From: a virus
Taxonomy: Duplodnaviria > Caudoviricetes
Length of the DNA: 59,083 nucleotides
Strand: one strand, 5' to 3'
Virus record (IMG/VR): IMGVR_UViG_3300032278_002689
Coordinates: 1 to 59,083 of that record
This document shows positions 1 to 59,083 of the stretch, in pieces; the stretch's first letter is position 1, and every line of letters begins with the position of its first letter. The notes beneath the pieces are model-generated. The model saw only the letters and a program-made list of their open reading frames with translations. It did not search any database and had not been told where the DNA came from. The position numbers and the translations under genes were made by a program.

Positions 1-1
1 A

Positions 2-2734
2 ATTTGCAAAAAGTCCTTTTCCGAGAGTTGCTAATCCATTAAAATTATTCATAAATGTATCAAATTTACTTACATCAGGACCCTGAGCAAAAAATACAAC
101 AGCACCAGAATATTTTAAATTATTAAGTTCGCTTAATGCTTTTGGAATACCATCAGGCTCTATTTCTTGATCCTGTATACTTGGTCTTAAAACTTTTCTT
201 TTTACTTTTTTATCTAATCCAGTATAAGGATCTTGTATTACGGTTTCCGACTCAACTGTTTCCAGACTTATTTCATGTACTTTATTTTTTGCAGTTTGTA
301 CTAGTTTTAAAGTCGATAATTGTTTTTTAAACTCCGCAACACCATCTCCACTAAATTGTGCCGTATAAAGACCAGCCGCATTTAATCCTTGCGAAAAAAA
401 TGCAATTAATTGTTGAATTTGATCATTTAATCTTTGTATTGCTTTTATCTGTCTTTCTAAAAATTTTATATATTGATCTATAGATTTAGATATATCTTCA
501 ACTTGTTTTTTGAATTTTTTTATCTGACCAATTGCTTCTTGTATTGTTGATCCATATGCTGGAAATAAATCTGAAATTCTTACATATTTCCAATTAGGAG
601 AAACATTCTTATTTGCTGAATACAATACAAACGGCTGATTAGGAGGTTGGGGTCCTTTGGGATCTTCTGCGGGTATTGTTGTTTGCCAAGAATATACTAC
701 ACCATTTGGGGGATCTATAAATTTTGAAATATCAAAAATATTAAGAAATTCTGTATCAAATGATCCATCATGATTTAAAAATCCCAATTCAAAATCAAGT
801 TTATTCATTGCGGTGGGTCTTGATATTGTAGTTCCCACTTCTTCGGGTGTTGGATAAACAAAAACTTTTTCTTTCGTTAAAGAACTCATATTTTCTATGG
901 GCACACCATTGATTTTAATATTAGCAACATAATAATTTACACCTAATCCTGGAAGTGCATCTAACATTTTTCCGTAATTAAATTGCATTTTACCACCGGT
1001 GAACCATGAAGACTTACTAAATTCATCAGAGAATTCCAGTGGTTTCAAAAATGAATGGGTAATCCTCATTCCTTTTTTAACTCCTGCTAAAAAATTCATA
1101 TATGAAGATACAATATTCTCACTATCATCACCACCCAATAATGTGTTTAATCCTTTATCGAATTGCCCAAACTCATCACTAGCTTCTGAATTTTGACATG
1201 TTTTTCTAATTAGCTGACCTGTTATATTATTGGGTATAATATCTGTTATTAAGTTATCGGCGCTCACTATTGTTCCCCAAAACTGGCCCTCTGTTCTTTC
1301 AACTGGTTTTTCTAATGTATCTGTTCTAAAAATTACATGCTTGGATGGAGAAATGGGCTCTTTTGTAATTGCTCGGACAATTGGTATTGTAGCTGAATTA
1401 ATAGATTTCTGATTTGTTTTTATAAATTCACCTCTGGCGCCTTTTACTTTAACTCTATTGTCTAAAATCATACCCTTCTTAATAACTATTGGATAATGTT
1501 CAATAACTTCAGCAGAAAAACTATTAAATCCTAATACTCCCCCCTCTTGAACAAGCAGGTCGCCTGGTCTAAACATGTTTATTTTTCCACCTACTTTATA
1601 TTTTCCATCATCAAGTCCAATCGTAGGTTTAAAATCCCCACCTTCAAAAAACCACTCTGAATGCTTTTTCGGATCATCATCGAATCCTTTTGATAAAGGC
1701 TCTCCTAGTGAAATTGTTAATACTCTTTCATCAAAAACACCAGGACTATTTTTCCTCATAAAGTCCACTAATTCCTCACCAATAATATCACCAAAATAAT
1801 CAGCAAATGATTGTGCAATTTGAATCACCCCATTTATTGATGGAAGAGCGAACAGCAACATAAATGCTTTATAAGGACCAGATCCAGTTGGCTTATTACT
1901 ATCAGGAGATGATCCTGATAAAGATTCTATGATTTTTCTTACACATTCTTCGGGCGGCAATTCTCTAACAAATAGGTTTTTTTGTGTAAACTTTATGCTG
2001 GAGTGAAGTGAATCTCTTGCAACATCTAAGGCTTGACCAGTAAGTGATTGATCACCAGCAGTTGAAAGACCTTTGGCGGCTTCGAAACTTCCTTGACGAA
2101 GTGCTACTTCTTTCGCTAACTTACGACCGGCGGCGGCTTGTTCAGAATCAGCATAAAAAGGAGTTGTTGAACCTGACCACATTTCTGGATGGAAAAAATT
2201 ACGAATACCCAACATTGTATCATAAACCACATCTTTTGTTTGAAAAGGATATCCATCGGTACCCCTTTCAATTACTTGATCGGGAGTTAGTAAGGTCTCT
2301 CCATTTCTTGTTTCTACAAAAGTACCACGTTCACTAATTTTCAAAGAATTAACATCAATCCCTTTCATAGCGGCGGCAAGTGCAACTATTGATTCATCCA
2401 ATTTATCAGTTTGCAATTGTGAAGGATATGTTCCGTGTTCCCAAGGCCAAACGGTAACACTACCAAATCCTAAACTTTGCATTTCTTCAAGTGCTTCTAT
2501 CAAAGAATCAATAGTCGCAATTAGAGCCTCAGTAAGAGGATTTTTAATCGCCTGTAAAAATAATTTTGTTGCTTGAAAAAATTGAATTAACGTATCTGCA
2601 ACTCTTGAAAATTCAGCGCCAAATGCCGATAATCCCTCTAAAAATGCATTTAAAGCAACTCCCGCTTCACCTGAAAAAGGTGAATTTTTCATTTGTTTTA
2701 AAACAATTTCATTTTCTGATTCAGCTTCAGCCAT
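2..2734 (-). CDS. Large uncharacterised protein (>911 aa, 3' end outside window), probably baseplate/virion-associated
   Basis: Absent from the ORF track because it has no stop in the window. I read the frame from ATG 2734 (MAEAESENEIVLKQMKNSPFSGEAG...) to position 2 without a stop. The C-terminal part is coiled-coil-like (PNWKYVRISDLFP...QIKKFKKQVEDISKSIDQYIKFLERQIKAIQRLNDQIQQL). It lies just downstream of gp5. Confidence 0.85.
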   Translation of the reverse strand, partial: MAEAESENEIVLKQMKNSPFSGEAGVALNAFLEGLSAFGAEFSRVADTLIQFFQATKLFLQAIKNPLTEALIATIDSLIEALEEMQSLGFGSVTVWPWEHGTYPSQLQTDKLDESIVALAAAMKGIDVNSLKISERGTFVETRNGETLLTPDQVIERGTDGYPFQTKDVVYDTMLGIRNFFHPEMWSGSTTPFYADSEQAAAGRKLAKEVALRQGSFEAAKGLSTAGDQSLTGQALDVARDSLHSSIKFTQKNLFVRELPPEECVRKIIESLSGSSPDSNKPTGSGPYKAFMLLFALPSINGVIQIAQSFADYFGDIIGEELVDFMRKNSPGVFDERVLTISLGEPLSKGFDDDPKKHSEWFFEGGDFKPTIGLDDGKYKVGGKINMFRPGDLLVQEGGVLGFNSFSAEVIEHYPIVIKKGMILDNRVKVKGARGEFIKTNQKSINSATIPIVRAITKEPISPSKHVIFRTDTLEKPVERTEGQFWGTIVSADNLITDIIPNNITGQLIRKTCQNSEASDEFGQFDKGLNTLLGGDDSENIVSSYMNFLAGVKKGMRITHSFLKPLEFSDEFSKSSWFTGGKMQFNYGKMLDALPGLGVNYYVANIKINGVPIENMSSLTKEKVFVYPTPEEVGTTISRPTAMNKLDFELGFLNHDGSFDTEFLNIFDISKFIDPPNGVVYSWQTTIPAEDPKGPQPPNQPFVLYSANKNVSPNWKYVRISDLFPAYGSTIQEAIGQIKKFKKQVEDISKSIDQYIKFLERQIKAIQRLNDQIQQLIAFFSQGLNAAGLYTAQFSGDGVAEFKKQLSTLKLVQTAKNKVHEISLETVESETVIQDPYTGLDKKVKRKVLRPSIQDQEIEPDGIPKALSELNNLKYSGAVVFFAQGPDVSKFDTFMNNFNGLATLGKGLFAN

Positions 2735-2894
2735 TATTTTCCGTTTCTTTTAATTGTTTTTTAGAACTATCTAATTCACTCTTTAAAAATGTTAAATAAT
2801 CATTATTAAAATTTAAAACCTTATCTAAAAGTTCTAACATATTTCCATTAATTACTGGTTTTTGTTCTAAAATAATTTCTTCTTCTTTATTCAT
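2727..2894 (-). CDS. Small hypothetical helical protein (55 aa)
   Basis: MNKEEEIILEQKPVINGNMLELLDKVLNFNNDYLTFLKSELDSSKKQLKETENNG*. The ATG overlaps the gp5 stop (ATGA), the stop overlaps the next start, and it fills the gap exactly. Confidence 0.7.
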   Translation of the reverse strand: MNKEEEIILEQKPVINGNMLELLDKVLNFNNDYLTFLKSELDSSKKQLKETENNG

Positions 2895-4906
2895 TTTTTA
2901 AACACCATATCTATTTCTGTATCAAATTCAAGAAATTGATCCAAATTAATGATACTAGAAGTTGGCCCCACAGGCGTGACTAAAGACATATTTTTTAATG
3001 CCTTCGATAATTTTTTTAATAAAGTATGAACATCAGATTGTGCCGCTGTTATAGAAACATGTCCCGCAGTATCTATTTTCATAGCGCCATTTTTATTTTT
3101 AAGTTCGATGTCTGTACCAGCATCAACAGAAAAATTTGTTCCTGCACTTTGTGCAATTGCTCCTATTTCAGCCACTGCTTTAATATTTCCGAATTTAGTA
3201 TTAAGATCCATTCCAGCTATATTTAATTCTAAAGATGATGAGCCTCCAGCAGGTCCACTATGTAATTGAATCGGCATAGCAGGAGTTGTAGCTTCAAGAG
3301 TAATTGGTCCAAAAGTACATTGTTTCGACATGCCATAAGCAGGTGCTCCTGTTACTATTTCAGATGAGCTTATTCCAACTGTTTCTTCAGATTTTCCACC
3401 TATAGACATTTTATAATTTCCTGCAACGGCTGGACCGAAATTTGTACACACTAATTCTAAATCTCCAGTATCGACAGCATACGATTCTGCTATTTGTTTG
3501 ACAGACTTATTCCCATCTCCCATTTCAACGCCCATTTTTTGAACCAACATTGATGATTCGCCTGGATCTTTTGATGTTCCCTTAACTATAAGATTTCTTG
3601 CTGAAATAACCATATCACCATCTTTTAGATCGATATTATAATTTCCGCTCTTAATTTCTAAACCCACATCACCAGCTCCATCAAAAAGTATTTTACTGGC
3701 ACCTCCTCCTCTAGAATTATAAACATGATTCATTGATCCTTCAATATGTTTTACTTCATCACCATAAACATGAGAATGAACATCTGCATCACAAAGAAAA
3801 TAAGACTTGCCCACAACATTATCAATTCTAGAACCATCTGGTAAAAATTCAAGAAAACTTTGAGTTCTGTGTAACAATCTAATTCTTTCAGCCCCTGGAG
3901 AATCATCTAATTCAAATAAATGTCCACTTTCAGTATATGTAACATGATTATAAGGATATTCAGGATTAAATCCATCTGGTGGTATTCCCCATTCATCACC
4001 CAGAGCTTTCTTAATTCCTTTATGTAAATTCCCCTGAGTTGCGCTTAAACTGGCTGTAATTCTATGAGCCTTCATAATAATTTGGGACTGAGGATGAACA
4101 GTAGAATGTGGTGTAGGCGTTACCCCTGCTTCATGTTTTCTTAAAAATTTTATTCTATTTAAACCAAGCAAAGTCGTTGATGGTAAAGACATAAGTGGCA
4201 CACCACTATTATCAAATATCATTCTATTTTCATCAGGATGTCTAGAATAAAGTTGAGAAACTAACAACGGTGCATTGTTTGCTTTAACGGGCTCCGTCTC
4301 CGGCAATGCTGTTTCAGGTTTCTTATAAACATTTGCTTGAATTTTAGATTCATCTTCATTTTTTCCAAACCATAATTTTCCACCTTTCATTGGAGTTTCA
4401 CCAGCGAATTCATAAGTTGTCGGTTCAAAATATTGAGAATGTTCTATAACTTTTGCAGGCATACCTGAATTAAATCTATCAATATAAAGAGGAGGATAGG
4501 GAGCATTTAATCTTTCTTCAATTGATCTAGAATCATTAAATCCTTTATCGGGATTTGAAAAATTTTCAGGAATACCACCAGATGTTCCTAAAATAACTGG
4601 TTCTTGTCCTTCTCTTCCATCTCTAAAAAAACCAAATACATGAGTACCTTCTACTAATCCAGTAGGAGTAGAACCAATTCCAGATATTGCCGCTGATGTT
4701 ATTGATTGAATAACATCTGCCCAAGGAAGGTCTTCTGTAGGTATTAGTAATTTATCATCTGTATGAAATCCAATACATCTTACTTTAACTCTTCCAAGAA
4801 AAAGTGGATCTTTTCTATCTTCTACAACACCATAGAACCAGACAAAACCCTCCGTTCCCATAAAATCTCTAGTATCACTACTGTTTAAAATATTTGAACT
4901 ATTCAT
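2891..4906 (-). CDS. gp5: Baseplate central spike gp5-like (OB-fold plus beta-helix; no recognisable lysozyme domain)
   Basis: N-terminal FVWFYGVVEDRKDPLFLGRVKVRCIGFH...LPWA...VFGFFRDG and YPYNHVTYTESGHLFELDDSPGAERIRLLHR are T4 gp5 signatures. Confidence 0.92.
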   Translation of the reverse strand: MNSSNILNSSDTRDFMGTEGFVWFYGVVEDRKDPLFLGRVKVRCIGFHTDDKLLIPTEDLPWADVIQSITSAAISGIGSTPTGLVEGTHVFGFFRDGREGQEPVILGTSGGIPENFSNPDKGFNDSRSIEERLNAPYPPLYIDRFNSGMPAKVIEHSQYFEPTTYEFAGETPMKGGKLWFGKNEDESKIQANVYKKPETALPETEPVKANNAPLLVSQLYSRHPDENRMIFDNSGVPLMSLPSTTLLGLNRIKFLRKHEAGVTPTPHSTVHPQSQIIMKAHRITASLSATQGNLHKGIKKALGDEWGIPPDGFNPEYPYNHVTYTESGHLFELDDSPGAERIRLLHRTQSFLEFLPDGSRIDNVVGKSYFLCDADVHSHVYGDEVKHIEGSMNHVYNSRGGGASKILFDGAGDVGLEIKSGNYNIDLKDGDMVISARNLIVKGTSKDPGESSMLVQKMGVEMGDGNKSVKQIAESYAVDTGDLELVCTNFGPAVAGNYKMSIGGKSEETVGISSSEIVTGAPAYGMSKQCTFGPITLEATTPAMPIQLHSGPAGGSSSLELNIAGMDLNTKFGNIKAVAEIGAIAQSAGTNFSVDAGTDIELKNKNGAMKIDTAGHVSITAAQSDVHTLLKKLSKALKNMSLVTPVGPTSSIINLDQFLEFDTEIDMVFKK

Positions 4907-6561
4907 ATATTATCTCTTTCATCTGCTTCTTTCTTCGCATCATCAAAAGTTTGTTCAGACTCAAATTCCACCTTTCCTAATCTAGTAAACAATGTATCTT
5001 TTGCTAATTCCAGGGTTGTTAGATAACTATTGCCATGTACTACTGCATGTTGAACTTTCGTTATCAAATATAATCCTGTATAAAAAGAATGCTGTTCATC
5101 TGGATAATAATTTGAAGGATATTTTAGTTCTATTATTTCACCAATAACTCTATTATGATCACCTGGTATTGTTATTTGCGTTATTATATTTTTAATTTGT
5201 CTTGATTGAGAATAACTTTGTATCAACCATCTCTCCACTTGTTTATCTACAGAAATAGCACCTTTATCATTTTCTGTCATAATATTTTGTAATAACTTTG
5301 TAATCATTTTTTCATTATGCTGAAAATTTGTTGATGCATATTTATAAAATGTTTCGGATTTATCTACTCCATAATGGGCCTCGTTTGTTAATGGATTAGT
5401 TGTTCCACCAACATGTCTAAAATTTGAAAATTGGTCATAATAATCATATTCATAATAAGTTACTTTATGATTTGCTTTATATAATTTGTTAGTAAATCTC
5501 ACATCTTCATCTCCCGCTGGAATATATGGAGTAGAAGATGATTGATGTATAGTACCGATTCTTTGAGTTGTTGGATCATAAGTCAACAATCTTCCCGAAT
5601 ACATTCCTTCAATTAAATTATTTAAAACATTAAAAGTAGATTGTAATTTGTATCGAACAACCGTAAATTCTTTTTGAGCTACTGTGGAATTTATAATTTC
5701 GGCTGGTCGTATTACATAAGAAACCATTGGTATTTCAACTGATGATGCCTGTGCCGCCTTCTTGATTCTTAAAGCCTTTTGAAGACCATAATCCATGCCA
5801 GTTTCTTCTAATGCTGTTATATCTGAATCTTCAATGTCAGCAGGAGACTGGGTTATTAAAGGATGTAACAAGTCAGACAATGTTTTAAAATAAAAACCAA
5901 ATTTATTCTCATAAAATATAAATTTTCCAAAATTTGCAGTTTTTTCTCTTTGTAGCATTTCAACATTTGAAGCAACAGATTTTTTAACAACCATATCTAT
6001 TGCTTGAAAAGGTCTTACTGTAGGAAATACAAAATGCATTCCATAAAAAGTTCCATCTGTACCACCCTTTTTGTCAAAATGTAAATCTTTTACATGGTTA
6101 ACAAAAGAATCTGATGCTATATACTTCTCATATATGTCTTCAACAATATCAGATCCCAACCAAGATTTATATGATCTTGATACTCTATTTCTTAAATTTG
6201 CAATAAACTCATCTGAACAAAAATCCAATACATAAAATCTAGTAGTACCCTCTTCTATAGTAGCGGATCTTTTAACAATTGTAAATTCAGCATCCCAATC
6301 TGGTCCCTCCAGTAATTTATTTTTTAACTCTATACGTATTCTTTCTTGTCCAATAAGAGGAATTCTTTCATCTAGTCCAGAGACATCAAATATTTTTACA
6401 TCACCAATTATAACATTACTTTCAAATAAAGATTCAGTTAATGTAAATCCTGCAATTGCTGAATTATTATCAGAATCGATTACATATGGTACTCCTTTAT
6501 AGTTTGTAATAGTTATTTTCCAGTTTGATTCGGTACTAAAATTGGAAAGGTCTTCTGACAT
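4903..6561 (-). CDS. Baseplate hub protein, gp27-like
   Basis: ESLF...GDVKIFD...IPLIGQERI, FIFYENKFGFYFKTL and IPGD...IGEII...YTGLYLITKVQH resemble gp27/gpD-type hub proteins. Position between gp53 and gp5. Confidence 0.7.
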   Translation of the reverse strand: MSEDLSNFSTESNWKITITNYKGVPYVIDSDNNSAIAGFTLTESLFESNVIIGDVKIFDVSGLDERIPLIGQERIRIELKNKLLEGPDWDAEFTIVKRSATIEEGTTRFYVLDFCSDEFIANLRNRVSRSYKSWLGSDIVEDIYEKYIASDSFVNHVKDLHFDKKGGTDGTFYGMHFVFPTVRPFQAIDMVVKKSVASNVEMLQREKTANFGKFIFYENKFGFYFKTLSDLLHPLITQSPADIEDSDITALEETGMDYGLQKALRIKKAAQASSVEIPMVSYVIRPAEIINSTVAQKEFTVVRYKLQSTFNVLNNLIEGMYSGRLLTYDPTTQRIGTIHQSSSTPYIPAGDEDVRFTNKLYKANHKVTYYEYDYYDQFSNFRHVGGTTNPLTNEAHYGVDKSETFYKYASTNFQHNEKMITKLLQNIMTENDKGAISVDKQVERWLIQSYSQSRQIKNIITQITIPGDHNRVIGEIIELKYPSNYYPDEQHSFYTGLYLITKVQHAVVHGNSYLTTLELAKDTLFTRLGKVEFESEQTFDDAKKEADERDNI

Positions 6562-6572
6562 ATTATATCCTA

Positions 6573-7151
6573 TTAACTAGCATAAATGCTTCTTAACTCA
6601 TTCATAATCTGTTTGGAATAAGTATTTTCTATTAAAATTATTTCTTTTTTCTCATTATTTTTCATAATTTCATAATCATAATTGTATATTATTTTTCTTT
6701 CTGTCTCTCCAAGAGCATCATATGTTTCTTCATTAATGATTACAGTTTTTTCCAAAATTTTACCAGTATCCGCCGTTTTATTAGAACCACTTCTTAATAT
6801 TTGCTCATAATGATGGATTTCTATTCTTGCAGAATCAAGCGATCCATACTTTTCTTTAATAAAATTTACCAGATCATCTCCAAATAAAGGCCAATCATAT
6901 AAAGGATCTTGAATTTGATTTGCTAAAAATATTAAATAGGTATAATCTGAAGACCCATAATATTGTTGTGCTATAATATCGGGTCTTTCGTGTTCTTTTA
7001 TTCGATATGGATGATATGAAGAAATATTTTTTAAAACTTCATTATTTACATTTACTCTAGACAATAAACTTGTTGCAAGTGTTCCTCTAACAGGTTTAAC
7101 TTTATCCATATTATAAAAAAATGTTTTATAATTTTTAAAAAATTCTGACAT
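6573..7151 (-). CDS. gp53: Baseplate wedge subunit gp53 (LysM-like)
   Basis: YRIKEHERPDIIAQQYYG...LIFLANQIQDPLYDWPL...IHHYE...YDYEIMKNNEKKEI. Confidence 0.9.
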   Translation of the reverse strand: MSEFFKNYKTFFYNMDKVKPVRGTLATSLLSRVNVNNEVLKNISSYHPYRIKEHERPDIIAQQYYGSSDYTYLIFLANQIQDPLYDWPLFGDDLVNFIKEKYGSLDSARIEIHHYEQILRSGSNKTADTGKILEKTVIINEETYDALGETERKIIYNYDYEIMKNNEKKEIILIENTYSKQIMNELRSIYAS

Positions 7152-8248
7152 TAATAATCCTCCGCATGTGATCTATCAAGGGTAAAGTTTTCTTTAAATT
7201 GAAGCTGTAAGCCTATTGTTGTCGGTAATCCATTTTCTTCAAAAAATTTAGGCGAATATTTTGTTTTAAGTGATACTAAAAAAGAATTTCCTATACGATG
7301 CAAATATGTATTTTCTTTCATATTACTATAAAATTGAATTCTATAAGAATTAGGAAAAGAAAAGAAAGCGGAATTCATTTTATTCGAAATCTTTAATGTT
7401 GTTTTTTTAGCACTATCAAAACCTGGATGTCCTGGTGACATGTTTTGTCTATCATATGACACTACTTCACTCTCGGGATCCTTATTTTCTAGGTTTATCT
7501 GATTCAATCCTGGTAGCATTCCATATTTTAAATTTGCTATAATTTTCATAAGTGTTTCAGATTCAATCGCAGATTTAGGATTAAATTCAAAAGCAAAAGA
7601 ATGTTCTCGTAATTTTTTTATTCCTGTAAATATAAGAGAAGTATATGGATTTCTTGCCTCCCTCATAGACATAGATGCTATTTGCTCTCCTTTTGCACTT
7701 GAAGGAGCTAATGATCCAAAGGCACTTACTACATTAAATTTAATTCTATTTGCAAAATCTCCTCTAAAATCATCACTATTATAATATGGCTCAACTTGTT
7801 TCACTACATCATCTTTCATTCTTCCATAAAAATCCAATGTATTTGATAGAAAACCACCGCTCCCTTCATTTGCAAAACTAGCATAATTTTCTCTTAAATC
7901 ATCTGTTATTTGTTGTGCATTTTGGGATAAAATGTCTCCAAAAATACCCAAATTCACATCAGAATAATCTGCAGAATATTGTGTTTTTAATGAACCAACA
8001 GGCAAGTGTAAAATAAAACTTTTGCCTCGGTCATAAAAATGACTTGATTCATTACCAGAAGTAACTCCTTCCATACCAGTCTGCCCATTAAATGCATCAT
8101 TACCTTTAGAGGGTGGATTGAATATTAATTCTGATATTATCATAAAATGTTGCAACCCTTTAGTTGTAGCAATGCCCTTGGGATATTCAAATCTTTTTTC
8201 ACCTGTTAATTTATTTAAAGAGCTACTCGGATCTGTTGATCTGGTCAT
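7151..8248 (-). CDS. gp48: Baseplate tail-tube cap, gp48-like
   Basis: NPYTSLIFTG...REHSFAFEFNPKSAIESETL...FSFPNSYRIQF...LQLQFKE. Confidence 0.75.
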   Translation of the reverse strand: MTRSTDPSSSLNKLTGEKRFEYPKGIATTKGLQHFMIISELIFNPPSKGNDAFNGQTGMEGVTSGNESSHFYDRGKSFILHLPVGSLKTQYSADYSDVNLGIFGDILSQNAQQITDDLRENYASFANEGSGGFLSNTLDFYGRMKDDVVKQVEPYYNSDDFRGDFANRIKFNVVSAFGSLAPSSAKGEQIASMSMREARNPYTSLIFTGIKKLREHSFAFEFNPKSAIESETLMKIIANLKYGMLPGLNQINLENKDPESEVVSYDRQNMSPGHPGFDSAKKTTLKISNKMNSAFFSFPNSYRIQFYSNMKENTYLHRIGNSFLVSLKTKYSPKFFEENGLPTTIGLQLQFKENFTLDRSHAEDY

Positions 8249-8249
8249 A

Positions 8250-9140
8250 TTATCCTCCGCTCAACTTATACATAGCACCATAATCTTCAAAACATCTTTC
8301 TCTAGTATAAATCTCAGTTTCTTTAACTGTTATATTTAATGTAGCAGTTAATGGTGCATTTGTTCTTTTAAAGAAAGTGGGATTTACCGTTCCTGCTGAA
8401 TAATCAATTGTAAAATTCTGTATAACTGCTTTTCGAATTTTTATTAACTTATCCTTATTTGTTTTACTATAATTTCCAGTTGTGGGAAAAAATGAAATAT
8501 TAACTTTATCGGGCATTTTTAAAATACCTGTACTTTGAGAAGACATTTCATCAGTCTGTCTTGTTCTTACTTTTTCGGGCAACATTGCATTTTTAAAAGT
8601 TTCAATAATTTCTTTTATGATATTACTTTCGGTAGAATTTTTAGGTATAAGAATAAAAGAAAAAGAAAATTCTCTAAATCCTACACTATTAAATACATTT
8701 GTAATATAAGGATTTTGTATTGTATTTAATCCCTTTGCGGCTCCGGCCTTTAAACCAGGAGTTCCACTTAATACTACATCTGTGGCTATTCTGGCAAAGG
8801 TTCCTGAATTAAAAGAAGATAATCCTGTTTTTGCAATATTCGATAAACGATCTATGCTTATATTTCCTGCTGAAGCCCCTACTGCGATTGCACCAACAAC
8901 ATCAAATTCAACATTATCATATTTTACATTAATAGCATCATTTATTTCTGGAAAAGGCAACACTACACAAGAACTAATTTCTGATTTCCCCCCCTTAATA
9001 GTAATAAATTCAAATAAACAAAATTTTCTTGCTTCTGGTTCTTTCGCAGGAGATCCAAGATTTTCTGGAAATCTATGGATAGGAACACCTGTTCTTGCAT
9101 TAATTACACTTTTTATTTTAGTTTCTGCATCTGTAGACAT
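8250..9140 (-). CDS. gp48: Baseplate tail-tube cap, gp48-like (second paralog)
   Basis: NPYITNVFNSVGFREFSFSFILIPKNSTES...LKMPD...LNITVKETEIYTR. Confidence 0.78.
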   Translation of the reverse strand: MSTDAETKIKSVINARTGVPIHRFPENLGSPAKEPEARKFCLFEFITIKGGKSEISSCVVLPFPEINDAINVKYDNVEFDVVGAIAVGASAGNISIDRLSNIAKTGLSSFNSGTFARIATDVVLSGTPGLKAGAAKGLNTIQNPYITNVFNSVGFREFSFSFILIPKNSTESNIIKEIIETFKNAMLPEKVRTRQTDEMSSQSTGILKMPDKVNISFFPTTGNYSKTNKDKLIKIRKAVIQNFTIDYSAGTVNPTFFKRTNAPLTATLNITVKETEIYTRERCFEDYGAMYKLSGG

Positions 9141-9152
9141 TATACTCCTTGT

Positions 9153-9160
9153 TATACATA
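9153..9160 (+). promoter_or_regulatory. Putative T4-type late promoter TATACATA for gp4
   Basis: One mismatch to TATAAATA, 9 nt upstream of ATG 9170, in a divergent intergenic gap. Confidence 0.5.
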
Positions 9161-9161
9161 A

Positions 9162-9169
9162 TATTTAGC
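9162..9169 (-). promoter_or_regulatory. Putative late promoter GCTAAATA for the gp48-gp53-gp27-gp5 unit
   Basis: The minus strand reads GCTAAATA-TTATGTATAAC-AAGGAG-TATA-ATG. The same octamer precedes gp2 and the 21723 gene. Confidence 0.65.
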
Positions 9170-9613
9170 ATGAGTTACAAAGGAAAATATAAAATAAAGA
9201 ATTTGGAGAAATATAAAGGAGATCCTACTAAGATAACTTACCGTTCTTTATGGGAAAAAAAATTCATGAATTATTGTGAAGGAAATCCCATGGTTATTGA
9301 ATGGTCAAGTGAAGAAATAGTTGTGCCTTATAAATCTCCTATAGATAAAAGAATACACAGATATTTTCCTGATTTTTGGATTAAGATAAAAAGGAAAAAC
9401 GGTTTAACAGAATGTATTCTTATAGAAGTCAAACCCAAAAAACAAACATCGCCCCCCAAAAAACCCAAAAGAGTAACAAGAAAAACAAACAAAAAATATT
9501 TATCTGAAGTATACACATTTGGTGTAAATGAAGCAAAATGGAAAGCGGCTACAGAGTTTTGTAAAAACAGAAAGTGGAGATTTAAAATCATTACAGAAGA
9601 TCATCTTTTTTAG
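9170..9613 (+). CDS. gp4: Head completion nuclease gp4 (TnsA-like fold)
   Basis: MSYKGKY...KYKGDPTKITYRSLWEKKFM...WSSEE...YFPDF...IEVKP...NEAKWKAA...ITEDHL. Start moved from TTG 9149 to ATG 9170. Confidence 0.93.
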   Translation: MSYKGKYKIKNLEKYKGDPTKITYRSLWEKKFMNYCEGNPMVIEWSSEEIVVPYKSPIDKRIHRYFPDFWIKIKRKNGLTECILIEVKPKKQTSPPKKPKRVTRKTNKKYLSEVYTFGVNEAKWKAATEFCKNRKWRFKIITEDHLF

Positions 9614-9620
9614 CTAAATA
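9613..9620 (+). promoter_or_regulatory. Putative late promoter GCTAAATA (near-leaderless) for gp2
   Basis: Octamer ends 5 nt before ATG 9626, with no Shine-Dalgarno in between. Confidence 0.6.
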
Positions 9621-9625
9621 TAACT

Positions 9626-10207
9626 ATGGCACAACAAGATCAAACGTTTTTAGATAAATTAAAAAACGCACTAAGAAGAAATGAAGGACAACCAAAAACA
9701 CGTAATGCATCACAATGGTTTCGCAGAAAGGTCGGTGCCCTAAGAGCAGAGTTAAGAAGTAGATTTAGTGAAGTTGATACTGCAGACGAATTTTATAAAA
9801 CTGCTAAAAAATCAGGTGCAGGAACAATATCTCCTGGTGCGATGGCATCATATTTTTATGATCCAAAAACTAAAGAAAAAATGAAATATTATGATAGATT
9901 TCCATTGATCATGTGTGTAAAAATGTATGGAAATGGGTTTCTTGGTTTAAATTTTCATTATCTTCCACCATTACTTAGAGCAAAATTGATGGATGCTATT
10001 GATCGTTCTAAGGGTGTAAACTATGAAGCACTTTCAAGAATTAAAGTACTTAAACCAACAGTAAAAAGATATTTATATAAACACATAACATCTAGAGTTG
10101 TAATTGTAGATGAAGATGAAAAAGAAATTGCATTATTTTTACCAACAGAAAGATTTAAAAAAGAAAACAAACTTGTCGTTTGGGGAGATAGTAGGAGAAT
10201 GATATAA
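9626..10207 (+). CDS. gp2: DNA end protector gp2
   Basis: YFYDPKTKEKMKYYDRFPL...FLGLNFHYLPP...KRYL...LPTERF...VWGDSRR. Confidence 0.92.
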   Translation: MAQQDQTFLDKLKNALRRNEGQPKTRNASQWFRRKVGALRAELRSRFSEVDTADEFYKTAKKSGAGTISPGAMASYFYDPKTKEKMKYYDRFPLIMCVKMYGNGFLGLNFHYLPPLLRAKLMDAIDRSKGVNYEALSRIKVLKPTVKRYLYKHITSRVVIVDEDEKEIALFLPTERFKKENKLVVWGDSRRMI

Positions 10208-10800
10208 TGACTTTCAGTTCAGATAAATTCAGAAATAACTTAATGTTTCATGGTGGTCCCGCACCAGTCAATAGATATGAAGTTTATATTCCGAGAAGAG
10301 GTGGACAACATAGTTCATTAACTCTTCGGTGTGAACAAGCAGAACTTCCTGGTAAAACCATACTCACCGTTGAAGATAAATTATATGGACCCGTAAGAAA
10401 AATCGGTTATGGTCAAATGTTTATTGATACTACAATGACATTTATTTGCACAGCAGACGGTTGGGAAGAAAAAGAATTTTTTGATAATTGGCAAAATGAT
10501 ATAGTTGATCCTGATTTATATGATGCTAATTACTATGAAAATTATATAACTAATATTCAATTAAAAACGTTTACAGAAGGAAATGTACCAAGTTATAAAA
10601 TAAGTTTTATGGAAGCATATCCTTTAAATGTAGGAGCAATAAATTTGGGATGGGGTCAAAATAATGAATATGCAAGACTTAGTGTTACATTCGCATATCG
10701 AAGATGGAAACAAATAAAAGAGAAAGTGACACACAGTACCACCAACGAACTAGTAGGACTGGATAACTTTGGTTCTATAGATAGTTCGGGTATTTCGTAA
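10207..10800 (+). CDS. gp54: Tail tube initiator / gp54- or gp19-like tube-fold protein
   Basis: NRYEV...CEQAELPGK...FFDNWQ...EAYPLNVGAINLGW...LSVTFAYRRW. Confidence 0.72.
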   Translation: MTFSSDKFRNNLMFHGGPAPVNRYEVYIPRRGGQHSSLTLRCEQAELPGKTILTVEDKLYGPVRKIGYGQMFIDTTMTFICTADGWEEKEFFDNWQNDIVDPDLYDANYYENYITNIQLKTFTEGNVPSYKISFMEAYPLNVGAINLGWGQNNEYARLSVTFAYRRWKQIKEKVTHSTTNELVGLDNFGSIDSSGIS

Positions 10801-10833
10801 TCACAATAAAAAATAATAAAAAATGGAGATATA

Positions 10834-11580
10834 ATGAGTTTACCTGTAATTGATACACCAACGTTTGAAATGAACTTGCTGTCAATAAAAAATACAATAA
10901 AATATAGACCCTTTTTAGTCAAAGAAGAAAAACTTCTATTAATGGCAATGGAAGCAGGAGATCAAGAAGAGGTAATAAACACTTCAAAACAAATAATTAA
11001 TAATTGTATTTTATCTGAAAATGTTGATGCTGATAAATTACCATTATTTGATTTACAAATGGCTTTATTAAATATAAGGTCAAAATCTGTTGGTGAAGAA
11101 ATTGAGATAGAAATGGGGCATTTTGAAGGAAAAAATAGTAACGAAAAGGAATGTGATGGAAGAAGCAATATAAAAATAAATCTATCTGATTTAAAACTTA
11201 CTACGCATGATGATCATTCTAAACACGTTAAATTGACAGATAAAATTTCAATTGATATGAAATATCCAACTATGTCTGTTTACGGTCGTATGGCGGCAAT
11301 GGATGGTGCAGAGGATGCTTCAACTGTAAGCGAATTATTTAATATTATCATTGATTGTATTGATAACATATATTCTGGTGACGAAATTTTTAGTGCAAAT
11401 GATCATACTAAAGAAGAAATGACTGATTTTGTTAATAGCTTATCAAGTGATCAGTTTGAAAAACTTAAAACATTTTTCAATACAATGCCTGCTCTAATAT
11501 ATGATATCCAATTTACTTGTTCGAAATGCAAATGTGTGGAAAAACAAACTTTAAACGGAGTTGCCGATTTTTTTTTATGA
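10834..11580 (+). CDS. gp26: Baseplate hub assembly chaperone gp26
   Basis: MSLPVIDTPTF...YRPFLVKEEKLLL...LFDL...IRSKSVGE...MKYP...FFNTMP...CSKC...GVADFF. Confidence 0.9.
   Translation: MSLPVIDTPTFEMNLLSIKNTIKYRPFLVKEEKLLLMAMEAGDQEEVINTSKQIINNCILSENVDADKLPLFDLQMALLNIRSKSVGEEIEIEMGHFEGKNSNEKECDGRSNIKINLSDLKLTTHDDHSKHVKLTDKISIDMKYPTMSVYGRMAAMDGAEDASTVSELFNIIIDCIDNIYSGDEIFSANDHTKEEMTDFVNSLSSDQFEKLKTFFNTMPALIYDIQFTCSKCKCVEKQTLNGVADFFL
11568..11577 (+). promoter_or_regulatory. Candidate -1 ribosomal frameshift slippery site (T9 then A)
   Basis: GAT TTT TTT TTA TGA at the gp26 end; the -1 frame is open and is the gp51 frame. Confidence 0.5.
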
Positions 11581-11765
11581 TATGTAGTCATAATAATTTA
11601 TCAAACTATTATCAATTAAACTTTCAATTAATGCAACATCATAAATATAATTTAACTGAGATAGAAAATCTAATACCTTTTGAAAGAGACATTTACGTAG
11701 AAATGTTAATAAATCATATAGAAGAAGAAAACAGAAAAAATGAAGAACAATCAAGAAGGCGCTAA
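11577..11765 (+). CDS. gp51: Baseplate hub assembly catalyst gp51
   Basis: NLSNYYQLNFQLMQHHKYNLTEIENLIPFERDIYVEML. ATG 11577 overlaps the gp26 TGA. Confidence 0.88.
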   Translation: MICSHNNLSNYYQLNFQLMQHHKYNLTEIENLIPFERDIYVEMLINHIEEENRKNEEQSRRR

Positions 11766-13618
11766 TGGCACGTAAACCCCACAACTATGCACATTTTCAA
11801 AACCTTGTTAATGAACTTAAAGAACAGAATGAAAATAATATTGCAGGTCTTCAGACACATTTAGAAGTACAAACTGATGTGCTACTAAGCATGAAAGGGT
11901 TCATGCTGAAGGGAATACAAGCAGATGAAGCAGATTTAAGAAGAGAAAAAGAAGAACGGATTGAAGGAAAGAACAAAGAGAAATTCGGAGGACTTACGAA
12001 AAAATCTAAATTCGATCTACCAAGATTCTCAGGAAAAGGATTCATGGGAATGTTGGGAAATTTTTTATCTACTGCACTTGTAGGAATACCCGGAGGATTA
12101 AGAAGATTCTTACCACGAAGTTTGGGTTTGATGTTACTCCCTAAATTAGCAAGAGGCATTGCTTTAATGGTTGCAGGACCTTCATTAATTAAAGCATTAG
12201 AAGCAGGATTTGATCAAAAAACATTTTCTGGTGGTGTTACATCATTTATAGATTCATATTTTAGTTCAGGAAGCAAGCCCTATAAGTCTCTTGCTGGGGC
12301 CGCAGGGGGATCTGCCGCGAAAGGTGCTTTAATTGGTTTTGGATTGTTGGGACCAAGAGGAGCAATAATTGCTGGAATACTTTCAGGAGCATTGGGTGGA
12401 CTAAATCATATTTTTGCAGAAGATAAATCAAAAATGGACTCACAATTCGTCATGGGAGTAGTAAAAGAAAATTTGATGAAAAATATAAAATTATGGGCTG
12501 GAGGTGCAGGGGCTTTGTTAGGTATGAAGTTAGGAGCGATTGCAGGTCCAGGAGGAATGATAGCTGGGGGAATTCTTGGAGCAGGTATTGGAATAATAGG
12601 AGCAGGCACCCTTAAAGAAATGATGAAAGTAGAAGAAGCCGGAGAAAAAGATGTTGGTAAAGCATTCAGAACAGGCTTAGAAAATTATTTCCTGAGTGAC
12701 GAATTCGATAAATCTTCAATGCCATGGGCAGGGGGAATTTTTGGTGCGGCGGCATTTTCTGCTTTTGGTCCTGCAGGAATGCTTGCTGGTATGATATTGG
12801 GAGCTGGTGCTGGAATATTAGGAGGACCTGTTTTAGCAGAAGCATTGAAAGCTCAAAAATCAGAAGGAGGAGCCCTTGCAGATCACATGAAAGAGCAATT
12901 ATGGATATATTTGAAAAGCAGTCCATATCTAAAACACGCTTTGATAGGTGCTGGACTTTTTGGAGGAGCCGCAATGCTCGGACTTGGACCAGTAGGATTA
13001 ATTGCTGGTATAGTAATAGGTGGCGCAATAGGAATTATTGCAACATGGGTGGGAAAAGCACTAGAGGACCTGATAGGCACAACTGGAGCCAAGAGTATAA
13101 TGGGCAAACTCTTTGGAAAAGAAACATCCGGACTGTCCAAGAAATATCAGCACCTGCGGGATGAACAGGATGAGAGAGAAGCGAAAGCATCGACACATAC
13201 ACTAGGACTTTTGAGGGCTGACCCCTACAAAGGACCATACCAGGAATCACAAAAACTTATAAAAGCATATAAAAGGATTCATAAAGAACGAGGTCTTAGT
13301 TTTAAGGAGTTCGATGCGGGCACCGCCGTTCTGGCGGCAAAAGAAGTTCATACTGGATTGAGAGGTAAAATATTTGGGGGAGACACAGATACGACAAATA
13401 CAGAAGAAGCACAATTTTTAAGATTAAAATTTCTTCGGGAAAAAGTAATTCAACTAGAAAGAGAAAGAGACAAAAAACTTTCACGATCATCCGAAGGAAC
13501 AACAGTCATCGCCAACGATTCAAGTATGAAGATGAATACACATATCTCTCCAGATAACGCCTTTCCAATATTCAGTTCAGGACTGGTTGATCAGATTGGA
13601 TACGGTGTACCAACATGA
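11765..13618 (+). CDS. Probable tape measure protein (gp29 analogue) with glycine-zipper membrane hairpins
   Basis: 617 aa, follows gp26/gp51, coiled N-terminus and four Gly/Ala-rich GPxGxxxGxxxG hydrophobic repeats. Confidence 0.7.
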   Translation: MARKPHNYAHFQNLVNELKEQNENNIAGLQTHLEVQTDVLLSMKGFMLKGIQADEADLRREKEERIEGKNKEKFGGLTKKSKFDLPRFSGKGFMGMLGNFLSTALVGIPGGLRRFLPRSLGLMLLPKLARGIALMVAGPSLIKALEAGFDQKTFSGGVTSFIDSYFSSGSKPYKSLAGAAGGSAAKGALIGFGLLGPRGAIIAGILSGALGGLNHIFAEDKSKMDSQFVMGVVKENLMKNIKLWAGGAGALLGMKLGAIAGPGGMIAGGILGAGIGIIGAGTLKEMMKVEEAGEKDVGKAFRTGLENYFLSDEFDKSSMPWAGGIFGAAAFSAFGPAGMLAGMILGAGAGILGGPVLAEALKAQKSEGGALADHMKEQLWIYLKSSPYLKHALIGAGLFGGAAMLGLGPVGLIAGIVIGGAIGIIATWVGKALEDLIGTTGAKSIMGKLFGKETSGLSKKYQHLRDEQDEREAKASTHTLGLLRADPYKGPYQESQKLIKAYKRIHKERGLSFKEFDAGTAVLAAKEVHTGLRGKIFGGDTDTTNTEEAQFLRLKFLREKVIQLERERDKKLSRSSEGTTVIANDSSMKMNTHISPDNAFPIFSSGLVDQIGYGVPT

Positions 13619-13653
13619 GTTTGTTCAATGACATTAATCAAAGAACAAACTCA
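13616..13653. terminator. Hairpin between convergent tape measure and gp32 genes
   Basis: TGAGTTTGTTC (13616-26) pairs perfectly with GAACAAACTCA (13643-53), with an inner TGA/TCA pair. U-tracts are weak on both strands. Confidence 0.6.
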
Positions 13654-13662
13654 AAAATATGT

Positions 13663-14553
13663 TTAGTTATCTTCTGCTAATTTTGCAAAATAAGACATAT
13701 CCTCATCTTCTCCTTCAGAAGATGTTTCTTTATTCGTTGGAGGAGTAAAATCTTCTTCTGCTGTTTTTGGTTTAGAAACAGGAGAACGCCCCTCAGGAAG
13801 AGTAGTTTCTACTATAAGAACAGAATCCAATCTCGCTTTCAAATCTTCATAAGACTTAAATTGATCATCACCAGTAAACTCTGTAAGAGCATACTCTGAA
13901 TTCCAAATCTTTTCAAGTTCAGTTTCATCTTCTACGAGTTGTGTGCTTTTATCAAATTCACTCTTATCGTAATTTCGATAACCTTCAACTTGACGAATCT
14001 TTAATTTGAAGTTTGCCCCCTCCCAAAGATCAAATGGATTGACAGGAGATTCATCTTCAAATTCGGGATTCATCACATCATTAACCTTATCGAAAATCTT
14101 CTTCCCAAATTTATACAAAAAGACTTTCCCCTCGTTCTGAGGATTCTTTGAATCAGTAACAACATAGATGTTGCTGATGTAAGTTAAGCGGCGCTTTTGC
14201 TTACGAGCAATATCTTTGTTCGCCTCTATTCCAGAATTCCAGAGTTGAGAATTATACTCTGAAACAGGATCTTTCTTACCAAGAGTTGTCAAAGAATTTT
14301 CAATGTACCATTGTCCTGTTGGTCCTTGAAAACCATGATTAAAAACTCTTGCCCATGGAACATCTTCTCCATCTACTGGAGGAAGAAATCGAATAACTGC
14401 AAATCCGTTTCCAGACTTGTCGATTTCAGGTTTCCAAAATCGATCATCAACATAACTCTTTGATTCAGAAGGAGTATCAATCTTCTCAATTTCTTTGTGA
14501 AGATTTTCCATGAAGGATTTGCGGGATTTCTTGAGTGCGTTTAGTGTAGCCAT
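13663..14553 (-). CDS. gp32: Single-stranded DNA-binding protein gp32
   Basis: DDRFWKPEIDKSGNGFAVIRFLP...WYIENSLTTLG...GANFKLKIR...NYDKSEF; acidic tail DEDMSYFAKLAEDN. Confidence 0.97.
   Translation of the reverse strand: MATLNALKKSRKSFMENLHKEIEKIDTPSESKSYVDDRFWKPEIDKSGNGFAVIRFLPPVDGEDVPWARVFNHGFQGPTGQWYIENSLTTLGKKDPVSEYNSQLWNSGIEANKDIARKQKRRLTYISNIYVVTDSKNPQNEGKVFLYKFGKKIFDKVNDVMNPEFEDESPVNPFDLWEGANFKLKIRQVEGYRNYDKSEFDKSTQLVEDETELEKIWNSEYALTEFTGDDQFKSYEDLKARLDSVLIVETTLPEGRSPVSKPKTAEEDFTPPTNKETSSEGEDEDMSYFAKLAEDN
13826..13862. repeat. 37-nt exact direct repeat, copy 1 (inside gp32)
   Basis: TCCAATCTCGCTTTCAAATCTTCATAAGACTTAAATT, identical to 33730-33766. Confidence 0.95.
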
Positions 14554-14593
14554 ATTTACCTTTCGTATATCGGAATATTCGTTGTATATTAAA

Positions 14594-15184
14594 TTAAATT
14601 TTGTCTCGTAAAATCTTACGAAACTTCGTCTTATCCACCTCCAAAAATGGAGTGTATTTCAAAACTTTATCTCTAAACTGGGGCCAGACAAAAGTTTCTT
14701 TTATCTTTCGATCCCAGTCAGGAACAAAGTTAAGTATCATATTAAGTATGGAAAAAGTTTCCATACAAATATATTTAGCAATCGTTTGTTTTAATAATAA
14801 AGGATGTTGACCCTTTTTAATTTTGAACCAATTTTCAAAATCTTCTTTGATCAACAATTTATCAATATCATTACTAAAAATATAACTCATGCTTTGTATT
14901 CTTTTTTGCCATTCTTTATATTTGAGTTCTGCTTGTGAATCAAGTGCATCACCTATCCACAAATTTTCATTCTCAATAAAGTTAGCAACAAAGAATTTCG
15001 ATATCTCATCATCCTTATAACTTTTAGACAATTTCACAAAAAAGAGTTGATCATTGCGTTTTTTAAAAGCATTAAATGAGATTTTTCTTTTTTTATGCTT
15101 AAAGTAATCATACTTATTAGCATGAAAATGAGTCTTGATTGAAACATATTCTTTATAACAATCAAATGGATCCATTTTTATCAT
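14594..15184 (-). CDS. gp59: Helicase loader gp59
   Basis: FDCYKEYVSIKTHF...YDYFK...KRNDQLFFVKL...FFVANF...W...HPLLLK...ETF...KYTPFL; immediately upstream of gp32. Confidence 0.9.
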   Translation of the reverse strand: MIKMDPFDCYKEYVSIKTHFHANKYDYFKHKKRKISFNAFKKRNDQLFFVKLSKSYKDDEISKFFVANFIENENLWIGDALDSQAELKYKEWQKRIQSMSYIFSNDIDKLLIKEDFENWFKIKKGQHPLLLKQTIAKYICMETFSILNMILNFVPDWDRKIKETFVWPQFRDKVLKYTPFLEVDKTKFRKILRDKI

Positions 15185-15405
15185 AGTCCTGGTATTGTAG
15201 CAGTTTTTGGGAGATAATGCAAGGCTGTAACCTCTTCTCTTAATTTAGCTTTCAAAGAACCCTGAACAAGTTTTCCAACTGTTTGTGGTTCCATTTTTGT
15301 TTCTTCACAATAATAGGATATTGCATCCAAGTATGTCATTTTTTTACTACTAACAATGTCTTCTATAATAATTGCAAAGTCTAGAGGTTTTATTGTTTTA
15401 ATCAT
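15181..15405 (-). CDS. gp33: Late transcription co-activator gp33
   Basis: IEDIV...MTYLDAISYYCEE...KLVQGSLKAKLREE...LHYLPK; T4 33-59-32 order. Confidence 0.88.
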   Translation of the reverse strand: MIKTIKPLDFAIIIEDIVSSKKMTYLDAISYYCEETKMEPQTVGKLVQGSLKAKLREEVTALHYLPKTATIPGL

Positions 15406-18400
15406 TATTGTTTTTTTTCGATCTGAGTTAACACATACTTCTTATCGAATTCCGCCTCTTTATCTCTTATTTTATTACGATTGAACTTATCCCTTCTCAT
15501 CGTAGTATTATCTAAACTTTTTTTTACTTCTTCAATAGCATCATATACTTTTTCTGGTGTAATATTTTTAGAACATTCAAACATTCTATCAGTATTTTTG
15601 TGATCTGGACACCAGATCCAATCACTAGGATCAAATTTATGTCGATTATAGCAACTATTACAGCCCGCATCACTATGAAGTCTAAAACATTTTGAGGAGA
15701 ATTCTGATTTAGGATTACTAAACCCCGATATTAATATTACATATTTATTTAAAGCCCAGGCCAACCATGATAGTCCAGAACCCAATCCAATAAAAAACTC
15801 GGCGCCATCTAAAGTAGCTATTGTTTGATCTAAAGTTCGTTCATGTCTGCCTATCACATTTTTGGGTGCTTTATTAAAATATTCTCCTTGTCCAAAAGAA
15901 TGGTATTTATCTATACATACTATATTATAACCCTTTTCGGATAAAAAGTCAACCACTTTGTCCCAGCCACCTGGATAATTCCAATATTTTGCTTGAGCAG
16001 TTGCTTGAGTGGCGATACAAACATAGGGTTTTTCCAATTCTGTTTCTGTTTCTTTAACTTTTATTTCACATTTTGTTTCTTTAAAATCTTTAATTCCAAG
16101 AATACCCGCACATAATCCCTGCAAAGAAACTTCTTTCATATCCACAGGCGATTGAGGACTAGTCTCAAAAAAACCTATTCTATAAGAAGATACAAAATCA
16201 TTAAATCCAGATTCAGGAGTTATAAAGGTTGTTTCGGAATATGAATCTATCAAATACTCATTCCAAAATGTACTACAATACATTTTACAATTATGTTTTT
16301 TACGAAATTCTTCAACAACTGGCATCCAAGCTAAAGTGTCTCCTAATGCTATTGAATCAAACCAAATAAAAATATTTTTATTTCTAAAATCTTGTTCATA
16401 CTCAAATTCTATATTTTCTGTTTCGATATTTATTGCTTCAACTTTCCAATTTACATAATAATCAATACCACAAGCGGCCCATCCCCCAGTAGAAACCTCA
16501 TTTGAATAATGACTAAAATTTGTATCCTTATCAATAAAATTGACTCTATAAGTTCCAGGAATAGATCCTCTAATAGTCAAATGGGGATTTTTTTGCATAT
16601 TTAATTCAAAAACATTTTTTCCCTCTATGCTTGTATTCTGATATGCAAACATTAGCCGATCTTTCATATCAAAGGGCTTGGTATATTTTAACTCTTTTGC
16701 TTCATAATAATATTTTTCTAATTCATCAAAAATATTTTCCCAATCTCTTTCTTTTGCAAACTCTCTTGCATTTTTAGAACATTCATCATAATTATCTAAA
16801 ACTTCTTTAACCTTTTCAACAATAACATCAACATCCCTTGTACATATTGTTAACCCCTTTACATGTATGTCATCTTGCATTGTTCCGACTACAGGCAAAC
16901 CACAGGCCATTGCTTCAAGAACTGCAAGACAAGGCTGACCCGTCTCTATAGATGCTGGATGTATCATCACGTGGTGTTCATTTAATAAATTTCTTAGTTC
17001 ATCTTTATCTACATTACCAGCAAGATGTACATCAATTGGATTTCCTTTTCCAATAATCGACAAGTCCTGGGGTGGATTTGCAGTTATGTGTTTTTTGCAA
17101 TCATTTACAATATCATAAAATTTCTTATTATAATCCTCATGTATTGAATCTGGACCAACAATTGTTATGGGAAGTCCTAATTTTTTTGCCGCTTGAATTG
17201 CTAAGTGAAATCCTTTTCTCTCATCTCCTCCCCCCACACAAATTAATCGTATATCTTTTTTATTTTCATACGGAAAGAAATAATTTGTATTTACACCGTG
17301 ATGCAATCTTCTCAATTTTTCTGGATATAGAAAAAAATCTATCATATCTTCAGTTGGAATTAAACTGAATAAAGAGTTTTTTATAGTTTCATTATTTGTC
17401 ATATAATAATGCGAATTTTTTCCATGTATTTTTACAAAAGCATCATGCATTGTAAAAATATAAGGTATACATCTATCTCTCAACAAATTCCAAAAACCAC
17501 CAGTATGATTATGAAACACATCATATTTTTCTAAATCACTTTGTGTTATATCATCTAACCATTTCAAACTTACTTCGTGTCCTCTGCCTTTTGCTACTCT
17601 CATGTACTGATATATGACTTCTTCTAATCCCCCATATCCTTTTGGAGGAATATCAAGACCACAACCAACATGTACTTGCATTATTTTTAAATTATTTTCT
17701 TCTTCTTTTTTATCTTGTGCATCATAAACATGTACATTTTGTGTGGGCAAAATAATTTCAGACACTTCTGTTATTTGCTGATTATCAGAAACAAAATGTA
17801 TTCGATTATCTTGTGCATACCAAAAAACACTTCGACCATCTGATGTAATAACCTCTTTTATGTCTTCAATATTATTAGATTGTTTACGATTATTTTCGTG
17901 TAAATGAGTATTATCTGAAAAAAAACTTATTTCATAATTACTTGAAGGTAATTTGGATATAATGTTCGATATTGTTTCTGGAGTATCTATTAAATTTATT
18001 TTAACAAAAAAGTAAGAAATGTCTTTCAAGTGTTTATCAAAAACTATATCATGATCGAAAAATAAATGTTTTACTTTTGATATTTGTTCTGAAGTATAAT
18101 CAAAATTTAAAAAACTTACAAGTTTTCTTTCTGTTTCATAATTTAATTTACTTAAATAGGTAGATTCTGCTAAATCATAGATATCATCAAAATACTTAAT
18201 ATTTCTAGGATACTCTAGAATAAAATTCTTTCTTTCTTCTTTTTCATTTATAACTAATTGTGCTTCCCCACGAGGATTCCAATTTCTAAAATTTTCAGAC
18301 TCTCCGTGTTCTCTTGCAAGATACGTTGTTCTAGGTATTGTTAACCATTTTCCATATCTTTCTAAGTTCAAAAGCCACTGTCCATCATTTGATAAACAAG

Positions 18401-18959
18401 CATCACCATCTTTATGTTCTGGAAAACGTAATGCTGGTAAGTTTTTAAATATTCTTAAATACCCAAAAATATTTGATCGTTGAGGCCACAACTTTTCAAA
18501 TCCTTCTAAAAAAGAATTATTATCCCTTGTCATGTATACATTGTCTTTAAAATTATCACAGAGATTGCTTGAATTCTTAGGCAGGTCGTTATAATATTTG
18601 TTTGCATTAAAATGAAGCAAGACTGCTTCTGGAAACAAATTAAAATAATGAATTATTTTTTCAAAGGTTCCTGGTAGAATTACATCATCAGCATCTAAAT
18701 GACATACAATATCACCAATAGCAGGAAGTTGTGGATTCCACCAAATTTCTTTCTTATGTTTAGGCTCTACTATTCTTATTCTGTTATCCGCTCTTTTTAA
18801 TTTTTCCATTATTGAGCGAGTATTATCAGAAGAAAAATCATCAGCAAGAATCCATTCCCAATGATCATAATTTTGATAAAGAACAGAACCCGCCAATTCT
18901 TCTAAATAAGTCTCAGCATTATAACAGGAAGTCACAAGAGACAGTTTAAAACTCTTCAT
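15405..18959 (-). CDS. Multidomain glycosyltransferase: GT2 + GT4 + TibC/Aah-like protein O-heptosyltransferase (GT9-like)
   Basis: GT2: SLVTSCYNAETYL...ADDFSSD...HLDADD. GT4: PPKGYGGLEE...RKGFHL...LEAMACGLPVV. TibC-like: DSIALGDTLAW...FIGLGSGLSWLAW...ISGFS...CNSC...WCP...FECSKNI. Confidence 0.85.
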   Translation of the reverse strand: MKSFKLSLVTSCYNAETYLEELAGSVLYQNYDHWEWILADDFSSDNTRSIMEKLKRADNRIRIVEPKHKKEIWWNPQLPAIGDIVCHLDADDVILPGTFEKIIHYFNLFPEAVLLHFNANKYYNDLPKNSSNLCDNFKDNVYMTRDNNSFLEGFEKLWPQRSNIFGYLRIFKNLPALRFPEHKDGDACLSNDGQWLLNLERYGKWLTIPRTTYLAREHGESENFRNWNPRGEAQLVINEKEERKNFILEYPRNIKYFDDIYDLAESTYLSKLNYETERKLVSFLNFDYTSEQISKVKHLFFDHDIVFDKHLKDISYFFVKINLIDTPETISNIISKLPSSNYEISFFSDNTHLHENNRKQSNNIEDIKEVITSDGRSVFWYAQDNRIHFVSDNQQITEVSEIILPTQNVHVYDAQDKKEEENNLKIMQVHVGCGLDIPPKGYGGLEEVIYQYMRVAKGRGHEVSLKWLDDITQSDLEKYDVFHNHTGGFWNLLRDRCIPYIFTMHDAFVKIHGKNSHYYMTNNETIKNSLFSLIPTEDMIDFFLYPEKLRRLHHGVNTNYFFPYENKKDIRLICVGGGDERKGFHLAIQAAKKLGLPITIVGPDSIHEDYNKKFYDIVNDCKKHITANPPQDLSIIGKGNPIDVHLAGNVDKDELRNLLNEHHVMIHPASIETGQPCLAVLEAMACGLPVVGTMQDDIHVKGLTICTRDVDVIVEKVKEVLDNYDECSKNAREFAKERDWENIFDELEKYYYEAKELKYTKPFDMKDRLMFAYQNTSIEGKNVFELNMQKNPHLTIRGSIPGTYRVNFIDKDTNFSHYSNEVSTGGWAACGIDYYVNWKVEAINIETENIEFEYEQDFRNKNIFIWFDSIALGDTLAWMPVVEEFRKKHNCKMYCSTFWNEYLIDSYSETTFITPESGFNDFVSSYRIGFFETSPQSPVDMKEVSLQGLCAGILGIKDFKETKCEIKVKETETELEKPYVCIATQATAQAKYWNYPGGWDKVVDFLSEKGYNIVCIDKYHSFGQGEYFNKAPKNVIGRHERTLDQTIATLDGAEFFIGLGSGLSWLAWALNKYVILISGFSNPKSEFSSKCFRLHSDAGCNSCYNRHKFDPSDWIWCPDHKNTDRMFECSKNITPEKVYDAIEEVKKSLDNTTMRRDKFNRNKIRDKEAEFDKKYVLTQIEKKQ

Positions 18960-21624
18960 GATTTATCTCTATATCATCATCTTTTAATAAAGTAGTTCCA
19001 TCTTTGAAAGAGTTATCTAAATATGATTCTCCTGAACATTGAATTGAAATAGGAGTTTTAACTATGCCACATTTCTTATCAGGAAATATATTATTATTCA
19101 ACCACAGATCATATGTGTCCCATTTTGTATCTTTCAATTTCTTTCTAAAATACGTTTTTCTCTTTTTGTCTGTAGATATTAAATAACAATGTGCTTCAGA
19201 CATTCTATCTGTTATACCAAAATATGCATGATCTTCGTGATTCCAATCAGGAATTCTTTTTCCAAAAGACATATAATACAGATCATACTGATTTATATCA
19301 TCCAGTCGATCCATAATTGCTTTATGAACTTCATGTACTGGTTTTATAAAAACAGCATCACATTCACAAAATAAAACCGCATCAAATTCTTCGTTTAAAT
19401 GTTCATTTATAGCATCTCTATGGGCAGAAAAATTACCATAATGTGCTGGAGTTAATTTATATTCACCTGACTTCACTTGCACATCATTTGGTCTAGCACA
19501 TGTTTCTTTTGGGGGAAGATTTTTATATAAAGGATTTACCATTTGTACATATGTCCAATTTGCATGTTTAGATAATTTTTCAAGATGTCTTATTGATTCC
19601 TTTTCTCTTTCACCCTCTATATCAACGAGCATGTGAACTATTTTTATTTTTGGCAGGCGTCTTGTTGCCCACAAATTTCCCAACTCACCACGTTCTGTTA
19701 CTTGAGCATCAGCAATAACTTGATAACCAATACCTTCTAATCTCGCTATAAAATCATTTGCTTTGTCTTTCATAAAATCAACACCATGGTCATCCGTGCC
19801 ACATGGGTGTGCTTCCATAGAAAGTTTTCTCAACTTATATCTAAAAAAATCATCAGAAACAGCCGGAAATATGTCCCACTCCGCTCCTTCACAATCTATC
19901 TTTAATGCATCTATTCTATCAATATTATTATTTTTCATAAATTGTTCAAGTGTAACACAATTAACGATTTCTTCTTTTCTTACACCATGATTTGCTTCGT
20001 TGGCGGCATTATTATTATAAGTTTCATAAAAAGAATTACAAGAACTAGCACCGATAGTAATAAACGGTTTAGATGAATTATCAGAAGAAATTGCTAAATT
20101 ATATTTTTCAACATTTTTATATTCTTCCACATTTTTACATAAAATATCAAAAGTTGTTTTGGTGGGCTCAATCGTATGAATATGAGAAACTTTTTTATTT
20201 AAAGCATACAAATCAAAAAATCCATAATGTCCACCAATGTCAATTACAGTATCTCCTTCTATCAAATTTAATTTATCATAATAATTTAATATCAAAGTTT
20301 CATAAAAAGTGTACCAAGAAGAAGGATCATCTGCTATTCCATAAAACTTTTTTCTTTCTCCGAGAATTTTAATATCTACTTCAGTTTTCCATGGAAACGA
20401 TTTTTCATATAAAAGATGATGATTGTCTAATAAATTCACATCATTTAAATTAGAATAATAGTTTTTAGGAGCATCAAATATTTTTACTATAAATCCATTT
20501 GTAACATCTTTACCACAATGCGGCTGACACCACATTGAATTTGTCAGAATGTGTGATCTGTAAGTCAACAAACCAGTATCTATTTCATATACACACAACA
20601 ATTTCTCATGAAAACATTCATATAAATTTAAAAAATGAAAAGTTATTTTTGTTTCTTCAAGCGAACAATTTACAAGGCGATCACTAATGTTCAACATTCT
20701 ATGTATTTTAATTAAATTAATATTAAAATCTTCAGAAAGCCAAGTAACTTTTTCATCATATTTGTCAAGATATGAATCAATTTTATGCGATAATACAGGT
20801 ATATTCCAAGACAATGCCTCTTTCAATACTAGTGGATTCGTTTCTTTATCATAACCACTGCCTTTGGAAGTAAACAAAAATAGATCCATACATGAATAAA
20901 ATTTTTCTATATCATCTCTTTCTCCCCAAACCGTACAATTATCAGGAAGTTCTTTTGTTAAGGGGTCCCAGTAATCTTTAAAGTTTTCCGCAAGATTTCC
21001 TACAAAATGAAACTGGACATCAGTTAAGTGTTTAGCATATTCAATAACTTCTGCTTGGTTTTTTCTTGATGTCCATAACCCAACATTCAATACGTGTTTT
21101 AAGGCAGGATCAACACCCAATTCTCTCAAAGCAACATCTCTTTGTTTTTCTGATGTTTTTTTATCAACAGGATATTCTATGACACATGCAGGAACATCTA
21201 TTGACCTAAATTTTATTAATTGATTATCACTACAAAATAAAAATTTATCTGGTAAAACTTTCTTTGAGGAAGGATCGAAAGAAGAATCGTGAGAAGTTTC
21301 AAAAATTAAATAATTTCTATTTTTATTATAAATTTTTTCGGCTATTTTATCATCCATAAAGAATTCAGGCATTTCTTCAAAATGAACAATATGGGGTTTT
21401 ATTTCATCTAAATACTTCAGAATATCATCTTTATTATCAGATAAAGTTATTAAACGTTCATTTAGAATGTTTAATATTTTGTCCTTTTGAACCCTATAGT
21501 GTCCGTAATCACTATATTCTATTACATAAATATCATTGTCCCCATGCAACAATTCAATTTTTTTAAGAAGATATTGGGGTGCGCCACCTGTAGATAGATG
21601 GGGTGTAATATATAAAATTCTCAT
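18946..21624 (-). CDS. Multidomain GT4 glycosyltransferase + FkbM-family methyltransferase + C-terminal GT-A-like domain
   Basis: ITPHLSTGGAPQYL...VGLWTSRKNQ...ETNPLVLKEALS; VIDIGGHYGFF...IEP...KIDCEGAEW; LFCECDA...AHCYLI. Start at ATG 21624. Confidence 0.85.
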   Translation of the reverse strand: MRILYITPHLSTGGAPQYLLKKIELLHGDNDIYVIEYSDYGHYRVQKDKILNILNERLITLSDNKDDILKYLDEIKPHIVHFEEMPEFFMDDKIAEKIYNKNRNYLIFETSHDSSFDPSSKKVLPDKFLFCSDNQLIKFRSIDVPACVIEYPVDKKTSEKQRDVALRELGVDPALKHVLNVGLWTSRKNQAEVIEYAKHLTDVQFHFVGNLAENFKDYWDPLTKELPDNCTVWGERDDIEKFYSCMDLFLFTSKGSGYDKETNPLVLKEALSWNIPVLSHKIDSYLDKYDEKVTWLSEDFNINLIKIHRMLNISDRLVNCSLEETKITFHFLNLYECFHEKLLCVYEIDTGLLTYRSHILTNSMWCQPHCGKDVTNGFIVKIFDAPKNYYSNLNDVNLLDNHHLLYEKSFPWKTEVDIKILGERKKFYGIADDPSSWYTFYETLILNYYDKLNLIEGDTVIDIGGHYGFFDLYALNKKVSHIHTIEPTKTTFDILCKNVEEYKNVEKYNLAISSDNSSKPFITIGASSCNSFYETYNNNAANEANHGVRKEEIVNCVTLEQFMKNNNIDRIDALKIDCEGAEWDIFPAVSDDFFRYKLRKLSMEAHPCGTDDHGVDFMKDKANDFIARLEGIGYQVIADAQVTERGELGNLWATRRLPKIKIVHMLVDIEGEREKESIRHLEKLSKHANWTYVQMVNPLYKNLPPKETCARPNDVQVKSGEYKLTPAHYGNFSAHRDAINEHLNEEFDAVLFCECDAVFIKPVHEVHKAIMDRLDDINQYDLYYMSFGKRIPDWNHEDHAYFGITDRMSEAHCYLISTDKKRKTYFRKKLKDTKWDTYDLWLNNNIFPDKKCGIVKTPISIQCSGESYLDNSFKDGTTLLKDDDIEINHEEF

Positions 21625-21638
21625 AAACACTTTTGAAG

Positions 21639-21646
21639 GCTAAATA
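21639..21646 (+). promoter_or_regulatory. Putative late promoter GCTAAATA for 21723 gene
   Basis: Same octamer as at gp2 and gp48, in an intergenic gap and oriented toward the rightward genes. Confidence 0.5.
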
Positions 21647-21683
21647 TATATAATATAAACAAAATATACTGTTACAATTATAT

Positions 21684-21712
21684 AGTTTACACTATTTTGA
21701 ACTTAATGTCAA
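21684..21712 (-). promoter_or_regulatory. Sigma70-type promoter TTGACA-N17-TAAACT driving GT-GT-gp33-gp59-gp32
   Basis: The minus strand reads TTGACA TTAAGTTCAAAATAGTG TAAACT: perfect -35 and exact 17-nt spacer. Confidence 0.75.
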
Positions 21713-21722
21713 TGGATTATTT

Positions 21723-22694
21723 ATGACACAATACAGACACTTATATTGGGATTCCGGAAATAAAGACCTTCGGATGTATCAAAATGCACATATAGACACC
21801 CTTAGTTATTTTTTAAGAAAAAGATATGCTGATCTTTTAAACACAACCGACACTACTCCAGGTTGGGTAGGAAAGACTCAGCCCGGCGGAGCAGGCTCAG
21901 CCGGAATAGGAAGTGCTAATAATGGTGTAAGATCATCGGGATCTCATACAGAAACAGATGATAATACTCCCACAGGTGGATACGAACCAGATACAACTTT
22001 TAGTAGTGATCAAACATCTATCACCAATACACAAAACTTTTTTTATCAAAATATAAATCATAGTACAGCGGCTCCTGTAGAAGCAACGATAAACACCAGT
22101 GGACTATTATATTGGCTAAGTCCCGATTTAAAAATAGGACCAATCAGCGAAACGGATCTTCGGGATACACTTGCAGATCATTGTCTTACTCAAATGGAAA
22201 CTGGAGATGAAGTGGGCACTTATAGAGTATCCGTTTCTGCTCCAAACACCGCAAGTGGAATATCTGGTGGATGGGTTGACAAAGGATCATTTTTTACAGA
22301 TTCAATCTATGGTAATGCTAGTTATAATGATTATAGATTATGGTTAAAAACTGCAAATACGACTGAACCATCATCTCCAGATAACTATATTAGATGGGAC
22401 AGCACCAATAATGAAATACAACTAGAAACTAGTACACTTTATAGTTCCACTGCTAAATTAATAAATGATGTTTATATAAACATACTCCATAGAAGAGCCC
22501 CATTATATAATGTTCAAACTACTAATAGTGGTAACCATAGAGGAACATTTTACGATAAAAAATATGACAGTTACACAAATGTATTAAGTGGTCCATCAGG
22601 CGGAGTATACACAAGAACATATACGCCGTCCGGATCTATTGTAGATAACAACGGACCTTACTATTTCGTAAGTCCTGGTCAAAGAACCCCATAG
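21723..22694 (+). CDS. Putative virion structural protein, Ser/Thr/Gly-rich with three internal repeats
   Basis: Repeats HLYWDSGNKDL / LLYWLSPDL / YIRWDSTNNEI and GSFFTD / GTFYD. Late-promoter-like motif upstream. Confidence 0.55.
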   Translation: MTQYRHLYWDSGNKDLRMYQNAHIDTLSYFLRKRYADLLNTTDTTPGWVGKTQPGGAGSAGIGSANNGVRSSGSHTETDDNTPTGGYEPDTTFSSDQTSITNTQNFFYQNINHSTAAPVEATINTSGLLYWLSPDLKIGPISETDLRDTLADHCLTQMETGDEVGTYRVSVSAPNTASGISGGWVDKGSFFTDSIYGNASYNDYRLWLKTANTTEPSSPDNYIRWDSTNNEIQLETSTLYSSTAKLINDVYINILHRRAPLYNVQTTNSGNHRGTFYDKKYDSYTNVLSGPSGGVYTRTYTPSGSIVDNNGPYYFVSPGQRTP

Positions 22695-22705
22695 AAGGAA
22701 ATATA

Positions 22706-23602
22706 ATGATTACTCTAGAAGAAACATATCACGCCTCTGATTACGAAACATGGTTCGCCTACTGGAAACAATGTAGAGTTGCTACGGTTTACTTCAAATT
22801 TGCGCCGGGCTATACCGGAGAAGACAATCCTCTCCAAATACGTTTTAGAGAAATACCCGAAGGTGAAGATATGACTAAACCTCATCCAGACATTGAGGTA
22901 CAAATAATTGAATCACAAACAGAAACATATTGTGTTAGGGCACTATTAGACGCCCTACCCGAAGATTCTGTCTACAAAACCTTTTCCTTAATAGAGAAAT
23001 CTACACAAAATTATTATGATACCATAACAAAAAGAGAAAAAGAATTTAATGAATGGCAAGAATATAAAAAAAATGGTAATCTTACAATAGAAACTGTTGA
23101 TGAAACAAAACCCATCACATGGGAATCCATAAGAAATGCTTCAACAGAAGAATTGTTTCAAACAAAACTTGAAATATTTGAATCACCGCCCGTTCAAGAG
23201 ACTAATAAAAAAGAGTATCGTTCTGCTGTTAGAAAATCAAGTTCAATCATTGAGGCAATGTATTGGTACTATTTAATAGTTAATGAAGGTGAAGAAGACG
23301 GGGCGCGGTCAAAAATGGAAACAATTCCTGAAGATATAAATTCATTACTTATAGATATTCCTTCTGAATCAATTTTTAAATGGAAATTACAGATTTTCGA
23401 AAGAGAAGAAGTTCAAAATAGCGAAAACAAAAGAGCAAGAAGCAAAATTAGAAAAGCAAATAATTTAGTTGAACTATTTTCAGCCTATAATGAATTGGAT
23501 GAATCGGATCCAACAACTCCAACCATTGCAGAAAAATTTAAAAATTTAAATGATGAGGAAAAAGAAGAACTCAGAGAACTTCTTCAAGATAAAAAAGAAT
23601 AA
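22706..23602 (+). CDS. Hypothetical acidic protein with duplicated helical domain (possible assembly chaperone)
   Basis: EELFQTKLEIFESPPVQETNKKEYRSAVRKS versus ESIFKWKLQIFEREEVQNSENKRARSKIRKA; RBS GAAGGA. Confidence 0.6.
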   Translation: MITLEETYHASDYETWFAYWKQCRVATVYFKFAPGYTGEDNPLQIRFREIPEGEDMTKPHPDIEVQIIESQTETYCVRALLDALPEDSVYKTFSLIEKSTQNYYDTITKREKEFNEWQEYKKNGNLTIETVDETKPITWESIRNASTEELFQTKLEIFESPPVQETNKKEYRSAVRKSSSIIEAMYWYYLIVNEGEEDGARSKMETIPEDINSLLIDIPSESIFKWKLQIFEREEVQNSENKRARSKIRKANNLVELFSAYNELDESDPTTPTIAEKFKNLNDEEKEELRELLQDKKE

Positions 23603-24231
23603 TCTATATCTTCATATTTAAAATGAATGATTTTAATGTCATCATGAAATCCGTCTAAATAAACATATTCTCCTGGATACATAGAATTTATTGATGCGAG
23701 TTCTTTTAAATTTTTTTTATTACACATTCTAGTTACCCATGTTTCAGGAAGATATTTTAATTTTAATTTTTTCTTTACTTGATCTTCTACAAAATATTGT
23801 TCCCCATTAACTGGTCCTGTTGTTATTTCACGTATAATATAATGTTGTGACCAATAATTAATATTGCTCATAAATTCATCATAAATGTATTTACAGTCTT
23901 TTGGATAATATTTTTGAAATCCACCACATAATGAATAATTTTCATTCCAGGTATCACTCCACCAAGATTTTACGGATAAAAATTCTCCTCTTTCTATGGG
24001 ATAATCAATAGCTTTAATGTAATCATTAATATAAAAAGTATCAATATCAATTACAAGAACTGGCTCATCAATATCCATATTCATGACTCGTAATTTATTC
24101 CATTGTAAATCTACTCCGGACAATTCATCTCTAATCCATGTAACATTCGATATTTTTGAATTAATATAATCTTCAACTCTTTGATCATATTTGTCACGCA
24201 CTCTAACTGCAAATACTTTTGTTTTATTCAT
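23584..24231 (-). CDS. GT-A fold nucleotide-sugar transferase-like protein
   Basis: KYDQ...WNKL...VIDID (DxD)...GEQYFV...IIHF. Confidence 0.6.
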   Translation of the reverse strand: MNKTKVFAVRVRDKYDQRVEDYINSKISNVTWIRDELSGVDLQWNKLRVMNMDIDEPVLVIDIDTFYINDYIKAIDYPIERGEFLSVKSWWSDTWNENYSLCGGFQKYYPKDCKYIYDEFMSNINYWSQHYIIREITTGPVNGEQYFVEDQVKKKLKLKYLPETWVTRMCNKKNLKELASINSMYPGEYVYLDGFHDDIKIIHFKYEDIDYSFLS

Positions 24232-24743
24232 TTTCGGAAAACTGTGAAATCAATTGCAAATCTTTTCTTATCAGAAAGAATTTCTTCACCCGAATGTTTT
24301 TCTGACGGATCAAAAATACAAAATGATGTTGGTTTGATATAGTTGCTCATTCCGTTGTAAAAAAATCCACCACCCCATTCTTCTTTCCAATCACTATTAA
24401 TAATTCCTAGAATCTTAACACAATTATTATCTTTTTCCTCATCTATGTGTATATTATTTGGTGTATGTTTATCCTTTATTGATATACCACATAAACAAAT
24501 CTCTGGAATAAACAACCCTCGACCCCCTGTTTCATGAATCTGAAGTAATAATCCCATAGCAAGTCCCGCTAAAAGGGGATGTCTCATTCCATTAGTATTA
24601 ATAATGTCTAGTTTTAAAAACTTATCTTCGATTGAAAATTTTTCTCCAGCAGGAAATTTCAGATTCCAATTTTCAGAAGTAGATGCAAAGTATTTGAGTG
24701 TATCCAAATAATCTGGACTACAACAATTATTTAATATTTTCAT
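24228..24743 (-). CDS. 2OG-Fe(II) oxygenase
   Basis: HID...NSDWKEEWGGGF...FDPSEKH...KRFAI (HxD...H...R). Confidence 0.75.
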   Translation of the reverse strand: MKILNNCCSPDYLDTLKYFASTSENWNLKFPAGEKFSIEDKFLKLDIINTNGMRHPLLAGLAMGLLLQIHETGGRGLFIPEICLCGISIKDKHTPNNIHIDEEKDNNCVKILGIINSDWKEEWGGGFFYNGMSNYIKPTSFCIFDPSEKHSGEEILSDKKRFAIDFTVFRK

Positions 24744-25531
24744 ATAGATTTAATCATATTAAAATGTTTATAAACTTCACGTTCTCTTACAACTTCTCTA
24801 TATTCCCATTCAACTTCTGGAATCCATAAACCAGCAGAAGAAGCAGATTTTTCTAAAAACCAATGATGATTATATAAAAAAATTTTTGGATCTTTATATT
24901 TTTCTCTAACTCTTTCAGTTCCAGCATATTCATTATCTCTAAATCCTTCACCAGGAATACTTACGTTCAATAAAAATTCTCTATTCCAAATAGTCGGTTG
25001 ATGGCACAATAAAAAACCACTGTCTCTTTTGGCCTTTAAAACTTTTTTATTTTGTACATAATGATCAGTTTCTTCATATTCATCTAAAACATAGGAAGAT
25101 GTAAGTCGATGTAATCTCAGTCCATTCACATCATTGAATCGTACAAACCTTAATAATGAATTAAACAAGTTTGCATCAATCTGTTTAAATGGCCATTGAT
25201 CTTCTTGCATGTATAAAACATACTTTGTTTGAACCGAATTTAAAGATGTTATAAGTCTATCACTCCACCCCTCATCAATTTGCTTTGGGCCCCCATAAGT
25301 AGGTAACCAATCTCGTTCTTCGATTCCCATATATTTTTTACTTTTACCCGTTTTAATCTGAAGTATTCTCTGATCATTAAAGGGTAATTCTATTTCTTCA
25401 TTGCAAAAATATATGGGCCATCCTAAATCTAAAAATTCAAAATGATCAAACATAGTATACCAGCCATCCCAAAAATGACTGTATTCGTCACACGTATGAA
25501 TTATGATACTTATATTATTGTTATGGGGCAT
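24740..25531 (-). CDS. GT-A-like glycosyltransferase
   Basis: IHTCDEYSHFW...WSDRL...YVLYMQEDQW...HQPTIWNREFL. Start at ATG 25531. Confidence 0.6.
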   Translation of the reverse strand: MPHNNNISIIIHTCDEYSHFWDGWYTMFDHFEFLDLGWPIYFCNEEIELPFNDQRILQIKTGKSKKYMGIEERDWLPTYGGPKQIDEGWSDRLITSLNSVQTKYVLYMQEDQWPFKQIDANLFNSLLRFVRFNDVNGLRLHRLTSSYVLDEYEETDHYVQNKKVLKAKRDSGFLLCHQPTIWNREFLLNVSIPGEGFRDNEYAGTERVREKYKDPKIFLYNHHWFLEKSASSAGLWIPEVEWEYREVVREREVYKHFNMIKSI

Positions 25532-26594
25532 CGGTCCAAATATTACACAGTAAAATACGTTCTTTTGTTTCTGGTTTAGTGAAATCATATTCTCTAAAAA
25601 ATTCATCATTTACATGAATTGTTATATTTTCAAGACCAGCTTCAAGAAAAAAATCTGTTCTGTAACCCCAATCAGAACAGGTAAAAGCAGAATATTGCTC
25701 ATTATTTCTAAAAATTTTCACATGAATTGTTCCCTTTGGGGGCATAGCAAAAAATCTATATCCTTGTTGGGGTTCATACCACGCAAGACATATCCAAGGA
25801 TATTCAGCATCAGTATAAATTTTTTGTTTTTCGAAACCTATTCTTTGAACAGTCTCTTCAAGATTTTTTATTTCAATATTTTCTTCAAAAGTATTTGTGT
25901 TTTTATTCATATAAGATACACCAAGAACATATCCTAATAATTCTTCTCCCATCTGCATACCATAATCAACAATCATTTTTTTAAGATGATCATTAGGATA
26001 CATATTCAATCTTCGATATAAAAAATCTACATTACAAGACATAATCAATGTCATAATTTGCCAATGTCTGATTCTTCTATCTCCCCAATGTTCAACATCT
26101 AAATCTTCTGTTTCTCGTTCATAAAATACTGCTTGTTTTCCTTGATTTAATATAGTATCACTATTTTTTATTAATTCATCATCAAAAGGCAAAAATCCAT
26201 CATAGTCAAATAGGTGTATTACTTTTTTATTAAGAAGTTTTGCATATGTGACACCAGCAAGTAATAAACGTAAAACTGCAAATATTGTGTTATTTTTAAA
26301 AAATTCTCTACTTGCAATATTAAAAATAGGGAAAGTTTCTCCTTTGTCGTCACCGCCATAACAATAATGAATTAAGTATCCTTTCAATGTGGGATCATCG
26401 ATCAAGATATTATCTTTATCATAAATTGCATAATCAACTAATTCTTGGGTGTCTTTATCAAGAGGCAAATGGCTCGTAATCAAAACATCATATCCAAAAG
26501 ATTTAAATTGTTTTATAAATTTATGACAACATGATTTTCTCTCTTCATCAGACAAATATGCATGTATCAAAATTATATCATTTGTTTTATCCAT
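25521..26594 (-). CDS. Hypothetical protein, possibly GT-A-like
   Basis: LITSHLP...DYAIYDKDN...HLFDYD (DxD); ORF coupled to both neighbours. Confidence 0.45.
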   Translation of the reverse strand: MDKTNDIILIHAYLSDEERKSCCHKFIKQFKSFGYDVLITSHLPLDKDTQELVDYAIYDKDNILIDDPTLKGYLIHYCYGGDDKGETFPIFNIASREFFKNNTIFAVLRLLLAGVTYAKLLNKKVIHLFDYDGFLPFDDELIKNSDTILNQGKQAVFYERETEDLDVEHWGDRRIRHWQIMTLIMSCNVDFLYRRLNMYPNDHLKKMIVDYGMQMGEELLGYVLGVSYMNKNTNTFEENIEIKNLEETVQRIGFEKQKIYTDAEYPWICLAWYEPQQGYRFFAMPPKGTIHVKIFRNNEQYSAFTCSDWGYRTDFFLEAGLENITIHVNDEFFREYDFTKPETKERILLCNIWTDAP

Positions 26595-27042
26595 AAATCC
26601 ACCCAGTTAAAGAATATCTTTTTCCTTTCAATACAGGATTAACTCTGTGTTCTAATTTTGAATCAAATCTAAGACAATCTCCCACATTCAATTCAATTGA
26701 ATCATAATCTTTAATTTCAAAAACTCCTCCTTGATATTCTACATTTAAGGGTATGACACATGTTTCTATTCTTTTACGATTGCTCAAGGTTTGATAATCA
26801 TTATGCCAATGATAATAATTTAACTTAGAATATTCTGAAAATTGAAATGTCATACCAGAACTATTAAATTTATTGTCCATAACAGAATCGTTTCCCCAAA
26901 TCCAAACCTTAGATTTTCTTTCAGAAGAAAATTCACCATTTATAATTTTAGCAGGATGAACTTTTTTTCTATAATTTATAATAAAGTCAAAACATTCTTC
27001 TTTTGTTAAGAAGTTTTTAATAATACGTATTTTTTTGTCCAT
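26587..27042 (-). CDS. 2OG-Fe(II) oxygenase (prolyl-hydroxylase/PKHD-like)
   Basis: NFLTKEEC...YHWHND...YQGGVF...HRVNPVLKGKRYSLTGW. Confidence 0.85.
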   Translation of the reverse strand: MDKKIRIIKNFLTKEECFDFIINYRKKVHPAKIINGEFSSERKSKVWIWGNDSVMDNKFNSSGMTFQFSEYSKLNYYHWHNDYQTLSNRKRIETCVIPLNVEYQGGVFEIKDYDSIELNVGDCLRFDSKLEHRVNPVLKGKRYSLTGWIYG

Positions 27043-27575
27043 TCTTCTGTTTTCATTGCAGGAGCAAAATTATGATTAAATAAACAAACTGAATAATTTA
27101 ATTCTTTTCGATTATAAGGATAAGACCAACATACTTCATCATAGATATTATAATCTATTTCTTTGTAAAGATATTCATCAATGCCTCTCCAATATTTTAC
27201 TCTGCTATAGTCTTCATCTTCATAAAATTTATCATAGATGTGAGAATAATCTCCTTTCCACGACATTATTGAAGAATTCAAAGGAGTATGAAACGGTTCT
27301 CTCCACCAGGCATTAATAAGTGTAAAATCATCTTTAATTAAATGAATTATAGAATCCTTAATAATTATATCTAAATCAAAATATAAATAATTTATATTAT
27401 CAGTACATTCTTTAAACATTTGTAATTTATCAAAAACAACACCTTCTCCTTCTCTTATGACATGATATTCAAATCTATATCTCAATTTTCCATGATTACG
27501 AATCATATGAAGAATATTATCAACATACCATTCATCATATTTATTTCCGGTACATACAAGAACAATGGTTACCAT
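27006..27575 (-). CDS. GT-A-like glycosyltransferase
   Basis: VCTGNKY...KLQMF...YFDLDIII...NSSIMSW...GIDEYL. Confidence 0.65.
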   Translation of the reverse strand: MVTIVLVCTGNKYDEWYVDNILHMIRNHGKLRYRFEYHVIREGEGVVFDKLQMFKECTDNINYLYFDLDIIIKDSIIHLIKDDFTLINAWWREPFHTPLNSSIMSWKGDYSHIYDKFYEDEDYSRVKYWRGIDEYLYKEIDYNIYDEVCWSYPYNRKELNYSVCLFNHNFAPAMKTEEWTKKYVLLKTS

Positions 27576-28339
27576 TTTCCTATTACCATAAATCTATCAT
27601 ATAGGGGCAAAGATCGTTTTCCTTTATACAAAACATCTTTAATTTGATTTTTTTCAATCAATTCATTAACATCTTTTACACAATTTATATGATCTTCTAG
27701 CTCAAAATAATTATTTGATTGTATCACTAAAATGGGTTTCGTTGGATAATCTTTATAATATTCTTTCATTAAAGCAATATCAGCCATATGTTCTGAAGAA
27801 GTGTTTATTATTAATTGTCTTCTTCTTAATTCTTTACGTTCAAAAAAATCTCCAAATTGTGCAATTTTAAACTTTTCATCAAAATGATTTTTATATTGTG
27901 CAACTATCTTATGACAATTTTCATCCAAATCATATAAATCAACTTGTTTTATTTTAAAAATATCCGATAACATTTCAATTAACGGATATCCAAACCACGA
28001 ACCTATTATGTCAATATGAGACTCATCAAAATATTGTATTTTTTCTAACTCTTGAAAAAGCCACAATTTTGATTCATATTGTCCCTGAGATACAGAATCT
28101 TCAAAACTATTAGAATATGAAGGTAAATTATTATTAATCCATTGATTAACCCAATAATATGGTGTTTCTCGATTATCATTTTCACATATAGAAATTTCTT
28201 CTTTGTGTTCTCCGATAATCTCTCTAATTGAACCAATTTCTGTATTAAGTTCTCCGATTTGTTCATTACAAGAACCTATTTCAATATTATGCAGACTTAT
28301 ATCATTTTTATTTTTTCGCCAATTATATATTTGTTCCAT
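27569..28339 (-). CDS. Class I SAM-dependent methyltransferase-like protein with N-terminal heptad repeat
   Basis: ESKLWL...IIGSWFG...YDLD...INTSSEHM...IQSNNY...RFMVIG. Start probably ATG 28339. Confidence 0.55.
   Translation of the reverse strand: MEQIYNWRKNKNDISLHNIEIGSCNEQIGELNTEIGSIREIIGEHKEEISICENDNRETPYYWVNQWINNNLPSYSNSFEDSVSQGQYESKLWLFQELEKIQYFDESHIDIIGSWFGYPLIEMLSDIFKIKQVDLYDLDENCHKIVAQYKNHFDEKFKIAQFGDFFERKELRRRQLIINTSSEHMADIALMKEYYKDYPTKPILVIQSNNYFELEDHINCVKDVNELIEKNQIKDVLYKGKRSLPLYDRFMVIGKW
28208..28291. repeat. Imperfect 42-nt tandem duplication encoding 14-aa coiled-coil units
   Basis: TTCTCCGAT...GAACC.ATTTC..TATTA.G twice; peptide HNIEIGSCNEQIGE / LNTEIGSIREIIGE. Confidence 0.65.
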
Positions 28340-28742
28340 ATACACAATAATGTTTATATTTTTTATTTTTACTTTGTATTTCAAATGAATTAAAAACTTC
28401 TGTCAGTTCATTATCTTCTATTAATTTATCAATCGAATGAATAGGATTACAATCACCATTATGTTCTTTATCATCACCTCTTAATATGAAAATTCCTTTA
28501 TGTATTCTACCTACAGGATATGTTTTTTCACAATTATAATGCAATACACAAGTATGTAATTTAACATTATCAAATACAAAATCATTACACATAACACTTG
28601 GCATATCTCTAAAATTAATATCATAATTTATATTATCAATTTCCATATCCAATCCCCTCAATGTTTTAATAAATTTAAAACTAGGACAACATAGTACAGA
28701 TATTTTTTCGTGATTTACAGCCCAATAGAATAACTTTTCCAT
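28323..28742 (-). CDS. Hypothetical protein, possibly a degenerate relative of the adjacent methyltransferase-like gene
   Basis: HYNCEKTYP...DCNPIHSIDKLIEDN...YCVYG parallels NTSSEHM...NCVKDVNELIEKN...FMVIG. Confidence 0.5.
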   Translation of the reverse strand: MEKLFYWAVNHEKISVLCCPSFKFIKTLRGLDMEIDNINYDINFRDMPSVMCNDFVFDNVKLHTCVLHYNCEKTYPVGRIHKGIFILRGDDKEHNGDCNPIHSIDKLIEDNELTEVFNSFEIQSKNKKYKHYCVYGTNI

Positions 28743-29440
28743 AATTCCTGTACTGGTGATTCATGTAATTCATAATGTTTGATTTCTTTCATATTTTCAT
28801 TATTATAAAGATGTGATGTATTAAATAATGTCACCTTATTTTTTAATTGATAATTTTCTTTATTATAATTTGAAAATACTTCTTTTTCCCACAAATTCAA
28901 TCTACCATTTCTATGATGTTGATAAAACAAATATTTGTCTAAACTCTTATATGTCCACTTTATTTTTTCCCAATTTTCTTTAGTATATTTTAAGAGCCAA
29001 GTGGCTGTTCCTTTGTCCCATGCAACAAATGATGAATTTGTATGACAAGACACTCCTCTGCCATAATTAAATAAACTTATCTCTTCATAATCATTCCAAT
29101 AATTCCATATAAATGTAATATTATGATGTTTTCTTGTTATTAGCTCAGTTACATCTTCATGCACTAATACATCTAAATCTATCCAAAAGTTTTTATCATA
29201 TTCATCATTATCAATAAGAAATAATTTTTCATAAGTAAAAACTCTCTTTGTATCATATGGTCTAAGTTCTTGAATATCTTTTATTTCGATTTTAGAAGAT
29301 ATCCCTTTAGAATCATCAGTATAACACACAAAATGAAATGGTATTTGACAATGTTTCAGCAATCCACCATACGTTCTATTAACATAGTCAGAATTATATT
29401 TTGTGCCCCATTTAAGACAATTTATTTTAATATTATTCAT
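28715..29440 (-). CDS. GT-A-like glycosyltransferase
   Basis: CLKWGTKY...YVN...FVCYTDD...WIDLDV...NSSFVAW...DKYL. Start at ATG 29440. Confidence 0.7.
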   Translation of the reverse strand: MNNIKINCLKWGTKYNSDYVNRTYGGLLKHCQIPFHFVCYTDDSKGISSKIEIKDIQELRPYDTKRVFTYEKLFLIDNDEYDKNFWIDLDVLVHEDVTELITRKHHNITFIWNYWNDYEEISLFNYGRGVSCHTNSSFVAWDKGTATWLLKYTKENWEKIKWTYKSLDKYLFYQHHRNGRLNLWEKEVFSNYNKENYQLKNKVTLFNTSHLYNNENMKEIKHYELHESPVQELWKSYSIGL

Positions 29441-30263
29441 AAATAAACATCGGTGGAGGGGGTTCAGACCCTTGATGTTCAGCAAATGGATCATCATATG
29501 CTGTATATACAAACCAACTAGAATCTGGTTCTTCCTTATTTAAAATATCACTACAAAACAATGCAAATTTTTCATTCTGTTCTACTGTCATATGATTATC
29601 AAGTACATCCTTCGGCGGACCGTGATATTTTCCTACCATATATGATATCGGTGTTGACACATAGTAAAAATTATATGTATTTAAATATTCAAAATCTAAA
29701 TCATGTAATAACTTAGTAGATTTAATATTAAAATTTTTATATTTAGAAGTAAAATGATCAAGACTGAAACAGGTAAAAACTAAAAAATTATATTTTTTAA
29801 ATTGTTTAGATAACAAATGTAAAAATGTGATATTTTTTACATTTTCATATAGATACATCGGTCCCAAAGTATTAGCAACTGCTTTTATTTCAGACTTATA
29901 ATTTTTATATTGTCTTCCTCGTTCGGGATTAGCAAACCTCGATGGGAGAGTGTCAGGAAGCGGCATGTTTTCTGCTAATAAAAACTGACCATCTGCATGA
30001 CCATCTTTTTCCAACCAAGGAAATTCCATTCTTTTTTGATCAGATAATAAAACTATAATAGTGTCTTGATGTTCTGGAGCATAAGTAAGCCTGGAGGAGG
30101 GGTCTTCTAAATGGGTTATTAATTTTCTTAAACTCCAATTAGGACCTGTTCCTCCCTGACCATTACAAATCACTTCTTGATTTTGTAATTTTTCCAATTC
30201 GAATGGCCAAGTTCCAGGTTCATAATTCTCACCAAAACTATCAGAATATACGTGTATAGTCAT
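29433..30263 (-). CDS. SGNH/GDSL-like hydrolase or acyltransferase
   Basis: VYSDSFG (block I Ser)...W...NGQGGTG...DNHM. Start at ATG 30263. Confidence 0.55.
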   Translation of the reverse strand: MTIHVYSDSFGENYEPGTWPFELEKLQNQEVICNGQGGTGPNWSLRKLITHLEDPSSRLTYAPEHQDTIIVLLSDQKRMEFPWLEKDGHADGQFLLAENMPLPDTLPSRFANPERGRQYKNYKSEIKAVANTLGPMYLYENVKNITFLHLLSKQFKKYNFLVFTCFSLDHFTSKYKNFNIKSTKLLHDLDFEYLNTYNFYYVSTPISYMVGKYHGPPKDVLDNHMTVEQNEKFALFCSDILNKEEPDSSWFVYTAYDDPFAEHQGSEPPPPMFIYE

Positions 30264-30264
30264 A

Positions 30265-31305
30265 TTATTTCCACTGATCTCTAAATGCATCAAATCCCGT
30301 ACCGCATTTCTCTGAACAAACTTGAGATTTTCCTTGTGAACAAGAAGTTAAATTCCAAGACTGTTCAATCTTTTTGAAAAAATTTCCTTCTATAATTTCA
30401 TTTAAGGGTTTATGTAAAGCATTAATATTTTTAATATCGTCTATATAAGACCACATTTGATTCTCTCCTATTTGTTCATATGCTTTATATAATTTTCCAG
30501 CAGTCCAGCAACAAGGAGTAACCAAGCCCTCTGCTGAAATGTATATTTCTCTAGCATCTATCGATTTACATTTTATATCAGTATCATCTAAGTAATCTTG
30601 AAAAGTACCATGAGTCTTAATCAATTTATCATATTCATTTACACTCTTATTCTGATGTTCTGTCTTAATTGGTGGTTTAATCTCATTCCCTTTACTGGTT
30701 ATCTTTTTATCAATCTTATCGCCTTTATAGCTTTGTACCCATCTTCCAGTTTTTTTCTTCTGAAACTCAAGTCCAAATAATTTAGCCATACGTTCTGCTT
30801 CTTCCACTTGATGCTCATTATGTTCAAATATTAAAAACACCCATGTTCCTTTACCTCCTGCTTGAGTAAAAACATCCATTGAGTTTTCAACTCGTTTCCA
30901 ATCTACATTTACTCGATATAAATGATTCGTATCTTCCAAACCGTCTACTGAAAAAGATACTTTGCCATTATCACCAAAAAGTTCTGCAAGTCTTTTCCAC
31001 CAATCGTCTGATCGTCCTCCGGCATTTGTAATCATCTGAAGATGCAGTTCATTATTATTATAGCGCAACCATTCATATATGTCAAGTGTATCTTTTGCAA
31101 TCATAGGATCTCCATGATTACCACACATGAGAAAACTATTCAATTGTTGTACAAAATTAATATCAATGATTTGTTTAAATTGTTCAATAGAAATTTCAGC
31201 ATTCTTTATATGTGGATTATTTGTTCTATCGCACATAGGACACGATGCTTGACATCTTTGGGTAGGCTCAAAATGTATATGTTTTATTTCGTTAAGTTTG
31301 TACAT
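30265..31305 (-). CDS. Radical SAM protein with C-terminal SPASM/twitch-type domain
   Basis: CQASCPMC (CX3CX2C), CGNHGDP, FSVDG; C-terminal C...PCCW...CSEKC. Confidence 0.9.
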   Translation of the reverse strand: MYKLNEIKHIHFEPTQRCQASCPMCDRTNNPHIKNAEISIEQFKQIIDINFVQQLNSFLMCGNHGDPMIAKDTLDIYEWLRYNNNELHLQMITNAGGRSDDWWKRLAELFGDNGKVSFSVDGLEDTNHLYRVNVDWKRVENSMDVFTQAGGKGTWVFLIFEHNEHQVEEAERMAKLFGLEFQKKKTGRWVQSYKGDKIDKKITSKGNEIKPPIKTEHQNKSVNEYDKLIKTHGTFQDYLDDTDIKCKSIDAREIYISAEGLVTPCCWTAGKLYKAYEQIGENQMWSYIDDIKNINALHKPLNEIIEGNFFKKIEQSWNLTSCSQGKSQVCSEKCGTGFDAFRDQWK

Positions 31306-32348
31306 TTTTCTTTCAATTTAGTCAAACATTCTTCAAAATTTCCTGAACAAAAATGACCTTGGTTATTAAACTCTTCAATAAATGCAGGAAGGTTCGTATA
31401 CGCAATGGTATCGATATTCATTGCTCTAGACAAATGAGTCCACATTCCTTCTGATGCTATTAATAATACACTTTTAGATAATAATTCTACATTTTTTTTA
31501 AAATTTACATCTTCTAAGCGAACAAAATAATAATCAGAACGATGAAGATAATGTATTAAATAATCTTTAAGTTGATTAAATGTTTTTTCTTCTTCTAATG
31601 TAATTATTTTGTTGTTCTCCCTTTCCCTCCCAACATAAAACATAAACGTTATAAATTTCTTTTTTACAGTTTTATCAAAATTTATAGGCCAATATTTTCC
31701 ATGATCATAAAGATGACGATTATGATATCCATATATTTCATTTTTCATATTATAATTTAAACAACTAACATTACCAGTAATATTTTTTCTCTTCTGGTAT
31801 GATTTACGAGAAATGTTTTCGGAGAGATTCGGATCAAGTGGATCCACATGTTCTTGTTCTATTACATTTGAAATTATTGGTACTTGTATTGATGGTCTTT
31901 CAAAATGAAAAAAATCTATAACCTCATAAAAATCCGTAAAATTTAAAAGTAGTTCACGTTGTGATGTTCTCCTTGTATTAAAATACATTTCTACAATAAA
32001 ACGACTGAGGTTCGTGCAGTTATTGCAATGCCGCATGTTCTTATAGATATTCATCTCTTTCATAGTATAAAGAATATTTGAAACCATAATAAATCTGTCC
32101 CCCAATCCAGTATCATTTACTATAAATTTAAAAATAAAAGACAGTACTTCCTCTTCAGGAAATTTTCGATATTTCTGTACATACCATTTAATTACATTTT
32201 TATAAAATTGTTGACTGTCATTATCCGCTTTAAATTGTGTTATAAAACTATTAGTGGCACCACACACAGATAATATTTTAGAAGAATAAATCTGCAACTC
32301 TCGCAAAGAATAATCTTGTATAGTGTTATCGATTAATTTCTCGTTCAT
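31284..32348 (-). CDS. Hypothetical fusion: small helical N-domain + GT-B-like glycosyltransferase domain
   Basis: TGLGDRF and ASEGMWTHLSRAMNI resemble GT9/GT11-type donor-binding motifs. Confidence 0.45.
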   Translation of the reverse strand: MNEKLIDNTIQDYSLRELQIYSSKILSVCGATNSFITQFKADNDSQQFYKNVIKWYVQKYRKFPEEEVLSFIFKFIVNDTGLGDRFIMVSNILYTMKEMNIYKNMRHCNNCTNLSRFIVEMYFNTRRTSQRELLLNFTDFYEVIDFFHFERPSIQVPIISNVIEQEHVDPLDPNLSENISRKSYQKRKNITGNVSCLNYNMKNEIYGYHNRHLYDHGKYWPINFDKTVKKKFITFMFYVGRERENNKIITLEEEKTFNQLKDYLIHYLHRSDYYFVRLEDVNFKKNVELLSKSVLLIASEGMWTHLSRAMNIDTIAYTNLPAFIEEFNNQGHFCSGNFEECLTKLKEKCTNLTK

Positions 32349-33723
32349 AACTTTCCAAAATGTTAATTAAAGAAGAATCCAGAAAATCTTTATAACTTTG
32401 ATTTCTCGTTTCATCTAATAATGATATTTCAGTATATAAACGAGAAATATCACACACATTATTCGTTATTGCATTTTCGATCAACGACAATAATTTATCA
32501 ATCTCATAATGAAAATATTTGCTTGAATGCATATATTCATATTTTTTTGTTCTAAATTCTTCAAATCCATCTTTATATTTTATAATATTTTTTTGTATTG
32601 TTTCTAAATAAGTAATTGGCAAATTTATAATATCAATTCCTCTACCATGAGGTCTTACTTCAGAAATAAAAACATTACATCTAATCTTGTTATGAAACAT
32701 TAAGGCGATCCACTCTAAAAAATCAACTATATTACCTAAATTTAAAGCAGATAAAACTAAGTTCACATTTATTGCATATAGGTTTGTAGAATTTTTATAC
32801 CATTGTTTTAACTTCTTTTCTAATATTAAAAAATTTGATTTATGTCTTATATAATCATACGTACTATCAACCCCATCAATACTAAATGAGTGTCTTTGAA
32901 TTTTGAATTTATTCATCAATTTTATAATATCATCTGTGATCAACATTCCATTTGTAGTTAAACACAATTCTGTTTCTTTACTATTTCCAGTATTAACAAA
33001 TTTTTGCAATAAATTAATAATGTTTTTATCGTATAAAGGTTCCCCTCCAGAGGCTTTAAATATTTTTATCTTATCAGTATTTTTATAAATCCATCGAATT
33101 AAATAATTTTCATTAACGTTCCTAGGTAAATTATGAGAATTTAAAGAATTGTTAGCCGCCATCTCAAATATCTCAAATTTTTTATTTTTCTTTAATTTAT
33201 CTACATCCTCAGCTATTTGATGGGAAGAGCCCACATTACACATTCTACAAGCAAGATTGCATTTATTGGAAAGTGAAATATCTATTTCTTTTAAATCTGT
33301 TTTAAATTCTTCTGAAAATTGCCATCTAGTGTACATTCTATGAGACATTATTCCTTTATCTTCTTGATTCCAACACGTACTACATCTAGGATCACGTTTA
33401 TTATTTAAAAGATTTTTTCTAAGATCCTCAAATTTTTCATGATGAAAAATATCGTAAGGAGACAGTCCCCTTAATTCTTCTTCAGTCAAAATTGAATTAT
33501 ATTCTTCCGCAAGTATAAAATGTTCCCCTGTTTCTAGTTGGAGACAATCTTCTGAAAGATTTGTACTAGATTCCAAAGAAAATCTTTTCGTCTCTTTAGT
33601 ATCATGCATCATACAACATGGTGCAACTGCTTTTAATTCATTACTACCTTTTTTCCATAATTTAAAAACCATAGCATAAAAGGGATAGAAACAAAAACTG
33701 TTATCTTTAGAGGGAATCATCAT
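32326..33723 (-). CDS. Radical SAM protein with N-terminal twitch-type Cys domain
   Basis: FCFYPF...PCC...CSTCW, then CNLACRMC, GGEP, TTNG, SIDG. Confidence 0.9.
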   Translation of the reverse strand: MMIPSKDNSFCFYPFYAMVFKLWKKGSNELKAVAPCCMMHDTKETKRFSLESSTNLSEDCLQLETGEHFILAEEYNSILTEEELRGLSPYDIFHHEKFEDLRKNLLNNKRDPRCSTCWNQEDKGIMSHRMYTRWQFSEEFKTDLKEIDISLSNKCNLACRMCNVGSSHQIAEDVDKLKKNKKFEIFEMAANNSLNSHNLPRNVNENYLIRWIYKNTDKIKIFKASGGEPLYDKNIINLLQKFVNTGNSKETELCLTTNGMLITDDIIKLMNKFKIQRHSFSIDGVDSTYDYIRHKSNFLILEKKLKQWYKNSTNLYAINVNLVLSALNLGNIVDFLEWIALMFHNKIRCNVFISEVRPHGRGIDIINLPITYLETIQKNIIKYKDGFEEFRTKKYEYMHSSKYFHYEIDKLLSLIENAITNNVCDISRLYTEISLLDETRNQSYKDFLDSSLINILESYEREINR

Positions 33724-34829
33724 ATATTTTCCAATCTCGCTTTCAAATCTTCATAAGACTTAAATTTCCATAATGGTAAACTACAATTTGATTTCTTTTT
33801 TGGGATTTTACTATCAGCAGAACTTACACATGCATTCGTAATACATTCTTTTGGCGAGTTAAATAATTTAAATCCTGTTTCAATATTTCCTAAAGGAACA
33901 TCTCCGCAAGAATAAGACCGCTTAATGCTCCCATCAGGCTCACGAATAATACAACTGCGATAACCAGAAGAACAAGTCCACCCTTTGAAATTATTAAAAT
34001 TGAATGCATTAAATCTTTCTGCTTGGTCAAGATACCATTCATTACCTTCATCATCATTCATAACAATTTCAAATTCTTGATGAATATTTTTGAGTTTTTT
34101 TGATTTGACCTCCATATTTGTAATCTGAGGCATACCATTATGTAGCACCTGCATTTGTTCTTTTGTATATCCATCAACAACAAATGATGCAGTAGGATCA
34201 CTCTGAGGTTTAAGTGTTACGTTTATGCCTCGTTCATAAAAATATAATAAATCTTTATATATTTCGTCAAACGTATCTGGCACCATAACAGAATTGATAG
34301 TCACCCTTACACCATTACGTTGACAAAAATCAAGTTTCTCTGCAAACTCTTCAAGTTTATTTTGAGTAATATATTCACGATGAAATGATGCAGTAATAGA
34401 TGCTCTTGAAAATTTAGATGCTGATTTAACATATCGTTCAAACCATTTCATAGGACGAGAACAATTTGAAGTCATATGAACGGATGTATAATTTGTATTT
34501 TCTACATCATCAGCAAGATATTCAAGTATATCTAGATATGCTGGATGAAAGGTGGGCTCACCGCCAGATAGACTAAAATGAAAACTATTAAAATTTCGTT
34601 CTCTGGCTTGTCGCTTAATTTCGTCAATCGTTTTGAGGCATACACCAGTAGGTCTATGATCTTTTGTATTACTTCTAGCATATGGCCAACAATATGAACA
34701 TCTGTAATTACAAAATCTACCTAACAACCACGAAACTGAAAACAAATCGGTCTCCAACATTTTCCAAGTTCCAACTCGTTCAATTTTATTCCAAGGTATC
34801 TTGGTAAAATCATATTCACTATGTTTCAT
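33720..34829 (-). CDS. Radical SAM protein (GRxC subfamily) with Cys-rich C-domain and gp32-derived tail
   Basis: GRFCNYRCSYC, SGGEPT; CSSG...SC...CITNAC; ends FKSYEDLKARLENI. Confidence 0.9.
   Translation of the reverse strand: MKHSEYDFTKIPWNKIERVGTWKMLETDLFSVSWLLGRFCNYRCSYCWPYARSNTKDHRPTGVCLKTIDEIKRQARERNFNSFHFSLSGGEPTFHPAYLDILEYLADDVENTNYTSVHMTSNCSRPMKWFERYVKSASKFSRASITASFHREYITQNKLEEFAEKLDFCQRNGVRVTINSVMVPDTFDEIYKDLLYFYERGINVTLKPQSDPTASFVVDGYTKEQMQVLHNGMPQITNMEVKSKKLKNIHQEFEIVMNDDEGNEWYLDQAERFNAFNFNNFKGWTCSSGYRSCIIREPDGSIKRSYSCGDVPLGNIETGFKLFNSPKECITNACVSSADSKIPKKKSNCSLPLWKFKSYEDLKARLENI
33730..33766. repeat. 37-nt exact direct repeat, copy 2 (3' end of radical SAM gene)
   Basis: Identical to 13826-13862, same strand and same reading frame (FKSYEDLKARL). 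Confidence 0.95.
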
Positions 34830-35758
34830 TTAACACCTATAGTTTCATCAACAAAAATATCTCGTTTTTTCTGCTTGCAAGTTTTCCAACATTTTTCTAC
34901 AGGATTTGTTGACCAAGAATCTACAACATATTCAAATAATTCGCCGGTCAATACTTCTGATATAGTATTATATCTAAGATTATTAGACAATACATTTCCT
35001 AATTCCATATATTTCGTTCCAAATTTAGTTTTGGGTTTTTTATTCGCATGAAGTTCTAATGCTTCAGAGTTTAAAAAACAACAAGGAATTAATGCTCCTG
35101 TATGATTTATAAAAAGTCGCTTTTGATTTCCATATTTACAAAAAATTTCTTGTTCTTCGACTACTTGTTTTTCAACTTCACCACTTCCTTTTCTGTGTGA
35201 AAAGATAGTTCTAAAATTTTTAAATCCCTCTTTATCTGAAATCTTTTTTGCTTCTTCAAGAAGATGTTCATTATGATCAAATACTATAAATTGCCATGTA
35301 GCATTACCTCCCGCTTTGATAAATGCTCTATAATTTTCTTGCACCTTTTTAAAATTAGACCCAATTCTATATTTTTCCAATGATTTTTGATCTGTTCCAT
35401 CAAGTCCGAAAAATACGGATACACCATATTCTCCCAATCTCTTCCAAAAATCTTTTGTTTTAGTCGATCCATTAGAAGCAATATTGACTTCTGAAAATTC
35501 CAAAAAATATTCTACTATTTTTAACATTTCAGGATGAGTAGTAGGCTCATCTACAGATCCACAAAAATTCATTAATTTTAAACTAGGAAATTTCTCTTTT
35601 GAAATCCATTTTTGTAAATCTGAAAAGTTTATCATATCCTTGTCCAGAATAGATTCAACTTGTTTTCTTTTTTCCTGTCTCAAACAACCTGGACACGCTA
35701 TATTACAGAATGATGTTAATTCAATATCAATCCACTCTACTGTTTCAATTTTCCACAT
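34826..35758 (-). CDS. Radical SAM protein with C-terminal SPASM/twitch-type domain
   Basis: CNIACPGC, CGSVDEP, FGLDG; C...PCCF...CWKTC. Confidence 0.9.
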   Translation of the reverse strand: MWKIETVEWIDIELTSFCNIACPGCLRQEKRKQVESILDKDMINFSDLQKWISKEKFPSLKLMNFCGSVDEPTTHPEMLKIVEYFLEFSEVNIASNGSTKTKDFWKRLGEYGVSVFFGLDGTDQKSLEKYRIGSNFKKVQENYRAFIKAGGNATWQFIVFDHNEHLLEEAKKISDKEGFKNFRTIFSHRKGSGEVEKQVVEEQEIFCKYGNQKRLFINHTGALIPCCFLNSEALELHANKKPKTKFGTKYMELGNVLSNNLRYNTISEVLTGELFEYVVDSWSTNPVEKCWKTCKQKKRDIFVDETIGVK

Positions 35759-36359
35759 ATTTTTTATATTCTTGTTGTGGTAAGGATGTTAATGTACTTG
35801 CAAGATTCGCACCATCGAATCTCAAAGGAATATGAAAGAAGTTTTTCTTTTTAAAATACAGAAAAAATTCTAATCTATAACAATTATACAGTTCTTTACA
35901 TTTTTCAATTTCATATTCCAAATTTATAGTATAATTTGTAGACCAATAAGTTTTATTCACAACTTCGATAGTCAAATACTCGGTTGGTAATTTATTAATT
36001 ATTTTACAAAGTGTGGTCCACTCATCAAATTCAAAAAGAGATTTCTCTTCATGTGTCGTATTAACAATATGTAAGATTTTTTCATCTTGTCGATTTGTCA
36101 AAAAATTTTCAAGACAATTATAAGATTTCTTATCATCAAACATTGAAGTTGTGATCTTATAATCTAGATATTTTACATCATCCCAATAATCAATATCACT
36201 CTTACCAATTTCTTCATATATCAAATCGCAAGTATTCCAAAAATAACGATGCTTATCAAACATCATATAACATAAATTTTCTTTTTTCTCATCATTAATA
36301 TCAGGTCTATGTATCAATTCACCAGTCTTTTGAGTATCAAAATTTTTAATTATTGACAT
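35745..36359 (-). CDS. Hypothetical protein
   Basis: 204-aa ORF overlapping both neighbours; no motif recognised. Confidence 0.55.
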   Translation of the reverse strand: MSIIKNFDTQKTGELIHRPDINDEKKENLCYMMFDKHRYFWNTCDLIYEEIGKSDIDYWDDVKYLDYKITTSMFDDKKSYNCLENFLTNRQDEKILHIVNTTHEEKSLFEFDEWTTLCKIINKLPTEYLTIEVVNKTYWSTNYTINLEYEIEKCKELYNCYRLEFFLYFKKKNFFHIPLRFDGANLASTLTSLPQQEYKKYVEN

Positions 36360-37345
36360 TAATTTTCAATCTGCTTTATTACTGCTCGTTTTCCTTCATC
36401 TCCGCATGTCAAATAACATCTAGGTAAATGCATAGGATGAAATTTATTCCAACTTTCTTCTAAGGTCTTTTTATACCACTCACTAGATAAAATATCTTTT
36501 ATACTATGTTTATTTAAATCATTAAAATTGTGCCCCACAGATTCAAATAAATGTTTCATAGAATTATTTTTTTGAGCAACATCTTCATCATATAAATGAC
36601 AACAAGGCCACAATCTCTTATTTGCACCAATGTATATTTCTCCCTTTACTTTATGTCTACATACAATTTTTGCATCTTCATATAATTTCTCATATGCTCG
36701 TTTTTCAACTTCTTCATACTTTTCAGCATCAATTTCTTTGGCGGCCCTAGATTTAACTTTAGCAAAATCTGAATTATTTCTCCAACTTTTACGAGTACCA
36801 AACCTCATTCCATGTTCTTTAGCCATTTGTCTAGCAAGATCAATTTCATGTTCATTATAATCAAAAATAATATATTGCCAAATACTATTTCCTCCTGTAG
36901 AATGATAAGCAGTTACATTTTTCCAAACCCTATCCAAATTCACATTTTCTCTGTAGTCATTTCTAGTTGCACCATCAATCGCCCAATGAATATGAAATCT
37001 TTTATTTGAATTTTTAGATAATATCCCCAATTCTTTCCAAAAATCTAATGAACGAGTACCACCATTCGTAGACATTTCAATATCTCGTACATGTTTTTCA
37101 TATAAGAAATAAAAAACAATATCATGCAATTCTGGATTAATCATAGGATCACCTAATACTCCACACATTTTTATTTTAGTATCTGATAAGTCTATATGAT
37201 TAAACCATGACTCAATTTCATCTAATGTTAAATTATTTTTTAAATAATATTTTCCACGTTCATCTAATATAGTACGCATACACGCAGAACACTTTGCATT
37301 ACAATGAGATGATAATTCTATTTCTATAATGTTTATTTTAAACAT
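36359..37345 (-). CDS. Radical SAM protein with C-terminal SPASM/twitch-type domain
   Basis: CNAKCSAC, CGVLGDP, STNGG, AIDG; C...WPCCH...CYLTCG. Confidence 0.9.
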   Translation of the reverse strand: MFKINIIEIELSSHCNAKCSACMRTILDERGKYYLKNNLTLDEIESWFNHIDLSDTKIKMCGVLGDPMINPELHDIVFYFLYEKHVRDIEMSTNGGTRSLDFWKELGILSKNSNKRFHIHWAIDGATRNDYRENVNLDRVWKNVTAYHSTGGNSIWQYIIFDYNEHEIDLARQMAKEHGMRFGTRKSWRNNSDFAKVKSRAAKEIDAEKYEEVEKRAYEKLYEDAKIVCRHKVKGEIYIGANKRLWPCCHLYDEDVAQKNNSMKHLFESVGHNFNDLNKHSIKDILSSEWYKKTLEESWNKFHPMHLPRCYLTCGDEGKRAVIKQIEN

Positions 37346-38421
37346 GATATAACTTGAAAAGATTGATCGGGTATTTCATTTCTTAAATTCAAAAAAGAAA
37401 CGAATTTTTTTAATTCATTAATATATGTTGAATTAAATGAATTGGTTTCAAGAAAATTTTCTAATTCATCTTTAAAATAAACACTATTATTAACAATCAT
37501 ATTTTTACATTCATCTGTTAAAAATGAACAATTTAACATTTCGGGTTGTGATAAAAAATCATAAGAAATATACTTTAACATTGCTTCTAACTCTAAGTCA
37601 TAAATATCCATTAACCAATCTACAGTTTGATCAAAATTTAAGATATTTAAAGAATGAAAAACAAAATGAGGAATTATGTCCATATTATGAAAATTTAAAT
37701 CTAACCATTTCTTATAATTTTTTTCAAATTTCGTAAACTTAGTACCGTATCTTACAAATTCTGCAACCTCATGAATCCCATCAATACTAATATTAAAGTT
37801 GATATGTTTAAATCTTTTTAATTGTTCTATCCATTCTTTATTCGGAAAAACAGAATTATTTGTGACAAAAAATAAATTTATATTTTCAGCATCAATTTTT
37901 TTAAATATATCAATATATCTTTTATCTAAAAATGGTTCTCCACCTAAAATTTTTATTTCATTCAAATCCATGATTTTAAAATCTTCTTCATGAATTGTAT
38001 TATTTACAGTTTGTCCTTTAAAAGTATAATGTGTTCTTTTCAATAATAAATCATCTTCATACCATGAAGAACTAAATTTCGTATTACAATCTACACATTT
38101 ATAATTGCATTTATTACCCAATGCTAATTCCAATTCTTTTATTTTTGGATTATCAATATATTCTTGTTTATACCTTTCATTAAAACGTTGTCTATAACTG
38201 TACTTTCCCAAAGATTCATCTCTATAACATTTATTACATCCTTCTATTTTTTCATCTTTCAACATCTTTTGTCTAAAATCATTATTCTCCTTACTGTTGA
38301 ATGCTTCATGTATAGAATCATGTTCAGAATAAATTCTATCACTAAACATACAACAAGGATTAAACTCACCGAAAGAATTTCTTTGAATATGCACAAAGGG
38401 GGCCATGCAAAAATGTTTCAT
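37333..38421 (-). CDS. Radical SAM protein with N-terminal twitch-type Cys domain
   Basis: FCMAPF...PCC...CNKC; CNYKCVDC, GGEPF, SIDG. Confidence 0.9.
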   Translation of the reverse strand: MKHFCMAPFVHIQRNSFGEFNPCCMFSDRIYSEHDSIHEAFNSKENNDFRQKMLKDEKIEGCNKCYRDESLGKYSYRQRFNERYKQEYIDNPKIKELELALGNKCNYKCVDCNTKFSSSWYEDDLLLKRTHYTFKGQTVNNTIHEEDFKIMDLNEIKILGGEPFLDKRYIDIFKKIDAENINLFFVTNNSVFPNKEWIEQLKRFKHINFNISIDGIHEVAEFVRYGTKFTKFEKNYKKWLDLNFHNMDIIPHFVFHSLNILNFDQTVDWLMDIYDLELEAMLKYISYDFLSQPEMLNCSFLTDECKNMIVNNSVYFKDELENFLETNSFNSTYINELKKFVSFLNLRNEIPDQSFQVISCLK

Positions 38422-39554
38422 GACATATTATTTTGAAATAATTTTTTAATTGTTAAATCTGTATACCAATTACTTTCTTTTTGAGAAACTACTTCATAAT
38501 TTAATTCATCTATTGTATGTCTATTAAACATTTCATCAATATTTTTTGAAGTTTTTGTTATACACATTCCACATCCACAAAATGTTTTCGGGCATGTAAT
38601 CATTGGAACTTTTTTTTGATATAAACTATCAGCAAGATCATCTATAATTTTATCAAATTCTGATATTTTTCCTAGTGGTGCAACTTCTCCATTTAAATTG
38701 ACTGCACAAGTTTGATGAGTATAAACCGCATCGAGTTCAGAATTTAAAAAGAGAAAGTACCAATTAACCATACAATTCCAACCCAAAAAATTAGTAGAAG
38801 GCAAAAAATAAGAGTCCACACCGTCCGCTTTGAAGCACCTCCCCCCACAACATGGTCTTCCAAGTCCTTGTTGTGTATTTCCTGTTTCTGTGACATTTTG
38901 TCCTTTCTGTTTCCAATAAGTACGAAACCATTTCATTTGGTCTTTATCATACTTATGTGTATAACCCAATTCTATAGACTTTTTGTCGTCAGGATGGTCA
39001 TCTCCTATAATTCTCGGTACATATTCTACACTATTTTTTTCCAATGTTTCACAAACATCTACACATTCCCAAAAATAATCTTTATGAAACATTACATTAA
39101 CTTTATATTTTTCTCTTAAATATATTGCATTTGATATAACTTGTTCTTTTTGTTTTTTTGTTGCTTCACAATGATAAGATATTGTCCCCCCAGTAGTCAA
39201 TGATAAAATTTTATCTAGAACATTACTACCAAACCACCCATTAGTTGTTAATCCTCTGCTAAAATCGGGATATTCTTTCTTTACATATTTTAAAAATCTA
39301 AAAAAATCAGGATGTACTGTGGGCTCGCCTCCTGTAAAACTCAATTTTTTAAGAGCTGGTTTCTTTCTAAATTGATCATACAATAATGCATATTCTACAA
39401 TTTTATCAACAGTTTTACACAATTTATCATACTTTAAAAATGAAGACCATTTGTTGTTTCTATGAGGGGGGCAATAAGAACACGCATATGAACATCTTCT
39501 TCCAAGATCCCATATTATTTGATAACGATTAGATTGATCTTCAATATTATACAT
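38418..39554 (-). CDS. Radical SAM protein (GRxC subfamily) with Cys-rich C-domain
   Basis: GRRCSYACSYC, TGGEPT, TTNG; PCCGG...C...C...CPKTFCGCGMC. Start at ATG 39554. Confidence 0.9.
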   Translation of the reverse strand: MYNIEDQSNRYQIIWDLGRRCSYACSYCPPHRNNKWSSFLKYDKLCKTVDKIVEYALLYDQFRKKPALKKLSFTGGEPTVHPDFFRFLKYVKKEYPDFSRGLTTNGWFGSNVLDKILSLTTGGTISYHCEATKKQKEQVISNAIYLREKYKVNVMFHKDYFWECVDVCETLEKNSVEYVPRIIGDDHPDDKKSIELGYTHKYDKDQMKWFRTYWKQKGQNVTETGNTQQGLGRPCCGGRCFKADGVDSYFLPSTNFLGWNCMVNWYFLFLNSELDAVYTHQTCAVNLNGEVAPLGKISEFDKIIDDLADSLYQKKVPMITCPKTFCGCGMCITKTSKNIDEMFNRHTIDELNYEVVSQKESNWYTDLTIKKLFQNNMS

Positions 39555-40299
39555 ATCTACCAAAAGCCCAGTATCGTTCCTCACACCACCAACACTTTTC
39601 ACAATGTTGTGTATGAGTTTTAGTAAGTTCAGCCGTTCCTTCACAACTATATGTACGAGGAAATAATGTATCAAGCACATCATATCGTTTATACAATTCT
39701 GCCAATTGTTTTTTATGTATATCAAAAAACGGATTAATATAAAAACGAAGACCGTTTTCTGTTTTTAAAGGTCTATCAGCATCATCATCTCTACTACGTT
39801 CTTTATTTTTTGATATTGTATTATCATCAGAAGGGGGGTTGCGAGTTATTCCAGAATATAATATTTGAAAGACGTAATCTCTAAAATTTTCATCATCTCT
39901 ATCCCAAAATTCTTTTATTTCTCGTTGATATTCATCATCAATAGGTGGATAATATATAATATGATCATTCATTTTAACATTCAATTCCTCTTCAATCCAA
40001 TCTATAACATTTCCTGCATATATTGGATTATTAGGTCTTCCTCTCCTAACAGATAAAGGTTGAATTTTTATATTTAAGTTTTCATCTTTAATTTTTTTAG
40101 CAAGTAAATATGCCAACATTGAACTGTCAGCCCCACCGGACATCCAAATACCTATGGTGTTTACGAACCTTTGTTCATAACATTCATCACCATAATGTCT
40201 AATATTACGCCAAATATCATCATTTTTAAATTTTGAATATAATTCTTCAATGTATATCTGTTTCAATCTACGTATTGTTTTAGGAATTTCAATTTGCAT
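39547..40299 (-). CDS. QueC-like PP-loop ATPase
   Basis: MSGGADSS PP-loop; TYSC...HCEKCWWCEER Zn-type cluster as in QueC. Start probably ATG 40299. Confidence 0.75.
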   Translation of the reverse strand: MQIEIPKTIRRLKQIYIEELYSKFKNDDIWRNIRHYGDECYEQRFVNTIGIWMSGGADSSMLAYLLAKKIKDENLNIKIQPLSVRRGRPNNPIYAGNVIDWIEEELNVKMNDHIIYYPPIDDEYQREIKEFWDRDDENFRDYVFQILYSGITRNPPSDDNTISKNKERSRDDDADRPLKTENGLRFYINPFFDIHKKQLAELYKRYDVLDTLFPRTYSCEGTAELTKTHTQHCEKCWWCEERYWAFGRYV

Positions 40300-41719
40300 A
40301 CCACTCCAACCATTCAAGATCAGGAAATATTTTTATAAAATCTAAGTTTCTTGTCTTTGCAATTGTAAAACACCATTCAGCAGTTTCAGGTAATCTCTCA
40401 GACCAATCTTCAGAATTCATAAAAGACACAAGTCCCTCAAGTCTTTTTATACCATACGGTAATTCTCTCCATTCTTTGAAGTCGATATTTTCGACCTCAA
40501 CACCATTACATTTTTTCCAATTCTCTTCAAGCCATGGATAAAACTCTTCAAATTTATCAGTTACATCTCGTTTAAACCATTTAGGTAATACCTTACAATT
40601 TAATTGAGGGGGCCAATATGCCAGATGTAAATCAATCATACCAGCACCAGCAGGAAATTTATTAAGCAATTTCCAATCTTCTTCTAATTTCCAACTTATA
40701 AATTCTGGTAAATAAAAAATATTAAGAGCAGTAATTGTAGTTGCTGTAGTTAGTCTAAGATTATCATGAGGATAATCATCTAACATATGCATCTGTTTTA
40801 CTATTCTTTTCCAACGAGAAGGATATCTAATAAAATTATTTTTTTCTTGATATGAATCTACACTAAAATGAAAAATAACATTCTTAAATTCAGACCAAAG
40901 ACCAAATAAATGAGATTCCCATTCAAGTCCATTCGAATTATATCTAAGTTCAATATCTTTTGCATAACCCATTTCAACAATACGTTCAAGCACCATATAA
41001 TGCTCCTTCATTATCAAAGATTCCCCACCAGCCCAATATAACTGTCTCAAAGTCGGTACTTGTGTCCAAAACTCATTCCAAAATGTAGGATTCGATTTAT
41101 GCCACGCATATGATCCACCAGATCGAGCTAATTTTCCAGTATCTTTTTCCCAAACTTGTGAGGCACGTAATCGTTCATTTTTTAATGTAGGAAATATTTC
41201 TTTATACTCTTTTACCCACTTAGATGAATCATGAGGACTACACATAACACATGCAAGCTGACACTTACTGCCAAGCCGAAGATCAATATACCGTACTTTA
41301 GGTGGAACGGCTCCTTCAACTGTGGTTTCTCCAATAATTTCCTCAAGTCCAATTTCGTTAACCCATTTTGCTGTTTCCCATTGTCGTTTTGATCTGTGTC
41401 CAGCATCTTCCTCCTTAAAGCATTTTAGACAAGATGCAGGACGATCACCTCTTAACATCATCCTTCGCACAGATTTCATATAATCATTATTCCATGCATC
41501 TAGTAAACTTGTTGTTGCTAAATTAGCAGGTTTTCCATCATCTCTTCGAAGAACACCTGCTTCTGGTATAGTTTTTATTGTTGAATCCTTATCCTGAACA
41601 GAAGAAGCATTTGCAGTACAACATACACGCATATGTCCATTTGGTCTTGTAGAAATATGCATCCAAGGTAGGGCACAAAATGTACAAGAGGGTAAATTTT
41701 CAGGATCTTTATCGATCAT
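40289..41719 (-). CDS. Radical SAM protein with N-terminal twitch-type Cys domain
   Basis: FCALPW...VCC...CLKC; CQLACVMC, AGGE, NSNG, SVD. Confidence 0.9.
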   Translation of the reverse strand: MIDKDPENLPSCTFCALPWMHISTRPNGHMRVCCTANASSVQDKDSTIKTIPEAGVLRRDDGKPANLATTSLLDAWNNDYMKSVRRMMLRGDRPASCLKCFKEEDAGHRSKRQWETAKWVNEIGLEEIIGETTVEGAVPPKVRYIDLRLGSKCQLACVMCSPHDSSKWVKEYKEIFPTLKNERLRASQVWEKDTGKLARSGGSYAWHKSNPTFWNEFWTQVPTLRQLYWAGGESLIMKEHYMVLERIVEMGYAKDIELRYNSNGLEWESHLFGLWSEFKNVIFHFSVDSYQEKNNFIRYPSRWKRIVKQMHMLDDYPHDNLRLTTATTITALNIFYLPEFISWKLEEDWKLLNKFPAGAGMIDLHLAYWPPQLNCKVLPKWFKRDVTDKFEEFYPWLEENWKKCNGVEVENIDFKEWRELPYGIKRLEGLVSFMNSEDWSERLPETAEWCFTIAKTRNLDFIKIFPDLEWLEWYAN

Positions 41720-42233
41720 AACAATCTTCTATATCTTTCCAAGTATTATCAACATAATTTACAATCACAGTTCGTCTAACGTTCATGTTAATCTTTTTAA
41801 CCGAATGTTTCCAACTAGTTTTATCATAAGTTTCTTTTAAATCAGGTTCAAAATAAAGGGCTCTGTTAGGAATAAAACGAACCCGTTTCAATTCATGGGG
41901 ATAATGAAAAGTTGTTCCATTATTTACTTGTCCTTCAAGATAAACCACCGTAACTTCTCTTTTCGCAGAATGATCAGAGTGTGGTTTTAACCAAAAACCA
42001 TTCACATCATTACCTATTTCTATTTTTCTCCTATAATCATTTTTATATGGAAATTTAGAAAGTATAAGATTAGCAAGTTCAGATTCTTGAGTCAAATATT
42101 GTCTGGCCTTACCATAAGAACATCTTTTTCCATCATAGTTTTCTGGAACTTGATTAATAGGAAATTCTCTAACCAAGTCTAATATTCTATTAAATACCAC
42201 AAGAGTATAAAAATCATCTATTATTTTATACAT
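41709..42233 (-). CDS. 2OG-Fe(II) oxygenase
   Basis: WLKPHSD...GTTF...PNRALYF...H...RRTVIVNY. Confidence 0.72.
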   Translation of the reverse strand: MYKIIDDFYTLVVFNRILDLVREFPINQVPENYDGKRCSYGKARQYLTQESELANLILSKFPYKNDYRRKIEIGNDVNGFWLKPHSDHSAKREVTVVYLEGQVNNGTTFHYPHELKRVRFIPNRALYFEPDLKETYDKTSWKHSVKKINMNVRRTVIVNYVDNTWKDIEDCYDR

Positions 42234-42820
42234 AAATCCTCAGGATATCCATTCGTATAATGTAATGCTTTTGCATTTTCAATATCTTCATATTCCCCCA
42301 CTAAAAAATTATATTCTAAAGGAATACTACCGACATTTTTTGTCCAATTAAATTGATGTAAATCTAAAGCAATTTCTTCATTGACAAATTTTATATCTAA
42401 TTTTTTACAATCAGGATGAGAGTTATTAAATAACATCAAAGAAGACCAATTTTTCTTATTATATTTTAGTTGTTTTAGGTTTCCCCATTTTACAATATGT
42501 TTAGGAACATAGTTGTGTTTACACACCAATACAGAATAAGAATCATCACAGAAGTTTTGTAACTCAAGAGGGGATACATTCCAATAAAAATCATCATCCA
42601 TGAATACAGACCAACCTTTAAAATCTGATAGATAAGGAACTAAAAATCTACATACAGAAAAATCTGTAGAATCTGTAGATAGTCTTTTTCGATACCATAT
42701 ATCATTAGAAAGTGTTGAGGAACCTATTTTGTAATAATCAATCTGATATTCAAATAAACTTTTTACACAATAATCAAAAACATATGATCTAGATGAATCA
42801 TAACCAACAAAAAATTTCAT
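42221..42820 (-). CDS. GT8-like glycosyltransferase
   Basis: FVGYD...STDFSVCRFLVPYL...FMDDD...KNWSSLMLFN...YNFLVGEY...LHYTNG. Confidence 0.8.
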   Translation of the reverse strand: MKFFVGYDSSRSYVFDYCVKSLFEYQIDYYKIGSSTLSNDIWYRKRLSTDSTDFSVCRFLVPYLSDFKGWSVFMDDDFYWNVSPLELQNFCDDSYSVLVCKHNYVPKHIVKWGNLKQLKYNKKNWSSLMLFNNSHPDCKKLDIKFVNEEIALDLHQFNWTKNVGSIPLEYNFLVGEYEDIENAKALHYTNGYPEDLCIK

Positions 42821-42822
42821 TT

Positions 42823-43464
42823 TTATTCATGTATAACAACTTCAATTTCTTTTTTTAATGTGGGAAATATAAAATCTTTATCAATATGATGTTCTCTTCT
42901 ATGCCTAGTAGGATCATCATATCCTATACCCATCAACAATAGAGTGGGCTCATCTAGTAATTCATTCAATTTATCAGAATCAAAACACTTACAACATCCT
43001 GTTGAATAGCCCAACATCGTAGAAGTAAGATTCGCATAACCAGCCGCAATACCTACTGCCATCATTCTATCATCATGATTGATTGTTTCATCAACCATAT
43101 CGTTTTTTTCTCTTTGATGAATATCTTCGGTATTCTCTGTAAACGCCAATAACAAATTACCTAAAACTTGAGAATTTGTTTTATATTCTTCGTTATCATG
43201 TTTTCCTGATTTAAATTCACCAGTATAATTATTATCTGCATGTATAGGACCAAATCCTTCCGTCAAATCATGAATTTTTTCAATCATCTTTCTATCAGTT
43301 ATTGCATGTACTTTATAATAAGGTAAATTTTGTTTACTGGGACATTGAGTCGCAGAAGTTAAAATTACATCAACATCTTCTTTTGGTATATCTTTTGATA
43401 AATCCCAATTTCGTTGACATTTTTGAGATTTATATATAGATTTTTTTAACATTTGTTGAAACAT
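42823..43464 (-). CDS. Nitroreductase-family (FMN-binding) protein
   Basis: QRNWD...IPKED...ATQCPSKQN...VGIAAG...LGYSTG...LMGIGY. Confidence 0.75.
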   Translation of the reverse strand: MFQQMLKKSIYKSQKCQRNWDLSKDIPKEDVDVILTSATQCPSKQNLPYYKVHAITDRKMIEKIHDLTEGFGPIHADNNYTGEFKSGKHDNEEYKTNSQVLGNLLLAFTENTEDIHQREKNDMVDETINHDDRMMAVGIAAGYANLTSTMLGYSTGCCKCFDSDKLNELLDEPTLLLMGIGYDDPTRHRREHHIDKDFIFPTLKKEIEVVIHE

Positions 43465-43506
43465 AATGGTTCCTCGATAATAGCTTGTTAATCACACTTT
43501 ATATTA

Positions 43507-43514
43507 TATTTATA
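43507..43514 (-). promoter_or_regulatory. Canonical T4 late promoter TATAAATA inside the enzyme cassette
   Basis: Exact TATAAATA at the edge of the only sizeable intergenic gap in the cassette (43465-43509), followed by RBS GAGGA and the nitroreductase ATG. Confidence 0.65.
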
Positions 43515-44838
43515 CTCTTACTAGGTCTTCTTTGATTATTTGATAATTTTTAAAATATTGATTAAAATCTTGTTTCCATATTATATCAGATTTTTTTCTA
43601 TAGATCAGCCATCTATTAAAATGATTATAACTTATTTTAGTATTTTTTATATAATTTACAATATAATCTAACCATTTTCTAGCATCATTGCCTTTTATCA
43701 AATCCATTTTAGATTTCGCTTTTTTTTCCATACGTTCAATCAATTTATAGGTTTTTCTTATATCTTCCATTGTTTCATCATAAAAATCATACATTATAAG
43801 AGAAGGATCCAAATATTGGGGGGTCTGCACAATGGAGGCATCAAAATTTAATCCCAATTCAAAAAAAGATTCAAACACATCATAAATATCGAACATTTGA
43901 TATATTGAAGTCGTACAACTCACATCAACATATGTAAAATTATTATAATCTCTAAATTCTTTAACATTTTGCTTTAACTTATCCCAGCTACCACCATGTC
44001 TAAAATAAGAATAAAATGTTTTTCCGGCATCTGCTGATATTATAATAGTAGATTTTCCAAAAAAAGATAAAACATCAGATAATTCCATAACACTAAAATC
44101 AGCATTAAAATTTGTATGAAATGAAAGATGTATATTTTTAGCATTAGGATGTTCTGCTAATTTTCTAAGTGTTGGAAAAAATTGTTTTTGATACAATACT
44201 TCTCCACCAGCAACATCCACATAAGCTAAATTAGGAAAATTCTCATTTAAATCTTCAACTATTTTTAAAGCCTCATCAGTAGTCAATGACATTTCATTTC
44301 TATCATTAGGACCATGTCTATGCTCTGTACCCAATAGCTGTCTTAAATCATATAACTCATCTTCTTTATCTGGAATATAATTTTTTAATTTTTTTGTCCA
44401 ACCCGATGAATATACTTTAGAACAATGCAAACATGAAAAATTACATGCAGTACTAAATCTAAATTCAACATGCCGTAATCCTTCAGAAGTGACAGAATGA
44501 TCTGTATTATCATAACAATCTAGTAATTTTTTACTTGCTATTTCTCTATCATATCCTACCTTATTCTTACAAAAATAATTATCTGTATCTAATACATAAT
44601 CAAATCTCATAGACTTTAAATCAGATTTTTCCATTTCTTCGCAAGTAGAACATCCTTGCGGCCATTGATCTTCATGTAATAGTTTTCTCATGCCTCTAAA
44701 ATTTTTGTGATTAAAAATTTTAGATGGTAATATTGTCTCATGAGCAAAAACTAACTGATCTGATTGTCTAGGACATGTTGATATAACACCATTTTTATAA
44801 TTTATTCCTCCAAGAGCATATAAACAATTTTTACTCAT
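43510..44838 (-). CDS. Radical SAM protein with N-terminal Cys domain
   Basis: CLYALGG...TCPRQ...CSTC; CNFSCLHC, AGGE, HTN. Confidence 0.88.
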   Translation of the reverse strand: MSKNCLYALGGINYKNGVISTCPRQSDQLVFAHETILPSKIFNHKNFRGMRKLLHEDQWPQGCSTCEEMEKSDLKSMRFDYVLDTDNYFCKNKVGYDREIASKKLLDCYDNTDHSVTSEGLRHVEFRFSTACNFSCLHCSKVYSSGWTKKLKNYIPDKEDELYDLRQLLGTEHRHGPNDRNEMSLTTDEALKIVEDLNENFPNLAYVDVAGGEVLYQKQFFPTLRKLAEHPNAKNIHLSFHTNFNADFSVMELSDVLSFFGKSTIIISADAGKTFYSYFRHGGSWDKLKQNVKEFRDYNNFTYVDVSCTTSIYQMFDIYDVFESFFELGLNFDASIVQTPQYLDPSLIMYDFYDETMEDIRKTYKLIERMEKKAKSKMDLIKGNDARKWLDYIVNYIKNTKISYNHFNRWLIYRKKSDIIWKQDFNQYFKNYQIIKEDLVRV

Positions 44839-45830
44839 ACTTCCACTCTTCTAATGTCCTGTGTGCAACAATGGGCTCCACCATCCCAAAAATATCTATG
44901 GCGATGATTCCACATAATAACATCTATTCCAAACTTTTCAATTTGTTTTATATTTTCTAAATTACGACCCACCGTAATAATTGTAGAAGGATTGACTGAA
45001 ATACAATTAACATCAAACCACGTCTCTTTAGCAAAACCCACCCACTCAGACAAATATTTCATTACATAATCCGAATAATATTGTTGTTTTCTTTGAACTA
45101 CGAATTCTTTGGGAAATTTTGCATTATCTTTAACTATTATCTTATCCCAATGACTCAATTCCTCTGGAATATACTCTTCCCTCCAAGTCAACAACAACCC
45201 CTCTCTTAATAATGCCAATTTACCATCTGCATGACCTCCTGCAGAAATCTCTATCCATTTTTTATCTGGAAATTTAGATTTCATCCATTTCAATCCTGTT
45301 TCGGTTCCTTTACCATTAGCAATATCTTTTTTAGCAGTTTGTGTATGCAGTAACATATCATTACACTTTAAAATATTCGCAGATTCAAAAAGAATTTCAT
45401 CTTCATACTTATCATATCGTTGTTGCATCTTAATCTTGTTTGTATGATCTTGAACTATTTCATAATCTTCTGTTTTGGTTATATTAGGAACAGGCATTTC
45501 TAGTAAATGATATCCATGAATATGATCTAATATATTTTCATAACACTCATGCTCTTTTATCCGAGAATGTACTGCTCCATATACTTTGACAATTACATCA
45601 TCATACACCCCTAAAATGTCTCTTGGCATTATTGGGTGATGAATATCTAAAGAAAATTCTGGTTGGGTGGGTCTGTGAACTGTTACATCTAGAGTTTCAA
45701 AAATATCATGTAAAGCATTTAAATCTTCATTAGTCTCTTCTATAACTCTATCTAAACCATTAATATTACAACTGCTATAAGAAGTTCCTACAATAACTTC
45801 TTCTAATTGATCCCATTCATTATAAATCAT
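44835..45830 (-). CDS. Amidinotransferase (glycine / inosamine-phosphate amidinotransferase family)
   Basis: YNEWDQLEEVIVG...MPRD...HADG...FDVN...GGAHCCTQDIRR (catalytic His and Cys). Confidence 0.85.
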   Translation of the reverse strand: MIYNEWDQLEEVIVGTSYSSCNINGLDRVIEETNEDLNALHDIFETLDVTVHRPTQPEFSLDIHHPIMPRDILGVYDDVIVKVYGAVHSRIKEHECYENILDHIHGYHLLEMPVPNITKTEDYEIVQDHTNKIKMQQRYDKYEDEILFESANILKCNDMLLHTQTAKKDIANGKGTETGLKWMKSKFPDKKWIEISAGGHADGKLALLREGLLLTWREEYIPEELSHWDKIIVKDNAKFPKEFVVQRKQQYYSDYVMKYLSEWVGFAKETWFDVNCISVNPSTIITVGRNLENIKQIEKFGIDVIMWNHRHRYFWDGGAHCCTQDIRRVEV

Positions 45831-46354
45831 TGCACTATATTATATTTGTTAATGAAATTTAATTTTACAGGATCTATTTGCCACATAATATTTTTACTTA
45901 ACATTTTTGAATTTTTAAAATTTTCATTTGAAATTTTCAAATCTTGTGTATATAAATTACTTCCTATATAATCTGGAAAACTGCATATACTATAAAAAAA
46001 TATACCATGGGGATTTAGAATTAAAGAAGAAATATTATAATTTACTTCAGCAAGAGCAATAGTTCGATTATAATGCCATTGCATTTCTTTATCAAATGCA
46101 TCATCAATTTTTTCTGGAAAATCCGACCATATCCAAGCATGATCGGACACCCCAATTCGATTTTTTATTTCTTTCTTTATCAGAGGCCTGTACGTAGAAA
46201 CATAAAATTTATATTCTTTTTCATTATTACATTCTTCAATAGAATAAAATTCTATACTATCACCTTTATTCCTCGTTCTAAGGTCATAGTCTATACCATA
46301 ATTACAATTATTTTTATGTAAAATACTATCTAAAATCATCCAACATCTTGCCAA
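45827..46354 (-). CDS. Hypothetical protein
   Basis: 175-aa ORF coupled to neighbours. Confidence 0.5.
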   Translation of the reverse strand: MARCWMILDSILHKNNCNYGIDYDLRTRNKGDSIEFYSIEECNNEKEYKFYVSTYRPLIKKEIKNRIGVSDHAWIWSDFPEKIDDAFDKEMQWHYNRTIALAEVNYNISSLILNPHGIFFYSICSFPDYIGSNLYTQDLKISNENFKNSKMLSKNIMWQIDPVKLNFINKYNIVQ

Positions 46355-46722
46355 TATTCAGTAGACCCATTAATTTTTTTAGCATTTCCTATTATACATG
46401 CGCCACTATGAATGGTCTTCGAAATATAATTTTTAAGTTCATTATCATCATTAATAAGTTTGTCATCATCTAATAAATTTAATTCTTCTTGAATTGTTTT
46501 TCTAAAAACATCTATATCTTCACTTGTCAATTTATCATATTCAGTAACAGATTGTGTACTTTCAGGAACAGTTCCTCCTCCCCCCCGCACACACTCTATG
46601 ACCAATTGTAATTGTAAAATTGTCATATCAGGCATTTGAACTTGTTCTTGTTTTATTAATTTTAATCCATATTTCAATATCGTATTAAAATCTTCAACCA
46701 ACACCTCATTAAGTTTTATCAT
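46336..46722 (-). CDS. Small helical hypothetical protein, paralog of 48588-48944
   Basis: FNTILKY...MP..TI..L...FR.T...L.DDD.LI.DD..L..Y.S...HSGA.IIG shared with the paralog. Confidence 0.65.
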   Translation of the reverse strand: MIKLNEVLVEDFNTILKYGLKLIKQEQVQMPDMTILQLQLVIECVRGGGGTVPESTQSVTEYDKLTSEDIDVFRKTIQEELNLLDDDKLINDDNELKNYISKTIHSGACIIGNAKKINGSTEYWQDVG

Positions 46723-47983
46723 CTATAAACCCAAAAGAATTATAAGAAGGTAATAAAATTCTATTAGCTAACGCCCAAACATCAACAATTCTGCTCATAT
46801 AAGATCGTCCAATACTTTTCATTATTTCTTTGTTATATTTAAGTTTTGGTTTCATTTTTTCAATTTTATCTTTTAACTCCTTATGTGGAGTATCTAAAAT
46901 TTTATCACATTGATTCATGATATGCTCCCATCTGTCTTTATAAGAAGGCAACGAATCAAAAGAATAATCAAACAACTCATCATACAATTGAAATCCATAA
47001 GACTTAAAATATTTATACCAATTTTGACATCCTATTGTAAGAAAAGGTTTCATATGTCCAACTGCTTTTGCAGTTTTTTCACTAATTGATCCACTACTAA
47101 CACAATAAGTTTCGTGTATTAATTCAATGTGAGATTGTAGCCATTCTAATGTCGGAAAAAAATAATGATAATCATTTTCTTGAATGTCTTCGGGCCAAAC
47201 AGTTGGAAGTTTAAGTATATCAGTAAAATATTTCTGTTTTCGAATATTAAAATCGTTTATAGGAAATTCAATATTATGATCTACAGGAATCGCAAATTCT
47301 TCTCCTACAATATGATTACCATCTTCAGCCCAATTCCATTGTTTTTTATTTTTTAATACAAAAGCATTAAATTCAGCATCAGTAAAAGAACCATCTTTTT
47401 TAATAGTATCAGTATTTTTAAAAGAATATGCAAACTCATGATGTTCTGCAAGTCTACCTAAGGTCATTACTCTATTAATTTTAGGATGATTAACAGGACA
47501 CACAATTTTATATTTTTTATAATAATCTAATTTCGCATGTTTTATATACGTATCACCAAAACATCCTTTCATTCCACTTTTTTCTGTATATTTTTTATCT
47601 CTCCATAACCAACGTTGCATAAAAATCCAAGGGAAAGAATATACGTTTATAGGAAAACGAGTCAAATTATGATAAGTACGACAAAACCTTTCATGTTTTT
47701 CATTTAATTTTAAATCTCCATTACAATAAAACGTTTTTGAAGCATTTTCAGGATGTATATTTTCATAAATTTCTTTTAACGTATCACTATGCTCCCATTT
47801 CACAGGATCATATATAAAAGTATAACGGTCTGTTTTTTTGTATAATTTTTTTATACAATCATTCCAAATTTCTGGAAACTTTCGTTTTTGTCCACCAAAA
47901 ATATAACTTCCAAGTGTTGCAAGAGAATCCTTGGATTGTACGATAGCAGTCAATTCATCCGGAGGCCTGGATTGTTTATCCAT
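46709..47983 (-). CDS. Putative GT-B (GT10-like) glycosyltransferase
   Basis: IHET...ISEKTAKA...KPFL..G...GFQLYDELFDYSFD; the SEK motif resembles GT10. Confidence 0.5.
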   Translation of the reverse strand: MDKQSRPPDELTAIVQSKDSLATLGSYIFGGQKRKFPEIWNDCIKKLYKKTDRYTFIYDPVKWEHSDTLKEIYENIHPENASKTFYCNGDLKLNEKHERFCRTYHNLTRFPINVYSFPWIFMQRWLWRDKKYTEKSGMKGCFGDTYIKHAKLDYYKKYKIVCPVNHPKINRVMTLGRLAEHHEFAYSFKNTDTIKKDGSFTDAEFNAFVLKNKKQWNWAEDGNHIVGEEFAIPVDHNIEFPINDFNIRKQKYFTDILKLPTVWPEDIQENDYHYFFPTLEWLQSHIELIHETYCVSSGSISEKTAKAVGHMKPFLTIGCQNWYKYFKSYGFQLYDELFDYSFDSLPSYKDRWEHIMNQCDKILDTPHKELKDKIEKMKPKLKYNKEIMKSIGRSYMSRIVDVWALANRILLPSYNSFGFIDDKT

Positions 47984-48584
47984 AACTATTTTTTATATCT
48001 AATCTTTCTCTCATTGAAATTTTACAGTCTTTATAATCTACATGATATGTAACAGACCACCTCTCTTTTAATGGATCTGTATATATTACACGATGCTGAG
48101 TTCCTTTAAATAAAACACATGAGTCAGAATTTTTCCAAACATCATCTTTAAAAATTTGAAATCCTGAATCAGAAACATATTCATAATATAATGTCAAAAT
48201 ACCATAATCTTTATGAGGACACAATCTATATATTTGATCACTTTCTCCTTCACTAGCATTACCATGAATATTCATTTTGATTTTAGGATAATGTGTTATT
48301 CTGAGAATTGCATCAAATTCCTGATCTGTATAATCTCTAACAATATCATCTAAGGAATCAAAAATATCAGCTTCAAAAGGATTGTAACCATATTTTCTTG
48401 AAAAATTGTAACTTTCTTTTGCGGCAAGTTCAACACCCAATCCCCTATATCCATGATTTCCTAAACCATCTATACGGTCTAATCCTGTATATTCAAATTG
48501 TTCTTTATCTGATCTAGCAAAAAACTTCTTTATTTTTTCTAAATCTAACAATTCCGATAATACCCATGAAACTTTCATTCCCAT
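47976..48584 (-). CDS. 2OG-Fe(II) oxygenase (IPNS-like, compact)
   Basis: LRITHYP...PHKDYGILTL...GFQI...HRV...RWS. Confidence 0.78.
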   Translation of the reverse strand: MGMKVSWVLSELLDLEKIKKFFARSDKEQFEYTGLDRIDGLGNHGYRGLGVELAAKESYNFSRKYGYNPFEADIFDSLDDIVRDYTDQEFDAILRITHYPKIKMNIHGNASEGESDQIYRLCPHKDYGILTLYYEYVSDSGFQIFKDDVWKNSDSCVLFKGTQHRVIYTDPLKERWSVTYHVDYKDCKISMRERLDIKNSYG

Positions 48585-48587
48585 AAG

Positions 48588-48944
48588 TTATTGTCGAATA
48601 ATATCCCAGTCTAACCAAGATATATCTTCGTCATTAAATTTATTAGCAAGTCCAATAATCGCCGCACCACTATGGGCCGCTCTTGAAACATAATCTTCCA
48701 ACTTTTCATCATCTGTAATTAGTTCATCATCATCTGATAAACTGAACACAGTTTTTACAGTTGTTCTAAATAATGTTATTTGTTCAACAGACATGGGAGC
48801 ATCAGGACTCCAAGCATGAGTAATCGCAATCAAATTTGTTAATTCTATTATAGTCAAACCAGTAGGCATAGTTGCCGATTCTGATTTTATAATTTTACAA
48901 GCATATTCTAATACTGTATTAAAATTTTCGTTGTCTGTGGCCAT
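48588..48944 (-). CDS. Small helical hypothetical protein, paralog of 46336-46722
   Basis: See paralog; RBS GAAGGA upstream. Confidence 0.7.
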   Translation of the reverse strand: MATDNENFNTVLEYACKIIKSESATMPTGLTIIELTNLIAITHAWSPDAPMSVEQITLFRTTVKTVFSLSDDDELITDDEKLEDYVSRAAHSGAAIIGLANKFNDEDISWLDWDIIRQ

Positions 48945-48956
48945 TTATATCCTTCT

Positions 48957-49508
48957 TCAAAATCTGTGATCGAGAGTAGTATATCCTATTAAATGAAATC
49001 TATATTCGTCTTTCGACCCATTTAATGCTGTGTGTTTAACTTTAGTATTTGTCAAATAAACACCACCATCTGCTGGTAGTTTATATAAAGTATCTTCAAA
49101 AATATAAAAACAACTATCATTTGTAATAAGAGGAATATTAATCCTGTTATTAAAATCTACATGATAATCCAATGTAGATTTTGGAGGTAAACACATGCAT
49201 CTAAATCCCTTTGATTTATATTTTTCACAGAGTTCTTGTATAAAATCTGGTTCTGTATTTTCTACCATCACTTTTGATTTAGAGTCATGATCCCATCTGA
49301 ACTCATTCAAGTCAGGTCTACTATCAAGGCCATTATCCTGAAAATATCGACTCTTGCCAGAATATCCTACTTCTTGAATCTCTTTAAAAGCTCTTGGAGA
49401 ATTTTCATAGTCTTCTATAGGCATCAACCATCCTTGATCTCTACAAGTATTCACTAGACCCGATAAATCTATTTCTCCTATTTTTTTAATATGTTTACCA
49501 AGTTTCAT
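48957..49508 (-). CDS. Asp/Asn beta-hydroxylase-like 2OG oxygenase
   Basis: HVD...RINIPLITN...LPADG..Y..NT...HTALNG...RFHLI. Confidence 0.75.
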   Translation of the reverse strand: MKLGKHIKKIGEIDLSGLVNTCRDQGWLMPIEDYENSPRAFKEIQEVGYSGKSRYFQDNGLDSRPDLNEFRWDHDSKSKVMVENTEPDFIQELCEKYKSKGFRCMCLPPKSTLDYHVDFNNRINIPLITNDSCFYIFEDTLYKLPADGGVYLTNTKVKHTALNGSKDEYRFHLIGYTTLDHRF

Positions 49509-50194
49509 GTTATTGCTTCTATAAACTTTTTATTATCAAATATTTCAATATTCTCATATCCTTGTTGATATTCTGTTATACTATATTTATTAGGATCAAT
49601 ATAATGATTATAATTGTCTCTATACTTATCGCCGCCTTCGAAATGACTAACTGTATCGCAGTATTTGTGTTTATCTGTAAAATTTATAACTTGTTGTGTG
49701 GTATATGGACCGTCAATAATTATATTGAGCTTTTTATTTGTATTTCGAGGATATTCTTGTATATCAGGAGCAATGAAAGCCTTTAATGAATTTTCACTAT
49801 TAATAGTATCTTCTTTATAATATTCGTAAATTAAATTTGATGGAAGTGTTTTAATATTATCGTTGATATATTCACCCACTAAACAAAACCAAAAATAAGT
49901 CTTTGTAATATGAGGCGTTCTTAAAGGGTATTTTGGTAATAAGTGAGTATGTCGATGAACATAATTCTGAGTTTGTCTTATATACTCATAGTATCCAAGC
50001 TCAACACCATACTTAAATACAAAAAATAAAGAACTTTTTAGCTTTCCTTCAAAATTATTACTATCTTTAGGAAATACATAATTATCAATGAAATCATCAT
50101 ATTCTTCATGTCCCAGCCAAATTCTCTCCCATACTGCCATCACCCCTTCATTTACATTCAGATCAATTGATTGTGCCTCTGAACTTATAACCAT
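49505..50194 (-). CDS. Hypothetical protein
   Basis: 229-aa ORF coupled to neighbours. Confidence 0.5.
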   Translation of the reverse strand: MVISSEAQSIDLNVNEGVMAVWERIWLGHEEYDDFIDNYVFPKDSNNFEGKLKSSLFFVFKYGVELGYYEYIRQTQNYVHRHTHLLPKYPLRTPHITKTYFWFCLVGEYINDNIKTLPSNLIYEYYKEDTINSENSLKAFIAPDIQEYPRNTNKKLNIIIDGPYTTQQVINFTDKHKYCDTVSHFEGGDKYRDNYNHYIDPNKYSITEYQQGYENIEIFDNKKFIEAIT

Positions 50195-50819
50195 ATTGTT
50201 CTATATCCTTAGAGCAAAATTTTTCTATTACTGATTTAGTCTTTTCTGTCATAATATATTTATCAGCGGGAACATAATATTGACCTGAATGAGATACAGA
50301 AGCAGAAGGTACTTTTAATCCAGTAAATATCTTATCCACATCCTCATCTAAATATTCATATCTTATTACATAATCACAGTCTCTTCTCATAATTTCTTGA
50401 TTAAGTATTTCCCCCCACCAATCAAAAGTTCTATCATCTTCTAATGAAGAAATCCATTCATCAAACGTTTTTTTACTTACAGTAAAGTCATAAATTTTTC
50501 GCTCAATCTTTTTTTCAGGCTGATTTAAAGTGAAATGCCATGTATAAAAATCATATAATCTGGACCAAGGATTTCTAACTGTAGTAATTTTTTTTAAATT
50601 GCTCCATTCATCACCAATTATTTTTTTAAAATTAAAACAATCTGTAGATAAAAGCCCTGAAGGAGATACATGTTTATGTCCATATTCACTTCTATTTGCC
50701 CAGTCCCAAGAATAATCTCTTTCACGATCCATCAAGGTTTCTAAAGCCATACAAATAGAATGATTAGCATTACTATGACATAGGAAAAAAGCAAAATTAG
50801 ATTTTTCTGAATACAACAA
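50163..50819 (-). CDS. Sulfotransferase family 2-like protein (degenerate 5'-PSB loop)
   Basis: VRNPWSRL...Y...FDEW...IRYEYL...DIEQYGYKF. Confidence 0.65.
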   Translation of the reverse strand: MLYSEKSNFAFFLCHSNANHSICMALETLMDRERDYSWDWANRSEYGHKHVSPSGLLSTDCFNFKKIIGDEWSNLKKITTVRNPWSRLYDFYTWHFTLNQPEKKIERKIYDFTVSKKTFDEWISSLEDDRTFDWWGEILNQEIMRRDCDYVIRYEYLDEDVDKIFTGLKVPSASVSHSGQYYVPADKYIMTEKTKSVIEKFCSKDIEQYGYKFRGTIN

Positions 50820-52446
50820 CGAATTTCTCCATTTCTGTCCTAGGTCCTAAAGTCAATCGTATACCATCAAGACATTTTCTCACTAAAATTCCTTGATCAG
50901 CAAGTTTATCTGCATTATTAGGATCAGTATGTATGAAAATAAAATTGCCATATTCTCCTCCTTGAGTACTAACATTCATTTTGTTTAATTCCTCAATCAA
51001 ATAATCACGACCTTTATTCATTTCTTGCACGTATTCGTCTTTTATTTCTTCATGATTAATAAAATAATGTGCAGTTTGTAAAGATAGTAAATTAGTCTCA
51101 TATCCATTTCTATTATTTGAGATATATTTAATATTATGTTCTTGTGACATAATATAACCTAATCTAATACTAGCAAGACCAAAAGCCTTCGAAAAACTTC
51201 GCATTATCACTAAATTATTATACTCATCAATCAGCGGCAAATAATCAGGAACATTAAAACCAAAATAAACATCATCAAGAGCAATTATTTTATCTGTATT
51301 AGAACAAATATTACGTATTTCATCTTCTGAATAACTATTACCATATGGCACATTAGGATTTTGCAAAAATATTAAATCTGCATTATCCATGTTATGATCT
51401 CTTATCAATCGAAAAATATTAGCATAAACATCATACATTGCATAAGTAGGAGTGTCATAATATACAGTAGTTTCAGCATAAAGTTCCATTAAATTTCTAA
51501 TCGCACCCGAAACCCCTTCAGTAAAAAACAATTTACTAGAATCTATATTCAACCAATCTGCAAAAATATTATAATAAGCATCTACATCAGGATATTTCCA
51601 AACATTGTTAGCTAATTTTTTTCTCAAATCATTCATTGTGGAAATATGAAATGGTGTCACTCTTTCATTTTTATCTAAAGGAACACCAACTTTATCAACC
51701 CCCTTCGATCTATCACGGAAAAGATACTCTATATGTTTTTTCGTACTCTTTTTAATCTGCATCTTGCTATCAAACTTTTCTATTTTCTTCCCCATGAAGT
51801 TATTATAATGTAATATTCCATTTATCAGTTCAATATCTTCAGGAGTCTTGACTACCATTCCTGCTTTTTTTGATATAGGACCATACATTTTATGTTTCCC
51901 ACAAAAAATGTTTTTTTCTTTCATAAAAACATTCGTTCTCACTACCTGTACAGAATATGCTATCAATTTCACAGGTTCTAAATCTTGAGTCTTACACATT
52001 TTTCCATATTCAAAATTAATAGGTCGATCACCTAAACATGTATGAATATATTTTAATTCATATGTATTACAAGAATCTAATTCATTTTCTTCATAATAAG
52101 CCATCACCTTAGCAATTTCTTCTCCGGTTTGTAGAGGATTTATTGTATTCACTATTGCGACAGTATGCAAGTATGGGTGTTTTTCTATAAAGTCATAAAA
52201 CACATCATCAATTAATGTCTCAGACGAACCTAACTCTGTAGGTCTTTCATAATATTCAACACCATATTCCTCTGCAATCTTTCTAAAAACATCATTATCT
52301 CCGTTCACTATAACTTTATCAAAACAATTTGATTCAAGAGCGGCTTTTATAGCCCAAGCCATCATGGGTTCACCACCTATTAATGCTAAATTTTTAAGTT
52401 TTGCTCTTGTACTGCCATATCTACAAGGTATCATAGCATATTTCAT
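50797..52446 (-). CDS. Fusion of NeuA/KdsB-type cytidylyltransferase and class I/II PLP aminotransferase (HisC/CobD-like)
   Basis: IPCRYGSTRAKLKNL...FDKVIVNGD; LDKNE...YP...PTYAMY...NPNVPYG...DDVY...RSFSKAFGLASIRLGY. Confidence 0.85.
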   Translation of the reverse strand: MKYAMIPCRYGSTRAKLKNLALIGGEPMMAWAIKAALESNCFDKVIVNGDNDVFRKIAEEYGVEYYERPTELGSSETLIDDVFYDFIEKHPYLHTVAIVNTINPLQTGEEIAKVMAYYEENELDSCNTYELKYIHTCLGDRPINFEYGKMCKTQDLEPVKLIAYSVQVVRTNVFMKEKNIFCGKHKMYGPISKKAGMVVKTPEDIELINGILHYNNFMGKKIEKFDSKMQIKKSTKKHIEYLFRDRSKGVDKVGVPLDKNERVTPFHISTMNDLRKKLANNVWKYPDVDAYYNIFADWLNIDSSKLFFTEGVSGAIRNLMELYAETTVYYDTPTYAMYDVYANIFRLIRDHNMDNADLIFLQNPNVPYGNSYSEDEIRNICSNTDKIIALDDVYFGFNVPDYLPLIDEYNNLVIMRSFSKAFGLASIRLGYIMSQEHNIKYISNNRNGYETNLLSLQTAHYFINHEEIKDEYVQEMNKGRDYLIEELNKMNVSTQGGEYGNFIFIHTDPNNADKLADQGILVRKCLDGIRLTLGPRTEMEKFVVVFRKI

Positions 52447-53264
52447 ATCATCTCCATTAATTTATTATAACTATCTTTTCCTAATAATAAACCATTTGCA
52501 TCACATTCTTTACAAGATATCACGTTACATCTATTTCCTTTAGACAATTCTTTTCTGTACTTGTTCATTTTATCAGACATCCAAAGTTCTTCTAATGTGT
52601 TTTCTCTCAGATTTCCTAAACTTTCCTTATATTTCCAGTCATTACAACAAAATCTAAGATCCATAGTCAGATCAATATATCCTTTATAAAAAGGCAAATA
52701 ACATTTTCTATCTAATGATTTTTCAATAGTTTTAAAAGATCCGGATCTATTATTAAAAATTGAAGACTGTAATCCACCAGCAAAATGATTTTTAATCACT
52801 CCACATCTATCACCTAAAATTTCTATTTTTTTATTATAATTTTCTTCATTATCATATTCATCTAGAATTATTCTACTTAATCCATTATCAAATAACTCAT
52901 CCAACATACTCGGAAATTCTAATATCTTATCACCATTTGAAATTAATTCTATCCATTCATTTTTAAACACATTAACAATTTCAAGAATATCTGGATTGAG
53001 AAGAGGCTCTCCCTTACCACTTATAATAATAATGCCTTGATATTCAAATTCATCAAGTCTATTTTTAATTAAATAAGCATCATCGATTGTTAAGTGTTCA
53101 TCTTTATTAGGATATCCATTTCCTCTGGGACAAAAACTACATGTTCTATTACAAAGTTCTGTAGGATTTATCTCAACGGTAGTCATTCCTAAAACGGATT
53201 TTAAATTTTCATATTGAGCGGATCTAAAATTTATATGATTACTGGAAGAAAACGAATCATTCAT
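52443..53264 (-). CDS. Radical SAM / SPASM-twitch protein
   Basis: CNRTCSFC, GKGEPLL, SNGD; CYLPF...CCND...GNL...CKEC. Confidence 0.9.
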   Translation of the reverse strand: MNDSFSSSNHINFRSAQYENLKSVLGMTTVEINPTELCNRTCSFCPRGNGYPNKDEHLTIDDAYLIKNRLDEFEYQGIIIISGKGEPLLNPDILEIVNVFKNEWIELISNGDKILEFPSMLDELFDNGLSRIILDEYDNEENYNKKIEILGDRCGVIKNHFAGGLQSSIFNNRSGSFKTIEKSLDRKCYLPFYKGYIDLTMDLRFCCNDWKYKESLGNLRENTLEELWMSDKMNKYRKELSKGNRCNVISCKECDANGLLLGKDSYNKLMEMI

Positions 53265-54286
53265 AATCTTGCGTTTATATCTAATGCTATAAAAAATTGA
53301 TAAGTATTATCTTCAAACGACATTGCATCATGCCATATTGAACTATCATGTAAATACAATCTTCCTGCTTCTACATTCTTCTCAGAAATATAACTCTCAT
53401 ATTCTTTTTTTATATCATTCCAAACTAATTTCTCTCCATCATCAGATTTATATCGTAATTTAACCGATTCAGGATGAGTAGTTCCCCACAATCTTAACCA
53501 AGAAGACTTATTTTTCCACGTATCTATGTGAGGTTTAAAATGTCCTAGAGTGTTAAATTTTAAAATACAAGAACGCAACATATATTTTTCAATAGATTCT
53601 AAAACTTTTAACGAGGTTAAGTTCATAACTTCAGTTTTCATTAAAAAATCTGTCTCATTCACCATTTTATTCATATCAAAAGGATCCGTATAAAATTTAG
53701 TGAAATCTTCTGGTGTGTCTTTATATCCCAAATTAACAAAGTTCCATCTATCTAGAGGCCAGCATGAAGGTTCTACTTTATTATTAAGCGCACCATTCAT
53801 ATTAATTAAAGGTAATCCAAATCTTCCAAATTCTTGAAATTTATCTCCCCAAGACTTAAAGCAATCTCTATATTGTTTAATTTCTTCTAAAAATTTGTCA
53901 ACATTAATTTTTATATTGGTGGGTTGAAGATTTTGCTTGTGTAGATTCACATATTCTTCTTCGTTCATTATGGGAATATTATCTTTTATTTCATATTTAT
54001 ATTGAATATCATTACTATTCATATGTTTTTTTTGTTGCTCTCGTAATTTTATACTCCCTTCATATTCTTCTTGAGTATGATATCGATGATATAATATTCC
54101 GATATTTGGTTTTTGAAACACTAAGTTAAAAAAACAATGACCATATTTGTCCATCAATTTAAAATTATATTTTCTTAATGGATCTGTGTCTTCTGGAACA
54201 TAATTATCAACCATAAAAGTTTTAAATTCATCCTTATTCGTAAATTCTTTATATGGGTAAACTATTTTTGTTATTACTGTAATCAT
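53261..54286 (-). CDS. Hypothetical N-domain + 2OG-oxygenase-like (cupin) domain
   Basis: GHFKPHID...LRLWG...GRLYL...WHDA. Confidence 0.55.
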   Translation of the reverse strand: MITVITKIVYPYKEFTNKDEFKTFMVDNYVPEDTDPLRKYNFKLMDKYGHCFFNLVFQKPNIGILYHRYHTQEEYEGSIKLREQQKKHMNSNDIQYKYEIKDNIPIMNEEEYVNLHKQNLQPTNIKINVDKFLEEIKQYRDCFKSWGDKFQEFGRFGLPLINMNGALNNKVEPSCWPLDRWNFVNLGYKDTPEDFTKFYTDPFDMNKMVNETDFLMKTEVMNLTSLKVLESIEKYMLRSCILKFNTLGHFKPHIDTWKNKSSWLRLWGTTHPESVKLRYKSDDGEKLVWNDIKKEYESYISEKNVEAGRLYLHDSSIWHDAMSFEDNTYQFFIALDINARL

Positions 54287-55110
54287 TTTGGTTTAAATCC
54301 CGTATCTCGACCACCAGAATCATTTATGTTTATATTAAAAAACTCACCATCATATATTTTATTCTTAAATTTAAAAACACCCTCTCCATGAAATCTATTT
54401 TTTTTCCAATATCCTGTATAGCTACCAGTATTAAAAATTGCCTCCCCATATCCATGTATATGACCTTCTTTAAATTGACCCTTAACGTATTCTGTTCCAT
54501 GATAAAAAATACCATTACCATCAAAATACCCATCAACAAATTCTCCCTCATAATATCGACTCTTAGAAAAAACTAATTTTCCAGTACCAGAATAATTTCC
54601 GTCTTCATCAAATTCTCCAATATAAAATGTACCATCTGGCCATATTTCTTTCATATTTGATTTCTGAAATCCATGCCGATCAAAACTTTCATTTAAAGGC
54701 TCTGCCCATTGTCCGTCACCTGTTATCCAAAAATCATCACCTTTCATTCCTTTAGGACCAACACCCATTTCTCCAAAATACTTATTTCCATTCCATATCT
54801 TAAAACATCCTGTACCACAAGCTCGATCATTCGTAAATTCTCCTACATATGTTGCGCCTGAAACCCACTTATGCATTCCTATTCCAATATGTGCATTTTT
54901 ATCAAATTCGCAAACTATTTTTCGTTCCCAGTCGGTTCCAGCTCCTTGTATTTTCAATCCTATACCATGAGCTTTGTCATTTTCAAACTCTCCAACATAT
55001 TTTTGATTCCACAGTTCTATTTCATAAAAACCTATTCCATGTTCTTTTTCATTTTTTGTATCACCAAAATATCTTCTTCCTCCTTTTATACTACTATATG
55101 TCTCATTCAT
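54283..55110 (-). CDS. MORN-repeat protein
   Basis: Repeated YxGEFxNDxxHGxG motifs. Start at ATG 55110. Confidence 0.85.
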   Translation of the reverse strand: MNETYSSIKGGRRYFGDTKNEKEHGIGFYEIELWNQKYVGEFENDKAHGIGLKIQGAGTDWERKIVCEFDKNAHIGIGMHKWVSGATYVGEFTNDRACGTGCFKIWNGNKYFGEMGVGPKGMKGDDFWITGDGQWAEPLNESFDRHGFQKSNMKEIWPDGTFYIGEFDEDGNYSGTGKLVFSKSRYYEGEFVDGYFDGNGIFYHGTEYVKGQFKEGHIHGYGEAIFNTGSYTGYWKKNRFHGEGVFKFKNKIYDGEFFNININDSGGRDTGFKPK

Positions 55111-55846
55111 AAATAAAATCACCTTCTATGCCTTGATTGTAATAAGTAAGAAAATAATTTGCTATTGCTCTATGTCCAAATTTATTAGGATGAAAATCAT
55201 CTTCACTTATATGATACTCATTATGATTTTCATAATCTATAATATCCAATACTTTGGGTATGGGTCCTTGCCAATATCGATTATTTTTACAAATATCAGG
55301 AAATTTTGATAAATTAAAAATATCATAAGGAGCATTATATCCCTCTTTTTTAAATCTTTCTAATTTTCCTATCTGTAAAGGACTAATACCTTGACCACAA
55401 AGATATTCTATACCTTTCGATTCACACAACTGTTTGGCCATATAGAACATTCTCAAATTTAAATTCACAACTTTTTTTAATGAAAAATGTTTATATGCAA
55501 ATCCATGCGGCAGTCCTCTTTCATATTCATGCATCATTCTCATAATTAAAGAAGAAGTCATATCTTTTGAATCTGTTTCAAAAAAACTTTGTCTGTCCCA
55601 TCCAGTCCATAAAATACATACATCAGTTATATCAGAATATTCATATAGGTAATCATATAAAAGATAAAAAATCTTTTCATTTCCTGCCGCAATTTGTCCT
55701 AAATTCACTACCTCAATTCCCAATTCTTCACCTAAAACTGAGGGCCATCTTAAAAAATTAAGATCAGACCTATAGTTATTATCTGTATAACTACATCCTA
55801 AGCATAATAATTTTTTACTCTTTTGCATGTATGAGCCAGCTCCCAT
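55103..55846 (-). CDS. SGNH/GDSL-like hydrolase or acyltransferase
   Basis: LGCSYT...WP...NLGQIAAGN...WT..DR...DFHPNKFGHRAIA. Start may be ATG 55828. Confidence 0.75.
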   Translation of the reverse strand: MGAGSYMQKSKKLLCLGCSYTDNNYRSDLNFLRWPSVLGEELGIEVVNLGQIAAGNEKIFYLLYDYLYEYSDITDVCILWTGWDRQSFFETDSKDMTSSLIMRMMHEYERGLPHGFAYKHFSLKKVVNLNLRMFYMAKQLCESKGIEYLCGQGISPLQIGKLERFKKEGYNAPYDIFNLSKFPDICKNNRYWQGPIPKVLDIIDYENHNEYHISEDDFHPNKFGHRAIANYFLTYYNQGIEGDFIYE

Positions 55847-56988
55847 ATTTCAGGATTAACATCTGAAAATTTTCTTTTTTGATATTCATCTAAATGCTTC
55901 ATTGATTTTACAAATTCTAACAATTTATTTTCAGACTGTTCTTCATCTAATATTATTGTATTGAAATCTCGTACATCATCATATACCTGTTCAAGACCCA
56001 TAAAATATATGGTATTTAATTTTTTAGATAAATTTATTTTCCACTGTTTTCTCATATTTAACGGTATCATATTAGATTTTAAATAACTGGGCCAAAACAA
56101 AGAATAACAAGTTTGTGGGGAATCATAATGTCTAGAAAATTCTAAAATACTCTGTAGCTTGTTTATATTCATTATACTGACAGTAGTTACTAATTTAATA
56201 ACAAAATCTGTTTTTAAAAATTTTTCAATATTTTTTACTATCATTTTCCAGGGAGCGCCGAATCTCATAACTTCTGCTAACTCTTCAACAGCATCTATAC
56301 TTATATCTAAATAAACTTTTTTACATTTATTCAACAAACGCAATAATTCATCATCTGGAAAAACACTACCATTAGTAGTAATCTTTAAGTAAATATTTTT
56401 TAAATCTAATTTATTCAAAAACCATTTCAAATTTCGACTCAAAAACGGCTCTCCTCCAACTATAGCAACTCTTTTTAAATTAGATAAATCAGAATTTTCT
56501 AATAATGTCTTTATTTTTTTAGAATAATTATTAATAGACAACGGTTCATAATGATCATGTTCGAATTCTTTCAATTTCTGTATAACACTTGTTGCTTTAT
56601 TCCATGTTGAACTGATTCCTGGTCTACAAGACCTACACATAAAATTACAACTAAAATCTAATGAAATTTCTAAATCTTCTATAAGTTGTATTTGATGATT
56701 CTTTAAACACAAATCATTATAATATTTTCTTTTACTTAAATATCCTATTCTTTCAGCATTCCAACAATTTTTACATCCTTCATACTTCACTCCCTCCGAA
56801 AACATTTCTCGTAAATCATACCATCTGTAAGATTTTAATAATCTACTTAATGTATTTACAGAATTTAAATTAACTTGATCCCAATGAGGGTTTGCGGAAG
56901 TGTCAAAGTGACAACAAGGAGAAATTTTACCTTCAGGTTGAGTAATAGATAAATGATTTTGTTGATATGTACAGACTAATTTTTCCAT
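55798..56988 (-). CDS. Radical SAM protein with N-terminal twitch-type Cys domain
   Basis: C...PCCH...CKNCW; CNFMCRSC, GGEPF, TTNG, SIDA. Confidence 0.9.
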   Translation of the reverse strand: MEKLVCTYQQNHLSITQPEGKISPCCHFDTSANPHWDQVNLNSVNTLSRLLKSYRWYDLREMFSEGVKYEGCKNCWNAERIGYLSKRKYYNDLCLKNHQIQLIEDLEISLDFSCNFMCRSCRPGISSTWNKATSVIQKLKEFEHDHYEPLSINNYSKKIKTLLENSDLSNLKRVAIVGGEPFLSRNLKWFLNKLDLKNIYLKITTNGSVFPDDELLRLLNKCKKVYLDISIDAVEELAEVMRFGAPWKMIVKNIEKFLKTDFVIKLVTTVSIMNINKLQSILEFSRHYDSPQTCYSLFWPSYLKSNMIPLNMRKQWKINLSKKLNTIYFMGLEQVYDDVRDFNTIILDEEQSENKLLEFVKSMKHLDEYQKRKFSDVNPEIWELAHTCKRVKNYYA

Positions 56989-57584
56989 GTTTCATTTTGT
57001 ATTAATCTACCCATACATTGATTATGTTCAAATTTATCTTCCGTATCAAAACCATTAACTATCAAAGAATTTTGATATTCCAAATAGTATGGGGTATCTT
57101 TAAAATCAAATATTGTATTATTTGACATCAAAACAGGAGGAATACATTCAGTAGAACCATAAATATTCCATATATTTTTTGCTCCTGTTGCTTCTAATTG
57201 AGCAATATCCCAATCAGTAATTGGTGCAGATCCCGTACATAAATTTTTAATGAAATCTAATTTTGGCATTCTTCTTTTGATCAAAGTTCTAAAAGTTCCT
57301 ATTGCTAATGTTAAAATAGTAGGTTTCAATTCCTCTACCATATCCCAAAATTTAAAAGGTTCCATCTTAACATTTATTACTTCACATCCAACTGTTTGAG
57401 CAGGAATAATACAAAAAGCCCAACTTGCTATAGTCCAAGTAGGAAAAGGATTTAAAATTATATCTTCAGGGGTTAACTCCCATTTATTACATAAAAATTG
57501 TGCTGGCTTATAAAAATCCATTTCATCATGAGTAACACGTTTTTGTTTTCCTGTAGTTCCACTGGTAAATATTGTAATTTTCAT
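56976..57584 (-). CDS. Minimal AMP-binding (ANL-family) enzyme
   Basis: FTSGTTGKQK P-loop, GSAPI, YGSTE, D...GR; only about 200 aa. Confidence 0.75.
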   Translation of the reverse strand: MKITIFTSGTTGKQKRVTHDEMDFYKPAQFLCNKWELTPEDIILNPFPTWTIASWAFCIIPAQTVGCEVINVKMEPFKFWDMVEELKPTILTLAIGTFRTLIKRRMPKLDFIKNLCTGSAPITDWDIAQLEATGAKNIWNIYGSTECIPPVLMSNNTIFDFKDTPYYLEYQNSLIVNGFDTEDKFEHNQCMGRLIQNETWKN

Positions 57585-58039
57585 AATTCCCAAATCTCCT
57601 GAACTTCACCATAGACTTCTTGAGTTCCTATATATGTGCTTCCGGGCCATCCTCTTCCTGTGTGTACCCACTTCCTTAGTCTATTACTTTTAGCTCCCGC
57701 ATTATTTGATATGTTGAGAGTAAAATAAAAAATAGACTTATCATGAATATTATTAATATAATCCATTTGAGCATGTGCTTGAATCTTATTTAAAAATTTA
57801 TTTGAAACACCAGATAAAGTTGCTCCTCTGAACATTACTCTATATCCATCTAAAAAATCATGAACACCGCTCAATGAAACTATTTTGTCATCTGCGAAAT
57901 GACCAAACCAAATTGCTTTATCCCATTTCATTGCCTCTAACGATTGATTATTTACATAATTCAACTTTTTACATTTTATACAAAATTCATGAACCTGAAA
58001 AAGGTGATCATCTGTCAACTGCAGTAGTTCTGTTATCAT
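57581..58039 (-). CDS. Hypothetical protein, possibly GNAT-like acyltransferase
   Basis: DKIVSLSGVH...YRVMFRGA beta-strand pattern; weak. Confidence 0.45.
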   Translation of the reverse strand: MITELLQLTDDHLFQVHEFCIKCKKLNYVNNQSLEAMKWDKAIWFGHFADDKIVSLSGVHDFLDGYRVMFRGATLSGVSNKFLNKIQAHAQMDYINNIHDKSIFYFTLNISNNAGAKSNRLRKWVHTGRGWPGSTYIGTQEVYGEVQEIWEL

Positions 58040-59083
58040 AAAACTTTCACATCTGTTTTTATTTCAAACTTCTTTACATCTTTTTCATTATTAACAATGG
58101 GCTCTCCTTTTATATTTAAGGACGTATTCAATAGCATTGGACAACCTGTTTCTTTTTTCCATTCTTCAAGCAATGTTCGATGAGGATCTTCTGTCACCTC
58201 CTGAATTCTTGATGTTCCATCAAGGTGTACTATACTAGGATATAATTGTTGGGTTTGATGAGTTGCATTTCTAACAGTATTCATATAAGGCGAAGATATT
58301 CCTTTTTCAAAAAAGGTATTCACATCTTCTTTTAGAATCATTGGCGCAAATGGCCTAAATTTTTCTCGACCTTTTACTTTATTCACTTTATTTTTCATGT
58401 CAAGAATCGATGGATCAGCAAACAATGATCTATTGCCCAATGCTCTCGGACCAAATTCTGCTCGACCTTTCGCAACACCCACCATATGATTTTCTTTAAG
58501 TTCTTTGATAATCTCTGTGACAGGATATTCTCCTGCAATTTCGTAACCAAGATATGGATTTGGTTCTATTTTATGATCTAAAGCACATCCAATAGCAGAT
58601 CCACCATCGCCCGGATTACAAGGAATGTATGTATTAAATTTTGTAAGAAAACGATTTGCAGACACATTTAAAGCACATCCACCAACAAAAACAAGATTTT
58701 CATCATCAATTTTGTCTATAATTTTTTGAAATTCTTCTTCATATATATCTTGTGCTATGGCGGCTATCTCAAACTCATCAGTCAATCCTTCTAAATCTAT
58801 TCCTTGATGAAAACTTTTATTATTGTTCCACATTGATTTAATATATTGATAATCATGTATATTATAGTTTTGTGTGACTGCTGATGCTCCCATTAAAATA
58901 TATTCTTCTTCATTTGGTTTCCAACCTGCCGCCTGAGTCATTGCAGAATAAAACAAACCAAGCGATTTAGGATAATCCCATTTTTCAATTAATGTAAAAT
59001 CACCATCTTTTACTTTCCATTGAGTCATAGTATTCCATTCACCAATGGCGTCTATTACTAAAACTGTACAATCTATAAAAGGA
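58036..59083 (-). CDS. Carbamoyltransferase (NodU/CmcH/TobZ family), 5' end outside window
   Basis: The frame stays open to the edge (...VLVIDAIGEWNT...). SLGLFYSA, GGCALN, GDGGSAIG, EFGPRALGNRS, RPFAP, HLDGTSR, LNTSLN..GEP. Confidence 0.93.
   Translation of the reverse strand, partial: PFIDCTVLVIDAIGEWNTMTQWKVKDGDFTLIEKWDYPKSLGLFYSAMTQAAGWKPNEEEYILMGASAVTQNYNIHDYQYIKSMWNNNKSFHQGIDLEGLTDEFEIAAIAQDIYEEEFQKIIDKIDDENLVFVGGCALNVSANRFLTKFNTYIPCNPGDGGSAIGCALDHKIEPNPYLGYEIAGEYPVTEIIKELKENHMVGVAKGRAEFGPRALGNRSLFADPSILDMKNKVNKVKGREKFRPFAPMILKEDVNTFFEKGISSPYMNTVRNATHQTQQLYPSIVHLDGTSRIQEVTEDPHRTLLEEWKKETGCPMLLNTSLNIKGEPIVNNEKDVKKFEIKTDVKVL

What the first reader, a model, noticed from the sequence alone, without database searches (positions are those of the whole stretch)
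23584..59083. More than 35 kb of biosynthetic-cluster-like tailoring genes in a T4-like phage
Seen: about 40 co-oriented, mostly overlapping genes, largely small-molecule, glycan or protein tailoring enzymes, with no replication or structural genes among them. Established: the family mix (amidinotransferase, O-carbamoyltransferase, PLP aminotransferase, twitch radical SAMs, GTs, sulfotransferase, SGNH, 2OG oxygenases) matches the chemistry of aminoglycoside (StrB1, TobZ, BtrN), Nod-factor (NodU, NodH) and saxitoxin (SxtG, SxtI, SxtN, SxtL) pathways; this is an analogy of chemistry, not shown orthology. Inference: the phage builds a heavily decorated glycan or adduct, most plausibly on virion proteins (receptor mimicry, protease or grazer resistance), alternatively on host surface or DNA. 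I know of no characterised phage pathway of this scale.
Basis: partly seen in the sequence, partly recalled or inferred. Interest (0 to 1): 0.85.

Follow-up and report, generated by a model that had tools for sequence, protein, structure and literature searches.

The report
Phage radical-SAM sugar-tailoring gene island
An uncultured marine T4-like phage devotes well over 35 kb to soluble enzymes, eleven of them iron-sulfur "radical SAM" enzymes, that most likely build and chemically edit an unusual sugar decoration whose product and target nobody has measured.

Summary
Window 23584-59083 is an unbroken chain of 43 co-oriented minus-strand ORFs. 38 of 42 junctions overlap or abut and 99.8% is coding. 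No replication or structural gene lies among them, and T4-type baseplate genes and genes 32/59/33 sit beside them.

Eleven ORFs are intact radical SAM enzymes; five pass the NCBIfam cut-off for N-terminal-twitch radical SAM proteins. Confirmed families:
- a StrB1-type amidinotransferase
- a NodU/TobZ-type carbamoyltransferase, cut by the window end
- a fusion of a CMP-sugar-synthetase-like domain and a HisC-type aminotransferase
- a PP-loop ATPase
- 2OG oxygenases
- a class-I methyltransferase fold
- a GT-B glycosyltransferase fold

Support for the sulfotransferase, SGNH and small GT-A calls is weak. 23 of 43 ORFs have no Pfam family.

The island is larger than reported. Two giant multi-glycosyltransferase genes adjoin it, and in relatives it runs about 13-15 kb further to RNase H. 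Its genes are under purifying selection (median dN/dS 0.19). A radical SAM core recurs in 46 viral contigs and in Bdellovibrionota chromosomes, sometimes among glycosyltransferase or nucleotide-sugar genes.

Best reading: a cytoplasmic sugar-building and sugar-editing pathway, with the acceptor unresolved. The aminoglycoside and saxitoxin parallels are family-level only. Papers have noted such arrays without testing them, and this scan found the same kind of island before on other DNA.

The parts
15405..18959 (-). 1184-aa soluble protein with GT2, GT1 and GT9 domains. It lies outside the reported coordinates but is contiguous with the island.
   Evidence: Pfam; no TM segment; 81% aa identity and dN/dS 0.22 to G004
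18946..21630 (-). 894-aa soluble protein with a GT1 domain and an FkbM methyltransferase domain.
   Evidence: Pfam; PHROGs; ATAAATA at 21718-21724 (-) upstream
21723..22694 (+). 323-aa divergently oriented ORF with no family hit. Its Ser+Thr content, 23.2%, is the highest of the 61 ORFs.
22706..23602 (+). 298-aa acidic ORF with no family hit.
23584..24231 (-). 215-aa member of a DxD-motif family (with 27006 and 28715); a GT-A-like lead only.
   Evidence: alignment A4 (invariant K, DxD, W); PDB profile E 0.67-0.89 to GT-A enzymes, not significant
24228..24743 (-). 171-aa protein of phage family phrog_37187; weakly 2OG-oxygenase-like.
   Evidence: PHROGs 1.9e-46; Pfam 2OG-FeII_Oxy_3 E 0.031
24740..25609 (-). 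289-aa ORF, unknown.
   Evidence: no hit; 82% aa identity to G004, dN/dS 0.23
25521..26594 (-). 357-aa ORF, unknown.
   Evidence: no hit; dN/dS 0.26
26587..27042 (-). 2OG-Fe(II) oxygenase, 151 aa.
   Evidence: Pfam PF13640 E 2.3e-14
27006..27575 (-). 189-aa DxD-family protein (GT-A-like lead).
27569..28384 (-). 271-aa class-I SAM methyltransferase fold. It is part of the core shared with Bdellovibrionota.
   Evidence: model pLDDT 85; Foldseek probability 1.0 to SAM methyltransferases; homologues in 21 viral and 18 cellular loci; hhalign 100% to a Bdellovibrionota protein
28323..28742 (-). 139-aa Cys-rich ORF (7 Cys), unknown.
   Evidence: dN/dS 0.14
28715..29512 (-). 265-aa DxD-family protein (GT-A-like lead).
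   Evidence: PHROG glycosyltransferase E 9.4e-4
29433..30293 (-). 286-aa ORF, unknown. An SDSFG motif near the N-terminus is seen by eye only.
   Evidence: no hit; sequence
30265..31305 (-). Radical SAM enzyme, group B, 346 aa; a core gene.
   Evidence: Pfam E 4e-10; CxxxCxxC; 36 viral and 33 cellular loci
31284..32348 (-). 354-aa ORF, unknown.
32326..33723 (-). N-terminal-twitch radical SAM enzyme, 465 aa.
   Evidence: NF033640 209 bits against cut-off 170
33720..34829 (-). Radical SAM enzyme, group C, 369 aa; a core gene. It is 53-60% identical to most Bdellovibrionota homologues.
   Evidence: Pfam E 2.3e-16; no PDB sequence match
34826..35758 (-). Radical SAM/SPASM enzyme, group B, 310 aa.
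   Evidence: paralogy
35745..36359 (-). 204-aa ORF, unknown.
36359..37345 (-). Radical SAM/SPASM enzyme, group B, 328 aa.
37333..38421 (-). N-terminal-twitch radical SAM enzyme, 362 aa.
   Evidence: NF033640 242 bits
38418..39725 (-). Radical SAM enzyme, group C. The listed TTG start overlaps the upstream gene by 179 bp, so the true start is probably further in.
39547..40317 (-). 256-aa PP-loop ATPase with an SGGxDS motif and a QueC-like C-terminal Cys cluster.
   Evidence: Pfam QueC E 3.9e-5 on residues 195-254; motif read
40289..41719 (-). N-terminal-twitch radical SAM enzyme, 476 aa; the anchor gene of the core.
   Evidence: NF033640 392 bits; 46 IMG/VR loci; 3011 clusters; 67 genome loci
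41709..42233 (-). 174-aa ORF hitting phrog_274, a family that also hits the 2OG-like proteins.
42221..42820 (-). 199-aa protein of phage family phrog_28018. A DDD motif is seen by eye only.
   Evidence: PHROGs 1.4e-35; sequence
42823..43464 (-). Nitroreductase-family flavoprotein, 213 aa.
   Evidence: Pfam E 1.2e-8; 15 viral loci
43507..43514 (-). TATAAATA (the T4 late-promoter core, recalled) at the upstream edge of the island's only sizeable gap, 43 nt before the start of 42823-43464.
   Evidence: The motif is depleted window-wide (6 against 15.1 expected).
43510..44838 (-). N-terminal-twitch radical SAM enzyme, 442 aa.
   Evidence: NF033640 201 bits
44835..45830 (-). Amidinotransferase of the StrB1/AGAT family, 331 aa, with the catalytic-Cys motif GGAHCCTQDIRR.
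   Evidence: PDB 1bwd E 1.4e-19 over the whole length; CP220 homologue E 4e-11
45827..46354 (-). 175-aa ORF, unknown.
46336..46722 (-). 128-aa small protein, a paralogue of 48588-48944.
   Evidence: BLASTP 38% identity, E 3e-25
46709..47983 (-). 424-aa protein with a GT-B glycosyltransferase fold; the family is known only from viruses.
   Evidence: model pLDDT 68; VIA-align: all 50 listed chains are GT-B, top T4 beta-glucosyltransferase Z 11.0; Foldseek found none at E <= 0.001; Atlas
47976..48584 (-). 2OG-Fe(II) oxygenase, 202 aa.
   Evidence: Pfam E 6.7e-6
48588..48944 (-). 118-aa small protein, a paralogue of 46336-46722.
48957..49508 (-). 183-aa ORF, unknown.
49505..50194 (-). 229-aa ORF, unknown, with no counterpart in the relatives.
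50163..50819 (-). 218-aa ORF with a weak sulfotransferase-like hit.
   Evidence: phrog_3347 E 4.5e-5; no Pfam hit
50797..52446 (-). 549-aa fusion of an N-terminal CMP-sugar (NeuA/PseF-type) cytidylyltransferase-like domain and a C-terminal HisC-type PLP aminotransferase.
   Evidence: Pfam; PDB 1eyr E 5e-12 and 1h1c E 1.6e-26
52443..53264 (-). Radical SAM/SPASM enzyme, 273 aa.
53261..54286 (-). 341-aa ORF; a cupin/2OG-hydroxylase lead only.
   Evidence: Atlas score 0.93 to clusters in which 17% of members carry Asp_Arg_Hydrox; 13 viral loci
54283..55122 (-). MORN-repeat protein, 279 aa.
   Evidence: Pfam E 4.8e-13
55103..55846 (-). 247-aa ORF, weakly SGNH/GDSL-like.
   Evidence: Pfam E 0.024; GCSYT and DFHPN motifs by eye
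55798..56988 (-). N-terminal-twitch radical SAM enzyme, 396 aa.
   Evidence: NF033640 219 bits
56976..57593 (-). 205-aa protein matching only the central part of the AMP-binding (adenylate-forming) domain.
   Evidence: Pfam E 8.8e-21, profile positions 168-330 of 384
57581..58039 (-). 152-aa ORF, unknown.
58036..59083 (-). O-carbamoyltransferase of the NodU/TobZ/NovN family; its 5' end is cut off by the window end.
   Evidence: Pfam Carbam_trans_C E 3.6e-51; relatives have open frames of 457-479 aa; PDB 7xb6, NovN, GdmN, TobZ

Best explanation
The stretch is the larger part of a hypervariable island of soluble enzymes. In the colinear relative the island spans about 58 kb, set between genes 33-59-32 and rnh of an uncultured marine T4-like myovirus that is not a cyanophage.

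I read it as a cytoplasmic pathway in three steps:
(1) It activates sugars as nucleotide derivatives, through the CMP-sugar-synthetase-like domain in the window and an NDP-sugar pyrophosphorylase just beyond the window end in relatives.
(2) It edits them by amination, amidination, carbamoylation, ATP-dependent amidation, methylation, hydroxylation and radical chemistry. The radical chemistry comes from 11 radical SAM enzymes of three subfamilies.
(3) It transfers them with soluble glycosyltransferases onto an acceptor inside the infected cell.

Because no membrane protein is encoded, the island cannot export a polymer by itself. I favour phage-made proteins, that is virion decoration, as the acceptor.

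Shown: the gene chain, the enzyme families, their intactness and conservation, and the lack of membrane segments. Inferred: that they form one pathway, that the substrate is a sugar, and the acceptor.

My odds: a sugar/glycan product of any kind about 0.55. The figure given here, 0.35, is for glycan placed on a cytoplasmic, probably phage-made, acceptor.
For: Gene chain: 43 co-oriented ORFs, 38 of 42 junctions overlapping or abutting.

Sugar-linked families:
- a NeuA/PseF-type cytidylyltransferase domain fused to an aminotransferase
- a carbamoyltransferase of the NovN/GdmN/TobZ family
- a StrB1-type amidinotransferase
- a GT-B fold at 46709
- 1184-aa and 894-aa multi-GT proteins directly adjacent
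- in relatives, NTP_transferase and a short DegT-family protein upstream

No strong transmembrane segment occurs in any of the 43 ORFs; one is borderline.

The radical SAM core (40289, 33720, 30265, plus the methyltransferase-fold 27569) recurs in Bdellovibrionota chromosomes. In 3 of 8 Pfam-annotated loci there it lies among or beside GT2, GT-C or UDP-sugar dehydrogenase/epimerase/short-DegT genes.

Purifying selection: 62 comparisons over 38 genes give a median dN/dS of 0.19.

A T4-late-type TATAAATA sits at the edge of the only 45-bp gap, and an ATAAATA lies before the GT-FkbM gene, while the motif is depleted elsewhere.
Against: 23 of 43 ORFs have no Pfam family.

No radical SAM enzyme here has an assayed relative. 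The nearest solved sequence matches are a peptide maturase (SkfB, E 1.2e-8) and the BtrN twitch region (E 1.5e-5).

4 of 8 annotated Bdellovibrionota loci show no glycan gene near the array, and one shows only a SIS domain and a GNAT.

The small 'GT-A' family is not significant against the PDB. Foldseek gave no E <= 0.001 match for the 46709 model.

Gene order inside the island differs between close relatives, which fits independent cassettes as well as one pathway.

Nothing identifies the acceptor. The late-promoter motif is a consensus match only.
Confidence: 0.35

Rival explanations
1. Same sugar chemistry, different target. The island supplies edited nucleotide sugars and peripheral glycosyltransferases that act on the host's lipid-linked LPS or capsule intermediates. 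The infected cell's surface changes and competing phages can no longer adsorb (superinfection exclusion).
For: This is the published reading of LPS-type genes in pelagimyophage variable islands (PMC7029224, passages read). The 1184-aa protein carries a GT9 (heptosyltransferase-family) and a GT2 domain. Peripheral GTs of envelope pathways also lack membrane segments (established knowledge, recalled). In the Bacteriovoracaceae chromosome L083 the array lies beside GT2 and a GT-C (PMT_2) membrane transferase.
Against: No flippase, polymerase, initiating phosphoglycosyltransferase or transporter is encoded: none of the 43 ORFs has a strong membrane segment. The pathway would therefore depend wholly on host export of a foreign sugar. 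The host is unknown, so no host pathway can be matched.
Confidence: 0.22
2. The radical SAM/SPASM-type enzymes modify a peptide or protein, either as RiPP-like maturation or as cross-linking of a phage protein. The sugar enzymes are then a separate neighbouring function.
For: Many NCBIfam hits below cut-off are to peptide maturases. The best PDB sequence match of the N-twitch profile is the peptide maturase SkfB. The island also holds a nitroreductase-fold flavoprotein, a PP-loop ATPase and a pair of small paralogous proteins of 118 and 128 aa.
Against: There is no room for a separate precursor gene: the largest gap is 45 bp. No PqqD/RRE-type domain was hit. Known RiPP clusters carry one or two such enzymes, not eleven (recalled). 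The auxiliary-cluster domain is N-terminal and matches the twitch domain of BtrN, which acts on an aminocyclitol.
Confidence: 0.13
3. There is no single pathway. The island is a recombination hotspot that collects independent auxiliary enzyme cassettes with unrelated substrates.
For: Gene order is reshuffled between the window and its 87-kb relative G004, and some genes are missing there or in G006. Independent metagenome contigs show forms that skip parts, such as 39542-40291 in two runs. Timms et al. called the corresponding Campylobacter-phage module interchangeable (PMC2853527, passages read).
Against: The operon-like packing is tight, with overlapping stop/start codons across all 43 genes. 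The same core set recurs in 20-47 of the 47 viral loci compared and in Bdellovibrionota. Purifying selection is uniform.
Confidence: 0.12
4. The island hypermodifies phage DNA or nucleotides, by base glycosylation or deazapurine-type chemistry, to evade restriction.
For: The best structural match of the 46709 model is T4 DNA beta-glucosyltransferase (Z 11.0), with the alpha-glucosyltransferase at Z 9.1. There is a QueC-like PP-loop protein, and weak QueE-like PHROG hits fall on three radical SAM enzymes. CP220, which carries a distantly related module, has fully modified guanines (10.1101/2023.04.13.536721, passages read).
Against: No thymidylate-synthase/hydroxymethylase family (PF00303) and no TGT/DpdA family (PF01702) were found in 0 of 5 relatives, 4 of them at least 90% complete. 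No kinase, DNA-binding or nucleotide-metabolism family appears in the island. The GT-B fold is generic: all 50 listed matches are GT-B enzymes of many kinds. Divergent DpdA types could escape PF01702.
Confidence: 0.07
5. The island makes a free small molecule, an aminoglycoside-, Nod-factor- or saxitoxin-like metabolite, released from the infected cell.
For: StrB1-, TobZ/NodU- and BtrN-twitch-type family matches are real. SxtG is a weak match, E 1.4e-4.
Against: No scaffold-forming enzyme was hit: no cyclitol synthase, chitin-oligosaccharide synthase or PKS-like SxtA. No exporter or resistance gene is present. NodU equivalog score is 125.9 against 1000. Two giant polymer-type GTs adjoin the island.
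Confidence: 0.06

Closest known systems
NCBIfam NF033640, N_Twi_rSAM (twitch domain-containing radical SAM protein)
   Same: Five window proteins score 201-392 bits against a cut-off of 170. They carry CxxxCxxC plus an N-terminal Cys-rich domain, with invariant C15, C33, C97 and C100 in alignment A1.
   Different: The family is a catalogue entry. I found no assayed member, so membership says nothing about substrate. The other six radical SAM enzymes belong to other subfamilies.
Radical SAM plus amidinotransferase module of the T4-like Campylobacter phages CP220/CPt10 (Timms et al. 2010, PMC2853527)
   Same: It is a T4-like phage with 11-12 radical SAM genes, carrying a swappable module of five radical SAM genes and an amidinotransferase (passages read). 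The window's amidinotransferase matches the CP220 gene over 91% of its length, E 4e-11.
   Different: Identity is only 25.5%. The anchor N-twitch gene found no Campylobacter phage at E <= 1e-5. That module has 10-12 genes against 43 or more here, and it is untested too.
LPS-type gene clusters and radical SAM cassettes in variable islands of pelagimyophages and other marine T4-like genomes (PMC7029224; PMC5332604)
   Same: These are marine T4-like genomes with large variable islands rich in glycosyltransferases. Radical SAM cassettes differ between close relatives, and one environmental genome has 12 radical SAM genes (passages read).
   Different: There the island lies between VrlC and gp14 with the tail fibres. 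Here it lies between gene 33 and rnh. Neither paper analyses the radical SAM array or proposes its chemistry.
Multi-radical-SAM arrays in Bdellovibrionota chromosomes
   Same: Homologues are present of 40289 (about 50% identity), 33720 (mostly 53-60%), 30265 (mostly 36-40%) and 27569 (23-33%). There are 5-12 CxxxCxxC ORFs per 21 kb in many loci.
   Different: The setting is cellular. The arrays are sometimes beside membrane GT-C and UDP-sugar enzymes that the phage lacks. They are uncharacterised as far as my searches reach.
Virus-encoded cytoplasmic glycosylation of virion proteins (chlorovirus PBCV-1 multi-domain GT-methyltransferase; mycobacteriophage virion glycosylation)
   Same: Soluble multi-domain glycosyltransferase-methyltransferase proteins are encoded by the virus itself (for the window). 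The comparison systems are recalled. For the mycobacteriophage work I saw only papers that hold the phrase 'virion glycosylation' in a search listing.
   Different: No radical SAM array is known in those systems (recalled). No evidence here shows that virions are glycosylated.

Membership tests
T4-like myovirus (Straboviridae-type core) | Baseplate/tail genes gp5, gp53, gp48/54, tail tube and hub, with gp4, gp2, gp32, gp59 and gp33 | tested here: met
   Pfam; PHROGs; gp32 is 57% identical to HTVC008M and cyanophages
Cyanomyovirus | psbA-type photosystem gene, common in this group (recalled) | tested here: not met
   PF00124 in 0 of 5 related records, 4 of them at least 90% complete. The window itself is only a fragment.
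NF033640 N_Twi_rSAM | Score above the curated cut-off (170 bits) | tested here: met
   5 of 11 radical SAM ORFs: 209, 242, 392, 201 and 219 bits
NF033640 N_Twi_rSAM | CxxxCxxC radical SAM cluster motif plus an N-terminal Cys-rich twitch-like domain | tested here: met
   the N-terminal region matches the BtrN twitch region, E 1.5e-5
Amidinotransferase (StrB1/AGAT family) | Full-length homology and the C-terminal catalytic Cys motif | tested here: met
   1bwd E 1.4e-19 in three collinear stretches; GGAHCCTQDIRR aligned to GGFHCATLDVRR
Amidinotransferase (StrB1/AGAT family) | Inosamine-phosphate or glycine as acceptor | not testable with these tools
   Substrate cannot be read from the sequence.
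NodU (nodulation O-carbamoyltransferase, equivalog NF041651) | Score above the equivalog cut-off (1000 bits) | tested here: not met
   125.9 bits, on a copy cut by the window end. Only the broader Carbam_trans_N/C family is met.
Aminoglycoside/aminocyclitol pathway | A cyclitol-forming enzyme (2-deoxy-scyllo-inosose synthase or inositol-phosphate synthase) | tested here: not met
   No such Pfam or NCBIfam family among the 43 ORFs. 23 ORFs are unassigned, so a divergent one cannot be excluded.
Saxitoxin pathway | SxtA-type PKS-like starter enzyme | tested here: not met
   No PKS, ACP or class II aminotransferase-AONS family was hit. SxtG is only a weak match, E 1.4e-4.
RiPP radical SAM/SPASM maturase system | Precursor peptide gene and an RRE/PqqD-type recognition domain | tested here: inconclusive
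   Largest intergenic gap is 45 bp and no PqqD-type hit was found. Overlapping or distant precursor genes were not searched.
Self-contained O-antigen/capsule gene cluster | Membrane flippase/polymerase or ABC exporter and an initiating phosphoglycosyltransferase | tested here: not met
   None of the 43 island ORFs, and neither of the two giant GTs, has a strong hydrophobic segment.
Phage DNA hypermodification system | Hydroxymethylase (PF00303) or DpdA/TGT (PF01702) supplying the modified base | tested here: not met
   0 of 5 related records for each family. The window's own complete genome is not available.

The most novel reading that the evidence does not exclude
The three radical SAM subfamilies, above all the N-terminal-twitch family, are a so far unknown class of sugar-editing radical enzymes. 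Phages swap them like cassettes around a fixed core of three radical SAM enzymes and a methyltransferase, and so generate an almost combinatorial diversity of a phage-made glycan. This would be a viral counterpart of O-antigen diversity, placed on the virion or the infected cell. The core is shared by gene transfer with predatory Bdellovibrionota, which would use the same chemistry on their own envelope.
Probability: 0.3. Interest if true: 0.8.

Novelty: new variant of a known kind. Interest (0 to 1): 0.6.

Why it matters
If the reading holds, abundant ocean phages spend a sizeable share of their genome on oxygen-sensitive radical chemistry to make an unknown glycan. In the relative G004 that share is about 58 kb, in a record that CheckV estimates at 39% complete.

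That would open three things. First, new radical SAM enzymology on sugars. Second, a new layer of phage-host or phage-phage recognition in the sea. Third, a link to the cell surface of predatory bacteria.

The same 20-kb stretch was covered in all 30 of 30 bins by contigs of three DNA runs from three studies, so the phage is not a one-off.

A cultured Bdellovibrio isolate (L097) carries distant N-twitch homologues (about 29% identity) beside UDP-sugar genes, though not the phage-type core genes. It could make the enzyme family testable even though no phage carrying the core has been isolated. The core gene 33720 has no match among 50,697 phage records.

Tried and rejected
Searches of phage records:
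- Megablast of 40000-52000 against phage records: no match.
- tblastn of 33720 (E <= 1e-5) and 21723 (E <= 1e-3) against phage records: no match.

Fold and family searches that gave little:
- phmmer of 33720 against PDB sequences: nothing at E <= 0.01.
- Profile of the DxD family A4 against the PDB: only E 0.67-0.89, all three hits GT-A enzymes. I keep this as a lead, not a finding.
- Foldseek of the 46709 model: no match at E <= 0.001. The VIA-align search was needed.
- Pfam at E <= 2 on 25 unassigned ORFs added only weak hits.
- hhalign of A4 against the N-terminal half of the Bdellovibrionota methyltransferase-fusion protein: no relation.

Promoters and terminators:
- Sigma-70-type sites: 133 against 134.6 expected. 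Terminator-like sites: 5 against 5.5. Neither is informative.
- TATAAATA is not enriched but depleted, so I use single sites only as hints.

Expression:
- No RNA holder was listed.
- The one run guessed to be RNA (X20) gave one exact 524-base piece plus some 20-base scraps. I take nothing from it.

Other:
- The search of earlier findings by place: nothing on this genome.
- Association of the array with glycan genes at BLAST level was found in about 12 of 67 cellular loci, which undercounts for lack of sensitivity.
- I considered an aminocyclitol product, from StrB1 plus the BtrN-type twitch, and dropped it for want of any cyclitol synthase.
- I did not run complex prediction, the search of protein representatives or a metagenome-contig scan.

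Full report
WHAT IS THERE

One search lists 116 ORFs of 60 aa or more. From 23584 to the window end, 43 of them form one minus-strand chain (118-549 aa). The longest plus-strand ORF inside that stretch has 107 aa. In one search, 38 of 42 junctions overlap or abut, the largest gap is 45 bp and 99.8% of the stretch is coding. GC is 0.26-0.34 and GC skew is negative throughout.

To the left lie T4-type genes: gp5, a tail protein, gp53, two gp48/54-type tube caps, gp4, gp2, tail tube, baseplate hub, gp32, gp59 and gp33 (Pfam, PHROGs). Nucleotide similarity to sequenced phages is low. There were 502 records, all at 60-80% identity, and none covered 80% of the query. The gp32 protein is 55-57% identical to those of Pelagibacter phage HTVC008M, cyanomyoviruses and Methylophilales phages.

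The record held for this genome is only the 59-kb window.

ENZYME CONTENT

Pfam at E <= 0.01 assigns 20 of the 43 ORFs and leaves 23 without a family.

Radical SAM enzymes. Eleven ORFs are radical SAM proteins and all keep CxxxCxxC. Five exceed the curated cut-off of NCBIfam NF033640, the N-terminal-twitch radical SAM family, with 201-392 bits against 170. BLASTP among the window's proteins sorts the eleven into three groups:
- five N-twitch proteins
- four with a C-terminal SPASM-like part (30265, 34826, 36359, 52443)
- two others (33720, 38418)

A profile of the N-twitch proteins matches SkfB (E 1.2e-8) and, with its N-terminal Cys-rich region, the twitch region of BtrN (E 1.5e-5).

Other enzymes with solid support:
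- ORF 44835 matches inosamine-phosphate amidinotransferase StrB1 over its whole length (E 1.4e-19) and keeps the catalytic-Cys motif. AGAT follows at 2e-12 and SxtG at 1.4e-4.
- ORF 50797 fuses a CMP-sialic-acid-synthetase-like domain (1eyr, 5e-12; PseF model 6e-16) to a HisC-type aminotransferase (1h1c, 1.6e-26).
- The last ORF is a carbamoyltransferase cut by the window end. Relatives have open frames of 457-479 aa, and the full-length relative matches 7xb6, NovN, GdmN and TobZ. It does not reach the NodU equivalog cut-off, with 125.9 against 1000 bits.
- ORF 39547 carries a PP-loop SGGxDS motif and a QueC-like C-terminal Cys cluster.
- The island also holds two clear 2OG oxygenases, a nitroreductase-family protein, a MORN-repeat protein and the central part of an adenylate-forming domain.

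Two structure models added folds:
- 27569 has a class-I SAM methyltransferase fold (pLDDT 85; Foldseek probability 1.0).
- 46709 has a GT-B glycosyltransferase fold (pLDDT 68). Foldseek found nothing at E <= 0.001. In the VIA-align search all 50 listed chains are GT-B enzymes, the best being T4 beta-glucosyltransferase at Z 11.0, rmsd 5.3, 277 residues aligned.

No island ORF has a strong hydrophobic segment; one is borderline.

TRUE EXTENT

Two soluble giant proteins, GT2+GT1+GT9 (1184 aa) and GT1+FkbM methyltransferase (894 aa), lie directly between gene 33 and the reported start.

An 87-kb IMG/VR contig, G004, is colinear with the whole window at 53-95% amino-acid identity for most genes, though with local reshuffling inside the island. 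A 36.6-kb contig, G006, is mostly 82-97% identical over its half. In both, the co-oriented chain continues about 13-15 kb past the carbamoyltransferase. The extension holds a half-size DegT-family protein, a 2OG oxygenase, a B12-binding radical SAM enzyme, further radical SAM enzymes and an NTP_transferase. A PD-(D/E)XK protein, a zinc ribbon and DUF6433 follow, and in G006 the chain ends at T4-type RNase H.

The island therefore fills the interval between gene 33 and rnh, which are close neighbours in T4 itself (recalled). It spans about 58 kb in G004.

THE GENES ARE MAINTAINED

dN/dS against G004 and G006 could be computed for 38 of the 43 genes, in 62 comparisons. I dropped three rows that were paralogue matches at 25-29% identity. 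The median is 0.19 (range 0.07-0.56), and 52 of 62 values are below 0.3. The 14 structural and replication genes on the left have a median of 0.33.

Four genes had no usable counterpart, and the hits for 50797 were split into pieces.

Contigs of three DNA runs from three studies cover all 30 of 30 bins of window 30001-50000, with exact pieces of 0.6-2.4 kb.

DISTRIBUTION

The anchor gene 40289 has relatives in 46 IMG/VR loci at 30-93% identity, some on records of 150-328 kb. It has 3011 protein clusters at E <= 1e-5, none with an informative name.

Across the 47 viral loci, 30265, 34826, 36359, 33720, 38418, 39547 and 42823 recur in 15-36 loci. The flanks recur in only 1-8.

None of 5 related records, 4 of them at least 90% complete, has a psbA-type gene.

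A scan of one genome per prokaryote species with the N-twitch alignment returned 67 loci. By my count of the record titles, 47 carry Bdellovibrionota-type names, including contigs of 0.8-2.9 Mb and an isolate. The seven best, at 53-93% identity and in MAGs of unrelated phyla, look like mis-binned phage contigs.

The Bdellovibrionota loci also hold homologues of 33720 (mostly 53-60%), 30265 (mostly 36-40%), 27569 (23-33%; hhalign 100%) and sometimes 38418, 39547 and a carbamoyltransferase. They often carry 5-12 CxxxCxxC ORFs per 21 kb.

I annotated 8 such loci with Pfam:
- 3 have GT2, GT-C or UDP-sugar dehydrogenase, epimerase and short-DegT genes among or next to the array (L081, L083, L097).
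- 1 has only a SIS domain and a GNAT (L075).
- 4 have nothing glycan-related (L073, L077, L105, L124).

INTERPRETATION

The sugar-activating domain, the amino-, amidino- and carbamoyl-transfer enzymes, the methyltransferases, the GT-B fold and the adjacent multi-GT proteins all point one way. So does the partial association of the core with glycan genes in cells. A nucleotide-sugar-based product is therefore the best reading; I put it at about 0.55.

With no membrane protein, the island cannot export a polymer by itself. The acceptor is either a cytoplasmic macromolecule or a host lipid-linked intermediate. I favour phage proteins as the cytoplasmic acceptor.

Hints for late expression are weak. 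TATAAATA is depleted (6 against 15.1 expected) and so is ATAAATA (21 against 57.4). One copy sits at the edge of the only 45-bp gap, and another lies before the GT-FkbM gene.

The known routes to DNA base hypermodification are not seen in relatives: PF00303 and PF01702 were each found in 0 of 5 records.

A RiPP reading lacks room for a separate precursor gene and lacks a recognition domain, but it is not excluded.

The aminoglycoside and saxitoxin parallels are family-level only, because no scaffold enzyme was found.

WHAT IS KNOWN

- Timms et al. 2010 described 11-12 radical SAM genes in the T4-like Campylobacter phages CP220/CPt10, with a swappable module of five radical SAM genes and an amidinotransferase (PMC2853527, passages read). 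The window's amidinotransferase is a distant homologue: 25.5% identity, E 4e-11.
- Nishimura et al. 2017 mention a T4-like environmental genome with 12 radical SAM genes (PMC5332604, passages read).
- Zaragoza-Solas et al. 2020 mention radical SAM cassettes and LPS-type genes in pelagimyophage variable islands (PMC7029224, passages read).

None of these tests or analyses the chemistry. My searches found no functional study.

This scan has described the same kind of island on other DNA at least 16 times. I reached the Bdellovibrionota link before reading those notes.

VERDICT

The island is real, intact and larger than reported. It is a variant of a noted but untested kind of phage island. Here it is unusually large and sits between gene 33 and rnh rather than behind the tail fibres.

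Noticed in passing
window 21723-22694 (+): This divergently oriented 323-aa ORF lies between the giant GT genes and the island. It has the highest Ser+Thr content of all 61 ORFs (23.2% against a median of 10.9%), no family hit and no match in phage records. It could be a glycosylation acceptor, but nothing tests that.
   Followed up: partly
whole window; sites at 43507-43514 (-) and 21718-21724 (-): The T4 late-promoter core is strongly depleted: TATAAATA 6 against 15.1 expected, ATAAATA 21 against 57.4. Two of the few copies lie in gaps upstream of island or GT genes.
   Followed up: partly
window 46336-46722 and 48588-48944 (-): These two small paralogous proteins (128 and 118 aa, 38% identical, E 3e-25) have no family hit. 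They occur only in the closest relatives and have the highest dN/dS of the island (0.24-0.55).
   Followed up: no
loci L064-L070 (genome contigs): Contigs filed in MAGs of Chloroflexota, Acidimicrobiaceae, Verrucomicrobiales, Rickettsiales, Gammaproteobacteria and Planctomycetota carry the anchor gene at 53-93% identity, and some carry 8-13 CxxxCxxC ORFs. They look like mis-binned phage contigs. L064 lies on a 161-kb contig.
   Followed up: partly
window 39542-40291: Contigs from two independent metagenome runs (X14, X17) join 39542 to 40291. That skips 748 bases, essentially the PP-loop gene, with 9 other letters between. A natural variant without that gene therefore exists among close relatives.
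   Followed up: no
window 11765-13618 (+): This 617-aa ORF with no Pfam or PHROG hit is Gly-rich (15%) and has four moderately hydrophobic stretches. It sits in the only part of the window with raised GC (0.40).
   Followed up: no
L097 13273-13941 (+) and L048 12327-12914 (+): A half-size DegT-family protein (195-222 aa, matching only profile positions of about 160-250 of 360) accompanies the radical SAM genes in both the phage relatives and a Bdellovibrio isolate (41-44% identity between them).
   Followed up: partly
L105 14924-16288 (+): In one Bdellovibrionales chromosome, an S-adenosylhomocysteine hydrolase gene follows the radical SAM array after one small unassigned ORF.
   Followed up: no
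L036 (record G005): A 328-kb record with direct terminal repeats, estimated 100% complete, carries a 53%-identical homologue of the anchor radical SAM gene. The family therefore reaches jumbo phages.
   Followed up: no
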